IMG/VR virus record: IMGVR_UViG_3300042908_001001
Span: 1-64,000 of that record
Direction: 5' to 3' (one strand)
Length of the DNA: 64,000 nucleotides
Source of the DNA: a virus
Part shown: positions 1 to 64,000 of the stretch, one piece after another
Numbering within the stretch: the first letter of the stretch is position 1
Layout: the number at the start of each line of letters is the position of its first letter
Made by a program: the position numbers and the translations under genes
Notes under the pieces: generated by a model
The model's input: the letters and a program-made list of their open reading frames with translations, nothing else
Told to the model about the DNA's origin: nothing
The model's database searches: none

Positions 1-41
1 TAGGGACTAGCTTTGAGGGTGCGTACCAACTCCCTGATTTA

Positions 42-398
42 TTGGTAGCGGCGATCATCAAATCCTACGCATACAAAGGAAAAGAAATTGCTCAGGATAT
101 TGATTCAATATTAGGAGCCATCGGATTACGGGTTTATATTCAAAACTCACTTGGATGGTCACAACCTGAAAAACAAGTTGAAACTTCCACAACCACAAAA
201 TGGATGGTAGAGCGTTACCTAGAGCTAGGTCAATTAGCTTCCGACCTGTTAGATGAAAACGAAGCTCTCAAGGCTGGTAACGCGAACCTAAGCGCGATTA
301 CTCCCTATCTAGACATGGTGAATCGGTCAGTCAATACCACTCATGCCCTGATACTCCAAACCAAAGCGATCGCCGAAAATATCAAAGCCTATGCCTAA
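42..398 (+). CDS. 5'-truncated hypothetical protein, possibly antirepressor-like
   Basis: Weak TTG start at the window edge; the SYAY...AQ...GAIGLRVYIQ..LGW pattern resembles cyanobacterial phage regulatory proteins. Confidence 0.35.
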   Translation: MVAAIIKSYAYKGKEIAQDIDSILGAIGLRVYIQNSLGWSQPEKQVETSTTTKWMVERYLELGQLASDLLDENEALKAGNANLSAITPYLDMVNRSVNTTHALILQTKAIAENIKAYA

Positions 399-497
399 AC
401 CGCTTTGCTTTTTGAATCCTAAAAATCAAATAGCGATCGCCCATCTACCAAGAAAACTGCGATCGCTACTATTAAACCAAAAGAGAGGTCTAAAACC

Positions 498-875
498 ATG
501 ATATGTCAAAAATGCCCATTTTTCCAAGAGTCCGATATTTCTACTCAGTTCGGTGTGTGTGATGACGTTGAATTTACCCCAGTACGCCGTAATTGGGAGT
601 TTACCGCTATCTGTGAATCCAAGCTCAAAGGTTTTAAATTCGTCAAGTCCCCTATGAGTTTTGCCTTAGAGCGTGGCGATTGGGAGATAAGCATCCCTGT
701 TTTCGGTAACCGCTACGTTGTCACCAATCGTGAATTAAGAATCGGTGTAGAGTTTGATCTGTTGTCAGAAGCCATTGGTTATTGTGATAAACACGATCAA
801 CGGGAAAGACTGGAAAATCCTGTATGGGAACCATTAAAACAAGGTGAATTAGCCTATATTGGGAGTGAATTTTAA
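498..875 (+). CDS. hypothetical protein with N-terminal CxxC
   Basis: ATG with GAGAGG RBS; 125 aa. Confidence 0.7.
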   Translation: MICQKCPFFQESDISTQFGVCDDVEFTPVRRNWEFTAICESKLKGFKFVKSPMSFALERGDWEISIPVFGNRYVVTNRELRIGVEFDLLSEAIGYCDKHDQRERLENPVWEPLKQGELAYIGSEF

Positions 876-919
876 TTTAATTTGTGCTAAAATAATTAAA
901 ACATTCATAAGAGGACAAA

Positions 920-1294
920 ATGAGTTTTGAAAATTACAAAGTAGGTCAAAAGATAGGAGTGATGAGTAATGGCTACGACTCGGACGGAGCTACAAAAATA
1001 GGAGAAATAGTTGACGAAACCCCTACGCTTTGGATTGTTAAGTGGGGGAACGAAATTGGACAACAAAAAAGATTTAATAAAAAGACTGGTTACAACTCTC
1101 CTAAAAACGAACATTATTGCGACAACCTGTATTTATGCTCTGAGCAAGAGGCTATTGACACTCTCAGAGATTACCGACAAAGAAAGGATCGCGAACATTG
1201 TGAATGGCAAGCCAAAAATCTTGGCTGTACCTACTCCCAAGAGTTCCAAGACGACTTGTTAAATTTAATCAAAAAACATAAGAGGACAAAGTGA
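920..1294 (+). CDS. hypothetical protein
   Basis: AGAGGA RBS; stop overlaps the next ORF. Confidence 0.7.
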   Translation: MSFENYKVGQKIGVMSNGYDSDGATKIGEIVDETPTLWIVKWGNEIGQQKRFNKKTGYNSPKNEHYCDNLYLCSEQEAIDTLRDYRQRKDREHCEWQAKNLGCTYSQEFQDDLLNLIKKHKRTK

Positions 1295-1497
1295 TGCACT
1301 ACGGAAAATATGAATTATGGATTTCTACTGGTTTTGCTGGACATAATCACACCGAGACTATCGATGTGTCCAAAGATTTAACAGAGGATGAATGGGATGA
1401 AATGACTGAAGATAAACAGTCTGATTACATTCAAGATTATTTACAAGAATTTATTAATGAAAAAATCGAATCAGGATGGAATGAAGTCGATGAATAA
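1291..1497 (+). CDS. small acidic hypothetical protein
   Basis: AGAGGA RBS; coupled to neighbours; very acidic. Confidence 0.65.
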   Translation: MMHYGKYELWISTGFAGHNHTETIDVSKDLTEDEWDEMTEDKQSDYIQDYLQEFINEKIESGWNEVDE

Positions 1498-2470
1498 CTC
1501 AACATTTGCTAGTTTATTTACAGGATTTGGAGGGGCTGACTTAGGGGCTATTGATGCTGGTTTAGTTCCTATTTGGGGGATTGAAAAAGACCGCGATATT
1601 GGGATAGTTGGACAGTCCAACCTTTACAAAAATCATTGCATTACTTTTGGCGATATTCGTGATGTTGCTTTCTCAAATGTCACCAATAAACCAGACTGGC
1701 TTCATGCCTCACCCCCTTGTACGACTGCTACTGTGGTTAATAAAAAAGGAGAATCACAGGAAGATATTGAGCTTGCGGAAGCGGTTTGTAGAGCGATTGA
1801 GATTCTACAACCTGAATATTTTTCCTTAGAAAATGTTGCGGGGTATCTTAATTACAAGTCTTTTGATTTAATCCGAAAACAGTTATTCGTAAATAATTAT
1901 AATCGTTCTACTGTTGTTTTAGATTGTTCTGATTATGGAGTTCCACAAACTCGAAAGAGATTGTTTTTGATTGCATCTAAAAATGAATCTATCTTTGATT
2001 GGAATGCGAGATTAAAGCCAGTAGAAAAGAAAATTAGTTGGTATGACGCGATCACTGACTTAATCCCTACTCTCCCAGAATGGCATTTAACTGATTCTCA
2101 AAAAGAACGATTAACCGAGTATTTTAACCAAGACATTACTCAAGATAGTTTTAAGATTCCTAATCTTGCAATTCAAAACGCTGGGAATCGTAAAAAGGAT
2201 GGTGAACAAAATCATACTATTCGATTTGCTTACAAGCCTGTATTTACACTTAAGGCTATGTCTGGCAATATTCGAGTTAATCCCCATCAGGTAACTTTAG
2301 TGGTTGATGGGAAAGTATTGCGTACTACTATTGAATGTTATGCCCGTTGGCAATCTTTCCCTTATAACTATCAGTTTAGTGGTGATTTTAAGCTAGATAT
2401 GCGCGGTGTTGGCAATGCCGTTCCGCCGTTAATGTTTTCTCAAATTGTAAGGAGCGTTTTAAATGCTTAA
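1490..2470 (+). CDS. DNA cytosine-C5 methyltransferase
   Basis: Motifs I (LFTGFGG), IV (SPPC), VI (ENV), VIII (QTRKR) and X (GNAVPP); ATG at 1490 overlaps the upstream gene end. Confidence 0.93.
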   Translation: MNNSTFASLFTGFGGADLGAIDAGLVPIWGIEKDRDIGIVGQSNLYKNHCITFGDIRDVAFSNVTNKPDWLHASPPCTTATVVNKKGESQEDIELAEAVCRAIEILQPEYFSLENVAGYLNYKSFDLIRKQLFVNNYNRSTVVLDCSDYGVPQTRKRLFLIASKNESIFDWNARLKPVEKKISWYDAITDLIPTLPEWHLTDSQKERLTEYFNQDITQDSFKIPNLAIQNAGNRKKDGEQNHTIRFAYKPVFTLKAMSGNIRVNPHQVTLVVDGKVLRTTIECYARWQSFPYNYQFSGDFKLDMRGVGNAVPPLMFSQIVRSVLNA

Positions 2471-2672
2471 ATCTGAAATTGAAGCAAACGAGGAAATAAA
2501 CAAAATAGGATACACCGATCCCTTTTTAAGGAATCAAGCCTATAAAACTTTATTGCATTACTTAAGATTGTTTAACGGTGAATATCCACGACTTCCAAGA
2601 AAATTCAAAAAGAAATATCCAGTGTATGCAAACACAATAAAAGCAAGAAAAAGGAGTGTTTTAAATGGCTAA
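2463..2672 (+). CDS. hypothetical protein
   Basis: AGGAG RBS; coupled ORF. Confidence 0.6.
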   Translation: MLKSEIEANEEINKIGYTDPFLRNQAYKTLLHYLRLFNGEYPRLPRKFKKKYPVYANTIKARKRSVLNG

Positions 2673-2856
2673 ACCATACTGCAAAATCGAAACCAACAAT
2701 CAATCAATTCACGACGCTGTAATGGCTACACCGTATTTATTAAAAGCATTAGTTGATTATCAAAGAGCTAATCCTTTAATGACTGATAAAGATCGTGAGC
2801 TTTTTAATGAAGCACAAACCGCTATTGATATGGCACTAAAAAACTATAAGCCTTAA
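2665..2856 (+). CDS. hypothetical protein
   Basis: AGGAG RBS; coupled ORF. Confidence 0.6.
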   Translation: MAKPYCKIETNNQSIHDAVMATPYLLKALVDYQRANPLMTDKDRELFNEAQTAIDMALKNYKP

Positions 2857-2868
2857 AGAGTGTTTTAA

Positions 2869-3078
2869 ATGGAAACTAAGTTTATTAGTAAGTTTTGTTT
2901 GTTTGATGGAATTTTAGTAAAAAGAGGAAATTCTTGGTCATCGCATCCTCTTATGATTGAAGATTGCTATATTCACGACACGCTAGAAGAAGCCAAAATC
3001 AAGGCTGAACAAATGCGTTTAGCTGAGATTGAAAAGCTACAATCCAAACTTACTAAATTACAAGAGTTGAGGTTTTAA
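2869..3078 (+). CDS. hypothetical protein
   Basis: Shares the GAGYGTTTTAAATG start context with the two preceding ORFs. Confidence 0.6.
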   Translation: METKFISKFCLFDGILVKRGNSWSSHPLMIEDCYIHDTLEEAKIKAEQMRLAEIEKLQSKLTKLQELRF

Positions 3079-3080
3079 TT

Positions 3081-3284
3081 ATGATTGTCGAAGCTAAACA
3101 ATTAAAGCGGGGGATGATTATTTATTCTACCTATGCAAAAATCTGTTTAACAGTTCAAGGTGTTTATCATCGAACTTGTGATGACGTTTTGCTCGTATAT
3201 TTTATGGAAGATGATCGCCCAATGGGTTTTATAAATCATGAACGTACTTTTCCTGTCATCGGTCAATCAACTATTTTAACTTAG
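3081..3284 (+). CDS. hypothetical protein
   Basis: GAGG RBS; last ORF of the run. Confidence 0.55.
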   Translation: MIVEAKQLKRGMIIYSTYAKICLTVQGVYHRTCDDVLLVYFMEDDRPMGFINHERTFPVIGQSTILT

Positions 3285-3316
3285 TTAATATCTATTAAAG
3301 AGTTTTTGAAATAGAT

Positions 3317-6148
3317 ATGGCACAGGCGGCGATAGGATTAGGAATATCTACAGGCTTAAGTTTGCTAGGAAATAGCCTTAAGCCTGTTTCTCGTAGTTAC
3401 AACGAGGTAAATAAATCAGATAGCCTTATCCTGCCAAAATCGGGATCGGGCTTCACTCTATCACGTATCTATGGCAAGAAAAAAATAGAATCCTGTTTTA
3501 TTTTTTGGGCAGTCGATAAAATTAATCGTCCGACAACCAGTACCCAAACTTCTGGTAGTAAAAAAAAAGGGAATCGATCATCAGTAACTACTACTACTAA
3601 TAATTATTTTTATACCTTTGCGGTGGCAGTTTGTGATGGGTCAAATAATAGCGTTTCAGAAATTAAACAGATTTATTTTAATGGGAAGATTTGGTATAAC
3701 GCAGAGGGTGAACTAGAGGGAACTGCACAAAATAATAGCTTTATTCTGTCTCAACATTTAGAAATTTATTTAGGAACCAGTGGGCAGGGGAAAAGTCCCA
3801 CCATTGAATCCTATGAAGGGAGTCGCAGAACACCTCCACTAAAGCATACTTGTTATTTGGTTTTTAAAGAAATTCCTGAATCGGTAGTCGGAACATGGCC
3901 TCCGACAATATCCGTCACAATCCAAGGATCAAAGGATAATCTATACACCACAATCAATGATGTTTGCGAATCGGCAGGATTAATAGAGTCGGTTCATTTT
4001 CACGCTGGTACGGTAGGGAATATCACAGTCACAGGAGCCGAATTTAAGCAGGACGGGGGGACTTATTCTGATTTTTTGGATGAACTACTACAGCGTCACT
4101 TTGTAATGGCTAGAATCGCAAATAATGGTAGTTATGGAGACTATAACGGAGCAATTCAATTCCTAAGACAGAATGATGAGGGGTTGACGACTCATACACT
4201 AACTGCCGACGATTTAAGGGCTAGAGAAGTCGGGTCTGGTGAAGACATAGAACCCTACAAAGAAATCTTTGAAGACGCTTTAAAATTACCGTCCGAAGTA
4301 TCAGTTACCGCAGTTGATCCTAACAATAAATTTAAAGCCATTTCGAGGTCTGTAATTAAACATGGCTTAACCCATAGGAATGTTCTAAACATTAACACCA
4401 ACCTTGCAATGACAGAGGGAATGTGTGATGAACTAGCCTATAAAAAACTCAAGCAAGCGTGGATTGAAAGGCGAGAATATGAAGAAATAACATTACTTCC
4501 CCACTGGTTAGACGCTGGTATGATCGCAGGGGATAAGCTGGTTTTGCCATTGGAATCAGGCGATAATGTGACGCTACAAATAACAGAGATTAATATCGGT
4601 GCTAATTTTCTTTTAAACATTAAAGCCAAGGCATTTGAAGAAGATTTATTTACTCAAGTTCCGACTAGAGAATTTAGCAACATTGTAACGGCTTCCACTA
4701 CGATTCAATTACCACAAACTAATTTAGTTAGTTTTACGTCATTAACTAATGCCGATGGAACTGTTGAGTATGAAAAAGATGTTGATTATTCAATCAATCT
4801 AGAAACGGGTGTAATTACCCCTATAGGAGCCGCTATTACATCGGGAAGTAGTTTAGTCGCAAACTATCAATCGGGTGTAGATACGACTACTGTAATCACG
4901 AATGATCCTACTTTAGAAACTCCAAACTATCCTGATCCTGAATTGGTTCTTTTGGATATTTATAAACCTAAATCAACAGATAGAGAAGGTTTATATATTG
5001 CGATTAAAAGCAATGGAGATTTTACGGATACGGGTATTTTTGCGAGAGAATCGGGGGGGACTTTTCAGCAAATTTCGGTTATCTCAAGCTTATCAACTGT
5101 TGGAACCATTTCAAATTCATTGCCCTTGGTGACGGGGGAAGATTTAACCAGTACATTAACGATTGTTTTAGACAATGGAACTATTGACCCTTTAAGCGAT
5201 ACTGATTACGGAAATAATGTTGAGGTATTGTTAATTGGAGATGAACAAGTCTGTATTAAAAACAAAACTTTAACGGCTCCTAATACTTACTCTTGTACGA
5301 CAATCAAGAGGGCTTTAAATGGAACTGTACCAGCTAGTCATGCGATTGGGACTAGGGTGATAATGCTTAAAGGTAATAATGACTTACCCTTGATTGAATT
5401 ACCATCAACTCAAATAGGTAAAACACTGGAATTTAAAGCGGTCGTGGTTGGCAAAACAATTAGTCAAGTTGCGACACAATATTCAATCAATTTTACTGGG
5501 AATGCTTGGGAATGTTTACCCGTTTCAAACGTCACAGCAACCAAGGATCAGGGTGGGAATATTTATATTGATTGGACAGGAAATAATAGAGGGACTGGGT
5601 TAGTATTACCAGAAAAATATGAAATAGATATTATCGATTCGGGAGTTATTAGAACACTAGAGACTTCTGTTAGTAATTGCGTTTATTCTTATACGGATCA
5701 AGTAACTGATTTTGGTAGTATTCAATCCACAATAGAGGTTATTATTTATCAGGTTTCTAGTGAAGTCGGTAGAGGTATTCCCTATGCTATTTCGCTTACT
5801 CCTAGTTTAGTTTCTATTATTCCAACTATTACGGATTTTTCTCCAAGGTCAGGATTAAATGGACAAATTACCATCTACGGAAACGGATTTACTGGATCTA
5901 CTGATGCAAGTATTAACGGTGTTTCAATCACTAGCTTTACTGTGGTTAGTGATGGGGTTATTACTGGGGATATTCCAACAGCCACGACAGGAAAAGTTAC
6001 CGTCACCAATTCAACGGGTACTGGTGAAAGTTTAACGGATTTCTTTATCACAAGTGGCTCTGTTTCTTGGGGTGAAATAGGGGGGACTGTTGGAACTAAT
6101 CCGTCACTTGAATATCAATTATTAAAAACATTTTGGATTTATTCTTAA
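3317..6148 (+). CDS. tail tip / host-specificity protein (GTA-like, J-type) with C-terminal IPT/TIG-like domain
   Basis: N-terminal RIYG...YTFAVAVC...IKQIYFNGK; GDE...RALNGT...HAIGTRV; C-terminal PTITDFSP...ITIYGNGF; 943 aa. Confidence 0.85.
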   Translation: MAQAAIGLGISTGLSLLGNSLKPVSRSYNEVNKSDSLILPKSGSGFTLSRIYGKKKIESCFIFWAVDKINRPTTSTQTSGSKKKGNRSSVTTTTNNYFYTFAVAVCDGSNNSVSEIKQIYFNGKIWYNAEGELEGTAQNNSFILSQHLEIYLGTSGQGKSPTIESYEGSRRTPPLKHTCYLVFKEIPESVVGTWPPTISVTIQGSKDNLYTTINDVCESAGLIESVHFHAGTVGNITVTGAEFKQDGGTYSDFLDELLQRHFVMARIANNGSYGDYNGAIQFLRQNDEGLTTHTLTADDLRAREVGSGEDIEPYKEIFEDALKLPSEVSVTAVDPNNKFKAISRSVIKHGLTHRNVLNINTNLAMTEGMCDELAYKKLKQAWIERREYEEITLLPHWLDAGMIAGDKLVLPLESGDNVTLQITEINIGANFLLNIKAKAFEEDLFTQVPTREFSNIVTASTTIQLPQTNLVSFTSLTNADGTVEYEKDVDYSINLETGVITPIGAAITSGSSLVANYQSGVDTTTVITNDPTLETPNYPDPELVLLDIYKPKSTDREGLYIAIKSNGDFTDTGIFARESGGTFQQISVISSLSTVGTISNSLPLVTGEDLTSTLTIVLDNGTIDPLSDTDYGNNVEVLLIGDEQVCIKNKTLTAPNTYSCTTIKRALNGTVPASHAIGTRVIMLKGNNDLPLIELPSTQIGKTLEFKAVVVGKTISQVATQYSINFTGNAWECLPVSNVTATKDQGGNIYIDWTGNNRGTGLVLPEKYEIDIIDSGVIRTLETSVSNCVYSYTDQVTDFGSIQSTIEVIIYQVSSEVGRGIPYAISLTPSLVSIIPTITDFSPRSGLNGQITIYGNGFTGSTDASINGVSITSFTVVSDGVITGDIPTATTGKVTVTNSTGTGESLTDFFITSGSVSWGEIGGTVGTNPSLEYQLLKTFWIYS

Positions 6149-6157
6149 GGAGATTTT

Positions 6158-6514
6158 ATGGCTTCAACAATTAGTGATCCGCTATTTAAGGCGGTTGTTT
6201 TAAATAGTACGCTAACAACAGAGTTATTAAAAGCCGCTACAGGTACTAGGATAAAAATCACTCATATTACTATCAGTAACGGCGCAACGGCTGGCACTAT
6301 TACGCTAAGTCGTCTTGATAGTTCAAATTCGGTAGTAGCTAGGATTTTAAACGCCGCTCCTATTTTAGGAAATGCTTCTGTTTCGGGTAGTGGTTTTCCT
6401 CAACCGTTTGAATTTACAGAGTTTTATCTAGAAGCTGGCGATGAATTAAGAGGCGGTGCGACGACTACTACAGATGCCGAAATATCAATCGATTATTACG
6501 TTATTACGCTATGA
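6158..6514 (+). CDS. small beta-rich virion/tail protein
   Basis: AGGAG RBS; directly follows the tail tip gene. Confidence 0.6.
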   Translation: MASTISDPLFKAVVLNSTLTTELLKAATGTRIKITHITISNGATAGTITLSRLDSSNSVVARILNAAPILGNASVSGSGFPQPFEFTEFYLEAGDELRGGATTTTDAEISIDYYVITL

Positions 6515-7542
6515 GTTTTCGCAATGTTATTTCTGATAAAGGTAGTAAATTTAGGACTGGATTAGATAAAATAAGTCCGTCTAATACCTCTGTTGTTATT
6601 GACAGTAATGTAGGGAATAATTCAGTTAGATTATTTAGAAGTGGGCTAGGAAAAAGTCAATCCGTAACAACGGTTGATCAGTCAATAATTGAGATTGTTC
6701 GACCCCAACTTTTTAGGAATGGATTAGGAAAATCTAGTCCTGTTGTGACAACTACAACTCAGCCAGTTATTGAAGTTGTGCGTCCTCAATTATTTAGAAC
6801 GGGATTAGGTAAAAGGGATGGGGGTGGCGCGATCGCAGATCCCTTAGAATCCCTAAAAACCAACTTAATAAGTTATTGGAATTTAGACGAATCTAGTGGT
6901 ACTAGAAACGATTCTTTTGGGACTAATCACTTAACTTTATCTGGTACGGTTGACAATAAGTTTAATGGAGCAAATTTTAACAATAGCCCTAGTAATCGAC
7001 TTGCAAAAACTAGTAATTCAGACTTACAAATAAATGGCAGTAGTTTTACTGTTTGTTGTTGGGCATGGTTGCGATCAAAAACAAGTTATAGGGGATTTAT
7101 TACAAAAGATGACATTAGTTCTGGGCGGGAATTTAACATAGCTTACATCGCGTCAGAAGGTGCAATATTAGATAAAATAGTTTTTAACGTTTTTAATTTA
7201 GCCGTAGGAACTGGCGGGGCATCTGCGATCGCGTCAACATTTGGGAGTCCTCCAACGGAACAATGGATCTTTGTTGTTGGGCAATATGATTCAGTTAATA
7301 ATTTAGCCTATATTTCTGCAAATAACGGAGCAAAAAATTCTGTCTCTACAGCAGGAATTTCGGTCGGTGCTGGTAATGCGGATTTTACGATTGGATCTTG
7401 GAGTGGTGGGGTTTTTTCTCTTACTAATGACGGAGGAGTAAAACAAGCAGGATTGTGGAAAAGACTATTAACAGACGATGAAATAACTTTGCTTTATAAC
7501 AATGGACTAGGGAGAAAGTATATAGGATCTAGCTTTGTTTAA
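6511..7542 (+). CDS. LamG/concanavalin-fold tail protein with four N-terminal FRxGLxK repeats
   Basis: LISYWNLDESSG...FTVCCW...QWIFVVGQYD...LLTDDEITLLYN. Confidence 0.8.
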   Translation: MSFRNVISDKGSKFRTGLDKISPSNTSVVIDSNVGNNSVRLFRSGLGKSQSVTTVDQSIIEIVRPQLFRNGLGKSSPVVTTTTQPVIEVVRPQLFRTGLGKRDGGGAIADPLESLKTNLISYWNLDESSGTRNDSFGTNHLTLSGTVDNKFNGANFNNSPSNRLAKTSNSDLQINGSSFTVCCWAWLRSKTSYRGFITKDDISSGREFNIAYIASEGAILDKIVFNVFNLAVGTGGASAIASTFGSPPTEQWIFVVGQYDSVNNLAYISANNGAKNSVSTAGISVGAGNADFTIGSWSGGVFSLTNDGGVKQAGLWKRLLTDDEITLLYNNGLGRKYIGSSFV

Positions 7543-7877
7543 GCACAAGTCACAGCAACGCTTACCTCTAAGTTTCGCGCATCATAAATAATCGTGTTAG
7601 GAGTAGGATCGCCCACTCCACTTCCTGAAGCCTTTGCTATCGAAAACGATATAGGAACGCCTACTAAAAAAGAGCCAAAATTAATTGAGTTACTATATCT
7701 TTTCCATCCAATTTCATTCATGCCAATTCCCACTACAACCCTTTTATTATATTGAGTCGCTATCAATACCAATGGGTAATTATTAGATGGATCAAAAGGA
7801 ATGTTTTCGTCAGACACCCATCGCAAATCGCCAGAAATTTCAAGAATAATATTCTCATCGGCATAGGAAACATACTG
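7539..7877 (-). CDS. in-frame continuation of the DUF2460 gene beyond a TAA (read-through, split gene or nonsense mutation)
   Basis: Same frame as 9398-7878 and open from 7877 to 7539; no convincing start or RBS of its own. Confidence 0.45.
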   Translation of the reverse strand, partial: QYVSYADENIILEISGDLRWVSDENIPFDPSNNYPLVLIATQYNKRVVVGIGMNEIGWKRYSNSINFGSFLVGVPISFSIAKASGSGVGDPTPNTIIYDARNLEVSVAVTCA

Positions 7878-9398
7878 TTACGCACCTTGAGTAAATTCAA
7901 TAGTAACAGGATTGGCTACATTCATAGCCCCCCCCGCATTCATAAGCATATAAATTGGTTGGACTCCTGATTGCCATCCTGGTGTATCCTTACAAGTAGT
8001 TGTATGGTAAACACCCCCCTGATTGATCGCTTTATTAATCACGGATTGATTCGGGGCAGGGGTTCCAGAGCTAGCCCCTCCAGTGGGAATTAATCTTTTC
8101 TTTTGTCCATTCCACATTAGAGTAGCAAAAGATCCATCTACCTCGTAAGTTGCAGTTGAGTAAATACTGCTTTGAACATCAGCATTTGTTGGATAATCTT
8201 CTCTCATAAAAGAAAAAGGAGTAAGAGTTTTAAACACCCAACCTCCACCACACGAATTGTTAGGCCACATTTCACCGCCTTGAGCCGTTCCTGCATAAAA
8301 AGTTACGTTTACGAAAAACCGCCTCAACCTGATCTTAATACAATGACACAAAGTATTGACTTTTGGAGCTTCATGCACAATCGATTGCTTTAAATCAATC
8401 CCTGCAAAGTCCCATCCAAAAGACCTATAAGAACACTTAAAAATATCACTATCAAACCGATAAGATTGACCGCTATAATTAAAAGCGCATTTTCTACCCT
8501 TGGCAACCATAAACAAGGTATAAATCGCTTTTAATTCTTTATCTAACAATCCATTTTGCCCTAGCTTACGAGTTGCTTTTCCTGTTGACTGAATAGCTCT
8601 TTTTTCTTTCTTACTCTGAGTGGTTTTAATCCGAGTAACAGTAAAAGTCCCTTTAGTTATTTCTGGTAACGGGTCGGGAATAAAATCATAATCTATATCA
8701 TCAAAGTCACTCGCAACATAATTATTAAATTTATCATAACTATCTTCAATTAATGCAAATTGTAAAACTTGATAAACGTCATTTGCAGAATGGAAGTTAC
8801 TGTCATTTTCTACTACTTTATGATTTAGCTGATCCTCATCCATGTCAAATCGCATGGGCAAGTCATACTCACAACTAACCGTCAAAGTACCGCTAGGAGT
8901 AAAGCTAAAAGTAACTATTCCCGCATTGATATTTACTGACCATCCAGACGTTAATTCAACTCCATTTGAGTAAACTTTAACCGTACCATTAACAGGCTTT
9001 TTAATCGTCTTATAGGTGTTAGTCCCATTAACGTGATAACGCTTTAAAATCTGGTAGGTTAAACCAGATTTTTGTACTAAAATCCCTTGCTGATAAACCG
9101 TAGTATCACTTGAATAATATTCAGGGGATTGCGTCAAGGTATAGTCTAATTCGTTCTTAAACCTAAACCCTTCATACTTTCCATTTCTAGCGTCAAAAAA
9201 AGCCTTTAGATAGCTAAACTCATCAGCATTTAATAGCATTCCATCGGCATTGATAGAAGTTAAAGATTCCGTGATTCTACAAAATCGTTGCTCCCTACCC
9301 GCCCCGTCTTCCAGTGCCAAGGTATCAAAAGCTGTATCGATCTGCCAGTTGGTTTTAAACAGGTTTAGTCGCGTTTCGGTAAATGGATTTAGGGACAT
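7878..9398 (-). CDS. DUF2460 (TIGR02217-like) distal tail protein, extended
   Basis: GREQR...FFDARNGKYEGFRFK...KPVNGTVKVY...GIVTF...YDLPMRFD. Confidence 0.85.
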   Translation of the reverse strand: MSLNPFTETRLNLFKTNWQIDTAFDTLALEDGAGREQRFCRITESLTSINADGMLLNADEFSYLKAFFDARNGKYEGFRFKNELDYTLTQSPEYYSSDTTVYQQGILVQKSGLTYQILKRYHVNGTNTYKTIKKPVNGTVKVYSNGVELTSGWSVNINAGIVTFSFTPSGTLTVSCEYDLPMRFDMDEDQLNHKVVENDSNFHSANDVYQVLQFALIEDSYDKFNNYVASDFDDIDYDFIPDPLPEITKGTFTVTRIKTTQSKKEKRAIQSTGKATRKLGQNGLLDKELKAIYTLFMVAKGRKCAFNYSGQSYRFDSDIFKCSYRSFGWDFAGIDLKQSIVHEAPKVNTLCHCIKIRLRRFFVNVTFYAGTAQGGEMWPNNSCGGGWVFKTLTPFSFMREDYPTNADVQSSIYSTATYEVDGSFATLMWNGQKKRLIPTGGASSGTPAPNQSVINKAINQGGVYHTTTCKDTPGWQSGVQPIYMLMNAGGAMNVANPVTIEFTQGA

Positions 9399-9490
9399 AT
9401 TGGTGTTTTACTCAAATAATAACCTATTGACATTTTAAAAATCTTGACATAATATCGAATTATCTTTAAAGTTTTTAAAACAAATTTAAT

Positions 9491-10192
9491 ATGGCTAGAC
9501 AAAAGAGATCCGTTTCTAATGATTATGTCAATAAATTGAAAGCAGTTGCTACAAAGGTTTTAGAAGATTGGGAAAAAAGCCCGTCATCCTATGCTGAGTG
9601 CAACATCCAAAAGATAACCTTAGAACGTTGGCGAAAAGGAGATAATTTACCTAGTATCCGTTCAATAGAGAGCTTTTTAGGATTTCTCAGACTCACGATG
9701 AATCGGTGGGATGAATATCTGGACGACAAAATAGATTTTGATACCTTTTGGGGATTAAGGGGGAAAGAACTCGAAGGAAGGGTTATCACTTGGGAATCCG
9801 TAGTAAACGATGCGAGAACCCTAACCCACGAAGAAAGAATGAAAATCGTTCAAGAGTTAGCCATGATAACGGCTGATACCATCGAAAAAGTCGAATTATT
9901 TTCATTGACTAATCAGCAGTTAAAACGTCTTAATACTTTGCTGATTACCTCAAGAGGGAATTTAGGGGATGACGATCTAAAGACGTTTGAAACCATTATT
10001 AATAAAGGCGTTAGTCAGTCTTTAGTTGCCAGTATTATTGATCAAAAAATCATTGGGCTTCCTAAAAAAGAATTTGATATACTGGCAACATTTTTGTTAA
10101 AACCTAGCAGATGGGTGGGTGATACCCTGCTAGGTGTAACAAATCAATTCCTAACTAATTTCGAGGATTTAATTGATGCGCTAGGATCGTAA
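9491..10192 (+). CDS. XRE-like HTH protein, repressor candidate
   Basis: SYAECNIQKITLERWRKGDNLPS HTH; own TTGACA promoter(s) at 9428 and 9444. Confidence 0.55.
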   Translation: MARQKRSVSNDYVNKLKAVATKVLEDWEKSPSSYAECNIQKITLERWRKGDNLPSIRSIESFLGFLRLTMNRWDEYLDDKIDFDTFWGLRGKELEGRVITWESVVNDARTLTHEERMKIVQELAMITADTIEKVELFSLTNQQLKRLNTLLITSRGNLGDDDLKTFETIINKGVSQSLVASIIDQKIIGLPKKEFDILATFLLKPSRWVGDTLLGVTNQFLTNFEDLIDALGS

Positions 10193-10590
10193 ATACCGAT
10201 CACTTTAGTCACAATAATTTGAGGGTCTGTATCATAAATTTTGTTACAGACCTTTATTGTTTTTTCTTGGTCATAAATCTCAATATTGCCATCAATGTAT
10301 AGCCTTGGCTTTTGAATTGAGGGGAAGTCATAATCTTTGCCTAATACCTTTTTGGCTGGTAGGTTAAGGTATTTTTGGGCAGGATTAGTAAAGGGAGATG
10401 AGACAATTGCGGGTTCCCTGTAATTATTAATTTCTTCACACAAAATATCGAACTGAATATTAAATAAGGCTTTTTCTTTTTGAGTAGAACACAATCCAAT
10501 TAACTTTCTTGATTCGGATTTTGCCTTATAATGAAAAAGACCGTTTTTAGAAATCAAAGTCAATAAAAATCCGCAAAAAGTTTGATTCAC
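10144..10590 (-). CDS. hypothetical protein
   Basis: 148-aa ORF downstream of the primase-helicase. Confidence 0.5.
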   Translation of the reverse strand: MNQTFCGFLLTLISKNGLFHYKAKSESRKLIGLCSTQKEKALFNIQFDILCEEINNYREPAIVSSPFTNPAQKYLNLPAKKVLGKDYDFPSIQKPRLYIDGNIEIYDQEKTIKVCNKIYDTDPQIIVTKVIGIYDPSASIKSSKLVRN

Positions 10591-10646
10591 GACTAAACCT
10601 TTTGAAACAACTATAATAATTTAACACAGAACAAATGTTTTAACAA

Positions 10647-13600
10647 CTAAGTTATCAACATTTCAGTGTTTTCACTTGTACCTAAGTTAAAAATACTAAA
10701 ACAACTTAGGAATGAAGACGCGATCGCGTCCTTTTTGTTTACTGGTAAGCAAGAAATGGCCTTGGTGAACAACTCAGAACCATAGGACTGGATAAATACC
10801 CCTATCGAATTAGCTATCTCAGCATCAATATCGGATTGAGGGGCATCGGACTTAGCAACCGAGTCTAGGTAAGGGATGGCGGTGTTCTGAATCTCGTAGA
10901 GTTGAGCTATTTCAGAATCGGTTAATCCGTCATATTTTATTACCGACTCTTCTTTATATACTAGAGACAGTAATAACTTCTTAAAGACCTCGAAACCTTT
11001 ACCCTGTATATCTTTCACGTTTTCGGTAACGTATTGACTGATCCATTTCGATACAGCCCCTTGGGTCACCCCTAAAGCTTGCACAAAATCCTTCATACCC
11101 CCTTTATCTAAGGCTTCCTTGCCTTTTTTGGCTAGTCCTAGACCGATCTGGAATACCTTGGTTTTGACCTGCTCGGACTTAGAACACAAATCGAGGCTGA
11201 TGTCTTTGCATTCGATTTGCTCAAATCGATGGCCTAGTAACTCTAGCCATGAGAGATCGCCGTCTCCACAAATCCAGTAATGCAACTGCTCATCCCCCCG
11301 TCTGTTAGCCCTTAGCCGCCCAATCTCTTGAATTACCTCTGTTCGTACCAAATGTTTGTAGTAGTCGGTAAATGCGCGGTTAAAATGCCCTTTGGAGTAT
11401 TTAAAATTGCGATCGCCCGTCATGGTGATATAGTTCGATACCGCCGATCCGATGTGAGGGAAAGGGATACCGTAAGAAACGACTGATTTTTTTTCCTGAA
11501 ATAAATTAGAGCCGCGACCATCAGCAAAATGAGTTAGATTTTCCCCATCAGCAAAAGCCTTATAGTCAATTTCACCTAAGCAATCTTGCGTAATTCCATC
11601 GGTAGAGAGAATGTATTCTCGCATGATTGCCTTTTTCTTCTCACTCGCTTCTTTGTCCCGTTGCTTATTAAAAACTCCAAAGCCATTAGTAACTTGAGTA
11701 ATCAATAGATTTTCAGGAGTTTCCGAGTATTTAGCGAATACCATCAATTGATTTTTTTCTATACCTAACTGCAAACATAGCCAATCAGGGTTTACCGTAG
11801 CCGATTGCATGATGGAAGTGTTGGTGTTTTTTATACCATCGATCATGCGCTGGTTCTTAAATTGGATAGCGATTTTACTGTCGCTGAATCTTAAAGAGCC
11901 GTTTTCCCTTCCACTCCAGATACCCGCGATCCGTCCGATACCTAGTGCATTGATTAATTCAGTCCGTTTTTTCTTAACTAAATCCCCTAAATCGGGACGG
12001 GACAGAACCTCTATCCTTTCAATTCGCTTCAATAAATCATCAACATTATCGGGAACATCCCCCAACCCTGAGCAAACATCTTTCAACCCAAAAAGAATAT
12101 CATGATTTTCTAGTCCGTAAATCGGTAATTTTTTGCATCCTAGAACATTTTCGACTCCTTTAAAAAAGCCATCAAAATCGGCTCTTAGAGTAGGGTCATG
12201 CTGATTTGATGCGTTCAAAAAAGCGATATAGTCGTTACTGCCAAAATGAATCGTTTTTGCCCATTCATAATTTCCTGAGTCAATTTCATCAAATACTCCT
12301 ATCGTTTTCTTCGTGAATAAATTCTTAGAGATTAATTGAGGTGAGGTACTGGCATATTGCCAAGTCATGGCCTCATGATATTGATATAAAAATCCGTATC
12401 CATCACCCATACCCGTCTTACATTTTTTAAAAAACTCGCAACTTCCGCAAACCTTCTCAGGATCGCGCCCACTGGCATAGATTTGATTAATGGGGACTGT
12501 TAAATGACAGTTAGATTGTGTTCTGAGTTCTGGGATAGTTTCTTCTGTGGCCCGTACTCGGAACGGATTCCCTAAAGCGGTTTTCTTGTCATAATCCAAT
12601 TCATATCCGTCATGACGGGCTGGCAGATCGGGAAAATTTTCTTCGATACCCTTAACCGTTGGATTCCGATGCCCAGGCATTGATAGGATTATCTTGTGAA
12701 ATTCTGACTTAATTTCTTCCCCTTCCATTGGTTCAGGAATTTCAAAACAATTGTTAATTTGAAGCTGACCAGCAACATGGGATTTTCCCGATCCCGTACT
12801 CGAAACATCTAGGGCATACTGCCATTCAGGATCACGGCACACCCGTTCATAAAATTCTTGATAGAGTTCATCCGATACAATCACCATCCGACCTGCCAAT
12901 TGTTCTTTGGTTGGAAGATCTCCGCCCGTGTAGTAATAGTTAATTGGCTTATTGAAAACAAAATCAGCATCTTGCATCATTTTATTGCTTTCTTCCATAA
13001 TCGCCTTAGCAAAGCCAGTTAGGAAGGTCATCAGGGATTTATTTTCTATGCAATCCTTAGCGACTTCTTTAATTTTGGGCATAGTCCCCTTAACGTACTG
13101 AGTAACTTTTTGTTGCCATGATGGTTTATTGATTTTTGGGAATTTAAAACCGTACTCTTTCCCGTAATAAAAAACCGTCCCGATATTGCAGGTTGATCGG
13201 GCCTTGTCATTACTATTAGCAATTTTGTCAATATACCATCCTATCTTTGGATTCGTAGGACTCCAACGTTCTAGCATAGCGATCGCAATGTTTCTTGGGA
13301 TGCCGCTATTCAATACCCCAAATGCAACCCGAATCTGGAAATGGTATTGGTTAGCCCCTTTCATCGTCCGAGGTGGGATACGGTCTAAACAACCTTGGAT
13401 TAAGGTGATTTTTTGATCCTCATCTTGCTCAAAGTTTAAAAAGCTTGGTAGTTGAGCAAGCATCTTTCTCGCTTCTGCTTTTTCTTTTTCTTCTGCTTTC
13501 TTAATTTCTAGCGACGCGATCGCATCATCTACATATTTTTGGGGTAAAGGAACTGCATTCTCATTTTTCCATCTCCACGCACTAGGATCATTATTCCCGT

Positions 13601-14126
13601 AAAATCCACGCCCACCCTCAACCGCCGCAAGGTCTAACCCTGGGTAGTCGTCAACAAACCTAAATTTCATTTCTTCATAAATTTCTAGGGAGACGGGATT
13701 CTCAAAAACAATGATCGCCCGAAAACGAGGCCAGTCTGGTTTTGAACTACAGGTTTCACAGACATAGGCGGTATATTTCTGATGTAATGGAGAATTTAAG
13801 ATACTCCACTGGGTATTTTCAATTTTTTTTATCTTTTGATCTTCCTTTTTCCCTTTTTCGTTGACAACCTGAATAGTTTCGGTATTGTCAAAATCTAACG
13901 CGACTCCATATATAAGGTCAATATTTTCCTTATTCCTTCTTCCATCCCCTTTATAGGTAGCCATAGAGTACGAGAAGCCCATAGACTCCGCCTCTATCAG
14001 GTCATCTATCGATCCTTGGTACGGCTGAAAACCAGCAGTAAACTTCTCATGCTGAGTCGTTTTATTGATAACTAGCGAGTTTACCGAAAATTTGAAGTTA
14101 TCTAGGGATTGAGTAACATTTAGCAT
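10647..14126 (-). CDS. primase-helicase replication protein (AEP-like N-terminus, PriCT-2-like domain, P-loop)
   Basis: LDFD...ETCSS..WPRFR; PriCT-like ERWS...IGTVFYYGKEYG; Walker A STGSGKSH; QEIGRLR. Confidence 0.8.
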   Translation of the reverse strand: MLNVTQSLDNFKFSVNSLVINKTTQHEKFTAGFQPYQGSIDDLIEAESMGFSYSMATYKGDGRRNKENIDLIYGVALDFDNTETIQVVNEKGKKEDQKIKKIENTQWSILNSPLHQKYTAYVCETCSSKPDWPRFRAIIVFENPVSLEIYEEMKFRFVDDYPGLDLAAVEGGRGFYGNNDPSAWRWKNENAVPLPQKYVDDAIASLEIKKAEEKEKAEARKMLAQLPSFLNFEQDEDQKITLIQGCLDRIPPRTMKGANQYHFQIRVAFGVLNSGIPRNIAIAMLERWSPTNPKIGWYIDKIANSNDKARSTCNIGTVFYYGKEYGFKFPKINKPSWQQKVTQYVKGTMPKIKEVAKDCIENKSLMTFLTGFAKAIMEESNKMMQDADFVFNKPINYYYTGGDLPTKEQLAGRMVIVSDELYQEFYERVCRDPEWQYALDVSSTGSGKSHVAGQLQINNCFEIPEPMEGEEIKSEFHKIILSMPGHRNPTVKGIEENFPDLPARHDGYELDYDKKTALGNPFRVRATEETIPELRTQSNCHLTVPINQIYASGRDPEKVCGSCEFFKKCKTGMGDGYGFLYQYHEAMTWQYASTSPQLISKNLFTKKTIGVFDEIDSGNYEWAKTIHFGSNDYIAFLNASNQHDPTLRADFDGFFKGVENVLGCKKLPIYGLENHDILFGLKDVCSGLGDVPDNVDDLLKRIERIEVLSRPDLGDLVKKKRTELINALGIGRIAGIWSGRENGSLRFSDSKIAIQFKNQRMIDGIKNTNTSIMQSATVNPDWLCLQLGIEKNQLMVFAKYSETPENLLITQVTNGFGVFNKQRDKEASEKKKAIMREYILSTDGITQDCLGEIDYKAFADGENLTHFADGRGSNLFQEKKSVVSYGIPFPHIGSAVSNYITMTGDRNFKYSKGHFNRAFTDYYKHLVRTEVIQEIGRLRANRRGDEQLHYWICGDGDLSWLELLGHRFEQIECKDISLDLCSKSEQVKTKVFQIGLGLAKKGKEALDKGGMKDFVQALGVTQGAVSKWISQYVTENVKDIQGKGFEVFKKLLLSLVYKEESVIKYDGLTDSEIAQLYEIQNTAIPYLDSVAKSDAPQSDIDAEIANSIGVFIQSYGSELFTKAISCLPVNKKDAIASSFLSCFSIFNLGTSENTEMLIT

Positions 14127-14488
14127 ATATTTTACGCTCCTAAATACATTTTAACGATAAACACAACAAAACCCTCACACCGTGTAGAGCAGGTGAAGGG
14201 CTGAAAGCTTTGATGGGCAAGGATCGGACTAAATCTTGGATATGGCATAAGGATAATACTTGTCAGGTTAATCCAATAATAACATACATCTTATAAAGGA
14301 TCAAACAAAAAATACCTCCCTTGAGAGGAGGTGAATAATAACCTAACAAAGAGAATCCAGACGCGAACTTAAATAGAATTTATCATAATAAGGAGCGTAT
14401 AAGGCTTTGACGGGGATCTATCATTGTGTGAGCAATTAAAGCATCAAAGCCATATCCTTAAGATACACTTAAAACAAAAATATGTCAA
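14127..14488 (-). promoter_or_regulatory. sigma70 promoter and ~330-nt structured leader of the primase-helicase
   Basis: TTGACA-17-TATCTT (14488-14460); two hairpin plus U-tract terminators; anti-SD at 14391-14399 complementary to the SD at 14133-14141. Confidence 0.65.
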
Positions 14489-14575
14489 GAAAAATGTTTT
14501 AATAATTTTATTGACTTTTTAAAATAGATCATTTATGATTAGGTCATACCTCAAAAAACAAAGGAGATTTAACCC

Positions 14576-14815
14576 TTGACTACATTTTCCGAAGCGTTTA
14601 AAACCATTGACAACTTGACCAGCTACCTACAGTCCCAAGGTATTAAAAACCAAGTTAAGGCTCTTGATACAGCCCGCACTCTTGTAGGTTTTTTGCTTGA
14701 GGGGAAAGAATTACCCGCTAAGTCAGAACAGGCCGAACTACCCTTGGTCGCTCCCGCTTGCCCCGCGCCCGTATCGGAAGAAACGGAAGACGAAGAAGCC
14801 GACGAAGACGAATAA
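14576..14815 (+). CDS. hypothetical protein with acidic tail
   Basis: AAGGAG RBS before a TTG start; follows a promoter. Confidence 0.65.
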   Translation: MTTFSEAFKTIDNLTSYLQSQGIKNQVKALDTARTLVGFLLEGKELPAKSEQAELPLVAPACPAPVSEETEDEEADEDE

Positions 14816-14939
14816 TCTTGAACAGAGGTAAAACAAAATGAAAACTTATTACCTCTGTTTACTCCTCATTCACTTTTTACTTTTGACTAAAGTTCTGAAA
14901 CGTTTTTGCAAACTTAAAACAAATTAACTAATTACGATT

Positions 14940-16145
14940 ATGGCTGAAATTAAATTCGATCTCCAAACCTTTGCTGACTTTACTGAATTTCCTCAAGGTC
15001 TAACCGAAGACGGAAACCCTATCAAATACCGAAGATTTTCCATCGCTGAATTAGAACATTACGGACTTCACTATATCCCTACTGTTTTTTTGTTGCTTGC
15101 TGAATCCTTAGATACTGGTATTGAATTTTGGAGTACAGGGGTACTGCCAGAATCGCTCGACTCAACCAAAGGATTGTTAAAACTTGCCTACGATGAAAAC
15201 GGAATGCCAAACGCATTATATGGCCCAACGATTTGTCGAAACGGTAATCAGCTTGTTTTATCCTATGGTGATTTTGAGTTTCCAGTAAACAATGAAAAAA
15301 ATACTTTAATCATTGGAGGATTACAAGGAAACTTTGAAATCGAAAAAAATCAAGATGGTTCCAAAAAATTCCTAAAAGCACGATTAGCTGACAAAGATTA
15401 CGCCACTGGGGAAGAATTTGTTATTTCTTGCCTATTGGAAGATTGGGAAAATCCCCCAACACTTTCAGAGTTAAATGGCAAGTTAAATAAAAACGAGTCC
15501 ATCGTTGAATTATTCAAGCCCTTGATGCCTCCGATCACTTTAATGGATGAATTGCCTAATGGAGATTACAAGGTAATCAAAATTGGGGAACCCAAAGAAG
15601 GTCAGTATGGCTTAAATGTTGTGATTAATTGTGAGGGAATGTCAACGTTTCTACAAAAAGGGCATCCGTCCCACATGAAAGCAACAAAAGATTTTACTCC
15701 CACAACTAAAGAGACTAAAGACAAATATGCCAAAATCCAAAAAGAATTACGTAATGCTACAGACGAAGCCACTAAATCCGAACTAAAAAAAGAACTTTTA
15801 GTTCTTGCTATGGCAATGGGCGACTGGCAAGTAATTAATTTCCATATTGAAGAAAACAATAAGGAATGGATTCTACGCATCGTTGACGGTGGACTTAAAA
15901 AAACTGGTGTCAACAAAGGGAAGCCCAAAAAGAATAGCCAATTAATTCCTGCTTCTCAATCTTTTCCATCTACTCCAAAAGAAGCCCCCTTAATGCTTTC
16001 TGCAAGCGTTGAAACCGTTCCTTTTGAAGAAGTTGTTAAAGATGCTCAAGCGTCTTTATTCTCTCCTGAAAAAGAGTTAGTAACGGCTGGCAAGTCTGGC
16101 AAAAAAACAAAAGATAAACCCTCTGAAATTGAGCCTCCATTCTAG
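14940..16145 (+). CDS. hypothetical protein, possible ssDNA-binding or recombination protein
   Basis: 401 aa; ends EIEPPF, like an SSB acidic tip. Confidence 0.45.
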   Translation: MAEIKFDLQTFADFTEFPQGLTEDGNPIKYRRFSIAELEHYGLHYIPTVFLLLAESLDTGIEFWSTGVLPESLDSTKGLLKLAYDENGMPNALYGPTICRNGNQLVLSYGDFEFPVNNEKNTLIIGGLQGNFEIEKNQDGSKKFLKARLADKDYATGEEFVISCLLEDWENPPTLSELNGKLNKNESIVELFKPLMPPITLMDELPNGDYKVIKIGEPKEGQYGLNVVINCEGMSTFLQKGHPSHMKATKDFTPTTKETKDKYAKIQKELRNATDEATKSELKKELLVLAMAMGDWQVINFHIEENNKEWILRIVDGGLKKTGVNKGKPKKNSQLIPASQSFPSTPKEAPLMLSASVETVPFEEVVKDAQASLFSPEKELVTAGKSGKKTKDKPSEIEPPF

Positions 16146-16148
16146 CCT

Positions 16149-17018
16149 ATGCTATTTTTAATCATGCCCACGAACCCAAAAAGTAAAGTCGATCAAAAGA
16201 TTCTAATGGATCAGTTTTTAGCTCTACGTTTACTAATGGAAGAGTCGGGCATGATTAAATGGGTAAGCAAGAATGGCAAAAAGAATTTAGAGATTGAACC
16301 CAATTGTATCAGTCAACTAAAATCTCTTTACCCTGATAAAAAAAGAGAAATTCATTTAGGAGAAAAAGCAAAAGACATTTTAGTAATGTCTGTTAAGGGG
16401 ATGGTAATCGAAGTCGCTAGATACTATCTAGCAAAGATGCGCTTAGATAATTCAAAGCTAGATGAATTGATTCAGATGGGCTACTTAGGGGCTACTTATT
16501 CCCTCTATAAGTTTAATCCAACAAAAAATATCAAATGGTCATCTTATGCTTATCTTTGGATAAAAGCCAAAATCTCTAGAGGTTCTTATCAGGATTATCT
16601 AATAAAAGCTAATTTGAAATATGAAGCCTTAATATTGACAGTCCCTCAAAGGATAAAACGTTTTGATTTACTGGCTTTTTCTACGGACTTACTTTGGATT
16701 TATCTTTCCCAAAAGACAATCTATCCTACTTATCCTTTTAAGTTTTATTCGGAAAGTCCACAGGCAGATGACGGGTATACTTCTAGTATTTTTGACACTC
16801 TCCCATGTGAAAATAACAGAAATTTAGTTGATGAAATTCATTTAATTTTATCTCAGGACGAAATTGATATTCTAATGTCAGACGATCAAACCACAAAAAA
16901 GAAAAAAGACAATGTAGGTATTCTCGAAATGGCATTAATGCAAGGGATACCGTTAGACAATTTTTACGACAAAAAACAACAAATCATCAACAAAGTAATG
17001 GAGCGTATTGAATTATGA
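16149..17018 (+). CDS. sigma70-family-like factor (region 2)
   Basis: DELIQMGYLG...KFNPTKNIKWSSYAYLWIK matches sigma regions 2.2-2.4; region 4 not recognisable. Confidence 0.75.
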   Translation: MLFLIMPTNPKSKVDQKILMDQFLALRLLMEESGMIKWVSKNGKKNLEIEPNCISQLKSLYPDKKREIHLGEKAKDILVMSVKGMVIEVARYYLAKMRLDNSKLDELIQMGYLGATYSLYKFNPTKNIKWSSYAYLWIKAKISRGSYQDYLIKANLKYEALILTVPQRIKRFDLLAFSTDLLWIYLSQKTIYPTYPFKFYSESPQADDGYTSSIFDTLPCENNRNLVDEIHLILSQDEIDILMSDDQTTKKKKDNVGILEMALMQGIPLDNFYDKKQQIINKVMERIEL

Positions 17019-17725
17019 TTGCATCTCAAGTAATGATGCCTACTAATGAATATATTTTATCTGGTTTTAACAAAAAATATGGACAGTCAGCATTATTAAT
17101 TGACGGGGGGTATGATTCCGATATTGGAATATATCATTATCAAATCCATAAGATTAATAAGTACGATAAGGTTAACGGAAAGGTTTTTCTGGAAAACATA
17201 GGTTCATACGTTCCTGATGAACAAGGAAATCTCCCATTTAACATGAAGTATGGATTCTCTTTTTTTGAGGGATGTCAACACAAAGGTGTCCCATTTTATC
17301 CAATTTCAAGAAGCACTGTTGCAAGAATATCAATAGAGTACAAACAAACTTCTTACACGGCCTATGGTGGCTGTAGTTCTTGCGAAAACATATTTGAAAG
17401 GTTTTGGGTAAAAAGCTTTGATAATCTACTAAAAAACTGTCCACAAGAATCATTGTCTGTAAAAGATTTGGTGATTTCAGAAATAAAGAAATTGTCCAAT
17501 ATAGCAGTTATGCGTGATTATTCTCGCAATTGGGTGTATTACAAATTTATGGACAAAGTACAAACAATAGACCAAAAAATAAATAATGAAATATTACAAA
17601 ACACTCCATATTACTACTCATCTCAACTTGCTTATAACCAATTTTCTTGGGGCTTAGTACAGTCATCAACAAAAGACAAAAAGAAAGATGATGAAAGATT
17701 GTTTGATTCTTTTTATCGGGTATGA
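17015..17725 (+). CDS. hypothetical protein
   Basis: ATGA coupling to the sigma-like gene. Confidence 0.65.
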   Translation: MIASQVMMPTNEYILSGFNKKYGQSALLIDGGYDSDIGIYHYQIHKINKYDKVNGKVFLENIGSYVPDEQGNLPFNMKYGFSFFEGCQHKGVPFYPISRSTVARISIEYKQTSYTAYGGCSSCENIFERFWVKSFDNLLKNCPQESLSVKDLVISEIKKLSNIAVMRDYSRNWVYYKFMDKVQTIDQKINNEILQNTPYYYSSQLAYNQFSWGLVQSSTKDKKKDDERLFDSFYRV

Positions 17726-18078
17726 TCAACATGAAAAAGCAATTCTTTAAATGGCTAGAAAGTCGCATTATTAAATGCTCAGTCTTTATTCGTAACCTAT
17801 GGACTGGTAAAAATACTTGTGTTATTGCAAGGCTAGTAGTCGATGATGACGGCGATCAATTTGTTCAATATATTAATCGCATTTCTGATACTGGCATTGG
17901 GTATGGATTCTCTTGCAAATTGATTGATGCTAAATGGTATGAATCTCCCAAAAAAGCATTAGAGGATATCGTCAAGCTACCATCTTTGTATAGCTCACAA
18001 AACTGGGAGATTTTCTCTATTAGCGAATATGATGAAAACTCGATTAAAGAAGCTTTATTAAAAGGGCAGGTTTGGTAA
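17722..18078 (+). CDS. hypothetical protein
   Basis: Coupled ORF. Confidence 0.6.
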   Translation: MINMKKQFFKWLESRIIKCSVFIRNLWTGKNTCVIARLVVDDDGDQFVQYINRISDTGIGYGFSCKLIDAKWYESPKKALEDIVKLPSLYSSQNWEIFSISEYDENSIKEALLKGQVW

Positions 18079-18277
18079 TGGAAATAAAGATTAAGCTAAA
18101 CGTAATATTCTTGGCATTTTTTTGTATCTTGTCTATTTTTATTCCTTGGAAAACTATTCTTTTGTGGTGTGGTGCAATCTACTTATTGACAGCCATTAAT
18201 GACTTGTTTGCATTATTACAAGAGGTGAAGAAATGACACTAGGACGGCAATCATATCGAGCCATTATTACTCGCTAT

Positions 18278-19654
18278 TCAAATCTTAAGCTTGACGATAA
18301 TATTCCCGCGATCGCAAGTCACCCGCTCAACCAATTCCCTGAAAATATCTCTCAACTCGAAATTAGTGGCAAGTCCCCAGAAATTAGGGTCGGATGTCGC
18401 TAGTAAATGCTCACTTAATAAATGATTATTTCTTTCTCCATATTGAGCATTAATCAAATTACTTAATTTAGTTTCATCTGCAAGAATAATATCATTCAGT
18501 CTAGGATCGTTTAACGATTTTAGTTGAGTGATATTCTTTCTTAGTTCTCTAATTTCTGGACTTTCTACAATCTCAGATTCACCCTCACATCCCCATTTAG
18601 CAACCTCCTGGGAGCGTAAAATCAAGGCGTCTATCACAGCATCAATATAATCTTGAATCTTTAGTCCGTAACTGGTTCTTATGCCACAAGTCGCACTTTT
18701 TCCGCATCTTGGGTAAGCTCCGTTACAGTACAGATAATAGGCTTGTTTTCGTGCATTGATAACCGATTTGGCTGACATACGACTTCCACAAGTACAAAAT
18801 ATAGACCCTGCTAACGGATTTCTCAATGTATCTGATTTTTTCGTTGTTTTGCTTGAATCTAATATGTTTTGAATATTTAGCCATTCTGATACCGTAATCA
18901 ATGGTTCATGATGATTAGGAATTTCAATTCTTTTGTTTTGTTTCTTTGGAAAATAAACCAACGTACCAATCAATGACGGGTTTTTTAGCCAGTCAATAAA
19001 AGCCGATTGGGTGTGAGGGAAATCATCCTCATGCGCCCTTAATCTCTCAGTGCCAAATCGTTTACACAATGCCCTAACCGTTCCTGAAGCTGTTTGAATT
19101 TCATAAAAGGTATCAATCGCTATTCTTACGACTTCTGGGTAGGTTATTCCCGTATCTTTGTATAGATTCCTATTAATAATTAATTCATCATTCACCATCA
19201 AATAACCAAAACAGGGTTTAAGCGGTAAATGTTTTGATCTGCGGTGTTGCATCCCTTTTAACGCTTGCTCTTGATTTAATCGCCTCTGAAAAGCATCGGT
19301 AGCCGCGATCACACTACTGGTATAAATCCCTACTGCCGATGTAATATCAAGCTTCCCTCTGTCCAAAGAAATCATCGTCACTCGCATTCTTTCGCATCGA
19401 CTTCTCAAATCAGCCCATATCATTTCATCCCTAGCCAGTCTTGATTGCAAAGGAAAAATTAATTCATCCCCTTCTCTCAAGATTTTCATCACAAAATCCA
19501 AACCAGCCCGCCCCATCTTGCCGCCACTGATAATATCGTAATAAATATTTTCAGGCTCCACCCCCGCCGCGATCAATTCCTTGGTGTATCGCTCGCTCGC
19601 ACTATTGTCTTCAAATTGATGTAACGTTGATTGTCTCCAGTAACCGATTTTCAT
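18278..19654 (-). CDS. large serine recombinase (integrase)
   Basis: MKIGYWRQST catalytic Ser motif, SRLAR, recombinase domain, zinc ribbon (CTCG...YLYC); AGAGGGA RBS before ATG 19654. Confidence 0.92.
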   Translation of the reverse strand: MKIGYWRQSTLHQFEDNSASERYTKELIAAGVEPENIYYDIISGGKMGRAGLDFVMKILREGDELIFPLQSRLARDEMIWADLRSRCERMRVTMISLDRGKLDITSAVGIYTSSVIAATDAFQRRLNQEQALKGMQHRRSKHLPLKPCFGYLMVNDELIINRNLYKDTGITYPEVVRIAIDTFYEIQTASGTVRALCKRFGTERLRAHEDDFPHTQSAFIDWLKNPSLIGTLVYFPKKQNKRIEIPNHHEPLITVSEWLNIQNILDSSKTTKKSDTLRNPLAGSIFCTCGSRMSAKSVINARKQAYYLYCNGAYPRCGKSATCGIRTSYGLKIQDYIDAVIDALILRSQEVAKWGCEGESEIVESPEIRELRKNITQLKSLNDPRLNDIILADETKLSNLINAQYGERNNHLLSEHLLATSDPNFWGLATNFELRDIFRELVERVTCDRGNIIVKLKI

Positions 19655-19663
19655 GGCTGTCCC

Positions 19664-19717
19664 TCTATTTGTGATTCCATTATACAGCCCACCCTGTATA
19701 TTCAATGCACAAATAGA
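19664..19717. other. putative attP site
   Basis: TCTATTTGTG-N7-TATACAG-CCCACC-CTGTATA-N7-CACAAATAGA dyad directly upstream of the integrase. Confidence 0.7.
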
Positions 19718-19724
19718 CTGAAAC

Positions 19725-19931
19725 ATGGACAAGGAAAGGCTTCTGGCAAAATCAGCTTATCTCAAAGCAGTTAATACGATGCTACTCATAGGCATTGAAT
19801 CGCAATTTTTTCCGATAGCCGAAACAACCAGTTATGAATTTGCGATCGCGCTTTTGGAGTGCATCAAGTTGTCAAAAAATTTAGCTGAGGATATTTTGGA
19901 AATAATTGAAACGGGAGTAGACGAATATTGA
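19725..19931 (+). CDS. small hypothetical protein divergent from the integrase
   Basis: 68 aa; followed by a bidirectional terminator. Confidence 0.5.
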   Translation: MDKERLLAKSAYLKAVNTMLLIGIESQFFPIAETTSYEFAIALLECIKLSKNLAEDILEIIETGVDEY

Positions 19932-19935
19932 CCAA

Positions 19936-19961
19936 TAAAAAACCGCCCTAAACGGACGGCT
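19936..19961. terminator. intrinsic terminator between convergent genes
   Basis: AAAAAA-CCGCCC-TAAAC-GGACGG hairpin. Confidence 0.55.
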
Positions 19962-20034
19962 CCATTTTAAGCTACAGTTTGACATAAAAACCGATCTGAT
20001 TCCTCCATAAAATTATGATCGTATTCAGTAAATA

Positions 20035-21714
20035 TTAACCATAAAAATCAATCACCCAAGATGGATCGTAACCTTCCACAAAACTAAGAACCAAAGCATC
20101 TAAATCGTCAGGAGAGGATAAACCACGCTTTTTCATATCGTCTTTACTTTCAATCAAAATTTTACCAGTAGTGGTGTATTTTGTGATTGGTTGGGACATT
20201 TGATTGATTAAGCTTCCATCATTAGGAATTGACAATAATTCATCCAAGGGATGGTTTTTGATCCCATGAATCACCTCATAGGTTTTCTTGGCACGTTCTC
20301 TGATCAAATACAATCCCTCTGCTCTACAGTTCCTAAATTTCTCCTTACTGGTTTTCCCTTCCCCTTCCCACACCACGTCATCGGACGGTGTACCATTTCC
20401 ATGAAAAGCCGTTACATTGTATGGTCTGTTTTCAATATTCTCGAAAGGATGAGCGCATCCCTCGCCCACTCCGTCCGAGTCAAAAGCAATTTTTTCTAAT
20501 TCAAATTCTCTCATCAACTCATCAGACTTGAAAACGGTAGGAGTAGGCTTTAATCCCCGCCAACGGATCAACGGTTGAACCACGCAACCAACCCGATGAC
20601 AAAAGACGGTTTGATCGCCTTTTTTGCTTACCGATACGTCTAACCCAGCCGCTTTGGTGCTAGACGCTTCAGCTAGTCCGTCAATGCGTAAATGGCTATT
20701 CACACACGCCATGACATATTCAGGGGGGATAACAACGCCTTGGACAGAGCTTGTGAAGTCCATATCGTATTCCTGCGCCCAAATGAGATCCCCTACTTCC
20801 CTACGCTTGGCAATCTCAAAGGGGTAAACGGCTCCTAATGGAGAATCCCAACCCCAACCAGCATCCCATTCATCCTGATTATTTATAGCCCTTTCGTAAC
20901 CATCTATCATTTCTTGATCCCATACAATCTTTTCTCTTTTGGGAGCAAACCATCTTCCCTTAATAGGGTGATCTTTCCAGTGATAACTGAATACAGGGTA
21001 ATCCCCCGATGTCACCTGCTCATAAAATTTATGGGCAGTCCCATAAACCGTTGACACAAAAAAGACATTATCAGCAACCGCACTAAGGGCTGAAATTTTA
21101 GCGTCTGGACGCTCGCAGTGATTCCACTCATCAATAATTACTTCCGTAGCCCGACCGCCGCGACCAAAACTATCGCCTCCAATTCCTGCTATTTCAGACC
21201 CATTGATGGGATTCTTAATAAATCCTGTTTTGTTATTTTCACGACTATCCCATCCCTCTGGTTGCATCCATTTAGGGAGTCGATTTAAAAGCATCCTATA
21301 TTTCTCCATAATGCTCTTAGAACTACCTTTTTCGTCAACGGTAGAGATTACGTTAGCACCGACCCATCCCACATAATAATCAGTGAAAAGCCATGAATGA
21401 ACCTGATTAATCGCTCCTAATACCCAAGTTGCCCCAATATCCCGTGATTTGGGAACACACGCCCATCTGACTTGTCCCTCCACGCGATCGCGTTTCATGG
21501 CATCTACCCAGTTCAATAGTTCCCGTTGCCTTGGGTATAGGATGAACGGGCTAAACGGGGGTGATTCTCTAGGATTAAAAGCAGTTACAAAATTATCACA
21601 CCACCATAATTTGTCACGTTTACACATCTCTAGGCACAACTGCCTAAACTCTAAATCTTTCTCGCATTTATCTATGATTTGATTACGGATAATCAGGTTT
21701 TGTATAGTGTTCAT
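20035..21714 (-). CDS. terL: terminase large subunit
   Basis: LYPRQ, Walker A PKSRDIGATW, IIDE, GLDVS and SPDDLDAL nuclease motifs. Confidence 0.93.
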   Translation of the reverse strand: MNTIQNLIIRNQIIDKCEKDLEFRQLCLEMCKRDKLWWCDNFVTAFNPRESPPFSPFILYPRQRELLNWVDAMKRDRVEGQVRWACVPKSRDIGATWVLGAINQVHSWLFTDYYVGWVGANVISTVDEKGSSKSIMEKYRMLLNRLPKWMQPEGWDSRENNKTGFIKNPINGSEIAGIGGDSFGRGGRATEVIIDEWNHCERPDAKISALSAVADNVFFVSTVYGTAHKFYEQVTSGDYPVFSYHWKDHPIKGRWFAPKREKIVWDQEMIDGYERAINNQDEWDAGWGWDSPLGAVYPFEIAKRREVGDLIWAQEYDMDFTSSVQGVVIPPEYVMACVNSHLRIDGLAEASSTKAAGLDVSVSKKGDQTVFCHRVGCVVQPLIRWRGLKPTPTVFKSDELMREFELEKIAFDSDGVGEGCAHPFENIENRPYNVTAFHGNGTPSDDVVWEGEGKTSKEKFRNCRAEGLYLIRERAKKTYEVIHGIKNHPLDELLSIPNDGSLINQMSQPITKYTTTGKILIESKDDMKKRGLSSPDDLDALVLSFVEGYDPSWVIDFYG

Positions 21715-21793
21715 TTAATTTGTTTTATAATTTTGTTGACATTTTCGTTGAGTTGCCCTATTCTTGGAATAACCTATAAGAGAGGCAATCGCC

Positions 21794-21961
21794 ATGACCA
21801 CATCACAGTTATTTAAAGAAAAAGACAAAGAATATCAGCTTGCTTATGCTTCTTATATGTCGGGAAGTATGGGTTTTGAAGACCTTAAAAAAATAGAGCG
21901 AGAACGTAGTAACTTGCTTTCCAAAGTCAAAAAAGAAATCAAAAAGAGAGTTAACAAATAA
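21794..21961 (+). CDS. small hypothetical protein
   Basis: GAGAGG RBS after a TTGACA promoter; translated by hand, ~55 aa. Confidence 0.5.
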   Translation: MTTSQLFKEKDKEYQLAYASYMSGSMGFEDLKKIERERSNLLSKVKKEIKKRVNK

Positions 21962-21966
21962 TAGCC

Positions 21967-22251
21967 ATGAATACAGGATTGCCTAAAGACTACTCAAAAA
22001 GAAATTATCCTATTTCTAAAGAGCAAAACACTAAATTCACACAAGCTAAATCAATAGAATTTGAATCATTCAGTATTGTCAAGTCATTAAAAACACCATT
22101 ACTTGTGGAGATTGTGGAAAAGATAGAATCCGTAAACTCCAAAAAAGAATGGGATTTGATTTTATCTACTTACGGGCATGACGCAATTCAATATATCCAA
22201 GATGAATACTTAACAGATAAAATCAATAACAAAATATCGTCTTTTTGTTGA
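21967..22251 (+). CDS. hypothetical protein
   Basis: 94-aa ORF. Confidence 0.55.
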   Translation: MNTGLPKDYSKRNYPISKEQNTKFTQAKSIEFESFSIVKSLKTPLLVEIVEKIESVNSKKEWDLILSTYGHDAIQYIQDEYLTDKINNKISSFC

Positions 22252-23130
22252 TTATTTTTTCTTGTATTTTTCGTCAATAATACAAGGGACTGCATTACTC
22301 CATATTGGGAAATGATGTAGTCTTTTGTGTGTTACTCCCATCATACGAATACACACAAAAGACGGAGAACAAATAAGAGTATAAAAGCTCTTAACATACG
22401 TTCCAGACATCTTATATAAATCCGACATTCCCCCTTCCGACTCCTGAGTAGTTGCCTGATTAATAGATATTAGTGGGATTGTCAAAAATACATTACCCAC
22501 AGAACCCAGTCTAGTATAGGTATTTACGTCTTCATTTATCCTGCCAAAAAACTTAAATGGGCGTTTTGTTGAGCAAATAAAACTGTTCATACACTTTCTT
22601 TTTATAAATGGATATTTCCCGTTTTTATACCCAAAGTTATTCCCCCCACCGATAAAATCACCCCTCTGAGAAAATGCAATAGACAATACTCTATCATCAA
22701 CATCAAAATAGTTAATTAAAGACAAAATAATTGAATCTATATTTTTTATTTCTCTCTGTTTAAAAACACCGTTCTCATCTTCTGTAAAAGAGAAATTACT
22801 ATAGTCATCATCTAACTGCATAAAATAAGCTATGCCTAGATTCTTTGCAATATCAAAACAGGCGTTTCTAGCATAAATAATCGCCCTTCTATCTCCAAAA
22901 TTATCAAACTCGTCAAATGTTTTCGAGATAGCTAACTTGTCAAACATAATGACATTTTCTTTTCCAAAATTCTCATAATACTTATCGGCTGTTTTATCCT
23001 CATTATCTATCACAATATAAACACGCCCAGTGTATCCACATCGTTGTAATGTGCGGCAAGTCTTTACATTATCAGGTCTTCCGTGAGTGAGGATAAAAAT
23101 AGCAAAGTCTTCTAGTTTACTCATCACCAT
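22252..23130 (-). CDS. GT-A fold glycosyltransferase, TAGT/GREB1-like (DNA base modification)
   Basis: FAIFILTHGRP, YARN, QLDDD (DxD), GRINED, TQ...GGM. Confidence 0.75.
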   Translation of the reverse strand: MVMSKLEDFAIFILTHGRPDNVKTCRTLQRCGYTGRVYIVIDNEDKTADKYYENFGKENVIMFDKLAISKTFDEFDNFGDRRAIIYARNACFDIAKNLGIAYFMQLDDDYSNFSFTEDENGVFKQREIKNIDSIILSLINYFDVDDRVLSIAFSQRGDFIGGGNNFGYKNGKYPFIKRKCMNSFICSTKRPFKFFGRINEDVNTYTRLGSVGNVFLTIPLISINQATTQESEGGMSDLYKMSGTYVKSFYTLICSPSFVCIRMMGVTHKRLHHFPIWSNAVPCIIDEKYKKK

Positions 23131-23986
23131 AATCCTCTAAATATTGGTTAGCAATTTCTTCTTTTAATTTGACATAACCAAGTCTCAACGCTTTGTCAAA
23201 ATCAATAATAACTAAAGCAGAATCTTCCATTAGAGATTGAACTTCTTTGTTTGAATGTGCATAAAAATCCGCTATATCTTGATAATTAAAAACAATATGC
23301 CTAGTCGCACATTTTATTAAAAATTCTTTTTCTTCTTTTGTAATATTAGATTCTTGAATATCATTGATCAACTCATTGTATCTGGTGTCATTATAAAGAT
23401 TTTGTATTAATGGCTTATCTTCACTCGGTTCATATATTGGAGCGTCTATTTTATGGGAATATTGACTATCTAAAACATTATTATTTTCTTCTTCCGTAGA
23501 ACCGACTACATTATTGTTGACATTATCCCCAATAACTTGACTACCTTGAAACTCAGTTCCATTCTCCTCATCATTATTAAACCCTGCTAACAAACCAGAT
23601 AAATCATTAGAGTTAAAACCCGTAAAATCAAGATTATAATCATTCAATTGTAATGATTCAAACTCAATCTTTAATAGTTCATTATCCCACCCTGATAATT
23701 CACCAGCACGATTATCCGCAACCCTAGCCGCTTTGACCTCAATCGGTGCTAAATCATCCCTAACAATAACAGGAACCTGTTTAAGAGCTAATTTTAGGGA
23801 AGCTAAACGTCTTCCATGCCCTTTGATAATGACATTTTTAGAATCGACAACAATGGGAACATCAAAACCAAATTCTGCAATCATACTAGCAAGCGTTGTT
23901 ATTTGCTCATCAGAATGCGTCCTAGTATTATTCACATAGGGAATTAAATCTTTCGGATCACGATATTCAATCTTTACTTGGGACAT
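23117..23986 (-). CDS. ParB/Srx N-terminal domain fused to a conserved phage domain
   Basis: LIPYVNNTRTH...FGFDVPIVVD...IIKGHGRR...ADNR; C-terminal RHIVFNYQDIADFYAH...SALVIIDF. Confidence 0.8.
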   Translation of the reverse strand: MSQVKIEYRDPKDLIPYVNNTRTHSDEQITTLASMIAEFGFDVPIVVDSKNVIIKGHGRRLASLKLALKQVPVIVRDDLAPIEVKAARVADNRAGELSGWDNELLKIEFESLQLNDYNLDFTGFNSNDLSGLLAGFNNDEENGTEFQGSQVIGDNVNNNVVGSTEEENNNVLDSQYSHKIDAPIYEPSEDKPLIQNLYNDTRYNELINDIQESNITKEEKEFLIKCATRHIVFNYQDIADFYAHSNKEVQSLMEDSALVIIDFDKALRLGYVKLKEEIANQYLEDYGDE

Positions 23987-24261
23987 TGCAATAAAAGCTC
24001 CTGATATTTTTCTCTTGAATCTTGCTCAATCTTTACCCCTTTTTCGATATTAGAAGTTAGTTGAGCAAATAACTTTCCATAATCATCGGTCTTGATTTCA
24101 TTATTTTTTAACTTAGTCAAAACCTTCAGACCTTCCGATTGCAAAGCCCGACCTAATTCGATTTGTTGCTTTACCGATGACATGGTTTCATCATAGAAAG
24201 CTTGTCTAACTATCAACGGCGCGATCTCCGTAGCCCTTAACTGCCTTTCTGAAATTGCCAT
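23974..24261 (-). CDS. hypothetical protein
   Basis: 95-aa helical ORF overlapping the ParB start. Confidence 0.55.
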   Translation of the reverse strand: MAISERQLRATEIAPLIVRQAFYDETMSSVKQQIELGRALQSEGLKVLTKLKNNEIKTDDYGKLFAQLTSNIEKGVKIEQDSREKYQELLLQCPK

Positions 24262-24301
24262 AAATGAATAAGTAGAATTGTTTTAATAATAGCACAACAT
24301 T

Positions 24302-24805
24302 TTAACCCTGTAATTTCTTCGTCAATTCTTGCATCAATTCATTTTGAGTCATTTCAGAATAATCCTTTTTCCCTCCCTCTTTTTTCTGCTCAAACTCAGT
24401 CAATAACCTGACATTGATAGTATCCATCCCTAATAATCCCTGTAAATGCTTAGTGATAACCGTCATTTGACTGATAGCGGCTGTCTTAGCCCTCATGAAG
24501 GCTACTTTATCCTTTGGACTCTCACAGTCTTTTATTTCATCCTTTATCGTCTTTATATCCTCACAGCAAGCTTCGTATTGACTGTTGTAACGTTCCCACA
24601 ATACAAAAAACTGAGTAGCACCGTCCCCCGCGTCAGGATTAATATTTGCTTTGATATGTAAATTTAGATAGCGGTAAATTCTCCAAAGTTCATCTTCTGG
24701 CAGTCCGATGTAATCGGCGATCGCGGCGTGACTCTTGCCCTCAACGTATAGCTTCCATATTTCACCACACAGACTTAAGCTAGGCTCTACCGTAATCTCA
24801 CTCAT
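24302..24805 (-). CDS. probable terminase small subunit
   Basis: N-terminal HTH (GKSHAAIADYIG), coiled coil, DYSEMTQNEL tail; upstream of terL on the same strand. Confidence 0.5.
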   Translation of the reverse strand: MSEITVEPSLSLCGEIWKLYVEGKSHAAIADYIGLPEDELWRIYRYLNLHIKANINPDAGDGATQFFVLWERYNSQYEACCEDIKTIKDEIKDCESPKDKVAFMRAKTAAISQMTVITKHLQGLLGMDTINVRLLTEFEQKKEGGKKDYSEMTQNELMQELTKKLQG

Positions 24806-24888
24806 AAAATAAAATGTTTTATAAATTTTGTTGACATTTTAATAGTAACCCTGTAAAGTTAATAAAGATTCAATTTTAGAGGTATCTA

Positions 24889-25092
24889 ATGCCAAAAGTT
24901 TATAGTATCGGAACTCCTGAAAAAACATTGCTTGACAACGTTTCAGGTATTGCAAAAAACAGATTTATTGAGCAAATATCTTCCGAAGACTTCTCTATCG
25001 GCTACGCTGTATCAGTTTCCAATATGGACGGAAAAACACTGATTGTCACAGATAATCACGTTTTAGTAGTTAATCCCGTAGAGGCCGAATAA
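24889..25092 (+). CDS. hypothetical protein
   Basis: GAGGT RBS after a promoter. Confidence 0.6.
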   Translation: MPKVYSIGTPEKTLLDNVSGIAKNRFIEQISSEDFSIGYAVSVSNMDGKTLIVTDNHVLVVNPVEAE

Positions 25093-26223
25093 ATGTTAAC
25101 AATCAATGCCAGTGTTTTATTAGAGGCAATAAAAACCGTATCCCCCGCCGTTCCATCCCGTCCTACCCATCCTATTCTAGGAAATATTATCGTAGAGACA
25201 AAAGGCAATCAAGTAACCTTAAAAGCCTTTGACTTATCCACTGGCATTATTGTTACAATCCCCAACATTGAAGTGACAGTTGAAACCGTGATCGCATTAC
25301 CCGCAAAGTTATTTGAAAGCATTGTTGGAAGCCTTGAAGGTGATGTTACTTTTGTTTTTGTCGATATTGATCCCGATAGTCAAAACAAACAAATCGGATT
25401 AAAGGATAAAGATTCATACTCAAAAATCAGCTTTTTATCTGCTGATGAGTTTCCAGAGTTGCCTGAAGTTACAGAAAACTCAATTGAGTTTGATACTGAA
25501 ATCTTTAAGGCCTTAGCGAGTGCAACTCTTTATTCCTGCTCTACCGATGAAACAAAACAAGTTTTAACGGGTGTTCATATTGATTCACAGCCCCAAAAAA
25601 TTGAATTTGCTTCGACCGATGGACACCGTTTGACTAAGGCTTCACACACTTGGGAAGAACCAAATACTAGCGAACCAGTAGCATTAACAATCCCTGCAAA
25701 ATCAATTTCATCCATTCTCAAGGTAGTTGATAGTACAAAATCGTTTACCCTGTTTTTTGATGATAATCAAATCGGTATTAAAACCGATAACAAAACAATC
25801 ACTACTCGCAAATTAGAAGGGGCTTACCCTGCCTATAATCAATTAGTCCCTGCACACTTTGAAAAGAAGGCAATTTTTAACACCAAGGCATTCACAAAAG
25901 CCCTTAATTTTGCTTCCCTTGCAACGGATGATAAGAATCAACTTATTGTACTTTCTTTTCGGAAGGGAAAAGACATCTGCACTATTTACGCTCAAAATCA
26001 ATCGGTAGTTTCTAACCAGTCAAATTGCCCCACTGAAGTGACTGGAATTGATGATATTTTTGAAATTGCTCTTAACTATAAGTACGCATCAGAAGCAATT
26101 AAAAACCTTAAATGTGGTGAGTTTACCTTGAATATGAATCTTGATATTCAACCCGTCACCATGACCCCGTTAGGCGGAGCGAATATTACCGCTTTAGTTA
26201 TGCCTGTAAAAATAGTGAGATAA
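25093..26223 (+). CDS. dnaN: DNA polymerase III beta sliding clamp
   Basis: AVPSRPTHPILG, ADEFPELP, DETKQVLTGV, STDGHRL, LEGAYPAYNQL, LVMPV; cyanobacterial-type sequence. Confidence 0.95.
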   Translation: MLTINASVLLEAIKTVSPAVPSRPTHPILGNIIVETKGNQVTLKAFDLSTGIIVTIPNIEVTVETVIALPAKLFESIVGSLEGDVTFVFVDIDPDSQNKQIGLKDKDSYSKISFLSADEFPELPEVTENSIEFDTEIFKALASATLYSCSTDETKQVLTGVHIDSQPQKIEFASTDGHRLTKASHTWEEPNTSEPVALTIPAKSISSILKVVDSTKSFTLFFDDNQIGIKTDNKTITTRKLEGAYPAYNQLVPAHFEKKAIFNTKAFTKALNFASLATDDKNQLIVLSFRKGKDICTIYAQNQSVVSNQSNCPTEVTGIDDIFEIALNYKYASEAIKNLKCGEFTLNMNLDIQPVTMTPLGGANITALVMPVKIVR

Positions 26224-26226
26224 TTT

Positions 26227-26799
26227 ATGATTTTACCTGATTGGATGATTACAAGTTTATGCAAAGGTTTTATCCCCTTTGCAATAATGGAATATTGCGA
26301 AAATATTGGGTATAGCACGGGCAAAAGCTTGGAAAAGCCAATGGTGACACCGTTTGATCCTGAATTAGTTAATCCTGCTTCCCTAGATATTCGGGTTGGC
26401 AATACGGCTAAATTAAGGACTCAAAAAGGGTACAAAGATATTGATTTGTCCAAGTATTCAAAAGAATCACCCTACGCATTAAAACAGAGCGATCGCGTCT
26501 TGATTGACTCCCTAGAGACATTTAAGCTTCCTAACTTTATATGCGCTCAATTCAGGCTTAAAAGCTCAAGAGGGCGCGAATGGTACGAACACATGGAAGC
26601 GGGTTTTTGTGACCCAGGATGGCACGGTTCAAAGTTGACAATGGAAATTATCAATATGGATTTAGAGCCATTACCGCTTTACACAGGGTTAAGAATGGGT
26701 CAATTAATCTTTAGTTTGATGCTTGCAATTCCCGAAAAAGATTATTCTCAAACGGGAAGATATAACAATGATGAAAAAGTACAGGAGAGTAAGGGTTGA
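26227..26799 (+). CDS. dcd: dCTP deaminase
   Basis: VNPASLDIR, LKSSRGR, AGFCDPGWHG..LTME. Confidence 0.9.
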   Translation: MILPDWMITSLCKGFIPFAIMEYCENIGYSTGKSLEKPMVTPFDPELVNPASLDIRVGNTAKLRTQKGYKDIDLSKYSKESPYALKQSDRVLIDSLETFKLPNFICAQFRLKSSRGREWYEHMEAGFCDPGWHGSKLTMEIINMDLEPLPLYTGLRMGQLIFSLMLAIPEKDYSQTGRYNNDEKVQESKG

Positions 26800-26953
26800 T
26801 TATGATGACAGCAGATGAATGTCCAGATAAAGCTAGTCATACACCATGCCCTGAAACCTATCGTAGCTTTGTTGCATGGGCTGATAATATATCTAAAACT
26901 CATAAACAAATCAAATGTCCGACCTGTAATTTATTTGCTATTTGGATACTAAA

Positions 26954-27325
26954 ATGACAAATCTATCCATTCCCGAACCCCCGCCTATCCCTAATGACAA
27001 TCCTAGTATTCATGATTTAGTCGTGGAGGATTTAAAAAAGGATACTTACATTGTCCTAACAAAAGATATTTTAGATCGTAAAGCTTTTGGGCTTAAAAAG
27101 TATGGAGTTCCTTTACAGCAAGGCAATAGCCGAAACCCGTTAAGAGATGCTTTTCAAGAAGTATTGGATGCGATCTGTTACATCAAACAAGAAGCAATGC
27201 AGTCTAATAGTTTGGAGTCAAAAACGCTTTATTTTAAACTGATAGATATAGCAGAAGACCTTAAGGATTTAATCGAAAATAAACCAGAACAAGGAACAAA
27301 TATTTCAGTATTAGGAGATAAGTAA
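26954..27325 (+). CDS. small all-alpha NTP-pyrophosphatase-like (MazG-like) protein
   Basis: R..FGLKKYG..L...DAFQEVLDAICY; located between dcd and thyA. Confidence 0.45.
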   Translation: MTNLSIPEPPPIPNDNPSIHDLVVEDLKKDTYIVLTKDILDRKAFGLKKYGVPLQQGNSRNPLRDAFQEVLDAICYIKQEAMQSNSLESKTLYFKLIDIAEDLKDLIENKPEQGTNISVLGDK

Positions 27326-28149
27326 TGAACGTAAACAACGAATATCAACGCCTATTAGCTACCATCTTACATGGCGGCGATCGCGTTACAACCCGTAACC
27401 ATGATTGTATTAGTGACATTGACGGGATAAAGGCAAGTTTTGATTATTTCCCATTAGTTACTCTCAGGAAAATTGCGCCGAAAAAGGCTATTCGAGAAAT
27501 GGAATGGTTCATAAGTGGAGATACTAAATGCCCTGATGAATTGCTTGATTGGTGGGATGGACAACTGAATCCCGATGGGCATTATATACATGGATATGGA
27601 CATCAATTAAGAAATTTTAATTATGGATTTGATCAAATTGCCTTTGTAGCTAAAGCATTAAAAGAACACCAAAATAGTCGCAGGATTGTAACGACAACTT
27701 GGAATCCTGAAGAAATGGCAGAAATAACAGAAATAAATCAAAATCCAAACACACCCACGACTTGTCACGGAACTGAAACTCAGTTTTTTGTAAGGAATGG
27801 CAATCTATCAATTCACACTGTTCAACGGTCAGGTGATATACTCTTAGGAGTACCCCATAATTGGGTACAGTATTGGGCTTTGCTGTTGTTTTTTGCCCAT
27901 CATTCAGACTTGGGAGTAGGGAAGTTAGTTTGGACTTTCGGGGATGCCCACATCTATGATGATCCGAGCCATTTAGATTGTGCTAATGAAATTTTAAACG
28001 GTCAATCTTCAAAGGAAAAACCAGACTTAATTTATAAATATTCTGGGGGAGTTGATCATGTTGGATTGCCCGCTTTCAAGGCTTCTGATTTTACTATTGT
28101 CGGGACTATTCCTAAACCAGTAACCACAATTAAGCCAATATTATTTTAA
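27325..28149 (+). CDS. thyA: thymidylate synthase family protein
   Basis: YGHQLR, SRR, TCH, QRSGD, PHN, GDAHIY. Confidence 0.85.
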   Translation: MNVNNEYQRLLATILHGGDRVTTRNHDCISDIDGIKASFDYFPLVTLRKIAPKKAIREMEWFISGDTKCPDELLDWWDGQLNPDGHYIHGYGHQLRNFNYGFDQIAFVAKALKEHQNSRRIVTTTWNPEEMAEITEINQNPNTPTTCHGTETQFFVRNGNLSIHTVQRSGDILLGVPHNWVQYWALLLFFAHHSDLGVGKLVWTFGDAHIYDDPSHLDCANEILNGQSSKEKPDLIYKYSGGVDHVGLPAFKASDFTIVGTIPKPVTTIKPILF

Positions 28150-28263
28150 GAAGACTTGTTTATGGAATACCTCGTTCTAGCTATCATATTCTTTGTTGCC
28201 GCTTTTATCTACATGGAAGCTTGATCGATAAAAACGCTATAATTATTTTAAGGAGATAAAACG

Positions 28264-28530
28264 ATGATTGAGATTGAGCAACCACAACCCCATAAAATAT
28301 CTGTAAGCCTAGACTCGTTTAGCCCGTCATCAAAAAATATTGTAATGATTGATGATAAGGAGATTATAGCGAGTGAGATAACGATAAAAACTGCAATCAA
28401 TAAGCCAACATCAGTTACGATTACAATGCCTTATTGTGAAGTTCAAGCATTGATTAATTCACGATCAAATATTGCCTTGATTCCAAAAGTTAAATCAACT
28501 TTTGATAAAGTTGAAACTTGCAATCAATAA
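28264..28530 (+). CDS. hypothetical protein
   Basis: AAGGAG RBS. Confidence 0.6.
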   Translation: MIEIEQPQPHKISVSLDSFSPSSKNIVMIDDKEIIASEITIKTAINKPTSVTITMPYCEVQALINSRSNIALIPKVKSTFDKVETCNQ

Positions 28531-28668
28531 AGCATCGCCAGAATTGCGGGAATGCTTAAATCACGCAAAAAGATTTGTCTAGGCATTAATCTGAATTATT
28601 TTAAATCCTGTTATTATTAAGGTAACAGGATTTGTCTAAATAAAATGTTAACGGGCTAAGGTTTAACA

Positions 28669-30474
28669 ATGACAGAAAATATTACAATAAGACAAGGGGA
28701 AACTTACTATTTTCCACCATTTGAGATTGATGGTGACTGGACAGGAGGGGTCTGTCGTGGACAAATCAGGGATGATTATAAGTACCTTGATGGTTCAGTC
28801 TTGGCTTATTTGCAATTTGAGGCTTTAACCTATGATCCTGCTACAGAGAAAACAACGGTAAAGCCTTATATTGATCATCAGTTCACATCGTCAATTCCGC
28901 CGCATCCCAAGTGGAAAAGGGGGAGTATTCTTTCGGAAAAAAACGCTTACTTGCTCGACATTGAAATTGAAAAAGATGGGGTAGTTACGAAAACTGATAC
29001 CAACCTTGTAGAGATTATTCCAGAGGTAACAGATAACTCAATCGTAGTTGATCCCCCGATTATTTGGGACGGAAGCATTGATCGTGTTGAATTGACAGAA
29101 GCTAATGGATTGATCAAAACTTATACGGTTTGGGGGACTCCAAACGAAACAGTCAATCTTGGAACCTTTGATGTTGCGGATGGACAAGATGGTGAGGATG
29201 GAGAAGATGGTGAGGATGGAGAAAACGGCGTAGGGGTTGAGTCGGTAACTTATAACGAGTCAACGAATACATTGACTGTTACTTTAACCGATGGAACCTT
29301 AACTGAAACGGGAAGCTTAAAGGGAGGCAAAGGAGATCAGGGTGATAGTATTGACAGCGTTGATTTGTCTGAAACAAATGGATTAATTAAAACTTATGAA
29401 ATAACCAGCAACAACCAGGTTATTGGTACGTTTAATATTGCAGATGGTGCCGATGGTAATAATGCTGATTTAGATCCGTTAACGATTAAAACTCGTTACG
29501 AATCAAATGCAAACACTAACGCTTTTACTGATGCTGAAAAGACTAAACTTGCAAATTTAGAAACGACCCTTAGTGCAAAAGCTGATTTGATTGGGGGTGT
29601 AATTCCTAATAGTCAAATTCCTAGTATTGCAATTACTGAATTTTTAGGAGAAGTTGCTAATGAATCGGCAATGCTTGCTTTAGTCGGACAAAAAGGAGAT
29701 TGGGCTATTCGCGTTGATACAAGCTCAATGTGGATTTTAACTGGCAATACTCCCTCAAGTTTGGATAATTGGTTAGATGTCCCTACGCCTTCCAGTGGGG
29801 TTGCCAGCGTTAATGGTCATCAAGGGATCGTCGTTTTAAGCTATTCAGACGTAGGGGCGGCAAGCTCGGCACAAGGCACAAAAGCTGATACAGCTTTACA
29901 GCATGGTGATATTGGAGTTTCTGTTCAATCCTATAACGTAAATACCGTAATTGATGCGTCTTATGTTCGTACCGACAATAATTATACAAACACTGAAAAG
30001 ACTAAGCTCGCAGGAATTGAGTCGGGCGCACAGGTAAACGTCCGATCTGACTGGAACGCTACTAGTGGTAATGCCCAAATATTAAACAAGCCTACTCTAG
30101 GAACGGCGGCGGCAACAGACACATCAAGTTATGCTACTGCGGCGCAGGGCGCGAAAGCTGATACGGCTTTACAACCAAAACAAAAAAATGTTGTGTCTGT
30201 TAATTCAACCGTAAACCTAACATTAAACTCAGTTTATTATCAGTTTTATACCCCGACTGTTGCATCAGTTGACGTGATTTGTCCTGCCCTAACAATCGGT
30301 GATAATTTTGAGATTGAAATCTTTAATAAGCATGAAACAAATGCTTTGGTTATTAAAGATAGTGCATCTAATACATTAGGAACCTTAAGCCCAACGTCTA
30401 TTACGGAAGATCGTAGTTGTCGTCTTTTTTGGGACGGTGCTGATTTACATTACTTGCCTTTAGGAGGTTATTAA
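28669..30474 (+). CDS. tail fibre / receptor-binding protein
   Basis: Adaptor-like N-terminus, GED collagen-like triplets, duplicated SIDxVxLxExNGLIKTY block, AQGxKADTALQ repeats. Confidence 0.8.
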   Translation: MTENITIRQGETYYFPPFEIDGDWTGGVCRGQIRDDYKYLDGSVLAYLQFEALTYDPATEKTTVKPYIDHQFTSSIPPHPKWKRGSILSEKNAYLLDIEIEKDGVVTKTDTNLVEIIPEVTDNSIVVDPPIIWDGSIDRVELTEANGLIKTYTVWGTPNETVNLGTFDVADGQDGEDGEDGEDGENGVGVESVTYNESTNTLTVTLTDGTLTETGSLKGGKGDQGDSIDSVDLSETNGLIKTYEITSNNQVIGTFNIADGADGNNADLDPLTIKTRYESNANTNAFTDAEKTKLANLETTLSAKADLIGGVIPNSQIPSIAITEFLGEVANESAMLALVGQKGDWAIRVDTSSMWILTGNTPSSLDNWLDVPTPSSGVASVNGHQGIVVLSYSDVGAASSAQGTKADTALQHGDIGVSVQSYNVNTVIDASYVRTDNNYTNTEKTKLAGIESGAQVNVRSDWNATSGNAQILNKPTLGTAAATDTSSYATAAQGAKADTALQPKQKNVVSVNSTVNLTLNSVYYQFYTPTVASVDVICPALTIGDNFEIEIFNKHETNALVIKDSASNTLGTLSPTSITEDRSCRLFWDGADLHYLPLGGY

Positions 30475-30475
30475 A

Positions 30476-31474
30476 ATGGGAAATATTATTTATTCAAGAC
30501 AGCAACTTGTTACGGGTTCTACTTCTATTGCTAACATGACCCCCCAAGGGGTTAGATCAACTGATTTTACGGCTACAGCTAACTCAATTTATGACATTAC
30601 GGCTAGTTGTAGAATGACCTTACCAAGTAATCCTAGTATTGGCGATAGAGTAGCTTTTATTCTTACCTCAAATGCTATTTTTGACATCACATCTACCGAT
30701 AGAATTGATGGCAGAGTATTGGCAACAGATTTTGTTAGAAGAGTACAAGTAACAGGTATTTGGTTTGTTTGGACTTATTCTGGATCAACTAATGGATGGA
30801 TTTGGAATAGTGTTTACACCTCAAGCATAGGTGAGGTTTATGTTGGCACAGGTGACGCTAATACTGTTTTATACCTCAAATTTGATGAAGCTACTCCAAT
30901 AGATTCTTCTGTAATTCCTAAAACCTTAACGGTTGTAGGTACTTCTCAAAATACGAGTGACAAAAAGATTGGTACTTCTAGTCGTTCTTTTGCACAAAGT
31001 AACAGTTATATCACCGTAAACCACCCTGATTTGACTTTAGGGACTGGTAATTTTACGATAGAATCGTGGGTTAAATATTCTTCATTTTCTGGTTCATCTG
31101 CTAGAGGTTTATTTATGGTTAATACTGAGGGTTTAGGTGGGCCAGGGCAATTAAATATAAATCGTCAGGCTAATATGTTTCTTCAAAGTACGGCTATCCC
31201 CGAAGTGAGTGTTAGTAATACATTTGCTCCTATAAATACATGGCATCATTTGGCAATTACAAGGAGTGGTAACACCTTTACTATTTGGGTTAATGGGGTG
31301 GCTCGCGGCTCGACAACAAGCACGTCTAACTTAACAGGTACATTTTGGGCAATTGGGACTTATAATACTTCAAGCTATTGTTGGGGTGGGTTAATTGATT
31401 CTTTCCGAATTACAAAGGGTATTGCGCGATATACAGGTACGTTTAACCCAGAAACGGATACGGGGCTTACTTAG
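30476..31474 (+). CDS. LamG-domain tail protein
   Basis: TLPSNPSIGD N-terminus; LGTGNFTIESW...WHHLAITRSG...IDSFRITKGIARY. Confidence 0.85.
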   Translation: MGNIIYSRQQLVTGSTSIANMTPQGVRSTDFTATANSIYDITASCRMTLPSNPSIGDRVAFILTSNAIFDITSTDRIDGRVLATDFVRRVQVTGIWFVWTYSGSTNGWIWNSVYTSSIGEVYVGTGDANTVLYLKFDEATPIDSSVIPKTLTVVGTSQNTSDKKIGTSSRSFAQSNSYITVNHPDLTLGTGNFTIESWVKYSSFSGSSARGLFMVNTEGLGGPGQLNINRQANMFLQSTAIPEVSVSNTFAPINTWHHLAITRSGNTFTIWVNGVARGSTTSTSNLTGTFWAIGTYNTSSYCWGGLIDSFRITKGIARYTGTFNPETDTGLT

Positions 31475-31520
31475 TAATTGATTTTGTAAGTGCCAATGGG
31501 TTTGGAGATTGTTCTTTTGC

Positions 31521-31745
31521 CTAAACCCCTTCTTTAGCATATCGTTCTAATCTTTTTTCCAACATTTGCAAATACTTACTGGGATTATCTTTCCAGTATT
31601 TTTTTTGCCTCTCGTTTCTTAATTCTTTAAATTCATCCCTACTTGCGACGCATTTTGAACAGACTCCCATTTCATAAGTAGTCTTCCCTTGTAATCTTCT
31701 ATCGCAAATCTGACAAGTTTTTACTGGTATGTATTTTTTAGTCAT
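31521..31745 (-). CDS. small zinc-binding hypothetical protein
   Basis: CQIC...CSKC plus charged helix. Confidence 0.55.
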   Translation of the reverse strand: MTKKYIPVKTCQICDRRLQGKTTYEMGVCSKCVASRDEFKELRNERQKKYWKDNPSKYLQMLEKRLERYAKEGV

Positions 31746-31785
31746 TGTTATTATTTAGATATGTATATTAATTAATAACAATGAG

Positions 31786-33270
31786 ATGGAAAATATTAAA
31801 ACAGATAGCGGGTTGACCGATGTGATGGACAGGGCAAATATCCCCATCAAAGAATCCGACTTAAGCTTAGGGATGATAATTGACGATGTTACGACATTGG
31901 AGCTATATCGCAGTTCTAGCCTTATTAAAAAGATTATTGACGCAATCCCTGAAGCCGCTACAGAGAAGCCCTTTAATATCGATTTAGGGGCATCATCGAG
32001 CGAAGGCGTTGATATTTATGGTGAACTCGAAAAAATACCCTGTTCTATTCATCGAAACGGATTTAGAGAAGAATTTCATGGAGTTAATGAAGCCTTTTTT
32101 GAAGCCGATCAAATGGCTCGATTATTTGGTAACTCCTATATTTTTATGGGTATCAATGACGGTCAAACAAACGATCAACCTGTCAATATAAATAATATTA
32201 CTTCGATTGATTATTTATACGTTTTATCGCATCAACAGTTAACGTCAGACGGGGCTAATAATCGCTATTTCTATTCATACAATATCAATGGACATGAGGG
32301 ATTAAAAGAAACAAATTATATTCACCCTAGTAGGGTATTAAGATTTTACGGCTCTAAGATTCCATCGGGAATAAGTATTGGAACTTATCAAGATGATTCG
32401 ATTATTCAATCTGTTTACAATTCATTCATCAGGATGTCAGGGGCTGTAGGGGCTTCTCACGATATGCTTCAAAAGCATTCGGCTTTTATTTATGCAATTA
32501 AAGGATACGAGAGTGCAATTGGTTGGCAGGAAACAAAAAGGGATTATTGGTTTAAAGGGATATTTAAGGGGGTTTTAGACGCAGTAGGTCGGACTGGGGG
32601 AATATTAATGGACGCGGGATCAACAGCTAGTTTTATTAATAGAAACTATGGAGGTGTTGATACTCTTGTAAATCTATTAATGGGTTGGTTTGTAGCACAT
32701 TCAGGATTGCCAAAATCTATGTTACTAGAAAGTAGTGAGTCATCAGCTTTTAGTGACAAGGGTTTTTCTGATAGGGTACAGTTTGCGCGTTCTACTAGTA
32801 GTTATCAATCAAATCACTATAAACCTAAATTAAAAACATTAATTAGTTATTATTTAGCGTCTAAACAATCCATTATTAAAAAAGTAGATAAGCTTGACAT
32901 TTCATTCCCTAGCGTCTTAGTTTTGACTCCAAAAGAGCAAGCGGAATTAGAGGGGATATATTCCAAAAATGATGACCTTTATATGAAGAATGGGGTATTA
33001 ACCGAAAATGAAGTTAGGCAATCTCGTTTTTCAGGGACTAACTTTGGTACAAGTATCACCCTAGATATTAATGTTACATCCGATTTAATCGAACAAAGGA
33101 GACAAGAAAAGATGACCAACCAAAACAAACTTAATCAACAGCAACAGCAACCAATTATTAAGACGGATTCGGGTGACAAAATAATTATCAATGGCGTTGT
33201 ATTGCCCCTGTCTGAATATGAGTCTATGTACGACATTGAAGAAATGGAAAAACTTGAGGACAAAAAATAG
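31786..33270 (+). CDS. portal protein (DUF1073 type)
   Basis: LYRSS.LIKKIIDAIPE, ARLFG, IHPSRVLRF, G.LTENEVR. Confidence 0.85.
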   Translation: MENIKTDSGLTDVMDRANIPIKESDLSLGMIIDDVTTLELYRSSSLIKKIIDAIPEAATEKPFNIDLGASSSEGVDIYGELEKIPCSIHRNGFREEFHGVNEAFFEADQMARLFGNSYIFMGINDGQTNDQPVNINNITSIDYLYVLSHQQLTSDGANNRYFYSYNINGHEGLKETNYIHPSRVLRFYGSKIPSGISIGTYQDDSIIQSVYNSFIRMSGAVGASHDMLQKHSAFIYAIKGYESAIGWQETKRDYWFKGIFKGVLDAVGRTGGILMDAGSTASFINRNYGGVDTLVNLLMGWFVAHSGLPKSMLLESSESSAFSDKGFSDRVQFARSTSSYQSNHYKPKLKTLISYYLASKQSIIKKVDKLDISFPSVLVLTPKEQAELEGIYSKNDDLYMKNGVLTENEVRQSRFSGTNFGTSITLDINVTSDLIEQRRQEKMTNQNKLNQQQQQPIIKTDSGDKIIINGVVLPLSEYESMYDIEEMEKLEDKK

Positions 33271-33421
33271 ATGCTTAATTTCTTATTTGGTGTGTTAATT
33301 GGATTCGCGATCGCCTATTATGTTTTAACAAAATTAGCCGCTAGACTCGTCATTCTTTCGACTGTTGACATACTCCAGAAAATAGCAGACTCGGAAGGGA
33401 AACAACCTATTAATTTTAAAC

Positions 33422-34090
33422 ATGAACAATCAAATAGAAATTAAAGAAGACGCTAAAACTAGGGATGATTTAATCTGGAATGATAAAGAAAAAATCTACT
33501 ATCACGCTAACGGTAGGAAAATTTCTCAATATCAGATGCTTCAGTTAATTAGGCGTGAACAAAAAGCGTTTAATCAAGATATTGACGTTTACACTAGAGG
33601 GTTATTAAATAAGGCTATAAGTTTTGAAGATTATCAAAAGTTAGTTAAGGAGTCTGTCAGGGATTCTCATGTTCAAATGATGCGATTGGGTCGCGGTGGG
33701 AAGGAACGGACGGCGGCTATCCATTATCTAGACGTTGCCAACGAATTAAGGGAAAATCAATACCCCCCGTTGAGGGATTTATTTCAACAGTTAGCCGATG
33801 GTAAGCTTTCGGAAGCTCAACTCAAGGCAAGATTAAAAGCATACATCAAGGCTTCCAAAATCAGCTTTGAGCGGGGTAGAGAAAGCCAGCAAGCCATGAT
33901 TAAGCCGATGGAGGTTAGATTGTTAGGCTCTACCGATAGGCACTGCTCAGATTGCATTTATTACGCAAGTAGGGGTATTCAACCATTGGGGACGTTGCCA
34001 GTCCCAGGGCAAGCTTGCCAGTGTCGTCAAAACTGCCTTTGCTCTAAGATTTTTGGGACTCTTGAGGAGTTGGTAAAAAGATTAGCTTGA
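33422..34090 (+). CDS. head morphogenesis protein (Mu F-like)
   Basis: C-terminal HCSDC...PG..CQCRQNCLC; follows the portal. Confidence 0.75.
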   Translation: MNNQIEIKEDAKTRDDLIWNDKEKIYYHANGRKISQYQMLQLIRREQKAFNQDIDVYTRGLLNKAISFEDYQKLVKESVRDSHVQMMRLGRGGKERTAAIHYLDVANELRENQYPPLRDLFQQLADGKLSEAQLKARLKAYIKASKISFERGRESQQAMIKPMEVRLLGSTDRHCSDCIYYASRGIQPLGTLPVPGQACQCRQNCLCSKIFGTLEELVKRLA

Positions 34091-34115
34091 CAAAAATTAA
34101 AACATTTATTATGAT
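34087..34115 (+). promoter_or_regulatory. sigma70 promoter of the ncRNA locus
   Basis: TTGACA-17 nt-TATGAT. Confidence 0.8.
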
Positions 34116-34121
34116 TTTAGA

Positions 34122-34427
34122 TAAGGTGATCAAGGCTAGTGAATCCCGAATGGGTGTACCGTTCAGTGACCCACGAGCGTAGTAAGAACGATAAGAGTTG
34201 CACTTATCCATTTATACGGATAAGTCTAGTAATGATCTCCTTTAACGGGCGGAATAGAAAGTGGATTCTCTCGGAATGATCAACCGAATGGTATGTCACA
34301 TCCGTCCATTCCCGTTTTCGGGATACATGGGAGAGATGATAGGGAGTACCCTAAAAAGTGCGATGAACTATCACCACTCCAGCCTAGTGAAGTGTGTCCC
34401 GTTTTCGGAAAAACAAGGCGATCAAAA
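34122..34427 (+). ncRNA. structured non-coding RNA region of unknown class
   Basis: Nested helices GATCA..GCTAG/CTAGT..TGATC, TGGGT/ACCCA, ACTTATCC/GGATAAGT, GGGCGGA/TCCGTCC, TGATAG/CTATCA; no credible ORF. Confidence 0.55.
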
Positions 34428-34526
34428 GCGGCTAATGGCGGAAATATGAGAGACGCGCTTGATTTTATCAGGTTCTTATCCCCTTTTTGAGGGTAAGAGT
34501 CCAGTTGCAAGTTCTGGTTAGCCGCG
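34428..34526 (+). ncRNA. tRNA-like RNA: 8-bp acceptor, long variable arm, 5-nt anticodon loop
   Basis: GCGGCTAA/TTAGCCGC; D arm GCG/CGC; CTTGA-TTTTA-TCAGG; TCTTATCC/GGGTAAGA; CCAG/CTGG. Confidence 0.65.
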
Positions 34527-34539
34527 ATCGCCTTTAATT

Positions 34540-34610
34540 GGGGAGTTAGCAAAGAGGTAATGCAGGGGAGATTCGTCCCCGACACTCAGGTTCGAGTCCT
34601 GAACACCCCA
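34540..34610 (+). tRNA. tRNA-like RNA with 6-nt anticodon loop (pseudo-tRNA or mimic)
   Basis: GGGGAGT/ACACCCC (one mismatch), D arm GCA/TGC, GGGGA-GATTCG-TCCCC, perfect T arm TCAGG-TTCGAGT-CCTGA. Confidence 0.75.
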
Positions 34611-34612
34611 TT

Positions 34613-34792
34613 TTATTTATCCTTAACCGAATTTTGCCCTGTAAGGTATCCGAGTATTCCCCCGATGCCTACCTTGGCAATATCCCCCGCAATGGGAAGG
34701 GATTCAATCGGGTTTTCCCAAGGTTTAGACGATAGCCAAATCACGACAATGGCAGTCACCACAAAGATAGGCAAAAACTCAGCAAGTTTCAT
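34613..34792 (-). CDS. small two-helix membrane protein, holin candidate
   Basis: Hand translation MKLAEFLPIFVVTAIVVIWL...GDIAKVGIGGILGYLTG (59 aa); ATG overlaps the upstream stop. Confidence 0.55.
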   Translation of the reverse strand: MKLAEFLPIFVVTAIVVIWLSSKPWENPIESLPIAGDIAKVGIGGILGYLTGQNSVKDK

Positions 34793-35046
34793 TTAATATT
34801 CCTGTTATTTTTAATGACAAGTAGAGCTATTTTAGGGATTGTAACCCCCATCCAAAAAAGATTAAGCCATGTCGATGAATAAGCACCGTAAAACCCAGTA
34901 TAAATTACAAGAAACAATCCCCCTAAAAAATTAGAAATAAGATATGAAAACGAGTCTGTTGTGATTTTTTTGTTAAAACTTAAATAATAAGACCCTAATA
35001 CTAAAATCGTTCCAATCCACCCAAGAATATCAATTAATAGTTTCAT
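34789..35046 (-). CDS. 3-TM membrane protein (CBU_0592-like)
   Basis: DILGWIGTILVLGSY...Y...N.LGG...AY....LN.FW. Confidence 0.7.
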   Translation of the reverse strand: MKLLIDILGWIGTILVLGSYYLSFNKKITTDSFSYLISNFLGGLFLVIYTGFYGAYSSTWLNLFWMGVTIPKIALLVIKNNRNIK

Positions 35047-35963
35047 TATTCCTCAATATAAATATCGTACCCTATAATATTTCTAATCCCTTGCACAGGA
35101 GAACCATCCGATTCAATTGGTTCAACGTCATGCCATAAAGGGGAACCCACATCAGCTTGAAAAATAGCATCGCCTTCTAACAATAAAGTCCTTAGAAGTT
35201 CGGTTTTTTTGTCATCATCATAGACAACGCTTTCACCTCCAATTATGCCTTTTCGTTCTACTACTAAAGCAGAAACAATATAGTCACATCCATCTTGGTG
35301 AATACCTTCAGGAGCATTAGATTCTTCCCGATTATCATCAGGCTTAGAAACAATTCCCACTTGTTGGCAAATGATTTTTATTTTTTTAGTTTCCCCCTTT
35401 TCGGCAATATCCGTAAACGTTGCTAGGTAAGCCAGTATTTTCCTGAATTCATCATTGCTAGTTACTTCTACAGGAGATGGGGGGAATGATCTTGGTAAGT
35501 TTCGGTAATCAAGTAAAACGTCAGACGTTTGGCGGTACGGGACATAAGGCAACTGCTCAATACTCCATTCAAAGTCTTCACCACTTTTCCCCAATAAAAA
35601 GCTAGATATACCCCGTCTTCGATAGGGTTGAATTTCTTCAAAAGCCGCAATATCTTCTTTGTCAAATCGATCAACAAAACGCCTTAAATCCGACAATGAA
35701 ATTATATCCGCAAAATAATCAGGCAAAAAAGTTTCTAGAAAAAACTCTCTTAACCAAGGAAACTTTTCGATCAGGAAATCTACTTGATCACGCTTAACTA
35801 AATACATATCCCAAGGAAGAGATTCGTAGGTTGGGCATATGTTCTGTAGTTTACCTAAATCAATTCCAACATCTCGCAAATTAAATTTAAGTATTGGATA
35901 TTCTGTATTTAGTTTTTCAACTAATGAATTTGCCAAGGTCAAGGTCTTGTAATAACTGATCAT
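35046..35963 (-). CDS. 2OG-Fe(II) oxygenase (PF10014-like)
   Basis: YRRR; NAPEGIHQDGCD (HxD); LWHDV; distal R. Confidence 0.8.
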   Translation of the reverse strand: MISYYKTLTLANSLVEKLNTEYPILKFNLRDVGIDLGKLQNICPTYESLPWDMYLVKRDQVDFLIEKFPWLREFFLETFLPDYFADIISLSDLRRFVDRFDKEDIAAFEEIQPYRRRGISSFLLGKSGEDFEWSIEQLPYVPYRQTSDVLLDYRNLPRSFPPSPVEVTSNDEFRKILAYLATFTDIAEKGETKKIKIICQQVGIVSKPDDNREESNAPEGIHQDGCDYIVSALVVERKGIIGGESVVYDDDKKTELLRTLLLEGDAIFQADVGSPLWHDVEPIESDGSPVQGIRNIIGYDIYIEE

Positions 35964-35999
35964 AATGTTTATGTTTTACTAATAATAACGAATATAATT

Positions 36000-36599
36000 T
36001 CATCCGATATTACCCTCATCTGAATGAATATCATAATTGTGTGGATTTGAATCCCTGCGGCGAACTTGTATAGGAGGAACTGATACCCCATATTCCCCAA
36101 AGGCATTCTGGAGAGCTTGGTTAACTCGTTCAACTACTTTTTCTGAGTTTCTTTCCTGATTATTTAAGTTTTTATGAACCTCATCAAATCGCCTAGCTAC
36201 TGATTCTTTATGGCTTTCATGATTTTTGTTCATGTTGTGAATTTCTGTAGTCAAATTTTCTATGCTGTTTTGAATCCCTAATAAAATATTTTGCAATTCT
36301 AATCCTTTTATCTTTTCGTTAGCCGCTATTTTTGTGTCAACGATTATGGTTACTTTTTCTAGTATTCTGTTTTCAAAATTTTGCTTATCAGCTTCACTTA
36401 CTTTTTTACTTCCCCCTATTATCATCCCACCTGCGTAACCAACAAGCGCGATAACAAAACCAGCTACAACAGTCGATATAAAAGTTTCCCCAACATACCA
36501 AGGTTTCTCAGGAGTATTCGCCTGTTTTGATTGGGCATAACTAGGAGATACGCCCATCAACAAAACGACTAACCAAGTTTTTATAATAGTTTTTTGCAT
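36000..36599 (-). CDS. signal peptide + TM + coiled-coil protein, possibly lysis-related
   Basis: AYA-type signal, one TM, long coiled coil; preceded by the late motif. Confidence 0.5.
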   Translation of the reverse strand: MQKTIIKTWLVVLLMGVSPSYAQSKQANTPEKPWYVGETFISTVVAGFVIALVGYAGGMIIGGSKKVSEADKQNFENRILEKVTIIVDTKIAANEKIKGLELQNILLGIQNSIENLTTEIHNMNKNHESHKESVARRFDEVHKNLNNQERNSEKVVERVNQALQNAFGEYGVSVPPIQVRRRDSNPHNYDIHSDEGNIG

Positions 36600-36652
36600 A
36601 TTACTTAAATAAAAAATTATACCTAAGCAATATTAACTAACGCTATTTTAAA

Positions 36653-36889
36653 ATGTATGATAGAATAATATTAAAACAATTCGAGGTAATTATGTCTTTC
36701 GCGGAACCAGTTGACGGATTAATTGACGAGGTAAATGATATTGGTTTATTGTTTACTGAGAATAAAGGCAAAATACAGATACAGCCAAAATCAGAAATAA
36801 TGCCCCGAAGAACGAATCCAATTCAAGAAAAAATGGATACACTGTTACTTTATCTTACTCATCCCGAATCCCTTGAAGACGACGAATAA
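36653..36889 (+). CDS. hypothetical protein
   Basis: GAGGT RBS suggests the real start is near 36692. Confidence 0.5.
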   Translation: MYDRIILKQFEVIMSFAEPVDGLIDEVNDIGLLFTENKGKIQIQPKSEIMPRRTNPIQEKMDTLLLYLTHPESLEDDE

Positions 36890-36903
36890 AAACTGAGGTA
36901 ATT

Positions 36904-37137
36904 ATGAAAGAATCCAATATGAGTATTGAACAACTTTGGGAATACGCAAGCAAGAATCAGCAAGTAGGTTTCAACGGAGGGTATTACTACATTGAAACCA
37001 TAACTCAAGATTTCTATCCTAATATCCCCAGATTGGTTGTAATTCTTTCAAATAAAAATGAAGATGAAAAAGACTGGAAAACAATAGAGGTAACAAAAAA
37101 AGAAGATTTAGATAAAATAAGCTTTCCTTTTTACTAA
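36904..37137 (+). CDS. hypothetical protein
   Basis: GAGGT RBS. Confidence 0.6.
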   Translation: MKESNMSIEQLWEYASKNQQVGFNGGYYYIETITQDFYPNIPRLVVILSNKNEDEKDWKTIEVTKKEDLDKISFPFY

Positions 37138-38162
37138 ATCTCATCCCATCCTGTAATCCCTGACGACATCACATAACTGGTTACGGTTGCCTCAAAGAAA
37201 TTAGCTTTGGTGTGACCTTCTTTTTTTGTATCTGAAAAGCGTTCTAAGTGAGTGTAACAGGACTTAGTGTATTGTTCACCCGTATAAATAGGCTCTAATC
37301 CTATCGCCTTCAATCTCATGTTTGCGAGATATTTGGTGTATTGATCGGTTGATTGTTCTGTCATTCCTAAGATGTTATTACCGATTCGATGGTTAGTCCA
37401 ATTAATTTCTTCTTGCACCGTTTTATCGGTCATCTCATTGATTTGATCAACGGAGTGAGGGAATACTTGCATGGCTTCAGGAATAAGCTTTTGATACAAT
37501 CTAACATGGCTCAATTCGTCCCTGTTAATCATACGAAAAACATCAGCACTCCCAGGCATCAGCATCCGAGATGCAAGATTATAAAAACTGATAAATCCAT
37601 TGTAAAAATAAATACCTTCTAACAGGTAATCCGCTACTAACGCAACAAAATAATTTTCTTTACTGGGATTATCTACAAAAGCTTGATATAGACTCGCAAT
37701 ATGCTCACACCTTGCTTTTAATACCTTGTCTTCTCTCCAAAGTTCATAAATACTATCTCTTTTTTCGGTGGGGATGATCGTGTCAATCATGAATTGATAC
37801 GATTGATTGTGCATCCCTTCTTGACTTATCTGTTCAGCCATACAAAGACTTATTTCAGGGGCGGTAATATAGTTTTTGATGTGTGGGATGTTTGTTGTCT
37901 GGATAGAGTCTAAATAGGTCAAATAACCTAACATCCCATCAAAAGCATATCGCTCATCATTGGTTAGATTATTGTAGTCCGTCACATCTTGAGTCAGATC
38001 GAGGCGTTGCGGAATCCAGAAGTTCTCTCTCATCTGAGAATACAATCCAACTGCCCAAGTATATTTTACGTCATTGAGTTGCATCAGGTTTGTGGTATTG
38101 CCAAACCAGATTTGGCGATCGCGGTCATCCCCAGACGGGTTAAAAATGGGAGTCGGTTTCAT
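37134..38162 (-). CDS. nrdB: ribonucleotide reductase class Ia beta subunit
   Basis: FWIPQ, LDSIQ, QEGMHNQSY, LEGIYFYNGF, RDELSH, KANFFE. Confidence 0.93.
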   Translation of the reverse strand: MKPTPIFNPSGDDRDRQIWFGNTTNLMQLNDVKYTWAVGLYSQMRENFWIPQRLDLTQDVTDYNNLTNDERYAFDGMLGYLTYLDSIQTTNIPHIKNYITAPEISLCMAEQISQEGMHNQSYQFMIDTIIPTEKRDSIYELWREDKVLKARCEHIASLYQAFVDNPSKENYFVALVADYLLEGIYFYNGFISFYNLASRMLMPGSADVFRMINRDELSHVRLYQKLIPEAMQVFPHSVDQINEMTDKTVQEEINWTNHRIGNNILGMTEQSTDQYTKYLANMRLKAIGLEPIYTGEQYTKSCYTHLERFSDTKKEGHTKANFFEATVTSYVMSSGITGWDEI

Positions 38163-38613
38163 GAAATGCTTACTGTATAAGGGTTATGTCTAGATTATAG
38201 CACATCATTTTAAATTGTTTTAATTTTTTTGTTGACATTTTATAGGGATTCAGTTTATTATTATTTTTAATGGCTAAAGAAAAAGCCAAGTTTTTATTAC
38301 ATTGAGGATAATTAATCGTGAAATCTACAACGCTTTCGGCTAGTTCTATGCTGGCAATGTTTATTATCTTTACTTCTGTTAGCTCTGTGATCAGTTCATT
38401 TCCATCTACTTATTTAGTAGAATTTTCTACCTCACAACTAAATGGCTGTCGAGTCGTAATTGACAATCCATTAGCAAGAACTGGATTAGGTGTCGTTGGA
38501 ACATGGGGCGGCGGCGTTGGTTTTTGGGGCGGAGCTATTGCTAAAGTCGTGGAATTAACAGTTCCTAAGACTTCTGATATTTTTCGTGGTGACATTTGCA
38601 AATAACTAAAGTC

Positions 38614-38868
38614 ATGACAACAGCAACACTTGATTTAGAACCCGCGATCGCGTCCGAGGTAATCAATAATTGGTATCCAAGGGTCAAAGAATACCCCTGT
38701 ATTTTCTTGACCAAGGAAGCTGATTTATTGTCCAAAGGAGAAACAACCCACGTTTTTATTGATTTTGATTGTGGATACGAAGCGGTTATGTCTGCATTCG
38801 TACCAGTCAAAGATTATCTATTCCATCAAATAAATTATCAAAAGGAGTTGAATGATGATTCAAATTGA
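38614..38868 (+). CDS. hypothetical protein
   Basis: ATG 38614; its C-terminus (SAFVPVKDYLFHQ) resembles that of 39327-39581 (TAFVPLTAYLHWQ). Confidence 0.6.
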   Translation: MTTATLDLEPAIASEVINNWYPRVKEYPCIFLTKEADLLSKGETTHVFIDFDCGYEAVMSAFVPVKDYLFHQINYQKELNDDSN

Positions 38869-39346
38869 ATTTACCGATAGTCAACTCCGTGACATCTTAT
38901 CCCTTGTTGTATATGCTAAAAACAAGTATGGAGGGGAGTCATATCAAATTATTGCCAACCAAATAATAGAGAAATTAAAAATGATTGAGAATATAAACGA
39001 CTTACTCGCAACTGTGCGACTACAAAACGAATCAAAGCGTATCATTGACAGCTTAAGAGGTGTCAAAGCTGAAAATGAAGATCAGGACGCAAAAAATCTA
39101 CGAGATCTCTTTTTCCATCAACGTCTTTTTGATGAACTTCAAAATAAAATTGATGAGTACAAAAAATCTAAGCCTAAAACGATTCAGATTGAATTTACTG
39201 AAGATAAACTACGCTCTTTGATCATGCACTTCAAAGACTTTATTAATCAGCAAGGTTGTGACGGAGCGCATCCCGACGAGCTGGCTACAAAAATTGAGTT
39301 TCTTAAGCAATTTGAGGACGCATTAAATGAATCAAAACAATCCTGA
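38852..39346 (+). CDS. hypothetical protein with duplicated IQIEFTxxxLRxxI module
   Basis: Module occurs at the N-terminus and again internally; AGGAG RBS. Confidence 0.65.
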   Translation: MMIQIEFTDSQLRDILSLVVYAKNKYGGESYQIIANQIIEKLKMIENINDLLATVRLQNESKRIIDSLRGVKAENEDQDAKNLRDLFFHQRLFDELQNKIDEYKKSKPKTIQIEFTEDKLRSLIMHFKDFINQQGCDGAHPDELATKIEFLKQFEDALNESKQS

Positions 39347-39581
39347 TTATTCTTTTCCCGTTGCCAACTTTGTTTTATTAAAATTCAAAGGCATTGAAGG
39401 CAATTCTACCTATGTCGATAAAGCTCATCCGATGGACGGAAAAGACTTTGTAAATATCAATTACGACAATTCTATCTCTGGTATCAAAGGGACTGCATTT
39501 GTACCCCTAACAGCTTATCTACACTGGCAACAAATCTATTATGACAAAAAGAAAAAGGAGTTAGAAAATGCAATCATCTAG
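39327..39581 (+). CDS. hypothetical protein
   Basis: GAGG RBS. Confidence 0.6.
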   Translation: MNQNNPDYSFPVANFVLLKFKGIEGNSTYVDKAHPMDGKDFVNINYDNSISGIKGTAFVPLTAYLHWQQIYYDKKKKELENAII

Positions 39582-39682
39582 CAGATTAATTGTCAAGCCT
39601 ATAGTCATTAAAACAGGCTGTATGAACATTGTTTTTGACCAGTTAAGGAAGTCTAGCAAGCAACTAAAGGAGTCTCTAGAAA

Positions 39683-39880
39683 ATGCAATCAATTGATTTT
39701 ACAAAAGAAGAAATTAGCTTAATCCTTGTAATGTCAACAACTGCTTACAAACAACTTGCCAAATTAGATGAAGACGATTTAACCGAGCAAGTATTGAACA
39801 CAACAGAAGCCATTATTGACAAAATAAAAAAACATCTAGGAGACAATCAAAATGATAACAGCCAAGTGCCTAACGATTAG
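39683..39880 (+). CDS. hypothetical protein
   Basis: AAGGAG RBS; begins SIDFT, like the module above. Confidence 0.55.
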   Translation: MQSIDFTKEEISLILVMSTTAYKQLAKLDEDDLTEQVLNTTEAIIDKIKKHLGDNQNDNSQVPND

Positions 39881-40148
39881 TTTCTTGATTTATCTTTACA
39901 CCCTACATTTTATTTATGGAAACTAAGCAAAAACCACTAGAAGAAAGAATCGATGACTTTCTTGTAACCCAAGGAATTGACGACAGTAATATTGATGAAT
40001 TTCTGAAATCACGCCGTCTTAATTCTCGTTACTTTTACTACGACTATCGAAGTCATGGAGAAAACAGGAGTCATCGTTTTGATGCTCCTAACAATCCCAC
40101 TATCCTGATAGGAAAATCAAACAGAATCACCATAGGAGAGCCTACAAA

Positions 40149-40523
40149 ATGCCCCAAAAGACTAAATCGGAAAGCAGTGAGCAAGCGTCGTTCGTGTCGT
40201 GGTTCAAAACGTTCCAACCGCGCTATTTAATCTTTGCTATCCCTAATGGTCATGTACTCCTGTCTCGCATGGGAAAAGCTATTGTAGAAGGGCTATTAAA
40301 GGGCATCCCTGATATTTGTATCTGTGTCGATGGAGGACGGGCTATCTTTATTGAAATGAAGAAGGCAGGAGAAAAACCTACCCCCGAACAATTCAAGATT
40401 CACCTGATTTTAAAACGTTTAGGTTTCCCTATTTTTGTTTGTTACTCCGATATGGAAGCCCGTACCACTTTCTTGAGGTTTATGAATGAAAAGAATAAAG
40501 TCAGTCAACAATCCACCCCGTAA
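40149..40523 (+). CDS. VRR-NUC nuclease
   Basis: ESSEQ...FAIPNG...GLLKGIPD...FIEMK...PEQ. Confidence 0.85.
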   Translation: MPQKTKSESSEQASFVSWFKTFQPRYLIFAIPNGHVLLSRMGKAIVEGLLKGIPDICICVDGGRAIFIEMKKAGEKPTPEQFKIHLILKRLGFPIFVCYSDMEARTTFLRFMNEKNKVSQQSTP

Positions 40524-40628
40524 AGGTCAATTAATCAAAAGAGAGATTTTATTCTCTCTCGTTAAATGGGATGGTGATAAACATTCCAGATTACTCAATA
40601 ATCACTTATTTACTTTGGAGAATTAATT

Positions 40629-41033
40629 ATGTCTGAGCAAGCAGAAAACCTCTATGATTTCGCTACTCAATGGCTAAAAAATAAAGGATGTAAATTTATC
40701 GATCATGGTGGGTGGGAAGTAACAGAATCTTCGGACTCAAGCCATTGTGATCATCTTGAAGGATACCCTCAAATTGTCATGGGTTGGACTGGACAAAATA
40801 GCAAACGAATTGACTGTGTAAATATTGGTACAAGGCTTTGGGTTAACGATGCTTACAACATTGAATCAAGGGTAAAAAAAATAATCACTTGCTACAGTAA
40901 AGCAGAAGTAATCGCGGCTCTTACCGCTTTACATGAATCATTGTGTCAAGTCAATGAAATGCTTTCTCGGATAAGCAAAAAAGAAGAAAAAGAAGAATTG
41001 TATAAGGAGATGGTTAGTCACTTAACCCCTTAA
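40629..41033 (+). CDS. hypothetical protein
   Basis: GGAG RBS. Confidence 0.6.
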   Translation: MSEQAENLYDFATQWLKNKGCKFIDHGGWEVTESSDSSHCDHLEGYPQIVMGWTGQNSKRIDCVNIGTRLWVNDAYNIESRVKKIITCYSKAEVIAALTALHESLCQVNEMLSRISKKEEKEELYKEMVSHLTP

Positions 41034-41038
41034 ATCGC

Positions 41039-41812
41039 TCAAGGCAGAGGGGCAAAATTCCCATCGGTATAACACCCTCCCCAATGGCCAAGAGCGTTAA
41101 AATGGTCATTGCAAGTTGAATCTGTGCCATTGCACCCAGGGTATATTGTAACCTTGTCCCCAATCTCCCAAGTATAGGGCGCATTAATTTGTAGCCCTAT
41201 TCTTCCGTCATTTTGGACAAAATCAATCCAAAACTTAATCCCAATGTTATCGCCTGAATCAGCTATTAAATAACCACCTCCAGACGTTGCATTAAAGATG
41301 TACGGATCGCCTATATTTTGGTCAAAATAAAACTGTTTTGAACTAACAATATTATTGATTATCCCTGTTATTTTTAGTTGGTTTATATCTTTAGGGCATC
41401 GTTCATCCTCTAGCCTTTTTGTCCATCTACAAACATTAGTAAATTTCTGCAATGCGTTGTTACTTAATAGCGCATCTTTCGTATTAATCTCAAAAAAGAA
41501 AGTATCACCACTTACTTCATACTTCCCTATGTTGCCTTTTGTAACTGCTAATCCATCCTCAAGAGTTGCAGGTAAATTAGCATAATCGACAATTGCCTTA
41601 ACAATTTCAGCCCCATCATAGAGTCCCGCTCTAATATCAACATCACGAATTAGCTCAGAGTCTAGGAATAATTCAACCTCAAAATTATCAGGAGTCAATC
41701 CTATTTGTTTCCTAAGAGCAGTCGGATCAATCGCTGTATTAGCACGATAAGTAATCCCATTAATTACTAAATCATGATCATGGGAAGTAAACCCAATCCA
41801 TTCATCTGTCAT
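41039..41812 (-). CDS. DUF2163 / BR0599-like baseplate hub, lacking its usual N-terminal strand
   Basis: GFTSHDHDL, DIRAGLYDGA, Cys cluster C..C...PGC.....C. Confidence 0.85.
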   Translation of the reverse strand: MTDEWIGFTSHDHDLVINGITYRANTAIDPTALRKQIGLTPDNFEVELFLDSELIRDVDIRAGLYDGAEIVKAIVDYANLPATLEDGLAVTKGNIGKYEVSGDTFFFEINTKDALLSNNALQKFTNVCRWTKRLEDERCPKDINQLKITGIINNIVSSKQFYFDQNIGDPYIFNATSGGGYLIADSGDNIGIKFWIDFVQNDGRIGLQINAPYTWEIGDKVTIYPGCNGTDSTCNDHFNALGHWGGCYTDGNFAPLP

Positions 41813-42177
41813 CCTTGTAACCCATATCCTATTGCAATATATTGATCAAGTATTCTTTTTAGCCGTTGTCCATAGGTAGTTGATAGCCAACTTCCTAGAT
41901 CGGAACTATTCACAGCAAACTCAACTTTATTGTTTTGGGTTTCTACTGTTTTTAGTTGCCCAAATTTCAAAGGATCAACATTCTCTGATGAAAGATTTTC
42001 TGACAAGAATAAATAATGCGCGATCGCCAAACAATATGCTTGCTCTTTTTGAGGCGATTCAATATATTCATAATTCAATTCAATCAAAGTATTTTCGATT
42101 AACTTGGAAACAATATCAGAATCGATTGACTCAAATTCTGGAAACTTATCAATAAAAAAATTGTAGTCAATTGTCAT
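41809..42177 (-). CDS. head-tail connector (DUF4054-like)
   Basis: F..KFPEF...LAIAHYL...STTYGQR. Confidence 0.8.
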   Translation of the reverse strand: MTIDYNFFIDKFPEFESIDSDIVSKLIENTLIELNYEYIESPQKEQAYCLAIAHYLFLSENLSSENVDPLKFGQLKTVETQNNKVEFAVNSSDLGSWLSTTYGQRLKRILDQYIAIGYGLQG

Positions 42178-42395
42178 TATTCAGCCTCTACTAAATTTCT
42201 TAAAACCCCGTCTTTTTGAGACAATCTTAACCGTACTCTAGAATCAGGGATAATCATTTCAGTCCCGTATCTACCCTTCCAAAGACTATCGGAATTAACG
42301 TCAAGTCCGTCTTGTTTCTTGATCATGGTGATACCGTGTAAAGTGTGTTTTACGGTACTACCGAGGGGAATATGGACACTTTTACTCATAGACAA
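42177..42395 (-). CDS. hypothetical late protein
   Basis: Preceded by the late motif. Confidence 0.55.
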   Translation of the reverse strand: MSMSKSVHIPLGSTVKHTLHGITMIKKQDGLDVNSDSLWKGRYGTEMIIPDSRVRLRLSQKDGVLRNLVEAE

Positions 42396-42451
42396 AAAAA
42401 ATAATTGGCTACTAAATAATAACCAATTAATAAAACAATTTTATTTTGTTT

Positions 42452-42745
42452 TTAAGCTACTTTTGAAACTTTGGTATTGACAATAGCTATCGGTTCATCA
42501 GTTGCCTTGTTTTCTGTTACCTTAAACCCTTCTAATTCACCTTTTGCGGTAGGCTCTTTTGTCAAAACAACCAAAGTTCCCTCTTCAAGGTGATGATTAA
42601 AAATAGGGTGCTTCTTAAGATGGTCAATATCATCGTCAGGGATTGCAATATTAACCCCAGGCAACAATTCGATTCGACTAATGCCTTTCCCGTTGGAATA
42701 GTCGATAGTCATTCCAGCCGCTTTGTTATTTTTAATTTGTGCCAT
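42452..42745 (-). CDS. capsid-associated hypothetical protein
   Basis: L.PG.N pattern; directly downstream of the capsid gene. Confidence 0.55.
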   Translation of the reverse strand: MAQIKNNKAAGMTIDYSNGKGISRIELLPGVNIAIPDDDIDHLKKHPIFNHHLEEGTLVVLTKEPTAKGELEGFKVTENKATDEPIAIVNTKVSKVA

Positions 42746-42795
42746 AATTTTACCAAATAAAAGTTAATAGATAGGGCTAAAGGTAGCCCATAAGA

Positions 42796-43716
42796 CTAAA
42801 TACCATCAGCATATAACATTGATTGAACTTTGATTAATTGCTGACCACCGCAACGGGTTAAACAGGGAGTGGTATATTTCCGTTTTTCATACTCAGTAGG
42901 CATAGTCATAAATCCAATCGGAACATGAAAACGAATCTTCTCAGAACGGGGCATATAGCCGACCATAATAGAAGTTCCATTAGTCCCCAAACCCTTAAGA
43001 TAAGGGACTGGAATAATCCGTTTTACACCAAAAGGATTTGATACTTGAGTCTTCAGGAAAAAGCTCAAAATCGTTTCGGTTGCCGTACTGTCAGGATAGG
43101 GAGTTTCTGAAATTAGAGAAAAATTCTCATCATCCATCAAAATCACTTCTGAAAAATGGGCATTCTTGGTATCAATGCGAGTCTTCCGAGCAAAGTTAGT
43201 TAAGTCACGGTATCTCTGCGCGGCCGTCTTGCTTGCCCACGTTGTACTAGAGCTAGTCCCGTCATTGGGGATAGTGTAGGTAGGTACGTTAGCATGACCG
43301 ATAAAACCCATCAGATTATCCTGAGAACTACCACGCCAACCCACGTTATCAAGCGTTTGCTCAATGATTTCACGGGCGGTTAGTGCTAGGGTGGAATCCA
43401 AAGGTACGTTAGCCTGTTGAGCATACTGCATATCCTCCCAAGAATAAGAATATTGATTCCCGATGGTCTTGATCACGCCATAGCGACTTTCCATAAAAGC
43501 CGAAACTTCAGGAAAATCATCGGAGCCGCTAGACATAATCTTGGCAGAACCTAGAGAGGTATAAAGCGAGTATTGGTAGGTCTTAGCCCATGCTGGCAAT
43601 TCAGAGCTAATGGGAACCAGTGAACCGTTAGCCATTTGTCGCTCAGGAAAATCCTGTTTTACGACAATATTTTGGACAGCCCGCAAGCTATTTTGAGCAA
43701 AAAGAGTCATTGACAT
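42796..43716 (-). CDS. major capsid protein (DUF2184 type)
   Basis: G.AK...DDFPEV...YSYSWEDM..A...LD...G.IGHANV...TRCGG...YADGI; GGAGG RBS. Confidence 0.9.
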   Translation of the reverse strand: MSMTLFAQNSLRAVQNIVVKQDFPERQMANGSLVPISSELPAWAKTYQYSLYTSLGSAKIMSSGSDDFPEVSAFMESRYGVIKTIGNQYSYSWEDMQYAQQANVPLDSTLALTAREIIEQTLDNVGWRGSSQDNLMGFIGHANVPTYTIPNDGTSSSTTWASKTAAQRYRDLTNFARKTRIDTKNAHFSEVILMDDENFSLISETPYPDSTATETILSFFLKTQVSNPFGVKRIIPVPYLKGLGTNGTSIMVGYMPRSEKIRFHVPIGFMTMPTEYEKRKYTTPCLTRCGGQQLIKVQSMLYADGI

Positions 43717-43728
43717 AATAAAAACCTC

Positions 43729-44487
43729 CTATAGTAATTCGAGTTCAGCTAAACCAGCCGCCGCCGTTTTGCTAACCCAACGGGCAGTAGTAACTTGATC
43801 GGCGCGTGCAATAGTACCTGACTCTGACCCGCTTGCGATATTTGCGTTAGTCAGAGCAAAAGTGAACGTGGTAGTAGTCGGGGTCGCTACAATCGTGCGA
43901 GTCCCGTTTAAAACCGTATTAGTTGCCAATCCTGCGATCACGACAGATTGACCAACAGCGAAACCATGCGCGGCGGATGTCGTAATAGTGGCAACATTTG
44001 AAGTCAATGCAGTCGTCGTAATAGTTGCGGCATCAGCATCCTTACGAAAGTTACCCGCGATAGATGTACTGTTAGTAATGCCACGCAAATAAACATCATC
44101 GGCAGGGCTAACAGCTTGCTCGGAATAGACCCAAATACGACCACGTGATCGCACAGTGATTTCTTCTTTTTCCCGATAATTGACATCCTGAGTGCCTGTA
44201 ACAACCGTGAGAAAGTCAGGATTATCCCAAGTGTCTTTTTGGACTCGTTTAGCGACTCCCATAAACTTCCCACCAGTTGCGGTAGGAACCTTTACTTTAG
44301 GACTAGAACCCACATAGGTAGAGTCGCGGGTGAACGTGCCACCATTAGCGGAATCGTAAACCAAACCAACTCCAAAATCGACAGCCAAATCAGCAAAGGC
44401 TGAAATATCAAATCGAACCCCCTCCTCCAATGCTTGCCCTTTTAAGGCAACATCGTGATCCCATACAACAGACGTTTGAATAGGCAT
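43729..44487 (-). CDS. capsid decoration protein with an inserted Thr/Ala-rich domain
   Basis: V.FGVGLV, RGRIWV, ARW...A.LEL; insert ATITTSAAHGFAVGQSV. Confidence 0.8.
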   Translation of the reverse strand: MPIQTSVVWDHDVALKGQALEEGVRFDISAFADLAVDFGVGLVYDSANGGTFTRDSTYVGSSPKVKVPTATGGKFMGVAKRVQKDTWDNPDFLTVVTGTQDVNYREKEEITVRSRGRIWVYSEQAVSPADDVYLRGITNSTSIAGNFRKDADAATITTTALTSNVATITTSAAHGFAVGQSVVIAGLATNTVLNGTRTIVATPTTTTFTFALTNANIASGSESGTIARADQVTTARWVSKTAAAGLAELELL

Positions 44488-44499
44488 TTAACAAACCTC

Positions 44500-45681
44500 C
44501 TATTTTAAAGTAATTAAATTTTTAGAACGACTAGAAACATCACCACGAATGGAATCGGTTCTAACCTCATCAGGCGTTAATCCGTCAAGATGTTTTTTGG
44601 TTTCTTCCGTGTGATTCTTGGGAGAATTTTGAGATTGAAACCAAATCCCTTCAATAAAATCAGGCGACTTTTCATCCAACTTGACATCAGGGTACAAAGG
44701 AGCCAAGTAAGCTTTTTTCAACCCCAATTCGTCAAGGTCAAACGGATCGACAGAATCGGAAGTAAAAACGTCTTTGACTTTCTCAAACGTTTTAAGCCAA
44801 GATTTAATAGAAGATGAATCCATGCGGGTATTTTTAGCCGATTCAAGGTCAGATTCAAGCTTTTGAATCTTGGACTCAAGAGCGACTTTTTCACCATCCA
44901 AAGAATCGTACTTAGGCTTAAGCGAATCAAGCTCACTCTTTACCCGTTCACCTAATTCGTATTCCTTGGTAAGCGACGATTGAAGCGAGTCCAAAACAGA
45001 CAAAATCTCAGGCGATTCATCTGTCTTAACTTCATACTTCTCGCCCGTCCGAGGGATAGTATAATTTTTAATAGTTGTTACAGTCATAGATTTTTTGCTT
45101 TTTGAAACAGAATCTATTTTAATAATAACATCTGTTTCTTCACTGTCAAATCGTGCGTTATCCCCAGCCCTAGCTTTTTCGACTAACGCGATATGATTGC
45201 CTCCAATGTCTTCTTGCTCAACATCATATTCATATTCTTTTCCGATTATCCCCATCACGCCTAATTCATCCTTCCATATTCCAGAATCTTTTTTAAGGGT
45301 ACAGGTATAACCACAAGACAACTGTCTATGGGTTGCGATTGCGGCGTTGATAGCGGTTTTGTCAGTGATATGTAGTTTTGCATGAATCCAACCATCATCA
45401 CCGTAATAGCAATCAGGCACAAACCCTTTCTGATGTTGACTAGCATTGTCAGCCGTTACCAATTCTTTAGGATGGTCAAGAGTTACCAGTGAATTTCTAA
45501 AGCTATCAACAGAAGCCTTGACGTTTTCAGGCCTTCTCAACTCTCTAACCAGCTTCCCATCTTTCCAATAATTTTGAACACCGACACGGGCGACCCGCGC
45601 ATCCTCAATAGACAAAAATCCCTGCGGAGTCCATTTAGCACTCTTAGGGATTTTTACGGTATCGTATCTTAATTCACTCAT
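44500..45681 (-). CDS. head maturation protease/scaffold (DUF2213)
   Basis: TPQGFL, ARVGVQ.Y, TLDHP, LSCGY, NHIALV.KARAG. Confidence 0.9.
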   Translation of the reverse strand: MSELRYDTVKIPKSAKWTPQGFLSIEDARVARVGVQNYWKDGKLVRELRRPENVKASVDSFRNSLVTLDHPKELVTADNASQHQKGFVPDCYYGDDGWIHAKLHITDKTAINAAIATHRQLSCGYTCTLKKDSGIWKDELGVMGIIGKEYEYDVEQEDIGGNHIALVEKARAGDNARFDSEETDVIIKIDSVSKSKKSMTVTTIKNYTIPRTGEKYEVKTDESPEILSVLDSLQSSLTKEYELGERVKSELDSLKPKYDSLDGEKVALESKIQKLESDLESAKNTRMDSSSIKSWLKTFEKVKDVFTSDSVDPFDLDELGLKKAYLAPLYPDVKLDEKSPDFIEGIWFQSQNSPKNHTEETKKHLDGLTPDEVRTDSIRGDVSSRSKNLITLK

Positions 45682-45805
45682 AATATTTACCTATAGTTTT
45701 AAGTAAATATTAACCTGTTTATTGTGCTATCATTAATTTATTCACGCTATCAATACTAAGATTTTTAACCGCCACTTAGATGCAACTATGGCGGTCTTTT
45801 ATTGT

Positions 45806-46054
45806 TCATAAAAAATCAATCAATTTCAATCCTAATTCCTTCCGATTGTCTTCGCACTTTTTACTCTGACAACGAAAACGACTTAGCTTACCTTGCAAAG
45901 CCTTATCTTTTCTTTCTTGTAGTGTATTCCCGCACAAAGGGCAATCTCGCTTTTCTATTTTTTGAATCTCTAAATATTTAGATTCATTAAATATTAAATC
46001 TTCCCATTCAGGATCGGGGATTGATACTTGTTTAATTAATTCTTGAGTGACCAT
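45806..46054 (-). CDS. zinc-ribbon hypothetical protein
   Basis: CPLC...C..KKC. Confidence 0.55.
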   Translation of the reverse strand: MVTQELIKQVSIPDPEWEDLIFNESKYLEIQKIEKRDCPLCGNTLQERKDKALQGKLSRFRCQSKKCEDNRKELGLKLIDFL

Positions 46055-46060
46055 GATTAA

Positions 46061-46738
46061 TTACCCTAAAAAGCTAATAGGACTATTCGGATTTTTGCCC
46101 TTTTTAATACAGAAAACAGCGTCCGATTCCTGTCTTCCACTACACATAACAGGCTTACCATTCTTAAATTGTGGAACCCCGTCAATTTCTTTCTGGCATT
46201 TACTCATAGGAACCCCGTCTTTTAAATAGTCAATACGCCAAGGAATAATGTATTGTTCTGCGATATGACAATCTAGTTCTTTAAGCTCTTTTGACCTTCC
46301 TTGACTACTAAAAAAAGATATAGGAAGCAAAAATAATAAACGACTTTCGGGCTTATCATTTAACAGTGGTAATGAATATTTAATGCCTTTGATTGCGTCA
46401 TCAAATGGAGGATTTGTTATGATCAAATCATAACTGTGAAGTTTGATAGAACGGTCAGGAAGAAAGAAATTTGAACAAGAAAAAACAATCTTCTTTCTGA
46501 GAATATCATTGTGGAAATATTTATTAAAAAAGCAATGATACCTTTCTTGATTTACTTCATTAAAATAGAGTTCAGGAATATTTAATTGATTATCTATTAA
46601 ATGCTTAATAATTGCATCAAATAAATAACCTCTTCCTCCAAACGGCTCTAAAATATTCTTATCCGTTGGCAATACTAACTTAGCCATTAAATTAGCTTCT
46701 CTTGGCGGAGTTTCATAGTCGCTTTTGTTCCAATCCAT
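46061..46738 (-). CDS. small amino-methyltransferase (N6-adenine type)
   Basis: YETP, ILEPFGGRG, ITNPPF. Confidence 0.8.
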   Translation of the reverse strand: MDWNKSDYETPPREANLMAKLVLPTDKNILEPFGGRGYLFDAIIKHLIDNQLNIPELYFNEVNQERYHCFFNKYFHNDILRKKIVFSCSNFFLPDRSIKLHSYDLIITNPPFDDAIKGIKYSLPLLNDKPESRLLFLLPISFFSSQGRSKELKELDCHIAEQYIIPWRIDYLKDGVPMSKCQKEIDGVPQFKNGKPVMCSGRQESDAVFCIKKGKNPNSPISFLG

Positions 46739-46802
46739 AGCTTTTTATTGGTTTATTTTCTATTATTTTAATCTAAAACATTTTAATTTGTCAAGAAAGT
46801 TA

Positions 46803-47993
46803 TTAAAACAAATTAAGTTGACCTGATACATTAAAGCTAATCGCCTTTTGTTGCTTCCGAATTAATAACAACTCAGTGCGTTTAGGTCGTGTTTTAGTTT
46901 TGGAGTTGCGAGTAATACCCGCGCTACTGGCTACGGTTTCTTTATAGTGGCGATCCCAATTTTCTTCAGGATAAAGCTCATCTAGCAAGTCGTTAGGATA
47001 ATAGGAAACAATCGCACCCGCGCATTCTACTTCGTTCAATGTTTTAGCCAGTCGATAGTGCATTTCTAGGGTATCATCCTTTGATTGCTTGGCATTGTAC
47101 GAATAATATTTTTCGCAGTTTAGGTACGGGGGATCTGCGTAAAACAAGGTTTCAGGAGTTGCCCAACGCTCGATTACTTTAATGGCATCGTCGCACTCTA
47201 AATAGACTTTTTTAAGGTCGTTTAGGTTTTCTTGCAAGTGTGGGGATGCTGTCAGGATTCGGGAGGGAACGGAGTTATGTACCAATGTTGGGCAAGCGTC
47301 TCCGCCATTGTCATTGCTTGGGATTGTATGCCGATCAGTTCTCCATCCATCCGATCCCCTAAATGACTGCCAATTATCAACCAAATACCGTCTAACTCGT
47401 TCAATCCGAAAATCAACATCAGGCTCTACGAATTGCCTACCCACAGCATTCAGGCAAGCATAGGGATTAATCGCCTCCGATTCCCCTAAATGCGGCGCGG
47501 CGGTTAGGATTCGGGATGGGAGATTGGCAAATCCATCTGGTGATTGTAATGCCCCGATTTCTTCCCCCGTCCTAAATGCCCACCCCTTTGATGGTTCTCC
47601 TCCCATAAATGTCTGAGTGTGACCTACTAAATACTGCCTAGCATCTTCTAAGCGATCGCCGCTTCCCCTTGATTGTGAATCCTTATGTTCTGCCCGACTG
47701 TAGGGAGTGAAATAGACAGAATAGGCTAACAATTCAGGATAATCGCGAACCATTTTATAGAGATTCATTATCTCTCTGTCAGCATCATTCAGAACCGCCC
47801 GAAAATGACGACCCCGCGCTTTAACCTGTTCTGGTATCCCTTCATTTAAAAGGTAAAAATACGTCGCCGCGCTTCCACAAAACGGTTCACAATAAATGCT
47901 GAAATTATGCTCTTTAATAAATTGCAAAATCCAAGGGGCTAATCTTGCCTTACCGCCCACCCGTCCGATCACTGGTTTGATTTTAGTTTTCAT
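46803..47993 (-). CDS. Dam-family DNA adenine methyltransferase with duplicated recognition region
   Basis: GGKARLA, YCEPFCGS, LND, YADPPY, TELL; C-terminal QLNLF. Confidence 0.9.
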   Translation of the reverse strand: MKTKIKPVIGRVGGKARLAPWILQFIKEHNFSIYCEPFCGSAATYFYLLNEGIPEQVKARGRHFRAVLNDADREIMNLYKMVRDYPELLAYSVYFTPYSRAEHKDSQSRGSGDRLEDARQYLVGHTQTFMGGEPSKGWAFRTGEEIGALQSPDGFANLPSRILTAAPHLGESEAINPYACLNAVGRQFVEPDVDFRIERVRRYLVDNWQSFRGSDGWRTDRHTIPSNDNGGDACPTLVHNSVPSRILTASPHLQENLNDLKKVYLECDDAIKVIERWATPETLFYADPPYLNCEKYYSYNAKQSKDDTLEMHYRLAKTLNEVECAGAIVSYYPNDLLDELYPEENWDRHYKETVASSAGITRNSKTKTRPKRTELLLIRKQQKAISFNVSGQLNLF

Positions 47994-48032
47994 GATTAAT
48001 AATAAAACATTTTAATTTTACATATAAAACGA

Positions 48033-49082
48033 TTAAGTGAATGTGAGGGATAGCGTCATTTGAGTTGGTAAAGCCCCGTGTTTTTTAGTGTAAAGCTTTT
48101 CGGCTTTTGTGCGATAAGGTTCATCTAGTTTTTTTAGCCAATCAGAGAAAGTTGATTTACTTTTTCTAACATTGCAGGAATAACAACAAATCACAACATT
48201 GCTTTCAGAGTGCAATCCCCCTCTTGACAAGGGAATTAGATGATCTAGGGTTTTTAGTCTCCCCCTATCGTGTGCCTTATCAGCCATTTTTATCCCACAG
48301 TAAACACACAGGCTTGTCTCACAAAAAAGCTTTGTAATAACTTCTGGAGTGAGAGAGCCATCGCTCTGACTATTTATTCTCTCACGTCTTTTCCCTTGAT
48401 TGCTATTAACTTCTTCCCTGTGAGTATGACGATAAATCCTTGCGTATTCAACGATCTTTTCTTTATTGTTTTTTCTGTACTCCTGATTATATTTATTTAT
48501 TGTTTCTTTATTCCCATAGTAATACTCTTTGCTTTTTTGGTTAAGAGCTTCTTTATTTCTTACATGATATTCTTTACTTTTTGCCAGCATTTGCTCTCTA
48601 TTCCTATAATGATGATTAAGAGAGGATTGTCTTCTTTTTTCTTTGTTTTCCTCATAGTCCACTTTGCGCTTTTCTGTCAAAACGGATTTATTCTTTTCGC
48701 AGTACTCTTTTCTTTTTTGTGCTAGAGACTCTTTATTTGCTTCACAATATCTCTTGTGAGACTCCGCATTTCTTTCTTTGTTGACTTCATTGTATTTTCT
48801 TTTTCGTTCTTTTATGTTTTCTTTGTTTTTTTCGTAATACTCTTTTCTTTTTTCTGCCAATACTTCTTTGTTGTTTTCGTAATACTCTTTTTTCTTTTGA
48901 CAAACTTTTTCTTTGTTGTTTTCTTTATACCTCCGATGAGACTCTTTTTCTTTTTCTTTATTCTTTTTATAATACTCTTTTCTTTTTTCCTTATTCTTTT
49001 CCCTGTATAGCTTGTCTGATAGTCGTTTTGCTTCTTTTCTTTTTTCTATCTTATCAATGTCGTTTTGTGCTAGAATATCCAT
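48033..49082 (-). CDS. HNH endonuclease with a long charged helical-repeat N-terminus
   Basis: ~15-aa YYExNKE repeats; CVYCG...TLDHLIPLSRGGLH...CYSCN..K. Confidence 0.9.
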   Translation of the reverse strand: MDILAQNDIDKIEKRKEAKRLSDKLYREKNKEKRKEYYKKNKEKEKESHRRYKENNKEKVCQKKKEYYENNKEVLAEKRKEYYEKNKENIKERKRKYNEVNKERNAESHKRYCEANKESLAQKRKEYCEKNKSVLTEKRKVDYEENKEKRRQSSLNHHYRNREQMLAKSKEYHVRNKEALNQKSKEYYYGNKETINKYNQEYRKNNKEKIVEYARIYRHTHREEVNSNQGKRRERINSQSDGSLTPEVITKLFCETSLCVYCGIKMADKAHDRGRLKTLDHLIPLSRGGLHSESNVVICCYSCNVRKSKSTFSDWLKKLDEPYRTKAEKLYTKKHGALPTQMTLSLTFT

Positions 49083-49190
49083 ATTGACCTCTGATACAGG
49101 TTAGTCGAATCCCAGACCCTGCAAGGTCGTGGGGTTCTCTTTTATTATAGCTTATTTTAGATGTTTTTAACAAACTAAGACAATTTATTT

Positions 49191-49820
49191 TTATTGGTAA
49201 AAAGCTTCCCAATCTTCTTTTGTGGCAAATTTGCGGTCATATTTTTGATTGTCTAAAATTAGGTGGTATTCATGCCACTCAGCCGTATCATCTCCAATCC
49301 ATTGAACTTGTTTGGAATGAGTGCGTAAAACAGGATAATCATCTATTAATTGGTTAGACTTTTCGAGATAACTAAACCCGTCATCGTCTTTTTCCCAGTG
49401 CCATTTCTTCCCACCAGTCCATTCAATCCCTAATGACTGAATGAAGGGCTTTAAAATAGCGTTACCATGATTCATTATCTGTTCAAAATTTTGATAACTA
49501 TACCCATTTTTATTGATGAGATTAATCAATCTTCCATTATGAATAAAGTTGTGGCAGGGATGACATAATGCACAAGTGCCAACGTATTCGACTCTACCAG
49601 TTGAATAGTTTATGTTATAGGACTCATGGGCTTCTAACCAACTTCTCATTTTTGCTTTGGACTTATGAACACCACAAGCCCAGCAATGATCATTAAATTT
49701 AGCTTTGCATTCTTTTTTGGTTTGTTTCCACCACTTATTCCCCTTAATTGTCCGAGGGTTTAAGGTATGCAATGGCTTGGGAATATTTGGATGACAAAGG
49801 AGGATAGGGAAGGTTTTCAT
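49191..49820 (-). CDS. HNH-like protein
   Basis: CWACG...LEAHE...LCHPCHNFIH.G. Confidence 0.7.
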   Translation of the reverse strand: MKTFPILLCHPNIPKPLHTLNPRTIKGNKWWKQTKKECKAKFNDHCWACGVHKSKAKMRSWLEAHESYNINYSTGRVEYVGTCALCHPCHNFIHNGRLINLINKNGYSYQNFEQIMNHGNAILKPFIQSLGIEWTGGKKWHWEKDDDGFSYLEKSNQLIDDYPVLRTHSKQVQWIGDDTAEWHEYHLILDNQKYDRKFATKEDWEAFYQ

Positions 49821-50038
49821 TTAGGACTATTGTTTAATGCACAATAAAAGAACTTTATATTAAAGTAAAAATCACGCCTTGATGGAAGACTATTCATAAT
49901 CCATTTTCTTCTGTTAAAGGCAATCTTACACCGAGTAAATCCGTACATAAAATCTTTTATTTTATCCATGTTCAATCCTCAACTTTTTATTATCTTCTCA
50001 TCATTCCTGATAATTGTCAAGAAAGTTTATAAAACAAT

Positions 50039-50404
50039 TTAAGCAGTACCGACCAAGATCCCTCGGAGAGGAGTACCAAACCATTGACTCCCCACAAGGC
50101 GATCGCTGGGGCTTGGTAGGGCATAAAAGCGGCCCGTCTTGGTCTCCCCTTGTAAGTCTATCTGTATGGGATAGAATTCGTGCGCTTTGAGGGCTACAGT
50201 CCCTTTTTGGTTGCCAGATAGTTTACAGATTATATTTTCGACACCAGGAAGATCGTAAACGGTCGGATCGCTGTCAGTCTCTAAACTTGCCTCGATAGTT
50301 GCCGTTGTCTCACTAAATATCGGTTCACCCGTCACCTCGCTAAACCCTATAGGTTCACTGGACGCGATCGCGTAGGTTATTCGTGCATTTATCTTCCCTA
50401 GCAT
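50039..50404 (-). CDS. probable head-tail adaptor/closure protein, isolated from other head genes
   Basis: VTGEP motif, beta-rich, preceded by the late motif. Confidence 0.45.
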   Translation of the reverse strand: MLGKINARITYAIASSEPIGFSEVTGEPIFSETTATIEASLETDSDPTVYDLPGVENIICKLSGNQKGTVALKAHEFYPIQIDLQGETKTGRFYALPSPSDRLVGSQWFGTPLRGILVGTA

Positions 50405-50577
50405 TCATTTTCCCTCAATTTCTACTCAATATTAACCATTGCACGGGGTTTTGATGGTACATAGATGGTTTCTATGGTAACTATAGATAGATTTTATGGA
50501 TACTTATCTTAAAATGTTAATCAGTTTATAAAATATATGTTATGATGGATTTATTGAAAGTTTAAAAGGTTTATTTT

Positions 50578-50982
50578 ATGTCAGACAAAAAAAGGTTTAC
50601 TTTTTATGTAGAACGTGGACTGCTGGAAGAGGTTGAATCAATTTCTGTATTGAAAGATTGTTCGGTCGGTAGCATAGTTTGCAATGCGCTTGAATACTTT
50701 ACCGACAATCAAAATGAAGTAGAGCGTTTTTTGTTAATCAAAAAATTAAATGCTTTACAGGAAAAGGCTGAATTAAGACTTAAAGAAATTGAAAATAATC
50801 GCCTTGAATTGTCGTCTGATTCATACGTTGACTTGGTTTTAAAAAACCTTGAGTCATCCATTGAAAATGGGCTACTACTAAAAGCACTTAAGTCTTTTTC
50901 GGAAGAAAAAAAAGAAGCGATCGCGGATTCGTTTTTAACTTGTTTCAATATTTTTAACTTAGGAGCTACCGAAAATGAATAA
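50578..50982 (+). CDS. ribbon-helix-helix (CopG-like) protein sharing its C-terminus with the primase-helicase
   Basis: KRFTFYVERGLLEEV...SVGSIVCNALEYF. Confidence 0.65.
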   Translation: MSDKKRFTFYVERGLLEEVESISVLKDCSVGSIVCNALEYFTDNQNEVERFLLIKKLNALQEKAELRLKEIENNRLELSSDSYVDLVLKNLESSIENGLLLKALKSFSEEKKEAIADSFLTCFNIFNLGATENE

Positions 50983-51955
50983 CGAGTCACTAAATGAACG
51001 ATTAGAAAAATTAGAAACTATGTTTTCTATTCTCAGTACCAAGGTAGATAATGACCTCAAGAAAGTAGTCGAACAAAGCTTGCCAGATAAAATCAAAACC
51101 GATATTTTGGAGGCAGTCGGTCTTGATGGATTGGTTGAAAAAGCTCTTGAAAATTCAGTCCCTATTCAAGAGATAAAACGGATCTCAAGAATTACTCATG
51201 AAACAAAAAAGGATTTATTCACCACTAAAGTGGAAAATCGTACCCTAAAACAAGATGCTGACTTTAAAAAATATGGAGTTGATCCTTATCGCATCAAAGT
51301 TGACGGACTAGAGAGCGAATTAAGGACGATGACAGAAAAACTCATTGCACTCAAAAAGCAACATGAGTTGGTATTGAACAATATTCAGGCTCAGGTATTG
51401 GAATTGTTCAAATACTTATACTCAAAAGACAGCGAATTTACCATGTTTAGCGACACGATGAGTGCCATTGACAAGGCTTTACAGCAGGCGATCGCGGCTA
51501 ACAGGGAATCAGAGATAAATCCCGTCATGACAGTAAACAATGAAATTGTCACAGTGTACCGTCAAGACATTGAGAACCAAGGGGAAATCACTATTTTCAT
51601 GAAAGATTTCAAGCGAAAAGCCTACAGGGATATGTTGGAAAATTACGGTATCTCAAGAAACTCACTTGCGAGGCTCTTGGATGTATCTCCTAATACCCCA
51701 GACCGTATCAAGGGACGGATACAGGATTATATGGCAGAAAAACATCCGTCTATACCAGTTCACGTCAAAATCCGTCTATCCAGATATGGAATTAAGGGGG
51801 ATGACGTTACTATGTTTTTCCCATTGGAGGAAACCCGAAAATCCAACCTGAGATTCTTCTTACCTGAAAAGTTAAACCCTTGGGAGCCTCGAATCAGACA
51901 AGCAATACTGAAAGGAACCGCAAACATAGTCGACAAAAAAGACCAAACACATTGA
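50975..51955 (+). CDS. coiled-coil protein with C-terminal HTH-like segment
   Basis: Heptad pattern; GISRNSLARLLDVSPNT. Confidence 0.6.
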   Translation: MNNESLNERLEKLETMFSILSTKVDNDLKKVVEQSLPDKIKTDILEAVGLDGLVEKALENSVPIQEIKRISRITHETKKDLFTTKVENRTLKQDADFKKYGVDPYRIKVDGLESELRTMTEKLIALKKQHELVLNNIQAQVLELFKYLYSKDSEFTMFSDTMSAIDKALQQAIAANRESEINPVMTVNNEIVTVYRQDIENQGEITIFMKDFKRKAYRDMLENYGISRNSLARLLDVSPNTPDRIKGRIQDYMAEKHPSIPVHVKIRLSRYGIKGDDVTMFFPLEETRKSNLRFFLPEKLNPWEPRIRQAILKGTANIVDKKDQTH

Positions 51956-52010
51956 AACATAAGGGATTCAGCTTATTCTATGCACTAGAAATATTTCAGT
52001 CCATAAAGAT

Positions 52011-52189
52011 GGATCACCTTTTTTGGTCTATTGACCATTACAACCTATACACAGAAGCCGATCCAATGGGGTCAAAAAGTTATTACTAAGGCTAAAAAGA
52101 TATTATATCCAAAGTAATAACTTTCTAAGGGGCTTGGATCGGCTTCTACACAAGACTCTTAACGGTCAATAGATTAAAATACCCGATCC
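52011..52189. repeat. segmented inverted repeat centred on 52100
   Basis: Four paired blocks whose coordinates all sum to 104200. Confidence 0.85.
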
Positions 52190-52392
52190 CCACTTTTTTC
52201 ACTCACTATCTTGACTCATATTTCATCCTCACACCATAGCCATGTCAATCATTGACACAAGAAAACTCACTCATTTAAGCCCGTCCCCTATCTCGCTATA
52301 GTTTCTGCCTTCCGACTACCTAGCCCGCCTAGAATTTAATCCTATGGCCAAATGGTGAGACATTGAGTAAAGCGATCGCATTACAGGTTCAC

Positions 52393-52481
52393 TCTAAAAA
52401 TTAATTTGATTAAATACTTGACAAGTACAAAATATATTGATAGACTTGGGATATACCAAGAAAACAAGAGAGGACGTAGTA
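52393..52481 (+). promoter_or_regulatory. cassette head A1 (promoter + RBS), near-identical to 53148-53237
   Basis: TCTAAAAATTAATTTGAyTAAATACTTGACAAGTA...CTTGGGATATACCAAGAAAAC..GAGAGGAC. Confidence 0.85.
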
Positions 52482-52664
52482 ATGACTACCAAATTTAACA
52501 AGTCTGAAATTAAATTGATTAATCAAATCAAAAAAGCAGGAGAGTTGATCATTTACAATGAACCTAAATTTTGGGATAAAGTGCAAAGAATGATAGATAA
52601 GAGTCCTGATGCTTTTTGCTACGAAGTTCTAAATTCTGGATTAATAGTAATAACCCTTGCATAA
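52482..52664 (+). CDS. small cassette ORF
   Basis: ATG after a GAGAGGA RBS; 60 aa. Confidence 0.7.
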   Translation: MTTKFNKSEIKLINQIKKAGELIIYNEPKFWDKVQRMIDKSPDAFCYEVLNSGLIVITLA

Positions 52665-52670
52665 CCACCA

Positions 52671-52701
52671 CCGCGATCGCCTATCTCGCTTCTGATAGGC
52701 A
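52671..52701 (+). repeat. HIP1-anchored hairpin repeat (other copies 53465-53495, 54329-54358, 54634-54662)
   Basis: CCGCGATCGCCTATC-N9/10-GATAGGC shortly after stop codons. Confidence 0.85.
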
Positions 52702-52716
52702 AATTAAAACAATTTT

Positions 52717-52920
52717 ATGGAGAGTAAAGCAATGTTTAATTATGTCGAGATTGATTGTTTCCGTCTAGAAGACAGTAAATTGTGTGTTGTCGACAAAGGC
52801 AGTGAAGGCTATTTTATGGTGATTACCTCTTTGTCAGGAGAGAACATCGAAAACGAAAAGCATAGACCCATAAATCAAGCATTGTATTACGCTTTACTGG
52901 AAAGCAACCAAGATGATTAA
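52717..52920 (+). CDS. hypothetical protein
   Basis: ORF in the early small-gene array. Confidence 0.55.
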   Translation: MESKAMFNYVEIDCFRLEDSKLCVVDKGSEGYFMVITSLSGENIENEKHRPINQALYYALLESNQDD

Positions 52921-53152
52921 ATGTCCTAAATGCGATCGCCCCTACCGATGCCCTAGATGCGGCGGCGATCGCTTATGGCTTGCTGGTTTTGTTTACGATA
53001 CCGCAAAATTTATCTGTAGTGATTGCAAATTCAAGTCTGCTCACTGTTTCTCCTGTAAAAAGGAAAAGCAGGAAACCGAGGCAATCAAAGCAGAGCTAAA
53101 GAAGCGAAAACCTTCTAAACCTAAACGCCGATGGGGAAACACAGGATTCTAA
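52913..53152 (+). CDS. zinc-finger hypothetical protein
   Basis: Four CxxC motifs and a basic tail. Confidence 0.6.
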   Translation: MIKCPKCDRPYRCPRCGGDRLWLAGFVYDTAKFICSDCKFKSAHCFSCKKEKQETEAIKAELKKRKPSKPKRRWGNTGF

Positions 53153-53237
53153 AAATTAATTTGACTAAATACTTGACAAGTATAAAGTATATTGATAAGC
53201 TTGGGATATACCAAGAAAACAAAGAGAGGACACAGTA

Positions 53238-53459
53238 ATGACCACCGCAACTATCCCCGCCAATATTGAAAAGCAAGTAAAGTTTTTAAATCAATCATTA
53301 ATCAAAGGAAAGATTACAGTCGAGCTAATCATTGAATCTGTAAAGACCTATGCCGATTCTGACAACTACGAAAACGAAGACGTACTGGATGCAATGCTTT
53401 TCTGGTTAGAAGAAAAAATGACCCCCGAATCTTACTCAGAACTTTGTGACTCACTTTAG
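53238..53459 (+). CDS. small acidic cassette ORF
   Basis: Lies between head A2 and a hairpin repeat. Confidence 0.7.
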   Translation: MTTATIPANIEKQVKFLNQSLIKGKITVELIIESVKTYADSDNYENEDVLDAMLFWLEEKMTPESYSELCDSL

Positions 53460-53523
53460 ATGAACCGCGATCGCCTATCTCGCTTCTGATAGGCAGTAAA
53501 TTTATTTTTGAGGATTTAGTTAA

Positions 53524-54327
53524 ATGGAAGATCTGAAGGCTATTTTTAATGACTGGCTTAAACAACAACCTCAATCTTATATGCTGTCTCAACCAGTTAA
53601 AGAATTGTTATTTAAAGCTTTTTTGTTTGGTAACGAAGAGGGTTATAAAAACTTGCCAAAAACCGATCCAGAAAATTACGATCATTTACTTGGCGTGATG
53701 CCCGATTCTGAAATTGCAAAACAATTTTCTATTTCTCGCCACTCTGTTTTATATAGAAGAAAAAAACTAGGGATTCCTGCCTACGATCCCCCTATACCAT
53801 ACGATCATTTACTTGGTACAAAACCAGATTCCGAAATTGCCAAAGATTTTGAGATGTCTGTTACGGCTGTACGCAATAGGAGGATAAGATTAAATATCCC
53901 TGCCTATAAAAACCCACCATTAAACATCCCTATTGATAAAATCCCGCCATCGTATGATCATTTACTTGGCACAATGCCCGACTCGCAAATTGCGAAAGAT
54001 TTTGGCACAACCAGACAATTAGTTCGATACAGAAGGAAAAAAAAAGATATCCCAGCGTTTGATCCTGTCCCAAAAATCGATCATTTGCTTGGCACAAAAT
54101 CCGATCACCAGATCGCCAAGGAGGTGGGAACACCTGTTTGCAATGTATCAAGAAAACGCCGAAAATTAAAAATAGATGTCTATGCCCCAGATTGCTTCTA
54201 TGCCCATTTACTGGGAACGATGCCCGATACTCAAATCGCAAAAGATTTCGGGGTTTCCAGTTCATCCGTTCAGCAACAGAGATCGAAACTAGGTATCCCC
54301 CCTTACAGCAAAAAAACATCAAAATAG
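53524..54327 (+). CDS. protein with five tandem HTH-like repeats
   Basis: 5 x (Y/I)xHLLGxxxDxxIAKx(F/V)...V..xRxxxxI. Confidence 0.8.
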   Translation: MEDLKAIFNDWLKQQPQSYMLSQPVKELLFKAFLFGNEEGYKNLPKTDPENYDHLLGVMPDSEIAKQFSISRHSVLYRRKKLGIPAYDPPIPYDHLLGTKPDSEIAKDFEMSVTAVRNRRIRLNIPAYKNPPLNIPIDKIPPSYDHLLGTMPDSQIAKDFGTTRQLVRYRRKKKDIPAFDPVPKIDHLLGTKSDHQIAKEVGTPVCNVSRKRRKLKIDVYAPDCFYAHLLGTMPDTQIAKDFGVSSSSVQQQRSKLGIPPYSKKTSK

Positions 54328-54389
54328 TCCGCGATCGCCTATCCCAACCCGATAGGCAATAAATTAATTTATTTTGAGGATAAAATCAA

Positions 54390-54611
54390 ATGATAGCCAT
54401 TGACACAGCAATAGTTTTTTCTCTTTACTACATGATAGTCGGAGTCCTTATCAGCACTCATGCGCGAAAAATACTCAAGCCAACAAATCATACAGAAAGT
54501 CTTGGCGCGACTGTCTTGGTAGTTATATGGCCCATCGTATTAATCTTTTATGCAGTCGGATTCATGGAAGGGATGATAAAAGCCATTAAAAGACAAATGA
54601 GAGACCAATAA
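54390..54611 (+). CDS. small 2-TM membrane protein
   Basis: GAGGA RBS; two hydrophobic helices. Confidence 0.65.
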   Translation: MIAIDTAIVFSLYYMIVGVLISTHARKILKPTNHTESLGATVLVVIWPIVLIFYAVGFMEGMIKAIKRQMRDQ

Positions 54612-54747
54612 AGCACGAAACCCAAAAACTTAACCGCGATCGCCTATCCTCACCCGATAGGCTTTTTAATACAATAACCCATAGACAAAATCTATCCCAA
54701 TCCACAAAACCATAGGCATACTAAATAATAGTATCTCATCTCAATAG

Positions 54748-54816
54748 AATGAGAATGATTATCATTCTCATTTTGTTCCATAGATGGTTTCTATGATGAT
54801 AATGATAATCATTCTC
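54748..54816. promoter_or_regulatory. tandem Fur-box-like sites
   Basis: 25-bp palindrome AATGAGAATGAT-T-ATCATTCTCATT, and GATAATGATAATCATTCTC (18/19 to the Fur consensus). Confidence 0.7.
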
Positions 54817-54969
54817 ATTTTTAATACCCTTTACGCTATATATAGGTTAGGGAGCTTGTGTGTATTTGAAAACATTTAGAATCCGAGTAGAAATGTTTTG
54901 AGATTGTAGCCTGTTTTTAATTGACAAGCATATTTTATAATGTTAAGATGGAAAATAAAAAGGTAGATT

Positions 54970-55248
54970 ATGTTTCAATGCTGTGGCGTTTTGATGGCTA
55001 AGAATGGCCTTACCAAGGGCGGTAATCAAAAGTATCGCTGTAAAGTTTGCAAGAAAACTAAAGTAGATAGTCCTCCCAGACTTAGTCGTGAAGAGTATCA
55101 GAGACGATGGAGGGAAGAAAACCCTGATAAGGTAAGTCAGTGGCAAAAAGACTATTTTAAACGTCATCCCGAAAAGTACGAAGAAAAGAAAAAGAAAGAA
55201 ACTGAAAGACAAAGACTGGCTAGACAAGCTAAAAAACAAGCCAGTTAA
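54970..55248 (+). CDS. zinc-ribbon + charged helix protein
   Basis: CCG..KNG....NQKYRCKVC; own promoter TTGACA-17-TAAGAT at 54921. Confidence 0.65.
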   Translation: MFQCCGVLMAKNGLTKGGNQKYRCKVCKKTKVDSPPRLSREEYQRRWREENPDKVSQWQKDYFKRHPEKYEEKKKKETERQRLARQAKKQAS

Positions 55249-55276
55249 TATTTTTTAGGGCATTTAAGGGCATTGC

Positions 55277-55678
55277 ATGGTCAAAGTCATAAGTCACAAG
55301 AAAGAAGTATTAGGACGGTATCAAAGGGCATTTAAAGCAAGTGCCGAGGATTTTGATACCGCCATGACTACCGTGATTAGAGAACCTAGAGACTGGCCGA
55401 GTGGATTCGGGACGACAATCAGGCGTGGCAGTGGTGAAACTGTAGTCGGTAGCTATCGTAATATTGTGGATTATGGCAATTTGAGAGATAGCCAGTTGAT
55501 GAGTGTTGAACAATTTAAGGCGATTTATTCGTGGGATGGTATGGGCGAGACACCCGCCGCTATCGTATTTTTCGGAGCTACCTTGAGAAACGGAACCCAG
55601 ATCCCGCCCAGAGACTGGGTATCAATGGCATTGAGTGAAATTAATTTGAGTGAGAAATTTAAAGACAATTTAGATTAA
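55277..55678 (+). CDS. tail completion protein (HK97 gp10-like)
   Basis: RNIVDYGNLRDS...PPRDWV; late motif upstream. Confidence 0.7.
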   Translation: MVKVISHKKEVLGRYQRAFKASAEDFDTAMTTVIREPRDWPSGFGTTIRRGSGETVVGSYRNIVDYGNLRDSQLMSVEQFKAIYSWDGMGETPAAIVFFGATLRNGTQIPPRDWVSMALSEINLSEKFKDNLD

Positions 55679-55744
55679 ATACTTGACAAGGATAAATTAT
55701 GTTGTTAAGATGGTTAGTATAAACCAAGTAAAGGAATTAATCAG

Positions 55745-55945
55745 ATGACCACTTCAAACGAAATTAAAAAAGCAGTCAAGGCAATCACAGGATTGAAAGT
55801 TAGAATCAAAGATAATAAAAAATTTTATACCATTAGCAACAGCGAAAGTCATCTTCCTAATGGGTTTGGTCACTTTGCGGAAGAATTAAAATCTATGTTT
55901 GCAGTAACCCGTCTTGATGGTTGTTCTTTTGACATTTTGAAGTAA
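55745..55945 (+). CDS. moron-like cassette ORF B1
   Basis: Own promoter head (55677) and terminator tail (55943-55993). Confidence 0.7.
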   Translation: MTTSNEIKKAVKAITGLKVRIKDNKKFYTISNSESHLPNGFGHFAEELKSMFAVTRLDGCSFDILK

Positions 55946-56022
55946 AAACAAAATCAATCAACTTTAACCCTTGCCCTAAAAAGTAAGGGTTAATATTTTA
56001 TAAAACAATCCCACCTTGTTTT

Positions 56023-56292
56023 ATGGAATTATCTCAAGCATTAACGCCCTTTATCACGTTCAACGGTTGCCAAGCCTCGCAATTAATGGTTAGGCATTTA
56101 AGGTATGGTGATAAAAGTTTTTATATTGTTAGAAGACAGTTACTCAAGAAAGGGACAAAACCCTATTATGTTTGCGAGATATTCGGGACTAAATTTTGCT
56201 CTATCTCCCTTGAGCAAATATTAAAAGACATTGAAAGCGTTTACCCCTGTAAAAATTATAAATATTATGGCAATAACACCGTTACAGCTTAA
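56023..56292 (+). CDS. hypothetical protein
   Basis: Late motif 25 nt upstream; overlaps the next ORF. Confidence 0.45.
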   Translation: MELSQALTPFITFNGCQASQLMVRHLRYGDKSFYIVRRQLLKKGTKPYYVCEIFGTKFCSISLEQILKDIESVYPCKNYKYYGNNTVTA

Positions 56293-56689
56293 GTCCGACC
56301 TTGAAAAAGTATTAGAAGTTACCCGTCATCCCACCACCAAGAAAGTGCTTACCTTTGGATTGGTTGGTAAATACACTTATCAGGCTAACGGATTTATTGA
56401 TACCGCGATCGCGATCGGTTCAGCCAAAAGCGGTGTCACAGTCGAGGGATTAGAGATTGTAATTGATTTTCCTAAAACCGAATCATCTTGTAGTACCGAC
56501 AAATACGTGCAATTAACAGAGAAATTTACCGTTAGGATGATTCAACGTAGTGGCGAGAATTTATACCCTGCTAGGGAGATTATTAAAAGGCTAGGGTTAA
56601 GGGATTATACCGACTCATCTATTATTGGGGATGTGATTGGTAATTATCCCCAGTATGTTTTCAGTTTTAGATACTCGGAAGGATTTTAA
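56267..56689 (+). CDS. probable tail terminator protein
   Basis: Position before the tail tube gene; G.YT...AI..G...V.GLE.VI. Confidence 0.55.
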   Translation: MAITPLQLKSDLEKVLEVTRHPTTKKVLTFGLVGKYTYQANGFIDTAIAIGSAKSGVTVEGLEIVIDFPKTESSCSTDKYVQLTEKFTVRMIQRSGENLYPAREIIKRLGLRDYTDSSIIGDVIGNYPQYVFSFRYSEGF

Positions 56690-56744
56690 AAGTTGTGGTT
56701 ATTATTTAATAGCCTATTTTTAAAACTCTAGAGGTAAAATTTTT

Positions 56745-57530
56745 ATGGCTTCCGACTTTGAATTGTTTAGTAATCCGATTACAAGCAAAAACTCAGTTAT
56801 TAATGCAGGATCAAAATTACTATTGTGTGCATTGCCTACTGGGTTTAGCGGTAAGACTGGGCCTCCTGAAATTACTCTCACACAAAAAACATCTACGGCG
56901 GTTTCGGTTGGGGGTACTAGCCTGACGATTACTCCCAGCGAGGATGTGATTTTAGCTGATGGTGTGATTTTGTATTTTACTGGTAACAAAAAATTTGTTG
57001 TTAACGGGACTCAGACCGTTACTGGGACTGATTTTGTGTTGGCAATCGATCCCGCCACAACTGGGAATACCCTTAGCGGTGGTGAAACTTGCCTAACGTG
57101 GGGGGTTTTGGCTTTAAACTCTCCAACCGATATCCCCTTAAACCAAGCCTCCAACATGGAGGGTCGTGGCGATCTTAACTACGGATTCCAAAAAGGGCAA
57201 AATCTGGTTGGTACAACTTTCGCGCCCCAAATTACCTGTTTTACGACTAATGACGATATTGCCTATGATAAGCTTATCAAGCCCTACGATGGGTCTGGTA
57301 ATACTATTTTTGCAATGATTTGGAGGGGGGATGGTCGATGGGCGGCTGGTGAAGCATTAGTCGTTAATCTGACTGAAAACGGGGCTGAATCAACCCAGAT
57401 CAAGCCTACTTTCACGCTTGACTTCCGACCCCCTTGGGTTATGGGGATCAAGTATTCGGAGATGACCGATCCTCAAAAGGCAGAAGCCAACTTGATTATG
57501 AAAAAATCTGGACTGCCCTTGCTTGCTTAA
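56745..57530 (+). CDS. major tail tube protein
   Basis: GAGGT RBS; beta-rich; GEALV...PTFTLDF; precedes the chaperone. Confidence 0.7.
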   Translation: MASDFELFSNPITSKNSVINAGSKLLLCALPTGFSGKTGPPEITLTQKTSTAVSVGGTSLTITPSEDVILADGVILYFTGNKKFVVNGTQTVTGTDFVLAIDPATTGNTLSGGETCLTWGVLALNSPTDIPLNQASNMEGRGDLNYGFQKGQNLVGTTFAPQITCFTTNDDIAYDKLIKPYDGSGNTIFAMIWRGDGRWAAGEALVVNLTENGAESTQIKPTFTLDFRPPWVMGIKYSEMTDPQKAEANLIMKKSGLPLLA

Positions 57531-57671
57531 GTTTTACTCTTTACCCTCTCTTAACCCTTACTCTGTAGGGGTTTCTTTATATCTATATTTTATTTTCCCT
57601 AAATACTTGACAAGTATAAAATAAGGGTATAAGATGGTTAGTATAAACCAAGCAAAGAGAGATTAAAGATT

Positions 57672-57989
57672 ATGGATTTTCAAAAAGAAATCACAATCAA
57701 AGGATGCACCATTAAATTAATCCCATCATCCGAGGTTCCAGTATATGATCGTTGTCAAGGGAAAAGGATTATGGGGGCTGGCTTTTTCCCTATCCCTGAA
57801 ACAAATTTAAAAGCATTATGTGTTTACACTCGGAGTTACGGAAAAAAGAGCTATTCTTTCGACTTTGGAGATACATGGAGTACGGTTAAAGAACACGCTT
57901 TTAGTTATTTCTTGGATTCATTAAAAGCTCAAATCGAAAATGAATTATACAGCACAACAGAAGGGACTTTATACGTCAAAGAAGCCTAA
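57672..57989 (+). CDS. moron-like cassette ORF B2
   Basis: Head at 57601, tail 57987-58038. Confidence 0.7.
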   Translation: MDFQKEITIKGCTIKLIPSSEVPVYDRCQGKRIMGAGFFPIPETNLKALCVYTRSYGKKSYSFDFGDTWSTVKEHAFSYFLDSLKAQIENELYSTTEGTLYVKEA

Positions 57990-58045
57990 AAACAAATCAA
58001 TCAATCCTTAACCCTTGCCCTAAAAAGTGAGGGTTATCATTTTTT

Positions 58046-58279
58046 ATGCTTAAACTACAATCACCTAACGGAAAAGTAATTTTATGGGGTGCTACTGTAA
58101 GCGATCGCACTGTATCGGCTGAGATAGCGTTTATCGGGTCGTCAATTCAAAACCCGATGATTCCACTATCAAAACCTAACAGCAAGACTAGGGAGTGTTT
58201 TGTTAGACTGCCAGACAACTTTTTGATGCAAGCTTTGCCCATGAAAGGGAATAATATTACGCTTGAAATTATTGATTGA
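58046..58279 (+). CDS. small tail-region protein
   Basis: Lies between cassettes B2 and B3. Confidence 0.55.
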   Translation: MLKLQSPNGKVILWGATVSDRTVSAEIAFIGSSIQNPMIPLSKPNSKTRECFVRLPDNFLMQALPMKGNNITLEIID

Positions 58280-58353
58280 TTAGAATGCTTGACAAGTACA
58301 GAATAAGGGGATAAGATGGTTAGTATAAACCAAGTAAAGAGAGATTAAAGATT

Positions 58354-58650
58354 ATGAACGCTAGAAAATACGACGACATTCAAACAAATACAGTTACTCG
58401 CTACGAAATCGCTTTGATGGAAGGCGAAAAAATAATCAAAGTTTTAGGTTACACAGCAAAGAAAACAAAGCAAGCTTTATTCAATACAGTAAGTAATGGG
58501 GATGACTTAACAAAATACTTTCAAGAATCAGAATTAGATTGCGAATATTTTTATGATAAAAAATGGGGGATCGTATTTTGCCCACGATTAAGAGTCGCAT
58601 TTTCTGGTAGAACAGAGAGACAAGTGGCAACAGAAAAAGTATTTGCATAA
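58354..58650 (+). CDS. moron-like cassette ORF B3
   Basis: Head at 58283, tail 58648-58699. Confidence 0.7.
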   Translation: MNARKYDDIQTNTVTRYEIALMEGEKIIKVLGYTAKKTKQALFNTVSNGDDLTKYFQESELDCEYFYDKKWGIVFCPRLRVAFSGRTERQVATEKVFA

Positions 58651-58753
58651 AAACTAAATCAATCCACTCTTAACCCTCGCCCTAAAAAGTGAGGGTTATT
58701 TTGTTTTAATAATTATGGTTATTATTTATTGTCGTTAAATATTTAAAACAATT

Positions 58754-59476
58754 ATGGTACTTGCAGTAAATAGTAATCAGAGAGCGCGATTTGTAAAAAG
58801 TTTAGGGATTGACGAAAATAGTCTCCCTTTTGTATTATTCCCTAAACAATCTTTAATTCAGTCGGTTAGTAACTTAGTGACTGAATCGGTCGCTGGTTTT
58901 GATATTCCCATTATTAATGATTTTACGCCTTCCGAGAAACTCCTTTTTACCGCGATTGATTTAAAAGCCCGTCCTCTCTATATTGAATATCAGGAAGTCA
59001 ATGAGGATCTGGCAGAAGCATTGTCTTTGGTCGTTACCGCCGATGGTTCGCCATTAGTTCCCGATGGAATTGAACCGATTAAATTCATCACTCCTGATTC
59101 TGAATTTGTGCAATCAGAGATTTATACACAAATCACAAAATCACAGTCTTACAAGCGATTTAAACGTGACAACCGTGAGCTATTTGACGATCAGGATCAG
59201 GTCTATACGAAACTGATTATCCTTGACCTCACAATGGGACGTGCCAAAGTTGCTTTATTCCTTTCTACTCGGATTGATACAACTTGGTTTGATCGTGCAA
59301 ACGAGTTAAGTGTTGAGCAAATTAAGGAGATTGTGCAATTTATCCAGAAGGAAGGTAACGGGGGTAAAACGGAAGATGAACCAACAGAAGAAGACGAAAC
59401 TAAAGGAGAGGTAGTTACCGAAAAAAACGACTCCAACAAGAAATCGAAAGATGGTCAGATCACTACTGGGAACTAG
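58754..59476 (+). CDS. tail assembly chaperone (gpG-like)
   Basis: Position after the tube gene; slippery A-AAA-AAC at 59422-59428. Confidence 0.7.
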   Translation: MVLAVNSNQRARFVKSLGIDENSLPFVLFPKQSLIQSVSNLVTESVAGFDIPIINDFTPSEKLLFTAIDLKARPLYIEYQEVNEDLAEALSLVVTADGSPLVPDGIEPIKFITPDSEFVQSEIYTQITKSQSYKRFKRDNRELFDDQDQVYTKLIILDLTMGRAKVALFLSTRIDTTWFDRANELSVEQIKEIVQFIQKEGNGGKTEDEPTEEDETKGEVVTEKNDSNKKSKDGQITTGN

Positions 59477-59835
59477 CGATCGCGCTTCCTAACGATGATA
59501 GATTTGATTATAGAAATTTTGCCAATCAATCACCTAGATTAATTAGGCAAGCACTCAATCAAATCTATCAAAAAAGGAACCTTGACCAGTATTCTACGGC
59601 TTTAGGGATTTCAACTTATGCAAACGCTAATAGAGGAGAAAATAGTCAGCCTATTGAGTTTTATCAATTCTTACCTCATCCATTAGTTTGGAGACAAAAT
59701 AATACTCAGAAGAAAATAAATATTAGTAAGAATACAGCGATTCAATTCTTAGCTGATTACTCTAGCTTTACCTCTGAAATGTTATCCGTCTTTGATGAAT
59801 GGATGGATGAGATAAGAATGACAGCAAGCGGTTAA
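59422..59835 (+). CDS. -1 frameshift extension of the tail chaperone (gpT-like)
   Basis: Open -1 frame KKRLQQEIERWSDHYWELAIALP...IRMTASG* with no start codon near its 5' end. Confidence 0.75.
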   Translation, partial: KKRLQQEIERWSDHYWELAIALPNDDRFDYRNFANQSPRLIRQALNQIYQKRNLDQYSTALGISTYANANRGENSQPIEFYQFLPHPLVWRQNNTQKKINISKNTAIQFLADYSSFTSEMLSVFDEWMDEIRMTASG

Positions 59836-59867
59836 CCCTATTATTTATTTGGTAGGGTTTTCTATTG

Positions 59868-60074
59868 TTAAGACGTAATACTTACTACGCAAGCAGAATG
59901 ATAGGGTTTTGCATATATGTAATGGTTCCCGCCTGTATCTGTTTTCTCTCTTAAAAGAAATACAATTTTATCAAACTCTTTCATCCTATCTTTGTCAACC
60001 GAATCAATCGTGTAAAGCTTGTTTCGGATAAAAATTTTATATCCTTCTTTTACTTGCGACCAAGGTACAATCAT
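59868..60074 (-). CDS. hypothetical protein
   Basis: End of the helicase operon. Confidence 0.55.
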   Translation of the reverse strand: MIVPWSQVKEGYKIFIRNKLYTIDSVDKDRMKEFDKIVFLLREKTDTGGNHYIYAKPYHSACVVSITS

Positions 60075-60076
60075 AA

Positions 60077-60478
60077 TTAAATCCTCTCAATTTGGTTAGG
60101 GTACACGCTTCCTTCCGTCCCGTCTTCATATTTTATATTAATATGGGGGCGAAACGAATCCATCGTAAAATAATCCTCTTTATGAATCTTTTTTAAGCTA
60201 TCATCCCACTCATGACGGGAACCTCTGTAAATACTGACAATGCCTATTTTGCCCGTTATTTTATGCCTTACCCTATCACCATTTGAGACTAGGCTAATAT
60301 CCCATAAAGGATTTTCAGGATTATGGCATATTTTATTCTTTTGGCTTTTAATTCGGTTGAACTCATTTAATTTATCTTCGGGAAGTTGAGATAAAAAATG
60401 AGATAACATACCTTGGGGAATAACATCTAATTGATTGATGTCATTGGTTGCGATCGCACGTTCCAGTAGTTCAATCAT
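60077..60478 (-). CDS. hypothetical protein
   Basis: Coupled ORF. Confidence 0.6.
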   Translation of the reverse strand: MIELLERAIATNDINQLDVIPQGMLSHFLSQLPEDKLNEFNRIKSQKNKICHNPENPLWDISLVSNGDRVRHKITGKIGIVSIYRGSRHEWDDSLKKIHKEDYFTMDSFRPHINIKYEDGTEGSVYPNQIERI

Positions 60479-60804
60479 TTAACTGCTCTCCTTAAAATAC
60501 TTAGTCCAAAATCTGTCTTGGAAAACTCTTTTCCAATCTCTTTGGACTGTTGATTAGTTAATTTTGTTTGATGGTCAACTGTGCCAAAGAATATATCACT
60601 TCCTTTTTTCTTTCTTTGAACCATTGCGACTAATTCAAAATCCCCAAGAATTCCACTACTGACTACTACTCCAACTAGATAAAAGTTAGGGTCTGTAATG
60701 TCTTTTTTTGCCTTATTAGCTATCTCAAAAGCCTTACTATCTTCTAATGCTTTTGTGATGTGCCATTTCTTAACAGGCTGTGTTCCGAAACCTTTAGTGG
60801 TCAT
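60475..60804 (-). CDS. hypothetical protein
   Basis: Coupled to the helicase. Confidence 0.6.
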   Translation of the reverse strand: MTTKGFGTQPVKKWHITKALEDSKAFEIANKAKKDITDPNFYLVGVVVSSGILGDFELVAMVQRKKKGSDIFFGTVDHQTKLTNQQSKEIGKEFSKTDFGLSILRRAVK

Positions 60805-62717
60805 TTCTTTTTAACTCCTAGTAATGGTCTTGATAATCCGAACTCGTAGGCAATATTTAATAAATCACCATCTACATTGCCTTGTAGTAGTTTTTTCTGG
60901 TAACTATCTTTGATTAACTTTTCCTGAGCATATTTGTGAGTCCCTACAATTTCCCACCATTTAAAAGTTTGTAGATTGTCAATCACAACTCCCTTATACT
61001 GCCTTCCGTTGGGCATATAATAGGTTTTGTCAGGATAACCAAACTCAAGATAAAGAAAGTCCTGAATAAGGTCTTTATGAACTCCCATTAACTTAAGTTT
61101 ATCAGAATAAATTTGATGGTTAATGTCTGAATTTTGGAAGTTAAAAACGGCTCCTATGAACCAGTCAGGATGTGGTAAATATCCCCAACGTTCGTAAAAG
61201 TGTTCATAGATTTTATCGAGTGGTTTGTGATTATCGGTAAAGCGTTTATAGAGTTGATAACGTAGCCATTTATAGGCTTTTTTCTTCTCAGGGGAAAGGA
61301 ACTCAGAGACAATAAATCTTACTTCATAGTCTTTTGGTTCAACCTCTTTTTTAGGGAATTCATAATGGCAATGAGGGCATACCCTAGCAAATATAGGGAT
61401 TGATTTTCCGCATCCTCCATCTTTTTCAGGGCATTCCTTTTCTAATGCCATATTCTCCTTTTCAGGAGGGCATAAAGAAACATGAGATAAGTCTAAAGGA
61501 TCATCAATATCAAACTTTTTGCAGATATGTTTAAAGCATTCCCCAAAATCATAAATCGTTTTAAATGGGATACCGTCAAACTTCCTTAGAACCCGTCCTG
61601 CCATTTGGATAATGAGTTGAGGTGAACGACTCGGACGACCGATCAATTCAACCTCTAGACTGGGATCGTCATGCCCTTCTGTGAACTTTCCAACCCCTAC
61701 TAAAACATCAAAATCATGATTAGAATGCTCTAAGAAAATCCTATCAGCATCTTTATCATTTTCCCCTACTAAATATTTAGCAGATACTCCATTATCTAGA
61801 AATTGCTGACACAAATCCTTTGCTTGATTGACATTAGAAGTGAACGCGATCGCTTTCTTCCCTTTTTCGGCATTGATATAGGTTTCAACTATTTTGGCAT
61901 TGTACTCAGTGTTACAAGCCTTGATGAGTGACCCCATAGTATAGTCACCTGAATCATCCGTTTCTAGATTGTCTGTGACCTCCGTTTTAATGTCTAAAAT
62001 TCTGTCTTGTGCTAAATACCCTTGATTGATTAATTCCCTTGGACTAGGGCATTTAACAACAAACTGGACGTATTTACAATACCCTTCTCTACCTTTATCG
62101 GGTTTTCCGTCAGGCAAGTATAATTTGTTGCCTTGATTGTCGGTAAAATGGACAATTGATTCACTTCTCCAAGGTGTAGCAGTTAGCCACAAAAAGAAGC
62201 ATTTTGAGAGTGCCATAATGCCGCCCGAATAAAAGTTTTCAATTATTCGAGAGAATCGGAAAAAACCGCATATATGCGCTTCGTCGGTAATGACTAAGCC
62301 GATATTTGGAGGCATAGCAGACTCACCTAGCCGCCTGTGACGGGCTTCTAATGTTTGAATCATACAAAGTTGAACACTTTTGCTATGATCGTTAATTGCT
62401 ACGTTTTTTAATGCTTCTATGGGCATTTTTAAGTTAGTTGCAAGCCGTTCGATAGTCATCCCTGAAGCGATGATAGAAATATCATCAACTCCAATATTTA
62501 ATAATGCTTTGACGGTTTGAGCTATTAGCTTTTTGCGATGGCAACAGAACAAAACCCTACGATTTTTTTTAGTTGCATCTTGAATAATTTTTGACGCAAT
62601 AGCTGTCTTGCCTGATCCCGTAGGCCCATAAATTAATCCCTGATGAAAACCTTTCTTAAAAAAACTGTAGGCATCCGAGATGACCTGTAATTGATAATCA
62701 CGATAGGCTATCGACAT
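60801..62717 (-). CDS. superfamily 2 (DEAH) helicase with zinc ribbon
   Basis: RDYQ, GPTGSGKT, DEAH, TATP, EGHD, QMAGR.LR; CP....C...CPHC. Confidence 0.92.
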   Translation of the reverse strand: MSIAYRDYQLQVISDAYSFFKKGFHQGLIYGPTGSGKTAIASKIIQDATKKNRRVLFCCHRKKLIAQTVKALLNIGVDDISIIASGMTIERLATNLKMPIEALKNVAINDHSKSVQLCMIQTLEARHRRLGESAMPPNIGLVITDEAHICGFFRFSRIIENFYSGGIMALSKCFFLWLTATPWRSESIVHFTDNQGNKLYLPDGKPDKGREGYCKYVQFVVKCPSPRELINQGYLAQDRILDIKTEVTDNLETDDSGDYTMGSLIKACNTEYNAKIVETYINAEKGKKAIAFTSNVNQAKDLCQQFLDNGVSAKYLVGENDKDADRIFLEHSNHDFDVLVGVGKFTEGHDDPSLEVELIGRPSRSPQLIIQMAGRVLRKFDGIPFKTIYDFGECFKHICKKFDIDDPLDLSHVSLCPPEKENMALEKECPEKDGGCGKSIPIFARVCPHCHYEFPKKEVEPKDYEVRFIVSEFLSPEKKKAYKWLRYQLYKRFTDNHKPLDKIYEHFYERWGYLPHPDWFIGAVFNFQNSDINHQIYSDKLKLMGVHKDLIQDFLYLEFGYPDKTYYMPNGRQYKGVVIDNLQTFKWWEIVGTHKYAQEKLIKDSYQKKLLQGNVDGDLLNIAYEFGLSRPLLGVKKK

Positions 62718-62971
62718 TTCCCCTCATCCGTTCAATCTTGCTGACAAGTTTATCCATATCGGACTGCATGGATGCAAGATAGAAATTGTCGTATTGCAAA
62801 GTTCCAAAACGAAACTTTATGGTCGTAAAAGTGAAAACTTGCACTATTTAGTCCTCCGTACTGGCTTGCTCTTATTATAAACACGGTCTTTTTAAAATGT
62901 CAACAAAGTTTTTAAAACATTTTTAGGTTTTGAGCGTGGTTATTATTCTGTAAGGCTTTTGAGGTTTTGTT

Positions 62972-64000
62972 ATGGCGATCGCACTAGAAGAGTTAATCCT
63001 ACAATTTTCAATCGACTCGGACGGACTAGAGAAAGGTCTGGACTCAGTTTCGGCTAGGGCAAGAGCCAAGGCTAAGGAGATCGAGGGAATGGCGATCGCT
63101 CCTAAAGTCGATTTGAAGGGTTTGCACGACCTTAACAAGCTTTTGGATATAAAACAGAGGCATATAAAGGAAACGGCTGATTTTGCCAAGCGCACCCCCA
63201 TTGTGATGGGTGTGGATGTTAGTCAGGTTAAGGAGGCGAGAAAGGAATTACAGGGATTAAAAGCTGATTTAGGGATGAGTGGAGGTAATCAGACGATCAG
63301 GGTTAAGGTTGAGCATGATTATAAAGTCGATATTCGAGAGTCCAATCGGGATATTGTTAGCGCGATTAATGGGCTAAGAAACGAGTTCAAAGAAGTAGCA
63401 AAATCATCTAAAAAAACAGATACTCCAAAGCAACAAAAAGACCCTAGTAGTGATTTAGCTAAAGAGATTAAGCAGGGCTTTAATCAAATGAAGTCTGGCA
63501 ATATTTTTGAGGGAATTGGCAAAATCGCCTTAAGTCCTGCCAAAGCAATCTTTACGGGATTCTATGAAGGGATAGGTTTAACCGCGTCTTCAAAGCTTAC
63601 CAAGGGTGCTATTAAAAGTATTGAAAGTGAATGGAATTTTACCCTAGATGCACTAGGTAAAGGGACTGGAAAAGCTTTTGGTAGTATCGGTAAGAACGCG
63701 GCTGATTTGTTGTTGCATTCGATGGGGACATCTACAGAACAAATTAATGGGATGTTTGAGGATTTATCCCAAGGCTTTAATGATATTTTTGATGAAAAAG
63801 AAGCTAGAACGCGAATCCAAAATATAGGGGATACTATTAACAAAACCCTAACAAATGCTTTTAAGAATGGCACGTTTATTAGTGACGATATTGCAGAATT
63901 AAAGTCTGCTATCAACGCCTATAAGGGATTAAGGCGGGAAAATATTGACAAAAGAAGAAAGCAGTCTGTAGATGAAACGGCTAGACAGGCAACAGAACAG
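62972..64000 (+). CDS. tail tape measure protein (runs off the window)
   Basis: GAGG RBS; late motif upstream; MAIALEELILQFSIDSDGLEKGL..., long helical ORF not closed in the window. Confidence 0.75.
   Translation, partial: MAIALEELILQFSIDSDGLEKGLDSVSARARAKAKEIEGMAIAPKVDLKGLHDLNKLLDIKQRHIKETADFAKRTPIVMGVDVSQVKEARKELQGLKADLGMSGGNQTIRVKVEHDYKVDIRESNRDIVSAINGLRNEFKEVAKSSKKTDTPKQQKDPSSDLAKEIKQGFNQMKSGNIFEGIGKIALSPAKAIFTGFYEGIGLTASSKLTKGAIKSIESEWNFTLDALGKGTGKAFGSIGKNAADLLLHSMGTSTEQINGMFEDLSQGFNDIFDEKEARTRIQNIGDTINKTLTNAFKNGTFISDDIAELKSAINAYKGLRRENIDKRRKQSVDETARQATEQ

Follow-up and report, generated by a model that had tools for sequence, protein, structure and literature searches.

Background

The phage systems closest to the one considered here are those of phiEco32 gp36 and T4 gp55. 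T4 late promoters are the precedent for single-element late promoters (PMC2988020), and gp36, which combines a sigma2-like N-terminal domain with a sigma4-like C-terminal domain, reads a single element centred at -11.5 (PMC12276001, PMC8948821). The locus described below belongs to a phage that infects a cyanobacterium, and its sequence points to a two-class cascade in which a phage-encoded sigma factor, together with host core polymerase, would read GTTAWTATT promoters of mostly virion units; a probability of about 0.6 is assigned to this reading. To our knowledge, very little has been learnt about how freshwater cyanophages time their transcription. In this phage the sequence itself gives a promoter consensus, a probable sigma factor and the full target-gene set, and so defines a regulon of about 15 sites, with two promoter classes, that can be put to a direct test.

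Genome organization and dispersal of the virion genes

The phage genome is 76.5 kb long, and the window (the whole stretch of DNA analysed) comprises its first 64,000 nt (IMGVR_UViG_3300042908_001001). The contig ends share a 510-nt repeat, which would be expected if the genome is complete and either circular or terminally redundant. The HIP1 density and a G+C content of 38% suggest that the cyanobacterial host is a filamentous or bloom-forming one. Non-coding DNA makes up 9.8% of the whole genome, and intergenic G+C is 33%. The tail is of the siphovirus type. No close relative was found among 50,697 phage records, and no usable relative with head/tail modules was returned by searches of viral contigs with the capsid, protease, portal and tail-tube proteins, of metagenome contigs with the sigma and tail-tube proteins, or of genome contigs with the sigma protein. 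Rfam gave no match in the window. The genome also carries ThyA-like, dCTP-deaminase-like and glucosyltransferase genes, and the phage DNA may be modified.

The first-pass annotation had described the virion genes as scrambled and interleaved with replication genes. Family searches bear this out: TerL, portal, capsid and tail genes lie apart, with the head and tail genes in about eight blocks and not in one operon, and the helicase, DnaN and others are interspersed among them. The main genes are listed below.

3317-6148, plus strand: tail protein (phrog_4271)
7878-9398, minus strand: DUF2460 distal-tail-like gene (family search)
Start downstream of the motifs at 14275..14283 and 14334..14342, minus strand: 1159-aa primase/helicase-like (replication-like) gene
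16149..17018, plus strand: divergent sigma70-family protein, 289 aa, with region 1.2/2, region 3 missing and a degenerate region-4-like C-terminus
20035-21714, minus strand: TerL (family search)
25093-26223, plus strand: DnaN sliding clamp (phrog_947, 5.6e-64), as first annotated
28669-30474, plus strand: tail fibre (family search)
30476-31474, plus strand: baseplate-like gene, sharing a unit with the tail fibre
31786-33270, plus strand: portal (family search)
35046-35963, minus strand: 2OG-Fe dioxygenase
36000-36599, minus strand: 199-aa gene with no assigned function
41039-41812, minus strand: baseplate hub (family search)
41809-42177, minus strand: virion protein, between the 42177-42395 gene and the hub
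45681-42796, minus strand: protease/cement/capsid block (family searches), made up of the protease (44500-45681), the cement protein (43729-44487) and the major capsid protein (42796-43716)
50039-50404, minus strand: 121-aa gene with no assigned function
55277-55678, plus strand: 133-aa gene in the tail region
56745-57530, plus strand: likely tail-tube gene, with its own terminator at 57553-57573
58754-59476, plus strand: 240-aa gene in the position of a tail chaperone
60801-62717, minus strand: helicase, sitting among virion genes
62972-73438 (genome coordinates), plus strand: tape measure, 3488 aa

The GTTAWTATT motif

The exact 9-mer GTTAWTATT occurs 21 times in the window, compared with 3.5 +/- 1.8 copies in shuffled controls, none of which (0/100) reached 21. 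Across the whole genome there are 22 copies, and 15 of the 22 fall within the 9.8% that is non-coding, which corresponds to about 2 per kb of non-coding DNA and 0.1 per kb within genes; the motif is not equally common inside genes. When intergenic regions are taken with 5-nt margins, 16 copies are present, and order 1-3 Markov models trained on the same intergenic DNA predict 0.7-1.1 (maximum 6). GTTATTATT is among the top-ranked intergenic 9-mers. All 15 non-coding copies are co-oriented with the next gene. At 13 sites the end of the motif lies 16, 17, 19, 23, 24, 24, 24, 25, 27, 29, 30, 38 or 50 nt from the start codon, and two further copies precede the 1159-aa gene by 148 and 207 nt. All sites listed in the first-pass annotation exist, with the one placed at 9414 corrected to 9415-9423 on the minus strand and the one-mismatch site at 3284 corresponding to GTTAATATC. 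The individual sites are as follows.

3284..3292, plus strand: variant GTTAATATC, 24 nt before the tail protein gene
9415..9423, minus strand: 16 nt before the DUF2460 distal-tail-like gene; identical position in the related contig
14275..14283, minus strand: 148 nt before the 1159-aa gene and past a leader terminator; conserved in the related contig inside a diverged stretch
14334..14342, minus strand: upstream of the leader terminator; absent from the related contig, function doubtful
20031..20039, minus strand: at the TerL stop codon; a strong terminator (19963-19939) follows about 70-90 nt later
28610..28618, plus strand: 50 nt before the tail fibre, within a hairpin (28606-28630)
31747..31755, plus strand: 30 nt before the portal
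35981..35989, minus strand: 17 nt before the 2OG-Fe dioxygenase
36629..36637, minus strand: 29 nt before the 199-aa gene
42415..42423, minus strand: 19 nt before the 42177-42395 gene, which is followed by the virion protein and the baseplate hub
45706..45714, minus strand: 24 nt before the protease, which is followed by the cement protein and the major capsid protein
50428..50436, minus strand: 23 nt before the 121-aa gene
55244..55252, plus strand: 24 nt before the 133-aa gene
55989..55997, plus strand: 25 nt before an ATG at 56023; shares bases with a moron terminator (3' arm and T-tract)
56698..56706, plus strand: 38 nt before the likely tail-tube gene
58718..58726, plus strand: 27 nt before the 240-aa gene
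62939..62947, plus strand: 24 nt before the tape-measure gene

The motif core fits a putative -10 hexamer, TAWTAT, with a G at -14, and the whole element can be read as G(-14) T T-A-W-T-A-T(-7) T, an extended -10 without a -35 box. At 16-18 bp upstream, the closest match to TTGACA scores 2.1/6 on average, below the background of 2.55, and the only conserved trend outside the 9-mer is a preference for G just before it. Other descriptions of the motif were rejected: it is not a -35 element, because the start codon follows only 16-19 nt downstream at three sites, and it is not a palindromic or methylation site, being asymmetric and strand-specific. The sequence TGTCAA, found upstream of several copies, was also rejected as part of the motif: on the other strand it reads TTGACA and belongs to a host-type promoter that points the opposite way.

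Motif-headed units include those of the portal, protease-capsid, hub, tail-tube, tape-measure, fibre and distal-tail genes. The motif heads mostly virion genes, with two points against a late-virion reading: the motif also lies upstream of non-structural genes (the 2OG dioxygenase and the 1159-aa replication-like gene), and TerL has no exact copy upstream, only GGTTATTCC. Two copies may be incidental: that at 14342 is not conserved, and that at 55989 overlaps a terminator. The unit of roughly 96 nt from the motif at 20039 to its terminator shows no unusual folding (z -1.5).

A divergent sigma-like protein

The protein encoded at 16149-17018 was first annotated as sigma-like, with region 2 and without a clear region 4. 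Region 2 is well supported: Pfam Sigma70_r2 scores 28.2 bits (cut-off 24), phrog_351 matches at 9.7e-13, and 513 sigma-like matches are confined to residues about 45-170. The conserved aromatic residues Y133 and W137 do not vary across the family alignment. In the structural model the N-terminal domain reaches a pLDDT around 90, and Foldseek retrieves sigmaA chains at E 1e-6. The second half of that description is only partly right, as a degenerate region-4-like end appears to be present. The family profile aligns to regions 2 and 4 of cyanobacterial SigA, skipping region 3; residues 150-224 have low model confidence and no sigma3 match, and four helices are modelled at 226-288 (pLDDT 56-84). 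In hhalign the last 68 residues match region 4, at the right position, with a probability of 57% (E 1e-4). At the recognition-helix positions, where typical sigmas have R-E-R-V-R-Q, our own reading of the alignment places L-D-N-F-Y-D, so that the -35-reading arginines of primary sigmas appear to be replaced. This protein is probably the one that reads GTTAWTATT.

A tblastn search of the 50,697 phage records (E <= 1e-3) matched only S-CBS1, S-CBS3 and KBS-S-2A, and a profile search of genome contigs with the sigma family returned ordinary host sigmas only. Two further sigma relatives, P0004 and P0005, are encoded on 11-kb and 13-kb contigs. The viral-contig profile matches L007-L009 were rejected as relatives: the phages are unrelated, their sigmas are generic and they lack the motif. 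For the sigma neighbours at 14940-16145 and 17015-17725, searches of PHROG, Pfam and the PDB gave no match. The former (401 aa), conserved next to the sigma gene, looks SSB-like rather than gp79-like; its structural model has a pLDDT of 48.

Host-type promoters and the related contig

A second promoter class, TTGACA-N17-TAnnnT, heads DnaN, helicase, methylase, morons and the sigma operon. Two of its members are listed here.

14511..14539, plus strand: host-type promoter TTGACT-17-TATGAT, heading the operon 14576 / 14940 / sigma 16149 / 17015 / 17722
24831: host-type promoter, heading the unit with DnaN (25093-26223)

The presence of a separate host-type class on early or replication units and on the sigma operon fits a cascade.

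Conservation rests on one related contig (L001, also G001), an independent assembly whose sigma is 63% identical to the 16149 protein. Much of this contig is about 90% identical to the phage, so conservation is informative in diverged stretches only. Both share the order tail gene, distal-tail gene (minus), 1159-aa gene (minus), sigma (plus) and TerL (minus), which answers the concern that the gene order might be misassembled, at least for 0-25 kb. The motif is kept before the distal-tail gene, before the 1159-aa gene and after TerL, the last despite a rearranged local sequence, and an extra copy lies 24 nt before a gene absent from the window. Homology with the relative begins exactly at the variant site 3284..3292, a mosaic junction before the tail gene. 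Because this junction starts exactly at the motif, it suggests that promoter-headed cassettes may be the unit of exchange.

Proposed mechanism and alternative explanations

From these observations we infer a promoter role for the motif, its recognition by the 16149 protein and late expression of the units it heads. Host polymerase with its primary sigma would first use the TTGACA-N17-TAnnnT promoters, driving replication and nucleotide genes, morons and the operon with 16149-17018. The product of 16149 would melt and read the -10 element through its normal region 2, its degenerate region-4-like end being devoid of the -35-reading arginines. Joined to host core polymerase, it would initiate at about 15 short units, virion genes for the most part. 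As each unit has a compact promoter and often its own terminator, the virion genes would need no single operon and could be moved or exchanged as cassettes.

A possible but unlikely alternative is that the motif is a -35-less extended -10 promoter read by the host primary sigma or another host sigma, with late timing set, as in Thermus phage P23-45, by a phage factor that disables -35-dependent initiation and the phage sigma serving other genes. Many cyanobacterial promoters lack a -35 box, and in P23-45 the middle and late promoters are of the extended -10 type and are served by host sigmaA. TAWTAT fits the cyanobacterial -10 sequence TAnnnT, with the G at -14 of an extended -10, and the fold matches of the sigma-like model include PDB 5xj0, which we take to be the P23-45-type sigmaA holoenzyme bound by gp39 and gp76. 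Against this explanation stands the rigidity of the motif: its nine positions are invariant and one-mismatch variants of GTTAWTATT are not enriched, while the host-type promoters of the same genome tolerate many -10 variants (TAAGAT, TAAAGT, TATTCT). The T at -15 of the canonical TG is found at only 3 of 15 sites, and the intergenic DNA holds no further over-represented motif that could be the target of the phage sigma.

The cascade driven by the phage sigma can also be extended, in a rather doubtful form, to a new sigma branch (region 2 with a vestigial region 4), so far confined to a few uncultured cyanophages. Its reading of a 9-bp single-element promoter would have allowed the canonical morphogenesis operon of siphoviruses to be split into about 15 cassettes, each with its own promoter and often its own terminator, that recombine at the motif. 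In addition, clamp-binding tails may allow DnaN to couple late transcription or DNA methylation to replication.

It is improbable that the motif is bound by a phage activator or repressor, or acts in the RNA as a leader signal for processing or translational control, instead of serving as a -10 element. The strand specificity of the motif, its position near genes and the one copy within a hairpin would be compatible with such a role. A distance to the start codon that varies from 16 to 50 nt could be accommodated as well, but the same variability speaks against a translational signal. Moreover, the sequence on either side of the motif holds no other conserved element that could be the promoter, the -10 geometry is matched (A at hexamer position 2, T at position 6), and a terminator directly precedes the motif at several sites, so these units need their own promoter.

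The first-pass annotation had further raised the possibility that the phage DnaN ties late initiation to replication, as T4 gp45 activates gp55 (PMC2988020). Although the phage does encode DnaN, this addition to the main model is very improbable: the sigma contains no Q-L-x-L-F type clamp-binding motif anywhere and has no tblastn similarity to any T4-like gp55, and the beta-clamp-binding tails sit instead on two other phage proteins, a methyltransferase and an Ant-like protein. Finally, the notion that the motif arises by chance in AT-rich intergenic DNA (33% G+C), or that the scrambled order is an assembly artefact of a metagenome-derived contig, is already contradicted by 16 copies against about 1 expected under intergenic Markov models, by the shared orientation of the copies and the next gene, and by the independent contig with the same order from the tail gene to TerL and the 510-nt end repeat.

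Comparison with known systems

The 16149 protein resembles phiEco32 gp36 in being a distant, phage-encoded sigma70 relative with an early (here predicted) host-type promoter (PMC12276001, PMC8948821), and, in architecture only, in joining a sigma2-like N-terminus to a diverged sigma4-like C-terminus without sigma3. In both phages the promoters (putative ones here) have a single conserved element at the -10 position, and in phiEco32 such promoters head middle and late genes (PMC12276001, PMC8948821). The two proteins nevertheless share no detectable sequence similarity (tblastn, 50,697 phage records), and the present phage differs in its consensus, GTTAWTATT, its cyanobacterial host, its siphovirus-type tail and its far more scattered virion genes. 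The gp79 protein of phiEco32 removes the host sigma and acts as an activator, and nothing resembling it was identified in this phage.

In T4, gp55 reads TATAAATA together with gp33 and the gp45 clamp. Both systems have an AT-rich element of about 8-9 bp at the -10 position without a -35 box (here at the level of sequence), many promoters on both strands, each before a short scattered unit that is late in T4 and presumably so here, and a sliding clamp of the phage's own. In contrast to gp55, with which it has no homology (tblastn, 50,697 phage records, E <= 1e-3), the sigma described here is 289 aa long, with a sigma4-like end and no clamp-binding tail; the clamp is a beta-type DnaN and not PCNA-like gp45, and no gp33 was identified.

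In Bacillus phage SPO1 the timing of middle and late genes depends on phage sigmas (gp28, gp33/34) that take the place of the host sigma. The present phage would share this replacement, and its DNA may likewise be modified, but SPO1 promoters are bipartite, with -35 and -10 elements, whereas one conserved element is found here. P23-45 is also a long-tailed siphovirus with later genes on -35-less promoters; it encodes no sigma and remodels the host holoenzyme with gp39 and gp76, unlike this phage, which encodes a sigma-like protein of its own. The sigmas of the Synechococcus siphophages S-CBS1, S-CBS3 and KBS-S-2A, annotated as group-2-like, show weak similarity (E 2e-7 to 4e-4, 22-30% identity), mainly in region 2, and we know of no promoter class described for them. 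If the link between sigma and motif is true, this would be the third independently evolved phage sigma that needs only a -10-position element, beside T4 gp55 and phiEco32 gp36, and such promoters would free a siphovirus from the conserved head/tail gene order.

A motif read as a single-element late promoter

The nine-base motif GTTAWTATT is interpreted here, at a probability of about 0.6, as a single-element late promoter that a phage sigma factor would read on the host core polymerase. The window contains 21 copies, where dinucleotide shuffles give 3.5 ± 1.8; the whole genome has 22, of which 15 lie in non-coding DNA as delimited by our own gene calls. When 5-nt margins are allowed, 16 copies fall in 7,967 intergenic bases, where Markov models of order 1–3 trained on the same bases give an expectation of 0.7–1.1 and a maximum of 6. 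The motif is not equally common inside genes, its density being about 2 per kb in intergenic DNA versus 0.1 per kb within genes. All 15 non-coding copies point at the next gene, and 13 of the 15 end 16–50 nt upstream of the start codon. Beyond the nine bases, the aligned sites share only a preference for G immediately 5' of the motif, and one-mismatch variants are barely enriched (19 of 104 intergenic), which argues for strict recognition. The proposal that these sites lack a -35 box is supported: at 16–18 bp upstream, the best match to TTGACA scores 2.1 of 6 on average, less than the background value of 2.55. The motif itself cannot be a -35 box, since only 16–19 nt separate it from the start codon at three sites. 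If it is written as G(-14)-T-[T-A-W-T-A-T]-T, positions 2 and 6 of the hexamer are occupied by A and T, the two bases captured by sigma region 2 at sigma70 promoters.

Virion genes account for about 10 of the 15–16 motif-headed units, which were identified through PHROG, Pfam and Atlas searches, several functional labels being lead-level.

Units headed by the motif (site, strand, content)
before tail protein 3317-6148: motif variant GTTAATATC
9423 (-): distal-tail-like DUF2460 protein
14283 (-): 1159-aa primase/helicase-like protein (lead-level label)
28610 (+): tail fibre and baseplate-like protein
31747 (+): portal
35989 (-): 2OG-Fe dioxygenase
36637 (-): gene without assigned function
42423 (-): small gene, virion protein and baseplate hub
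45714 (-): protease, cement protein and major capsid
50436 (-): gene without assigned function
55244, 55989, 56698, 58718 (+): four tail-region units, including the likely tube protein (lead level)
62939 (+): tape measure

TerL is an exception, with only GGTTATTCC upstream and no exact motif. Before the tail-fibre gene, the motif lies inside a 10-bp-stem hairpin followed by TTTGTC (28606-28630, +), where a promoter candidate and a terminator-like structure overlap. Another copy sits at the TerL stop codon, with a strong terminator about 70–90 nt further on and no ORF between (whole arrangement at 19930-20039, -). This stretch, which may specify a short late RNA, matched no Rfam family, and its folding is not unusually good. 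Immediately before the tail-tube gene lie two ORFs (56023-56292 and 56231-56689, +) in different reading frames with a 62-nt overlap, which could reflect a programmed frameshift or a mis-called start.

Gene order and comparison with a related contig

The scrambled arrangement reported by the first-pass annotation is borne out: virion genes form about 8 blocks on both strands, replication, nucleotide-metabolism, methylase, HNH and small-gene blocks lie between them, and the coding strand changes about 22 times. The tape measure, distal-tail protein and hub are normally contiguous; here the trio is split (63–73 kb, +; 8–9 kb, -; 41 kb, -). In the tail region, several units have a terminator of their own. 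The tail-tip genes resemble the RcGTA/phiJL001 type and occupy three distant loci:

7878-9398 (-): DUF2460 protein
41039-41812 (-): hub, Phage_phiJL001_Gp84_N and BR0599
genome 73440-73838 (+): minor tail protein, phrog_329

Comparative evidence comes from one related viral contig (G001/L001, 22 kb), whose sigma is 63% identical. Both share the order tail gene, distal-tail gene (-), 1159-aa gene (-), sigma (+) and TerL (-), which speaks against a misassembly of the 0–25 kb region. The motif of the distal-tail gene is at the same place in the relative, though this stretch is 98% identical, while that of the 1159-aa gene is an island of identity amid a diverged stretch, its distal copy at 14342 not being conserved. 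After TerL, the motif persists despite local rearrangement, and the motif-terminator arrangement is kept. The relative also carries an extra exact motif, 24 nt upstream of a gene that the window lacks; the window's counterpart of this motif is GGTCAATATT. Upstream of the tail gene, the two phages become homologous precisely at the motif variant, which would fit the promoter-headed unit as the module of exchange.

The sigma-like protein

The product of 16149-17018 (+), 289 aa long, scores above the Pfam cut-off for Sigma70_r2, in agreement with the region 2 first assigned to it; the accompanying view that it has no clear region 4 holds only in part. An exhaustive HMMER search returned 513 sigma-like proteins with similarity limited to residues ~45–170, and full-length coverage is confined to a few close relatives. 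Aligned with cyanobacterial SigA, the family profile covers regions 2 and 4 and skips region 3. In the AlphaFold model, the N-terminal domain is confident, residues 150–224 are of low confidence and four helices lie at the C-terminal end; Foldseek returned sigmaA chains for this model. With hhalign, the last 68 residues were placed on region 4 of ordinary sigmas (probability 57%, E 1e-4), and in our reading of an alignment with such sigmas their recognition-helix arginines are replaced by L, N and Y. These alignments and the model point to a two-domain sigma with sigma2 and a vestigial sigma4, not a region-4-less gp55. In tblastn, the protein showed no similarity to any T4-like or phiEco32-like phage. 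An orphan 401-aa gene (14940-16145, +) always adjoins the sigma gene in relatives. Its product has a predicted beta-rich core (residues 97–164), and its C-terminus is an invariant acidic tip that finishes with E-x-P-F and is reminiscent of SSB tails (poor model, pLDDT 48).

Host-type promoters and alternative readings

A second class consists of perfect or near-perfect intergenic TTGACA-N16-18-TAnnnT promoters of two subtypes. One, with a fixed upstream TGTTTTAWAA box, precedes DnaN and nucleotide genes, the helicase operon, a methylase and small-gene blocks; the other, AAATAC-TTGACA-AGTA, precedes moron cassettes.

Host-type promoters
21736, 24831, 38232 (+)
46789, 50015, 62898 (-)
52418, 53173, 55683, 57607, 58289 (+)
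14511-14539: heads the sigma-gene operon

This layout, with a host-type promoter ahead of the sigma operon, would fit a cascade from host sigma to phage sigma. In Thermus phage P23-45, host sigma acts on an extended -10 element and another phage factor sets the timing; a comparable explanation is the main rival here but rather unlikely, as the 9-mer is strict whereas this genome's host-type promoters have loose -10 boxes. That the motif is an activator site or an RNA-level signal is quite improbable, since its surroundings show no second conserved promoter element. T4-like coupling of late transcription to the clamp, suggested earlier through the phage DnaN, is more doubtful still: a clamp-binding motif was not found in the sigma, yet canonical beta-clamp-binding pentapeptides occur in two other proteins of this phage, which has its own DnaN:

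46803-47993 (-): Dam-like methyltransferase, C-terminus exactly QLNLF
genome 73943-74734 (+; L024:11943-12734): Ant/KilAC-like protein, QISLF one residue before the C-terminus

By a rough estimate, about 0.01 such tails are expected by chance in 97 proteins. They suggest clamp-tethered methylation and possibly clamp-tethered regulation.

Genome, host and phage type

The single virus record is 76,533 bp long, its first 64 kb forming the window, with 97 genes and 90% coding by our own heuristic calls. A terminal 510-nt direct repeat (genome 1-510 and 76024-76533) marks the genome as complete, circular or terminally redundant, with a predicted unit of ~76.0 kb. The contig-end repeats are only 95.5% identical, probably through assembly across two population variants. 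The cyanobacterial HIP1 octamer GCGATCGC tops the intergenic 8-mers (n=94, both strands), the tail-fibre protein is similar to Synechococcus phage fibres, and the portal is most similar to those of cyanophages S-CBS4 and vB_AphaS-CL131; together these findings make a cyanobacterial host almost certain. No close relative of the genome was found among 50,697 phage records. The 3488-aa tape measure, a tail-tube-like protein (lead-level label) and the lack of a sheath match in family searches indicate a long-tailed siphovirus, and the tape-measure length implies an exceptionally long tail. The tape measure (62972 to genome 73438) includes a weak endolysin-like segment at residues 2341-2442. The encoded serine recombinase and Ant-like protein fit a temperate lifestyle. 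Four genes together suggest hypermodified phage DNA:

22252-23130 (-): glucosyltransferase (phrog_842)
26227-26799 (+): dCTP-deaminase-like gene
27325-28149 (+): thymidylate-synthase-like gene
35046-35963 (-): 2OG-Fe dioxygenase, headed by the late-type motif

Modified bases, if present, could affect promoter recognition.

Comparison with known systems

Mechanistically, the nearest precedent would be phiEco32 gp36, a distant sigma that combines sigma2-like and sigma4-like domains and uses a single element centred at -11.5 (PMC12276001; PMC8948821). In T4, gp55 serves numerous late promoters that are scattered and lack a -35 box (PMC2988020). The present phage resembles the former in its predicted two-domain sigma (sigma2-like and sigma4-like) and putative single promoter element, and the latter in its many scattered candidate promoters that lack a -35 box, but by sequence it lies outside both families. 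It would represent a variant of the kind of system known from gp36 and gp55, here in a cyanophage whose morphogenesis region is unusually fragmented.

What the first reader, a model, noticed from the sequence alone, without database searches (positions are those of the whole stretch)
34087..34427. Unclassified structured RNA transcribed ahead of the tRNA-like elements
Seen: a consensus promoter followed by ~300 nt of relatively GC-rich DNA with no credible ORF. It forms a multibranch domain (about 34128-34237, closed by GATCA..GCTAG/CTAGT..TGATC), a cloverleaf-like unit with acceptor GGGCGGA/TCCGTCC and D-like arm but no T arm (34247-34308), a repeated CCCGTTTTCGG hairpin (34311, 34398) and a GGAG..TGATAG/CTATCA..CTCC domain (34330-34380). 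I cannot match it to hammerhead, HDV-like, tmRNA or riboswitch cores. Inference: a new phage ncRNA or processing element.
Basis: partly seen in the sequence, partly recalled or inferred. Interest (0 to 1): 0.7.

Follow-up and report, generated by a model that had tools for sequence, protein, structure and literature searches.

The report
Degenerate tRNA-like leader RNA in cyanophage
A promoter-driven, gene-free 300-base stretch in a cyanophage-like virus looks mostly like a worn-down duplicate of the two tRNA-like genes that follow it, plus a hairpin insert. It has no known relatives, so its function and even its structure remain unproven.

Summary
The promoter is near-consensus and belongs to a class this phage uses repeatedly. 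The stretch holds no publicly called gene and is richer in G+C than the genome.

There is no Rfam match at E<=10 on either strand. The folding evidence is weak:
- Plus-strand z is only -1.8.
- The minus strand folds better.
- The 'cloverleaf' at 34247-34307 is unstable.
- The two CCCGTTTTCGG 'hairpins' are outcompeted by a long-range helix.

A covariance model of the downstream tRNA-like element 1 with its GAUC stalk finds domain 1 (34123-34242) as its best non-self hit in about 285 kb of strand space. The hit has the same 120-nt length and a 292-nt offset, and the next 20 nt also match (p=0.004).

My reading is that the region is the 5' part of one non-coding precursor. It would be a diverged tandem copy of the tRNA-like pair that has lost its T arms, plus an 87-nt insert bracketed by an exact 12-nt repeat.

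The scan noted this stretch once more, in the overlapping window of the same genome, and never on other DNA. Interest is modest.

The parts
34087..34115 (+). Sigma-70-type promoter TTGACA-17-TATGAT. The predicted start is at about 34122-34123, which is the first base of the domain-1 stalk.
   Evidence: 11 of 12 matches. The same TTGACA-17-TAnnnT class lies just upstream of start codons, in the right orientation, at many other sites in the window. The start site is inferred from spacing and was not measured.
34123..34242 (+). Domain 1: a 120-nt module closed by the stalk AAGGUGAUC (34123-34131) / GAUCUCCUU (34234-34242), with three internal hairpins. It is a probable copy of tRNA-like element 1 that has lost its T arm.
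   Evidence: MFE and pair probabilities: outer stem 0.5-0.95, hairpin 34202-34225 at 0.96. Model R1 of 34415-34534 hits exactly 34123-34242 on the plus strand at 13.7 bits. This is the best non-self hit in 64 kb of the window and 78 kb of related phage DNA.
34234..34262 (+). Junction or leader, GAUCUCCUUUAAC plus the start of domain 2. It repeats the junction in front of tRNA-like element 2 (34526-34552).
   Evidence: Direct repeat D1, 19 of 27 identical, spacing 292. The 20 nt beyond the end of model R1 match 11 of 20 at the same offset, p = 0.004.
34247..34307 (+). Domain 2: a 7-bp GGGCGGA/UCCGUCC helix around a weak interior. It is possibly a decayed copy of tRNA-like element 2 whose T arm was lost to small deletions.
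   Evidence: The helix is present in sequence. z is -0.4 and the pairing probability is 0.01-0.80 depending on context. Model R2 scores it 8.8 bits, rank 13 among non-self hits, which is not significant.
34310..34408 (+). Domain 3: an exact 12-nt direct repeat TCCCGTTTTCGG (34310-34321 and 34397-34408) bracketing a 75-nt core. It contains the long-range helix 34319-34328/34392-34401 and the hairpin 34330-34380.
   Evidence: z is -2.8 on the plus strand. Removing one repeat plus the core (87 nt) reduces the 292-nt offset to 205 nt, roughly the length of the tRNA-like pair. The insertion reading is an inference.
34415..34534 (+). tRNA-like element 1 with its 9-bp stalk AAGGCGAUC/GAUCGCCUU. It lies outside the finding and is the template for the domain 1 comparison.
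   Evidence: inverted repeat I2; P 0.97. ARAGORN calls it tRNA-Lys(UUU) with a long variable arm only at a relaxed threshold. There is no Rfam tRNA hit.
34540..34610 (+). tRNA-like element 2 (6-nt anticodon loop) followed by a U-rich tail at 34611-34620. This is the probable 3' end of the transcript.
   Evidence: Rfam tRNA at 42.8 bits on the plus strand only. ARAGORN gives an undetermined anticodon. No canonical terminator was found on the plus strand.

Best explanation
ANATOMY
The finding is the 5' two-thirds of a single non-coding transcript of about 490 nt. The transcript starts at about 34122-34123 from a host-type promoter and ends after tRNA-like element 2.

The finding is not a new fold class. 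I read it as a diverged tandem copy of the downstream pair:
- Domain 1 corresponds to tRNA-like element 1 with its GAUC stalk.
- The junction and domain 2 correspond to the leader and tRNA-like element 2.
- Both copies have lost the T arm.
- An 87-nt hairpin insert (domain 3), bracketed by an exact 12-nt repeat, lies in the spacer between the two copies.

HOW IT MOST LIKELY WORKS (inferred, not shown)
- The RNA folds into stalk-closed modules.
- Host endonucleases cut in or next to the stalks and leaders (RNase III, E or P type processing).
- The upstream, T-arm-less modules are a leader or by-product with little function of their own.
- Any tRNA-mimic activity resides in the two downstream elements.

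WHAT IS SHOWN AND WHAT IS NOT
- Shown: the promoter class, the absence of genes, and the paralogy signal.
- Inferred: transcription, processing and function.
For: - Promoter: 11 of 12 matches, of the phage's own recurrent TTGACA-17 class.
- No called gene lies between 34091 and 34612 in any public copy.
- G+C is 45% against 37.6%.
- Model R1 of element 1 plus stalk finds 34123-34242 on the plus strand as its top non-self hit in about 285 kb of strand space. The hit covers the full 120 nt at offset 292.
- That hit shares the stalk AAGGYGAUC/GAUCKCCUU, a CUAG acceptor remnant and the CUUAUCC..GGRUAAG hairpin. The hairpin shows one U-A to A-U flip.
- The 20 nt beyond the model match 11 of 20 at the same offset, p = 0.004. 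Repeat D1 supports this.
- The T-arm region is deleted in domain 1 (0 nt against 19 nt) and eroded in domain 2.
- Relatives at 39-50% protein identity, and phages S-CBS4 and Cr-LKS4, have unrelated genes here. The locus is therefore an accessory insertion with its own promoter.
Against: - The R1 hit has E = 0.29 on its own, and the next background hits score 11.8-12.8 bits.
- Ungapped identity at offset 292 is 54 of 140, z 3.5, and is not the best offset in the window.
- Global alignments beat shuffles only at 10 of 300 and 31 of 300.
- R2 does not recover domain 2 significantly.
- The minus strand of 34122-34427 folds better than the plus strand.
- There is no transcript data, no homologue and no plus-strand terminator.
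Confidence: 0.45

Rival explanations
1. Decaying relic with no role. The stretch is the dead half of a duplicated (or once larger) tRNA gene cluster. It is being eroded by deletions and is kept only because it lies between the promoter and the surviving elements. It is either not processed into anything stable or not expressed at all.
For: - Both upstream modules have lost the T arm.
- The domain 2 cloverleaf is thermodynamically unsupported.
- There is no plus-strand folding excess.
- The stalk has a U-U mismatch where element 1 has C-G.
Against: - Phage genomes rarely keep 300 nt of junk.
- The stalk, the 34202-34225 hairpin and the 10-bp long-range helix are still well paired.
- The exact 12-nt repeat shows no decay.
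- The predicted transcription start coincides with the first base of the stalk.
Confidence: 0.25
2. Independent new structured RNA. Domains 1 to 3 would form a functional fold (regulatory, protein-binding or catalytic) unrelated to tRNA mimicry. It would be made as a stable small RNA in the manner of T4 RNAC and RNAD.
For: - It has its own strong promoter, raised G+C and no ORF.
- Domains 1 and 3 have z of -2.4 and -2.8.
- UUCGGGAUACA has three alternative partners: the local CCCG, 34392-34401 and 34140-34150. The two distant partners each follow a CUAGUGAA motif. This arrangement resembles a conformational switch.
Against: - No Rfam relative and no homologue anywhere searched.
- The plus strand is not favoured.
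- Many other loci in the same phage fold far better.
- Part of the region is explained by paralogy to element 1.
Confidence: 0.15
3. DNA-level or minus-strand element. The inverted and direct repeats would serve one of these roles:
- protein-binding sites (the CCCGTTTTCGG pair, or five GATC sites for the phage Dam-type methylase);
- the end zone of the convergent leftward operon, whose last gene stops at 34613;
- an antisense RNA.
For: - The minus strand of 34091-34612 has z -6.0.
- The minus-strand window 34261-34380 has the lowest raw MFE of 2130 windows.
- On the minus strand the element 1 stalk is followed by G-UUUUU (34414-34409). A weak terminator-like hairpin lies at 34377-34360.
- CCCGTTTTCGGG-type palindromes form iteron-like arrays in 39 unrelated phage contigs.
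- GATC occurs five times in 400 nt, against 3.6 per kb genome-wide.
Against: - There are only two CCCGTTTTCGG copies and no array.
- The GATC density is not the highest in the genome.
- The larger minus-strand z comes mostly from weaker shuffled backgrounds, because the helices are largely Watson-Crick.
- The tRNA-like elements and the strong promoter are on the plus strand.
- The replication genes lie 20 kb away.
Confidence: 0.12
4. A small protein is encoded. Candidates are the 46-aa GTG ORF at 34139-34279, which sits behind an AAGGUGA Shine-Dalgarno-like motif, and the 65-aa ATG ORF at 34293-34490.
For: These ORFs exist, and the first has an SD-like motif 9 nt upstream.
Against: - None is in the public protein collection, although the flanking genes are.
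- The 101-aa minus-strand ORF finds nothing, not even itself.
- The 65-aa ORF runs into tRNA-like element 1.
- The SD-like motif is one strand of the domain 1 stalk.
Confidence: 0.03

Closest known systems
Phage T4 RNAC and RNAD (small stable RNAs of the T4 tRNA gene region)
   Same: They are non-coding RNAs of unknown function made by a phage alongside its tRNA genes. PMC9697503 calls them 'RNAs of yet unknown functions'. Their position in the tRNA cluster and their co-processing are from my own knowledge. The context matches: a phage, tRNA-type genes on the same strand, and no ORF.
   Different: There is no sequence or Rfam relation. The downstream genes here are non-decoding tRNA look-alikes, not working tRNAs. 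Stability and processing are unknown. The region here appears to derive from the neighbouring tRNA-like genes themselves.
tRNA pseudogenes or degenerate duplicates in tRNA gene arrays
   Same: There is a tandem copy of a tRNA-type unit with eroded arms. The module length (120 nt) and the flanks are shared.
   Different: The parent units are themselves atypical: an 8-bp acceptor plus a 9-bp stalk, and anticodon loops that are not 7 nt. The copy keeps well-paired helices and carries an 87-nt insert.
Phage tRNAs that counter tRNA-targeting defences (T5 tRNA-Lys against PARIS, PMC11464382; anticodon-loop variants, PMC10264068; tRNA against retron effectors, PMC11555353)
   Same: The RNAs are phage-borne and tRNA-shaped, with altered anticodon loops. 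Element 1 is Lys(UUU)-like under relaxed ARAGORN settings. The locus is accessory and has its own promoter.
   Different: Those are functional, decodable tRNAs. The modules in the finding region lack T arms and are not recognised by any tRNA model. No defence context is known for the host.
GOLLD and ROOL large ornate RNAs (often next to tRNAs in prophages; from my own knowledge)
   Same: A phage or prophage setting, next to tRNA-type genes, multi-domain and non-coding.
   Different: There is no Rfam hit to either family at E<=10. The region is about 300 nt rather than 500-800 nt, has no family of relatives and shows no strong fold signal.
rRNA-type processing stalks (complementary flanks cut by RNase III; from my own knowledge)
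   Same: Domain 1 and element 1 are each enclosed by a 9-bp flank-to-flank helix that extends the inner stem.
   Different: The stalks are short (9 bp plus 5-8 bp, with a bulge). No cleavage has been shown.

Membership tests
tRNA (Rfam RF00005) or tRNA-Sec | Cloverleaf with a T arm and T-loop consensus, and a score above the family threshold | tested here: not met
   No hit at E<=10 in 34100-34440 on either strand. In 33900-34800 only 34540-34610 scores. Default ARAGORN finds nothing in the finding region. Domains 1 and 2 have no T arm.
tRNA (Rfam RF00005) or tRNA-Sec | Stable acceptor, D and anticodon helices in the 34247-34307 'cloverleaf' | tested here: not met
   z is -0.4. Acceptor probability is 0.01-0.80 depending on boundaries, and the D-like arm is at most 0.10.
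tmRNA (standard or permuted) | tRNA-like domain plus a tag reading frame with a canonical C-terminal tag, detected by ARAGORN or Rfam | tested here: not met
   Default ARAGORN finds none. Only at an 80% threshold does it call a 'permuted tmRNA' at 34151-34610. That call has a 29-aa tag ending MAEI and runs through tRNA-like element 1. There is no Rfam hit.
Self-cleaving ribozymes, riboswitches, group I/II introns, RNase P, 6S, Y RNA/YrlA, GOLLD, ROOL (all Rfam 15 families) | Match to the family covariance model | tested here: not met
   Zero matches at E<=10 for 341 nt on both strands with lax filters. There were none at gathering score over the 64 kb, although that run also missed the real tRNA hit and is therefore the weaker negative.
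Paralogue of tRNA-like element 1 (34415-34534) | Significant structure-aware match, collinear and in the same orientation | tested here: inconclusive
   For: 13.7 bits over the full 120 nt, and the top non-self hit in 64 kb plus 78 kb. The flank beyond the model matches at p = 0.004. Against: E = 0.29, the shuffled-alignment tests are weak, and offset 292 is not the best ungapped offset.
Evolutionarily conserved structured RNA (any class) | Covariation supporting the helices across homologues | not testable with these tools
   No homologous DNA was found in the phage collection, plasmids, 8 related IMG/VR records, 401 cyanobacterial genomes or by pattern scans.
Phage tRNA-cluster small stable RNA (T4 RNAC/RNAD type) | Co-transcription with tRNA-type genes and processing to a stable species | not testable with these tools
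   Only the context is met: promoter, same strand, no ORF.

The most novel reading that the evidence does not exclude
The whole 490-nt transcript is a purpose-built array of four tRNA-derived modules, none of which can decode. It would be released by cutting at GAUC-containing stalks and used by a temperate cyanophage as a decoy or sponge for host tRNA-binding factors, such as anticodon nucleases of defence systems, tRNA-modifying enzymes or RNase P. The T-arm-less upstream modules would be specialised variants rather than debris.
Probability: 0.12. Interest if true: 0.75.

Novelty: new variant of a known kind. Interest (0 to 1): 0.33.

Why it matters
If the reading holds, this records how a phage accessory RNA locus evolves. 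A non-decoding tRNA-like pair was duplicated in tandem, one copy lost its T arms, and a short insert landed between the copies, all under one host-type promoter.

That history is useful when judging 'orphan structured RNAs' next to phage tRNA genes, because it suggests many may be derivatives of their neighbours. If the modules are functional tRNA mimics, the locus would extend the recent finding that phages use tRNA-shaped RNAs against tRNA-targeting defences (PMC10264068, PMC11464382) to non-decoding decoys in cyanophages.

As it stands the evidence supports only a plausible, lineage-restricted non-coding transcript.

Tried and rejected
KNOWN RNA FAMILIES
- Rfam at gathering score over the 64 kb and at E<=10 on 901 nt and 341 nt: nothing in the finding region.
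- ARAGORN, default and relaxed, with introns and mitochondrial modes. It gave only a spurious permuted tmRNA, spurious armless mitochondrial tRNAs and one intron-bearing minus-strand 'tRNA-Gly'. All rejected.

SEARCH FOR HOMOLOGOUS DNA
- blastn against phages and plasmids: no match.
- Own genome: self only.
- 401 cyanobacterial genomes: only 20-38-nt matches. On inspection these were T-arm, HIP1 or AT-rich coding chance hits.

SEARCH THROUGH NEIGHBOURING PROTEINS
- The portal protein and the 222-aa protein alone: nothing.
- An alignment of 20 homologues found 8 IMG/VR loci and 3 metagenome loci at 39-50% identity. None had a similar RNA, a tRNA at that site or conserved right-hand genes.
- The genome-contig collection: nothing.

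PATTERN SCANS
- A domain 3 23-mer: nothing.
- The stalk pattern: nothing.
- The element 2 pattern: ordinary tRNAs only.
- The doubled CCCGTTTTCGG pattern: unrelated iteron arrays.

OTHER TESTS
- The 101-aa minus-strand ORF as a protein: no hit.
- Model R1 on related virus records: nothing.
- Attachment-site idea for the sequence after element 2: rejected as chance.
- Origin of replication: not favoured, because there is no iteron array.
- Literature searches found no description of this element.

Full report
SETTING

The window is bases 1-64000 of a 76.5-kb IMG/VR virus record. It is a tailed phage:
- It encodes a portal protein (31786-33270), a major capsid protein, tail proteins, thymidylate synthase, a ribonucleotide reductase small chain, a large serine recombinase and several DNA methylases.
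- HIP1 (GCGATCGC) sites are visible in the sequence.
- Its nearest named relatives are the cyanophages S-CBS4, Cr-LKS4 and CL131. A cyanobacterial host is therefore likely.

The finding lies at a convergent junction. The rightward 222-aa gene that follows the portal gene ends at 34090, and the last leftward gene ends at 34613. Relatives at 39-50% identity of the 222-aa protein, as well as S-CBS4 and Cr-LKS4, have unrelated protein genes at this spot. The locus is therefore a lineage-specific accessory insertion.

CHECKING THE OBSERVATION

Promoter. It reads TTGACA-17-TATGAT, 11 of 12 matches. Perfect TTGACA boxes with a 17-nt spacer and a TAnnnT -10 box lie just upstream of start codons, in the right orientation, at many other places in the window. 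This promoter therefore belongs to a class the phage really uses. The expected start, about 7 nt past the -10 box, falls on the first base of the domain 1 stalk at 34123. That position is an inference.

Coding. None of the ORFs inside 34091-34612 exists in the 15-billion-protein collection, whereas the 222-aa, 59-aa and 85-aa neighbours do, each on 6-7 public contigs.

Composition. G+C is 45% against a mean of 37.6%.

Known families. Rfam gives nothing at E<=10 on either strand, even when only 341 nt are searched with the laxest filters.

IS THE STRUCTURE MORE THAN CHANCE?

Only weakly.
- Against dinucleotide shuffles the plus strand of 34122-34427 has z = -1.8. Domain 1 has -2.4, the 'cloverleaf' -0.4 and domain 3 -2.8.
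- In a scan of all 2130 windows of 120 nt on both strands, the plus-strand windows here rank 233 to 1181. Other loci reach z = -6 to -10.
- The minus strand of the finding region folds better: -93.0 against -85.9 kcal/mol, z -3.7, and z -6.0 for 34091-34612.
- The tRNA-like part at 34428-34611 prefers the plus strand, as a sense RNA should: -59.2 against -52.3 kcal/mol.
- Pair probabilities single out as robust the domain 1 outer stem (0.5-0.95), the 34202-34225 hairpin (0.96), the UGAUAG/CUAUCA stem (0.93) and a 10-bp long-range helix, 34319-34328 with 34392-34401 (0.4-0.9).
- The cloverleaf acceptor swings between 0.01 and 0.80 with the choice of boundaries, and its D-like arm never passes 0.10.
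- The two CCCG-UUUU-CGG hairpins are at 0.05-0.07, because their bases are used by the long-range helix.

WHAT THE REGION IS MADE OF

Internal repeats gave the lead:
- The junction in front of domain 2 (34234-34260) resembles the junction in front of tRNA-like element 2 (34526-34552), 19 of 27 identical.
- Element 1 is enclosed by a perfect 9-bp flank-to-flank helix, AAGGCGAUC/GAUCGCCUU.
- Domain 1 is enclosed by AAGGUGAUC/GAUCUCCUU.

I built a covariance model (R1) from element 1 with its stalk (34415-34534) and searched with filters off.
- The best non-self hit in the 64-kb window is 34123-34242 on the plus strand, at 13.7 bits, covering all 120 model positions.
- In a further 78 kb of related phage DNA the best score is 12.8 bits, and all those hits are short hairpins of 24-48 nt.
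- The alignment pairs the two stalks, a CUAG remnant of the acceptor stem, and the hairpin ACUUAUCC..GGAUAAGU with the variable arm UCUUAUCC..GGGUAAGA. That hairpin shows one U-A to A-U flip.
- The 19-nt T-arm segment is absent from domain 1.
- Both modules are 120 nt long and lie exactly 292 nt apart.
- At that fixed offset the 20 nt beyond the model's end match 11 of 20, p = 0.004 both by binomial and empirically.

Taken together I rate a tandem duplication covering 34123-34262 as probable, at about two in three. The caveats are real:
- E = 0.29 for the R1 hit alone.
- Global alignments beat shuffles only at 3% and 10%.
- Offset 292 is not the best ungapped offset in the window.
- A model of the leader plus element 2 (R2) scores domain 2 at 8.8 bits, rank 13 among non-self hits.
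- A gapped alignment suggests the 3' part of domain 2 is an element 2 T arm eroded by small deletions. This is not significant on its own.

Domain 3 looks like an addition.
- An exact 12-nt repeat, TCCCGTTTTCGG, brackets a 75-nt core. The 10-mer CCGTTTYGG form (CCGTTTTYGG) occurs nowhere else in the 76.5-kb genome.
- Removing one repeat plus the core (87 nt) turns the 292-nt period into 205 nt. The element 1 plus element 2 unit is 197 nt.
- That arithmetic fits an insertion into the spacer between two tandem copies. I could not test this further.

A scan for the doubled motif returned 39 IMG/VR contigs. These are tandem iteron-like arrays in unrelated phages, not homologues.

HOMOLOGUES

None could be obtained. 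Searches of the phage and plasmid collections, eight related virus records, 401 cyanobacterial genomes and several pattern scans were all negative. Proteins 78-81% identical to the neighbouring gene exist on Logan, ENA and JGI contigs. Covariation, which is the decisive test, is therefore open.

INTERPRETATION

Best reading, 0.45. The finding is the 5' part of one non-coding precursor. It consists of a degenerate tandem copy of the tRNA-like pair plus an inserted hairpin. It is probably separated from the downstream elements by cleavage at the stalks and leaders, and has little function of its own.

Rivals:
- A pure relic with no role (0.25).
- A DNA-level or minus-strand element, such as the end zone of the leftward operon (0.12). 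On the minus strand the element 1 stalk is followed by G-UUUUU.
- A small protein (0.03).

The closest known situation is the pair of small RNAs of unknown function in the phage T4 tRNA region (PMC9697503; their location is from my own knowledge). Phage tRNAs that defeat tRNA-targeting defences are the most interesting analogy (PMC10264068, PMC11464382, PMC11555353). The modules here are not recognisable tRNAs, so this is a working analogy and not a membership claim.

EARLIER NOTES OF THIS SCAN

The same stretch was noted again from the overlapping window of the same genome (e1-6014749). The two downstream elements were noted separately (e1-6014738). Nothing similar was recorded on other DNA.

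Noticed in passing
window 34428-34526: tRNA-like element 1 is called tRNA-Lys(UUU) with a long variable arm by ARAGORN, but only at a relaxed threshold. If the anticodon stem is read as 4 bp, the loop is AUUUUAU. It sits on a 9-bp stalk plus an AAAA bulge. tRNA-Lys(UUU) is the target of PrrC and PARIS, so this is a possible lead for the neighbouring finding.
   Followed up: partly
L018 950-1900 (G003:C1, about 27.7-28.6 kb): In a distant relative, a tRNA-Cys gene lies in an ORF-free stretch of about 860 nt. The stretch is built of repeated GTC-rich units and CTAGGGG(T)TAATTCCCCTAG hairpins on both sides of the tRNA.
   Followed up: no
L021 1501-1641 (G003:C1:16373-16513): A 141-nt match to the Rfam tRNA model (40 bits) carries an insertion of about 70 nt between the D region and the T arm. 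ARAGORN calls nothing there. It may be an intron-bearing or otherwise atypical tRNA.
   Followed up: no
L098-L136 (39 IMG/VR contigs): Tandem arrays of CCCGTTTTCGGG-type palindromes with a period of about 18-24 nt occur in many unrelated phage contigs. They look like iterons or repeated protein-binding sites, and several families of arrays share the same core motif.
   Followed up: no
window 54721-54840 (+), 10021-10140, 59461-59580, 18481-18600: These are the strongest local folds in the window (z from -6 to -10 for 120-nt windows), far above anything in the finding region.
   Followed up: no
window 55683, 57607, 58289 (+): Three TTGACA-17-TAAGAT promoters are each followed by the same GGTTAGTATAAACC mini-hairpin and a purine-rich ribosome-binding site.
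   Followed up: partly
window 1-64000 (Rfam runs): The gathering-threshold Rfam run over the whole window reported no match, although the tRNA hit at 34540-34610 scores 42.8 bits against a cut-off of 29 in the small-region run. The fast filters lost it, so whole-window negatives should be read with care.
   Followed up: yes
window 18278-19732 (-), 16149-17018 (+): The window encodes a large serine recombinase, which suggests a temperate lifestyle, and a sigma-70-like protein.
   Followed up: no

Follow-up and report, generated by a model that had tools for sequence, protein, structure and literature searches.

Two tRNA-shaped elements lie in tandem on the plus strand of a viral DNA, at positions 34428–34526 (element 1) and 34540–34610 (element 2). 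The question that they raise is whether RNAs with such irregular anticodon arms decode, once decoded or are made for another purpose. The first-pass annotation had described them as tRNA mimics whose anticodon loops are too short to decode. This observation as a whole is partly confirmed, and its structural interpretation is partly supported. The reading that we favour, at somewhat less than an even chance, is that the locus is expressed as a polycistron whose tRNA-like RNAs are irregular, do not decode and would be processable by RNase P and RNase Z.

Genomic setting of the locus

The stretch of DNA that was analysed (64 000 nucleotides; referred to as the window) is the first part of a 76.5 kb IMG/VR record with an estimated completeness of ~88%. 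The window has a GC content of 37.6%, contains the cyanobacterial HIP1 octamer GCGATCGC 39 times and encodes a phage portal protein, the small subunit of ribonucleotide reductase (RNR), ThyA, the DnaN clamp and a 2OG-Fe dioxygenase (PF10014). The portal protein best resembles cyanophage portals (S-CBS4, CL131, PaV-LD and Pam3; 19–26% identity). Because of the HIP1 copies and this likeness, the record was read as that of a cyanophage. The commonest codon of the phage is AAA and the third commonest is GAA; CAA is also favoured. Pfam models for a CCA-adding enzyme, RNA ligase and RtcB gave no match in the phage record, and an RNA-repair or CCA-enzyme context was accordingly set aside. A search of the record with PF09511 was uninformative, as its controls were silent.

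The locus occupies a convergent junction. A plus-strand block (the portal, a 57-aa ORF and a 222-aa gene ending at 34090) lies on its 5′ side and a minus-strand block (59-aa and 85-aa membrane-like ORFs, the dioxygenase and RNR) on its 3′ side. Its GC content is 45–50%, compared with 37.6% for the window. No credible ORF was found on either strand between 34090 and 34612. The small ORFs that are present are implausible, and a protein-coding reading of the region was rejected. Several other assignments were also discarded. The known RNAs of Rfam (tmRNA, group I intron, ROOL/GOLLD and YrlA) gave no matches, and a tmRNA, a viral tRNA-like structure or a YrlA-type mimic found neither an Rfam match nor an ARAGORN tmRNA call in the window or region. 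For a tRNA fragment marking an attP site, a search of the 76.5 kb record that covered tyrosine integrases (PF00589) found none, and the tRNAs of 200 sampled cyanobacterial genomes included no close match.

Two tandem tRNA-like elements

Element 2 (34540–34610, plus strand) belongs to the tRNA family, with its L-shape core and its acceptor/T-arm helix intact. Infernal aligned it to positions 1–71 of the tRNA model RF00005 with a score of 42.8 bits (E = 1.6e-7; gathering threshold 29 bits), and it was the single tRNA match in a search of the whole record. Element 2 escaped the fast-filter Rfam run at gathering thresholds and was detected by the sensitive run. With default settings, the sole ARAGORN call in the window was a 73-nt tRNA-??? 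at 34539–34611 with a 2-nt 'anticodon' in a 6-nt loop; under -rp it was flagged as a 'Possible Pseudogene'.

The acceptor stem of element 2 (34540–34546/34603–34609) contains one A5·A68 mismatch and has an optional eighth pair, U34539:A34610. It is followed by the D arm (34549–34563), an anticodon arm (34565–34580) with a perfect GGGGA/UCCCC stem and the loop GAUUCG (34570–34575), the variable loop GACAC (34581–34585), a perfect T arm (34586–34602; TCAGG/TTCGAGT/CCTGA) and the discriminator A73 (34610). The canonical core is present (U8, A14, G15:C48, G18G19, A21, G53:C61, U54–A58 and the T loop UUCGAGU), including all of the elbow nucleotides (G18, G19, U54, U55, C56, A58 and G53:C61). Element 2 thus resembles a canonical tRNA (RF00005) in its D arm, T arm, variable loop and core tertiary nucleotides, and canonical tRNA genes in the tandem layout, the 13-nt spacer and the lack of an encoded CCA, which neither element carries. 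It differs in the 6-nt GAUUCG loop.

The perfect T arm and the 6-nt loop that were noticed at first pass are both present. The loop has A at the position of U33. All single-base insertions into GAUUCG were enumerated, and none yields U33 together with a purine at position 37 (xU-NNN-Rx). A deletion of one base in assembly or sequencing therefore does not explain the 6-nt loop, and an assembly indel, which had been put forward as a possible source, is not borne out. From what is known of standard tRNAs, a loop of this length should not support normal triplet decoding, so the description 'too short to decode' is supported for element 2. The accompanying claim that the pattern is not that of random decay is weak for this element: one or two lesions fall at the two diagnostic loop positions and about two at the ~53 diagnostic positions elsewhere, which under a conservative mapping corresponds to p ≃ 0.1.

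The nearest full-length matches of element 2 are tRNA-Gln(UUG) genes, at ~71% identity in three cyanobacterial genomes; against the tRNA-Gln(UUG) of T4-like Enterobacter phages the identity is 77.6% over 56 nt. Alignment shows that the U1...A72 frame, the D arm and the T arm are in common, and the loop differs by several substitutions and a deletion. Element 2 therefore does not represent a fresh copy of any of the host tRNAs sampled.

Element 1 (34428–34526, plus strand, 99 nt) is a statistically non-random five-helix cloverleaf with a 12 bp acceptor/T branch and a U-rich loop, and it lacks the tRNA sequence signature. RNAfold folds 34428–34527 into this cloverleaf at −34.8 kcal/mol (z = −2.6), and ARAGORN reports it at thresholds of 90% or lower. 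The RNAfold structure has an 8 bp acceptor (34428–34435/34518–34525), a D arm (34438–34456) with a 3 bp stem and a 13-nt loop without GG, an anticodon arm of 17 nt (34457–34473), a 25-nt variable-arm hairpin of 8–9 bp (34474–34498), a T arm (34501–34517) with a 4 bp stem (CCAG/CUGG) and a 9-nt loop, and the discriminator G73 (34526). All four features first reported for this element, namely the 8 bp acceptor, the 4 bp T stem, the long variable arm and the G discriminator, are therefore present. ARAGORN gives an alternative 7/5 reading with a 7 bp acceptor and a 5 bp T stem flanked by U·U. The five helices comprise ~30 base pairs with no mismatch; there is one bulged U in the variable arm. Between the elements is a 13-nt spacer (34527–34539), and a HIP1 octamer (34524–34531) extends from the last acceptor bases across G73 into the first part of the spacer. 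ARAGORN, Infernal and RNAfold together bear out two tandem tRNA-shaped elements on the same strand.

The resemblance of element 1 to a tRNA is one of shape. No Rfam family (tRNA, tRNA-Sec, tmRNA or others) matched it even at E ≤ 10 in a search of 119 nt, so that in contrast to element 2 it has no match to RF00005 at all. Its elbow retains G53:C61, U54, U55 and A58 and is without C56 and the D-loop GG. The T loop, UUGCAAGUU, has 9 nt, with two extra bases and G in place of C56. Because the D-loop GG is missing and the T loop is altered in this way, the elbow is not canonical, and for the same reason element 1, too, is probably not a normal adaptor.

The likelihood of such a fold arising by chance was assessed with ARAGORN on shuffled sequences. 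On 30 dinucleotide shuffles of the window, the default settings gave 0 calls and the run at 90% thresholds (ps90) gave 0.93 calls per window. When the 416 nt preceding element 2 were shuffled 1500 times with local composition preserved, only three plus-strand ps90 calls were obtained (p ≃ 0.002). Since such calls are this rare and element 1 adjoins, at a distance of 13 nt, the only true tRNA match, its fold is unlikely to have arisen by chance. Mismatches abound in the four remaining ps90 calls of the window, and these appear to be false positives.

The anticodon arm of element 1 can be read in three ways: 6 bp with the loop TTTTA, 7 bp with a loop of 3 nt (RNAfold) or 5 bp with the 7-nt loop A-U-UUU-A-U. 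With default settings ARAGORN did not call the element, and at 90% thresholds it called a tRNA-Lys(UUU) with the 7-nt loop AUUUUAU (34462–34468), U33 and A37. The 5-nt loop TTTTA given by the first-pass annotation is thus a possible reading, provided that A34462 and U34468 are paired. The statement that both loops deviate from 7 nt does not stand, as a standard reading with U33, UUU and A37 is available for element 1, and that its loop is too short to decode is likewise not established. For unmodified RNA the pairs A32:U38 (A34462:U34468) and U33:A37 are predicted with probabilities of 0.955 and 0.75, respectively. An A32:U38 pair is tolerated in decoding tRNAs, for example in Escherichia coli tRNA-Ala(GGC).

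These observations bear on the proposal that at least one of the elements still translates, which we regard as improbable. Element 1 would then be an allo-tRNA-like reader of AAA, charged either by LysRS, with UUU as the recognition signal, or by SerRS, with the long arm and G73 in that role, and element 2 an unconventional decoder, using for example doublet or −1 frameshift decoding. The tRNA-Lys(UUU) call with U33 and A37 and the rank of AAA as the commonest phage codon are consistent with this, and long-arm tRNAs of the 8/4 type that combine G73 with a non-serine anticodon are translationally active in E. coli and have also been found in phages (PMC5389517). Against it, element 1 has no D-loop GG, carries G56 and a 9-nt T loop, has a 3 bp D stem with a 13-nt loop and matches neither the tRNA nor the tRNA-Sec model; moreover, positions 32:38 and 33:37 are predicted to be paired. 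For element 2, no natural decoding tRNA with a 6-nt loop was found in the literature searched.

Pseudogenes of tRNAs are common in phage tRNA clusters, and the main alternative, to which we give appreciable weight, is that the locus is a decaying tRNA cassette. Its members would once have been ordinary codon-supply tRNAs (of the Lys-UUU and Gln/Glu types) and would now be pseudogenes, element 2 being the most recent to decay, element 1 older, and the unit at 34247–34308 (described below) and the leader the oldest. Any transcript would have no function beyond perhaps aiding termination at the convergent junction. The pseudogene flag of ARAGORN on element 2, which also weakens the reading that we favour, and the A·A acceptor mismatch accord with decay, as do the failure of element 1 in every covariance model and its missing elbow nucleotides, the favoured codons AAA, GAA and CAA, and the lack of any tRNA-related enzyme among the Pfam models searched in the record. 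The strongest point for function is that element 1 keeps ~30 pairs without a mismatch while its tRNA signature is undetectable: neutral decay that erased the loop signature should also have broken the stems. The claim that this is not random decay is accordingly better founded for element 1 than for element 2. Function is further favoured by the intact core of element 2, in which, one acceptor mismatch aside, every diagnostic lesion lies in the anticodon loop, by the finding that no single inserted base repairs GAUUCG and by the low chance probability of element 1 (~0.002).

Both loops carry U-rich triplets, UUU in element 1 and UUC in element 2, in a phage in which AAA and GAA are common codons. 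We count this in favour of function; the triplets and the codon usage fit an origin in codon supply and mimicry of tRNA-Lys(UUU) and related tRNAs with U-rich anticodons equally well.

Putative transcription unit and processing

A σ70-like promoter site (TTGACA-17-TATGAT, 11 of 12 matches) was located at 34087–34115 on the plus strand, beginning 3 nt before the end of the 222-aa gene. The window contains 19 perfect TTGACA-N16–18-TANNNT sites, where ~3 would be expected by chance (our estimate), and the TTGACA sites sort into recognizable promoter families. The site at 34087 has TTGACAAA..TTAAAA in common with a site at 46794 on the minus strand. Owing to this excess of perfect sites and their grouping into families, it was accepted as a likely promoter. 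Matches of at least 11 of 12 positions number seven in the window and 3.7 in shuffles, an enrichment of only about twofold. The position of this site next to the locus, and its membership of the over-represented TTGACA family, favour function, and its retention, like a GC content still well above the genome mean, is not what decay would predict.

Downstream of the promoter-like site are ~490 nt without a credible ORF. They include a non-coding leader or upstream RNA of ~300 nt (34122–34427, plus strand), for which folding predicts a closed multibranch domain (34128–34237) and a partial cloverleaf of 62 nt that lacks a T arm (34247–34308; 7 bp closing stem with G·U at the third pair). A repeat search identified two identical TCCCGTTTTCGG hairpin cores (34310–34321 and 34397–34408). 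The leader gave no Rfam match, and ARAGORN in mitochondrial mode found nothing in it. The 5′ part of the unit at 34247–34308, with its leader, resembles the leader and 5′ part of element 2 (70% over 27 nt). A tRNA-like unit minus its T arm, with a 5′ part like that of element 2, would suit a cassette in decay; however, this likeness falls short of significance, its score being reached in 72 of 1000 shuffles, and homology of the unit to element 2 was rejected. Compact phage genomes would not usually harbour ~520 nt of dead DNA, which again argues against decay, and the retention of this length of non-coding DNA at a raised GC content favours function.

At the 3′ side, element 2 is followed by the U-rich tail TTTTATTTAT (34611–34620, plus strand), at which the transcript may end. 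The next gene (34613–34792) is on the opposite strand, hence the convergent junction. A consensus scan called no plus-strand intrinsic terminator after element 2 and detected a minus-strand terminator-like hairpin at 34377–34360. The fold of 34122–34427 has a z score of only −1.73 on the plus strand, which is not significant, whereas the minus strand reaches −3.94. The better minus-strand fold and the uncalled plus-strand terminator weaken the reading as a processed polycistron, and a weak, strand-ambiguous leader structure is compatible with decay. The same data bring in a very unlikely explanation, that the locus is not tRNA-related: it would serve the convergent minus-strand operon as a termination or 3′-UTR structure, or would give rise to an RNA from the minus strand, and element 2 would be a tRNA fragment that is present incidentally or was captured; or else the loop would be an assembly error. 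The strand preference of the fold, the minus-strand hairpin and the location of the region exactly where two transcription directions converge are in keeping with this explanation. It is contradicted by the end-to-end fit of element 2 to the plus-strand tRNA model, by the position of element 1 on the same strand at a spacing typical of tRNA genes (13 nt) and by the promoter-like site directed into the locus; an assembly error is opposed by the insertion analysis of the element 2 loop.

Under the favoured reading of a non-decoding polycistron, transcription would start at the σ70-like site and proceed through ~490 nt to element 2. Each acceptor helix would be cut on its 5′ side by host RNase P and trimmed on its 3′ side by RNase Z or exonucleases, and the CCA-adding enzyme of the host would complete the ends. 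The expected products are an upstream RNA of ~300 nt with a defined 3′ end and two stable tRNA-sized RNAs. Element 2 would not serve as a normal adaptor, and both elements would act as tRNA-shaped, non-decoding RNAs. This scheme is weakened by the structure of element 1, in which the absence of G18G19 and C56 and the 9-nt T loop may hinder RNase P, the CCA-adding enzyme and factors that read the elbow.

Known systems, possible roles and relatives

Precedents for several aspects of the locus have been described, and they favour function. Irregular 7/5 and 8/4 tRNAs with no known function occur in polycistrons, and some of them are inactive in translation and have been suggested to be regulatory (Mukai et al., 2017; PMC5389517). 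The D arm of allo-tRNAs is like that of tRNA-Sec (a long stem with a tetraloop). They were found with the tRNA-Sec covariance model, and the known cases belong to Clostridia, Proteobacteria, Acidobacteria and phages of these groups, none of them to cyanophages (PMC5389517). Element 1 resembles the 8/4 or 9/3 allo-tRNAs in its 12 bp 8/4 acceptor branch (as a predicted structure only), its long variable arm, G73 (the serine identity set being G73/U73) and its non-serine anticodon triplet, and as in the allo-tRNA polycistrons it adjoins another irregular tRNA. It differs in the 3 bp D stem with a 13-nt loop, in the 9-nt T loop and in giving no tRNA-Sec match at E ≤ 10. As it has neither the tRNA-Sec-like D arm nor a covariance-model match, element 1 was not assigned to the allo-tRNAs.

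RNAC and RNAD of phage T4 are stable small RNAs of unknown role that are co-transcribed with the tRNA region (PMC3014915, PMC9697503). The upstream RNA of ~300 nt is comparable as a phage non-coding RNA beside tRNA or tRNA-like genes; there is no sequence or Rfam relationship, and the T4 cluster holds functional decoding tRNAs, whereas the present locus holds none that is clearly functional. Phage tRNAs evade anticodon nucleases by changes in the anticodon loop (PMC10264068), and phage tRNAs that escape or replace the targets of these nucleases have been described (PMC10264068, PMC11555353); tRNA-Lys(UUU) is the target of PrrC (PMC10264068). The locus is similar in that its deviations are concentrated in the anticodon loop and its triplets are U-rich (UUU/UUC). 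In contrast to element 2, the evading tRNAs keep 7-nt loops and decode. Phage tRNA genes are now seen as countermeasures to tRNA-cleaving immunity, and every known case still decodes. In the literature searched, we found no description of a non-decoding tRNA decoy in phages or of a natural 6-nt anticodon loop. PARIS AriB and the collateral cleavage of Cas13a reportedly also target the group of tRNAs with U-rich anticodons.

Three roles were ranked for the RNAs. The first, that they act as processing and stability handles for the co-transcribed RNA, is itself unlikely. Ranked second, with a rather smaller chance, is a role as uncleavable competitors for proteins that recognize the anticodon arms of U34 Lys/Glu/Gln tRNAs (nucleases and modification enzymes). 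Another regulatory function comes third and would be more surprising still. The phage could conceivably, though we think it doubtful, express uncleavable, non-decoding decoys that mimic the U-rich Lys/Glu/Gln anticodon arms and counter anticodon nucleases or other tRNA-targeting defences, the handles being cut to release the 300-nt RNA.

The consequences depend on which reading holds. An expressed and structurally maintained non-decoding tRNA look-alike would point to a strategy of decoy or sequestration, and a decoy would form a class of counter-defence separate from the 'replacement tRNA' strategy already described. The locus would also offer compact natural scaffolds, a non-Sec-like 8/4 long-arm cloverleaf and a tRNA body with a 6-nt loop, for probing the requirements of RNase P, the CCA-adding enzyme, synthetases and anticodon nucleases. 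If both elements are no more than pseudogenes, the locus is an ordinary snapshot of the rapid gain and loss of tRNAs in cyanophages.

Homologues of the RNA were sought in several collections. In 50 697 phage records, blastn found none, element 2 having only weak matches to tRNA-Gln genes. Scans of IMG/VR for exact and gapped patterns gave matches in coding sequences only, at chance level. BLAST against the 200 sampled cyanobacterial genomes returned neither a homologue nor a close tRNA match, and the RNA had no homologue in 22 related loci (blastn and nhmmer) or in 39 loci encoding dioxygenase homologues (blastn). The lack of an RNA homologue in the phage collection, IMG/VR, the cyanobacterial sample and the related loci weakens the non-decoding polycistron reading.

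Close relatives of the proteins were found in ENA, Logan and JGI contigs (portal, 85 and 64% identity; 222-aa gene, 77–81%; dioxygenase, 83–90%). The portal protein, used singly or as an alignment, retrieved no close relatives from the viral, metagenome and genome collections scanned, and an alignment search with the dioxygenase gave only relatives of at most 42% identity. With an alignment of the 222-aa gene, 11 loci at 39–50% identity were obtained. No tRNA lies within 4 kb in any of them, nothing in them resembles the RNA, and the genes downstream of the locus are not common to them. The corresponding slot usually holds an unrelated coiled-coil ORF of 134–187 aa or almost nothing. A decayed copy of this ORF was considered as the source of the locus and dismissed, since tblastn showed no similarity. 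The occupancy of the slot in these relatives weakens the reading as a functional polycistron, and the absence of the locus from them suits decay. It also implies that we are dealing with an accessory cassette, specific to this lineage and placed at a module boundary, and not with a conserved core function.

Some relatives carry tRNA genes elsewhere, such as a normal tRNA-Cys, a tRNA-Met with acceptor mismatches and an aberrant tRNA-like gene of 141 nt with duplicated D-arm-like segments. The tRNA content therefore varies among these phages, and single, partly aberrant genes of this kind fit the rapid gain and loss that the decay reading supposes.

Hairpins and a partial cloverleaf in the leader

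The non-coding leader upstream of element 1, an irregular long-arm cloverleaf (34428–34526, plus strand), contains two exact copies of a 12-nt hairpin core, TCCCGTTTTCGG, at 34310–34321 and 34397–34408, spaced 87 nt apart. A comparable layout, with a C-run, a U-loop and a G-run, is seen in element 1, whose variable arm is CCCCTTTTTGAGGG. The two cores and the variable arm could be a shared protein-binding hairpin.

A partial cloverleaf of 62 nt lies at 34247–34308 and is closed by a 7-bp stem, GGGCGGA/UCCGUCC. The third pair of this stem is G·U and the base that follows the stem is A, so that the G3:U70 and A73 identity pattern of tRNA-Ala is matched. A D-like arm with GG is present and the T arm is absent. 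The leader sequences of this unit, GATCTCCTTTAAC, and of element 2 (the tRNA-family gene with a 6-nt anticodon loop), GATCGCCTTTAATT, are alike, but not significantly so (p = 0.07).

Minus-strand folding of the leader, which is about 300 nt long (34122–34427), is significantly stronger (z = −3.94, with none of 100 shuffles as good) than plus-strand folding (z = −1.73), and a terminator-like hairpin on the minus strand lies within it (34377–34360). The convergent minus-strand operon may be a partial user of this region.

Other tRNA-like sequences

At 90% thresholds, ARAGORN returned four further 'tRNAs' in the window, at 6634–6797, 18888–18984 and 59258–59354; two of the four are 97 nt in length with 6-nt loops. 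Several stem mismatches were present in each, and all four were taken as false positives.

An aberrant tRNA-like gene of 141 nt was found in a related phage (L173; IMGVR_UViG_3300047564_004575, 1501–1641) using the Rfam tRNA model RF00005 (40.1 bits), with no call from ARAGORN. Its acceptor (7 bp) and T arm are both perfect; the anticodon region carries a 36-nt insertion and the variable region a second D-arm-like segment. The same contig encodes a normal tRNA-Cys.

Flanking genes and promoter-like sites

The 222-aa gene 3′ of the portal gene (33422–34090) is conserved in a metagenomic phage family that includes loci L159–L169, and its product carries a cluster of invariant cysteines (C175, C178, C199, C201, C205 and C207). 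Synteny between the window and these loci is lost directly downstream, where the slot in most relatives is filled by an ORF of 134–187 aa that is unrelated and of coiled-coil or membrane type, or is almost empty. The PF10014 2OG-Fe dioxygenase gene (35046–35963, minus strand) had no homologue among the related phages compared, and a sample of 400 cyanobacterial genomes gave none at E ≤ 1e-30. Assemblies from ENA, Logan and JGI contain many relatives of 83–90% identity, and contigs of 84 kb and 248 kb carry some of them.

The window contains 19 perfect TTGACA-N16–18-TANNNT sites, for example at 21736, 24831, 38232, 62903 (minus strand) and 46794 (minus strand); 52418, 53173, 55683, 57607 and 58289. 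Common flanks divide them into at least two families, two of which share GTTTTA..TTTTGTTGACATTTT and AAATACTTGACAAGTA..TAAGAT, respectively. These families are probably phage promoter classes for the host RNA polymerase.

Follow-up and report, generated by a model that had tools for sequence, protein, structure and literature searches.

The locus described here raises the question of whether one catalytic domain of a phage DNA methylase may serve two target-recognition modules of different specificity, or whether the second copy of the recognition segment has another meaning. The window analysed is a DNA stretch of 64,000 nucleotides, corresponding to positions 1 to 64,000 of the IMG/VR virus record IMGVR_UViG_3300042908_001001. 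The full record (G000) has a length of 76.5 kb (76,533 bp) and is estimated to be 88% complete. The genes around the methylase encode a major capsid protein, a cement protein, a prohead protease, a portal protein, a baseplate hub protein and a ribonucleotide reductase.

The methylase gene is complete (46803..47993, minus strand) and its ORF encodes a D12-class N6-adenine DNA methylase of 396 aa, designated P0001, with a Pfam PF02086 score of 64.5 bits against a cut-off of 22. The Pfam profile matches only the two ends of the protein, with residues 12-90 corresponding to profile positions 2-70 and residues 253-346 to profile positions 148-244, and the central recognition part is unmatched, occupying approximately 160 residues where the profile expects approximately 77. 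The motifs are arranged in the order SAM-binding motif F38-x-G40-S41-A-A (aa 38-43), recognition region, and D287-P-P-Y290. The SAM-binding N-terminal half (aa 1-110; 47664..47993, minus strand) corresponds to profile positions 2-70 and contains G13-G-K15 and motif I (F38-x-G-S-A-A; 47865-47882, minus strand). The catalytic half (aa 261-396; 46806..47213, minus strand) corresponds to profile positions 148-244 and contains the DPPY motif (aa 287-290; 47124-47135, minus strand), in which D287, P289 and Y290 are invariant. Both the SAM-binding motif and DPPY are intact in the protein and invariant across 81 homologues, and G13-G-K15 is likewise invariant in them. A sequence search of the PDB aligned the terminal halves only and not the recognition region. 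The GC content of the module region (47214-47663) is 0.43-0.52, that of the catalytic halves 0.41-0.42 and that of the genome 0.38. The initial annotation had assigned the enzyme to the Dam family, and the PF02086 score upholds this for the D12/Dam class in the broad sense. A GATC-Dam orthologue is ruled out, as the NCBIfam TIGR00571 (dam) score is 62.3 bits and lies below the cut-off of 114.85.

The initial annotation had also described, at 47229-47654, a block that occurs twice between the SAM-binding motif and DPPY and has conserved ends and differing middles, and this interval is exactly residues 114-255 of the minus-strand ORF at 46803-47993. Comparison of residues 101-185 with residues 186-280 using BLASTP confirmed the repeat, pairing residues 114-172 with 196-256 at 27 identical positions in 66 columns (41%) and an E value of 8e-10 in this small search space. 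The pattern of ends and middles is true inside the protein and is stronger across the 81 two-module homologues, where identity to the query is 0.80-0.96 in the frames and only 0.11-0.38 in the cores (approximately aa 124-158 and 210-242). Each module is made up of a conserved N-frame (consensus approximately RRYLVDGWQS), a variable core of 29-48 residues, and a conserved C-frame (approximately LPxRILTAxPHL), and the comparison establishes this architecture. Module 1 (aa 114-172; 47478..47654, minus strand), delimited by the internal repeat and a module HMM, consists of an N-frame helix, a hypervariable core (aa 124-158; 47520..47624, minus strand; 0.11-0.38 identity to close homologues) and a C-frame helix. 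It is followed by a conserved inter-module linker (aa 173-195; 47409..47477, minus strand) that is 0.74-0.90 identical in close relatives. Module 2 (aa 196-256; 47226..47408, minus strand) was delimited in the same way, and its hypervariable core (aa 210-242; 47268..47366, minus strand) was defined by identity to homologues and by its nearest core matches.

Several origins for the repeat and its variability were ruled out. The two copies are just 41% identical, which excludes a recent tandem duplication, and approximately 90 two-module sequences, obtained independently of one another from JGI, ENA, Logan and NCBI, have the same layout, which excludes an assembly artefact. A diversity-generating retroelement was rejected because the cores are distinguished by insertions, deletions and length (29-48 aa) and not by substitutions specific to adenines, and because a template copy is absent.

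The suggestion that the repeated block lies where Dam enzymes carry their recognition hairpin was supported by profile alignment. One-module relatives align with EcoDam using hhalign collinearly over the whole length, with a probability of 93% and an E value of 3.5e-7. In this alignment the N-frame helix pairs with EcoDam residues approximately 103-119, and Y119 faces the aromatic residue that follows WQS. The core corresponds to residues 119-140, which include the hairpin and the loop after it, and the C-frame helix pairs with residues approximately 141-153. Local confidence inside the core is low. The recognition loop of the EcoDam hairpin bears the base-contacting residues Y119, N120, L122, R124 and P134 (PMC4417163), and the location of the module at this segment is taken as established.

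Structure prediction, which had been proposed as a check, was informative for one-module proteins and not for the two-module protein. The model of the one-module relative P0034, based on 136 aligned sequences, has a pLDDT of 87.7 and a pTM of 0.87, with only the core uncertain. It superimposes on EcoDam with a Z-score of 21.8 and an rmsd of 2.1 Å over 221 of 246 residues, on DpnM with a Z-score of 20.8, and on T4 Dam with a Z-score of approximately 18, and generic Rossmann methylases reach at most 12.5. The one-module relative is predicted on this basis to have a Dam-type fold. In the AF2 model of the window protein the SAM-binding half is confident, and overall only the catalytic core is. Both modules have pLDDT values below 50, so the model gives no information on how they pack and leaves the geometry at the single catalytic pocket unresolved.

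Relatives were obtained from a search of 5.8 billion proteins, which returned 354 sequences, and the best 120 of the 354 were examined with the module HMM. Module copies in homologues, the counting of which had been recommended together with the initial annotation, were found to number one, two or three. Within the best 120, proteins with one module are approximately 301-323 aa long and those with two modules approximately 375-432 aa, and three modules are present in five proteins of 432-505 aa (P0016, P0017, P0038, P0050 and P0064). Neither long fusions nor proteins with four or more modules were found in the clade. The linkers between the three modules of P0064 (432 aa, metagenomic) are approximately 4 residues long, compared with approximately 23 for the conserved linker of the window protein, so the repeat unit does not require the longer linker.

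The multi-module forms are limited to a narrow clade, as judged from a one-module profile HMM searched against 1.84 billion representative proteins. Outside the clade, 120 of 144 ordinary D12 methylases (approximately 275 aa) gave exactly one match to the module HMM, which indicates that the module is the normal recognition segment of the class and has been multiplied only in this clade. The two-module form was absent from 50,697 deposited phage genomes, where all matches were below 60% identity and those with full coverage span 738-795 nt, equivalent to one module, and no nucleotide match to the methylase region was found among the deposited phage genomes. In the GTDB species genomes only two MAG contigs matched, both with phage genes.

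The observed hypervariability is concentrated in the cores. In 27 relatives that are 65-82% identical overall to the window protein, the scaffold blocks are 0.8-0.99 identical and the core blocks 0.11-0.38 identical to the query; where the scaffold stands at approximately 90%, the cores reach only 10-25%. Grouping at 60% identity placed the cores of 222 modules into 157 types, comprising 122 singletons and 35 recurrent types, with 16 of the 35 found in last as well as in non-last position. Among the 91 two-module proteins there are 89 different core combinations, and 29 types are found with more than one partner type. Median core identity is 0.22 within one protein and 0.21 between random pairs, which gives no sign of redundancy. 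None of the 222 modules compared has a core close to that of module 1 in the window, the nearest being 34% identical. The core type of module 2 is found elsewhere as a first, third or only module, and its nearest matches are module 1 of P0073, module 3 of P0064, module 1 of P0041 and the single module of P0067.

Cores are not bound to a position. A total of 142 core pairs reach 55% identity, and in 61 of them the two members occupy different positions or lie in the same protein. The cores of module 1 of 3 in P0016 and module 2 of 2 in P0037 are 97% identical, and comparable shifts were seen between module 2 of P0069 and module 1 of P0075 (96%) and between module 1 of P0044 and module 2 of P0075 and P0076 (93%). 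P0007 and P0012 likewise have one core in common at differing positions. Catalytic domains that are only 66-78% identical carry cores that are 93-100% identical; the cores are better conserved than the catalytic domains, a reversal of the usual ranking which indicates horizontal cassette exchange. Seven genuine one-module enzymes, P0067, P0074 and P0081 among them, have a core type (at least 60% identity) in common with modules of multi-module enzymes, and the same types are seen at the first, middle or last position as well as alone. In a one-module enzyme the core would have to specify the whole target alone, and the reuse of the same types at any position supports the autonomy of the modules. 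The proposal that the cassettes are swappable is strongly supported by these comparisons, in which copy number ranges from one to three and hypervariable, position-free cores are common to diverged backbones. The relatives are metagenomic, and assemblers may switch strains inside nucleotide-conserved frames and inflate the count of combinations, an effect that cannot account for the changes in core position or the differences in copy number.

Exchange was also examined at the nucleotide level, by comparing codons at conserved residues between the window and the related locus L016. Identical codons were used at 80 of 99 such residues in the frames (81%) and at 67 of 167 in the catalytic halves (40%), where codon identity expected by chance is 0.37 (Fisher p = 8e-11 for frames versus catalytic halves), and the nucleotide identity of the inter-module linker to L016 is 0.89-0.98. 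Judged from codon identity, sharing or homogenisation of the frames in this pair is recent, whereas synonymous sites in the catalytic halves have reached saturation and the cores are unrelated, a pattern that repeated crossovers in the frames would produce. The codon-level signal rests on one close pair, and in six pairs of greater divergence it is weak or missing. Breakpoint mapping is confined to the same close pair, since the metagenome DNA scan gave a single locus.

Incomplete or additional copies were observed at three related loci. L005 has an extra complete module (N-frame, core and C-frame) at 6942-7115, within an ORF at 6774-7205 (plus strand), immediately after a one-module gene at 5965-6933. 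Its core is of the type common to module 1 of P0044 and module 2 of P0075 and P0076, and the module is in another frame than the gene. Behind it comes a degenerate stretch similar to the beginning of the catalytic half. The extra module may be a spare cassette, a small ORF in its own right or the footprint of a recombination event. In the viral contigs L006 (4710-4918) and L009 (902-1208) the gene is cut down to its first 30-35 or so and last 34 or so residues, joined almost directly, with a partial module between the two remnants in L009. These remnants are deletion scars and show that gain and loss affect the methylase as a whole. A six-frame scan of the whole 76.5-kb record with the module HMM for silent donor cassettes found only the two in-gene modules.

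The gene directly downstream of the methylase (46061..46738, minus strand) encodes a small second adenine methylase of 225 aa, of gamma class with an NPPF motif, identified by a weak match to Pfam PF02384 and by PHROG 799, which has no counterpart beside the homologues. Two HNH-type nucleases are encoded just upstream (48033-49082 and 49191-49820, both minus strand). The first, an HNH endonuclease by Pfam HNH and PHROGs (48033..49082), has an N-terminal region of approximately 200 aa made up of lysine-, glutamate- and asparagine-rich repeats of approximately 12 residues each before the HNH domain, and L011 has a fragment similar to it. That this endonuclease promotes local recombination is possible and remains speculative. 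No restriction enzyme partner was recognised, the neighbours being the second small methylase and the HNH homing-type nucleases. The related loci are viral or MAG contigs that have other phage genes in common with the window and do not have the methylase neighbours in common.

Where the sources of homologues are named they are cyanobacteria (Prochlorotrichaceae and Allocoleopsis), and the cyanobacterial HIP1 octamer (GCGATCGC) occurs 47 times in the phage record. Restriction palindromes are depleted in the record, with CCGG present once against 128 expected and GGCC 28 times against 131. ATGCAT, TTCGAA and GGTACC are each absent against 10-11 expected, with 11 for ATGCAT, and GATC was observed 271 times against 398 expected. 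The extreme avoidance of sites and the 47 HIP1 copies point to a cyanobacterial host rich in restriction-modification (R-M) systems. Bloom-forming cyanobacteria are reported to have exceptionally many R-M systems (PMC8262939).

The explanation considered most probable, with a fair measure of doubt remaining, is that the enzyme is an orphan, multispecific anti-restriction D12 methylase with autonomous modules, in which recombination within the conserved frames swaps one recognition cassette for another. A single recognition segment (frame helix, hairpin/loop core, frame helix) would have been multiplied in tandem, and each module would act as an autonomous target-recognition unit served by the one catalytic domain. 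The two-module enzyme would methylate two different motifs and its relatives one or three, and the methylation would protect the phage DNA from several restriction systems of the cyanobacterial host. New specificities would arise as phages trade variable cores with one another through homologous recombination within the conserved frames. That the cores set DNA specificity, that the modules act independently and that the role is anti-restriction are inferred, as there are no methylation data. Multispecificity, which the initial annotation had put forward, is likewise the best-fitting inference, with comparative support only. Module autonomy is supported most strongly by the finding that one and the same core type can serve a one-module enzyme by itself and turn up in any position in other proteins. 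Against multispecificity, it is unexplained how two modules could each reach DNA beside one catalytic pocket.

The last difficulty would be eased if the modules stacked side by side as helical hairpins, with neighbouring parts of a single longer or bipartite target read by their loops. Each added module would then lengthen the composite site, from one module to two and three, and would not bring a separate specificity. One composite site is easier to square with a single catalytic pocket, the predicted helix, loop, helix shape of each module is able to stack, and the short linkers of P0064 fit a rigid array better than units that dock alternately. This arrangement is nevertheless held to be doubtful, because the core types are not position-bound and also occur alone in one-module enzymes, which would be unexpected if the module beside the catalytic domain had a special role around the flipped adenine, and because longer sites would give less protection per enzyme than several short ones.

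Somewhat less credible again, and regarded as unlikely, is a programmable array in which each loop reads a few base pairs and one to three modules make up targets of graded length, or a cassette-exchange system in which the nucleotide-conserved frames are dedicated recombination arms. In the latter form, possibly aided by the adjacent HNH nucleases, a phage population would re-tool its methylase against new restriction enzymes. If either were true, a recognition code for Dam-class enzymes could be read from the approximately 157 core types found in nature.

It is also conceivable, with little to recommend it, that a single module works at any one time, or that just one ever works, and that the other is an inert spare retained as raw material for recombination or as a structural spacer, for which the pseudo-TRDs of the Bacillus phage C5 methylases are a parallel. 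Non-functional copies do exist, as the out-of-frame orphan module downstream of the one-module gene in L005 indicates, and AF2 places neither module of the window protein. Both modules have strongly conserved frames throughout the 81 two-module proteins, no stops or decayed frames were seen in approximately 220 modules, and the genome of the window has no silent cassettes, all of which count against a dispensable copy. Diversification unrelated to specificity, with the loops escaping a host inhibitor or defence sensor and methylation specificity relaxed or constant, has in its favour the extreme number of core types (157 in 222 modules), typical of arms-race surfaces, and is very improbable because the variable segment maps to the base-contact element of EcoDam and because the tandem multiplication and the retention of unlike cores in one protein would be left unexplained.

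The preferred reading, of a multispecific enzyme with exchangeable modules, can be set against several known systems. In the fused D12 methylases of the M.FokI/M.LlaI type the whole methylase is duplicated and there are two catalytic domains. These are likewise D12 adenine methylases with more than one target sequence or strand per polypeptide, whereas P0001 duplicates the recognition segment alone and has one DPPY. Type I HsdS is a separate specificity subunit in which two TRDs read the halves of one bipartite site, and Type III Mod proteins have one TRD each. The clade resembles both in having conserved frames, variable cassettes that are recombined, mosaic alleles and, by inference, many specificities. 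It differs from these components of bacterial R-M systems in that the cassettes, numbering one to three, lie in a monomeric-type, Type II-like phage orphan methylase.

EcoDam, T4 Dam and DpnM are solved D12-class GATC methylases with a single recognition hairpin and fixed GATC specificity. P0001 has the Pfam family, the order of motifs and the place of the recognition segment in common with them, and also the fold, as modelled for the one-module relative (Z-scores of 18-22). It differs in that the segment is doubled, the cores are hypervariable and the NCBIfam dam score is below the cut-off. No description of tandem recognition modules in, or of a multispecific form of, a Dam-class enzyme was found in the searchable literature. 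The clade provides many natural recognition cassettes that can be exchanged on a scaffold that hardly varies, and is ideally suited for understanding how Dam-type hairpins read DNA, for engineering the specificity of adenine methylases, and for inferring phage-host restriction pressure from metagenomes.

The closest comparison is with the multispecific cytosine-C5 methylases of Bacillus phages (M.SPRI, M.Phi3TI, M.Rho11sI and M.H2I), reportedly characterised by the Trautner laboratory. These are orphan enzymes in which one scaffold carries tandem target-recognising domains in a variable region, presumably protecting against multiple restriction enzymes, and the independence of their modules has been shown biochemically. 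P0001 is phage-encoded and has tandem recognition domains in one catalytic scaffold, and it is like the Bacillus phage enzymes in being an orphan with conserved frames, variable cores and a varying number of domains. The clade also shows the recombination-shuffled TRD trait, with variable cassettes between conserved frames in a mosaic distribution. Cytosine-C5 chemistry and fold are lacking, as P0001 has DPPY and belongs to PF02086, and it is no member of the Bacillus phage C5 family, although it is inferred to operate in the same manner. It is an N6-adenine methylase of the alpha-type D12 group with DPPY, whereas the C5 enzymes have a PC motif. Its recognition element is an unrelated, Dam-type helix/hairpin, its hosts are cyanobacteria, its core diversity is far larger, and the independence of its modules is inferred only. 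By analogy, P0001 is probably, though by no means securely, the N6-adenine, Dam-class counterpart of these enzymes. To our knowledge, multispecific methylases with tandem recognition domains are a textbook curiosity that has so far been confined to the Bacillus phage C5 enzymes. If the preferred reading is true, the same logic has evolved independently in the Dam class, in phages whose cyanobacterial hosts are rich in restriction systems, and would represent a general viral answer to multiple R-M barriers.
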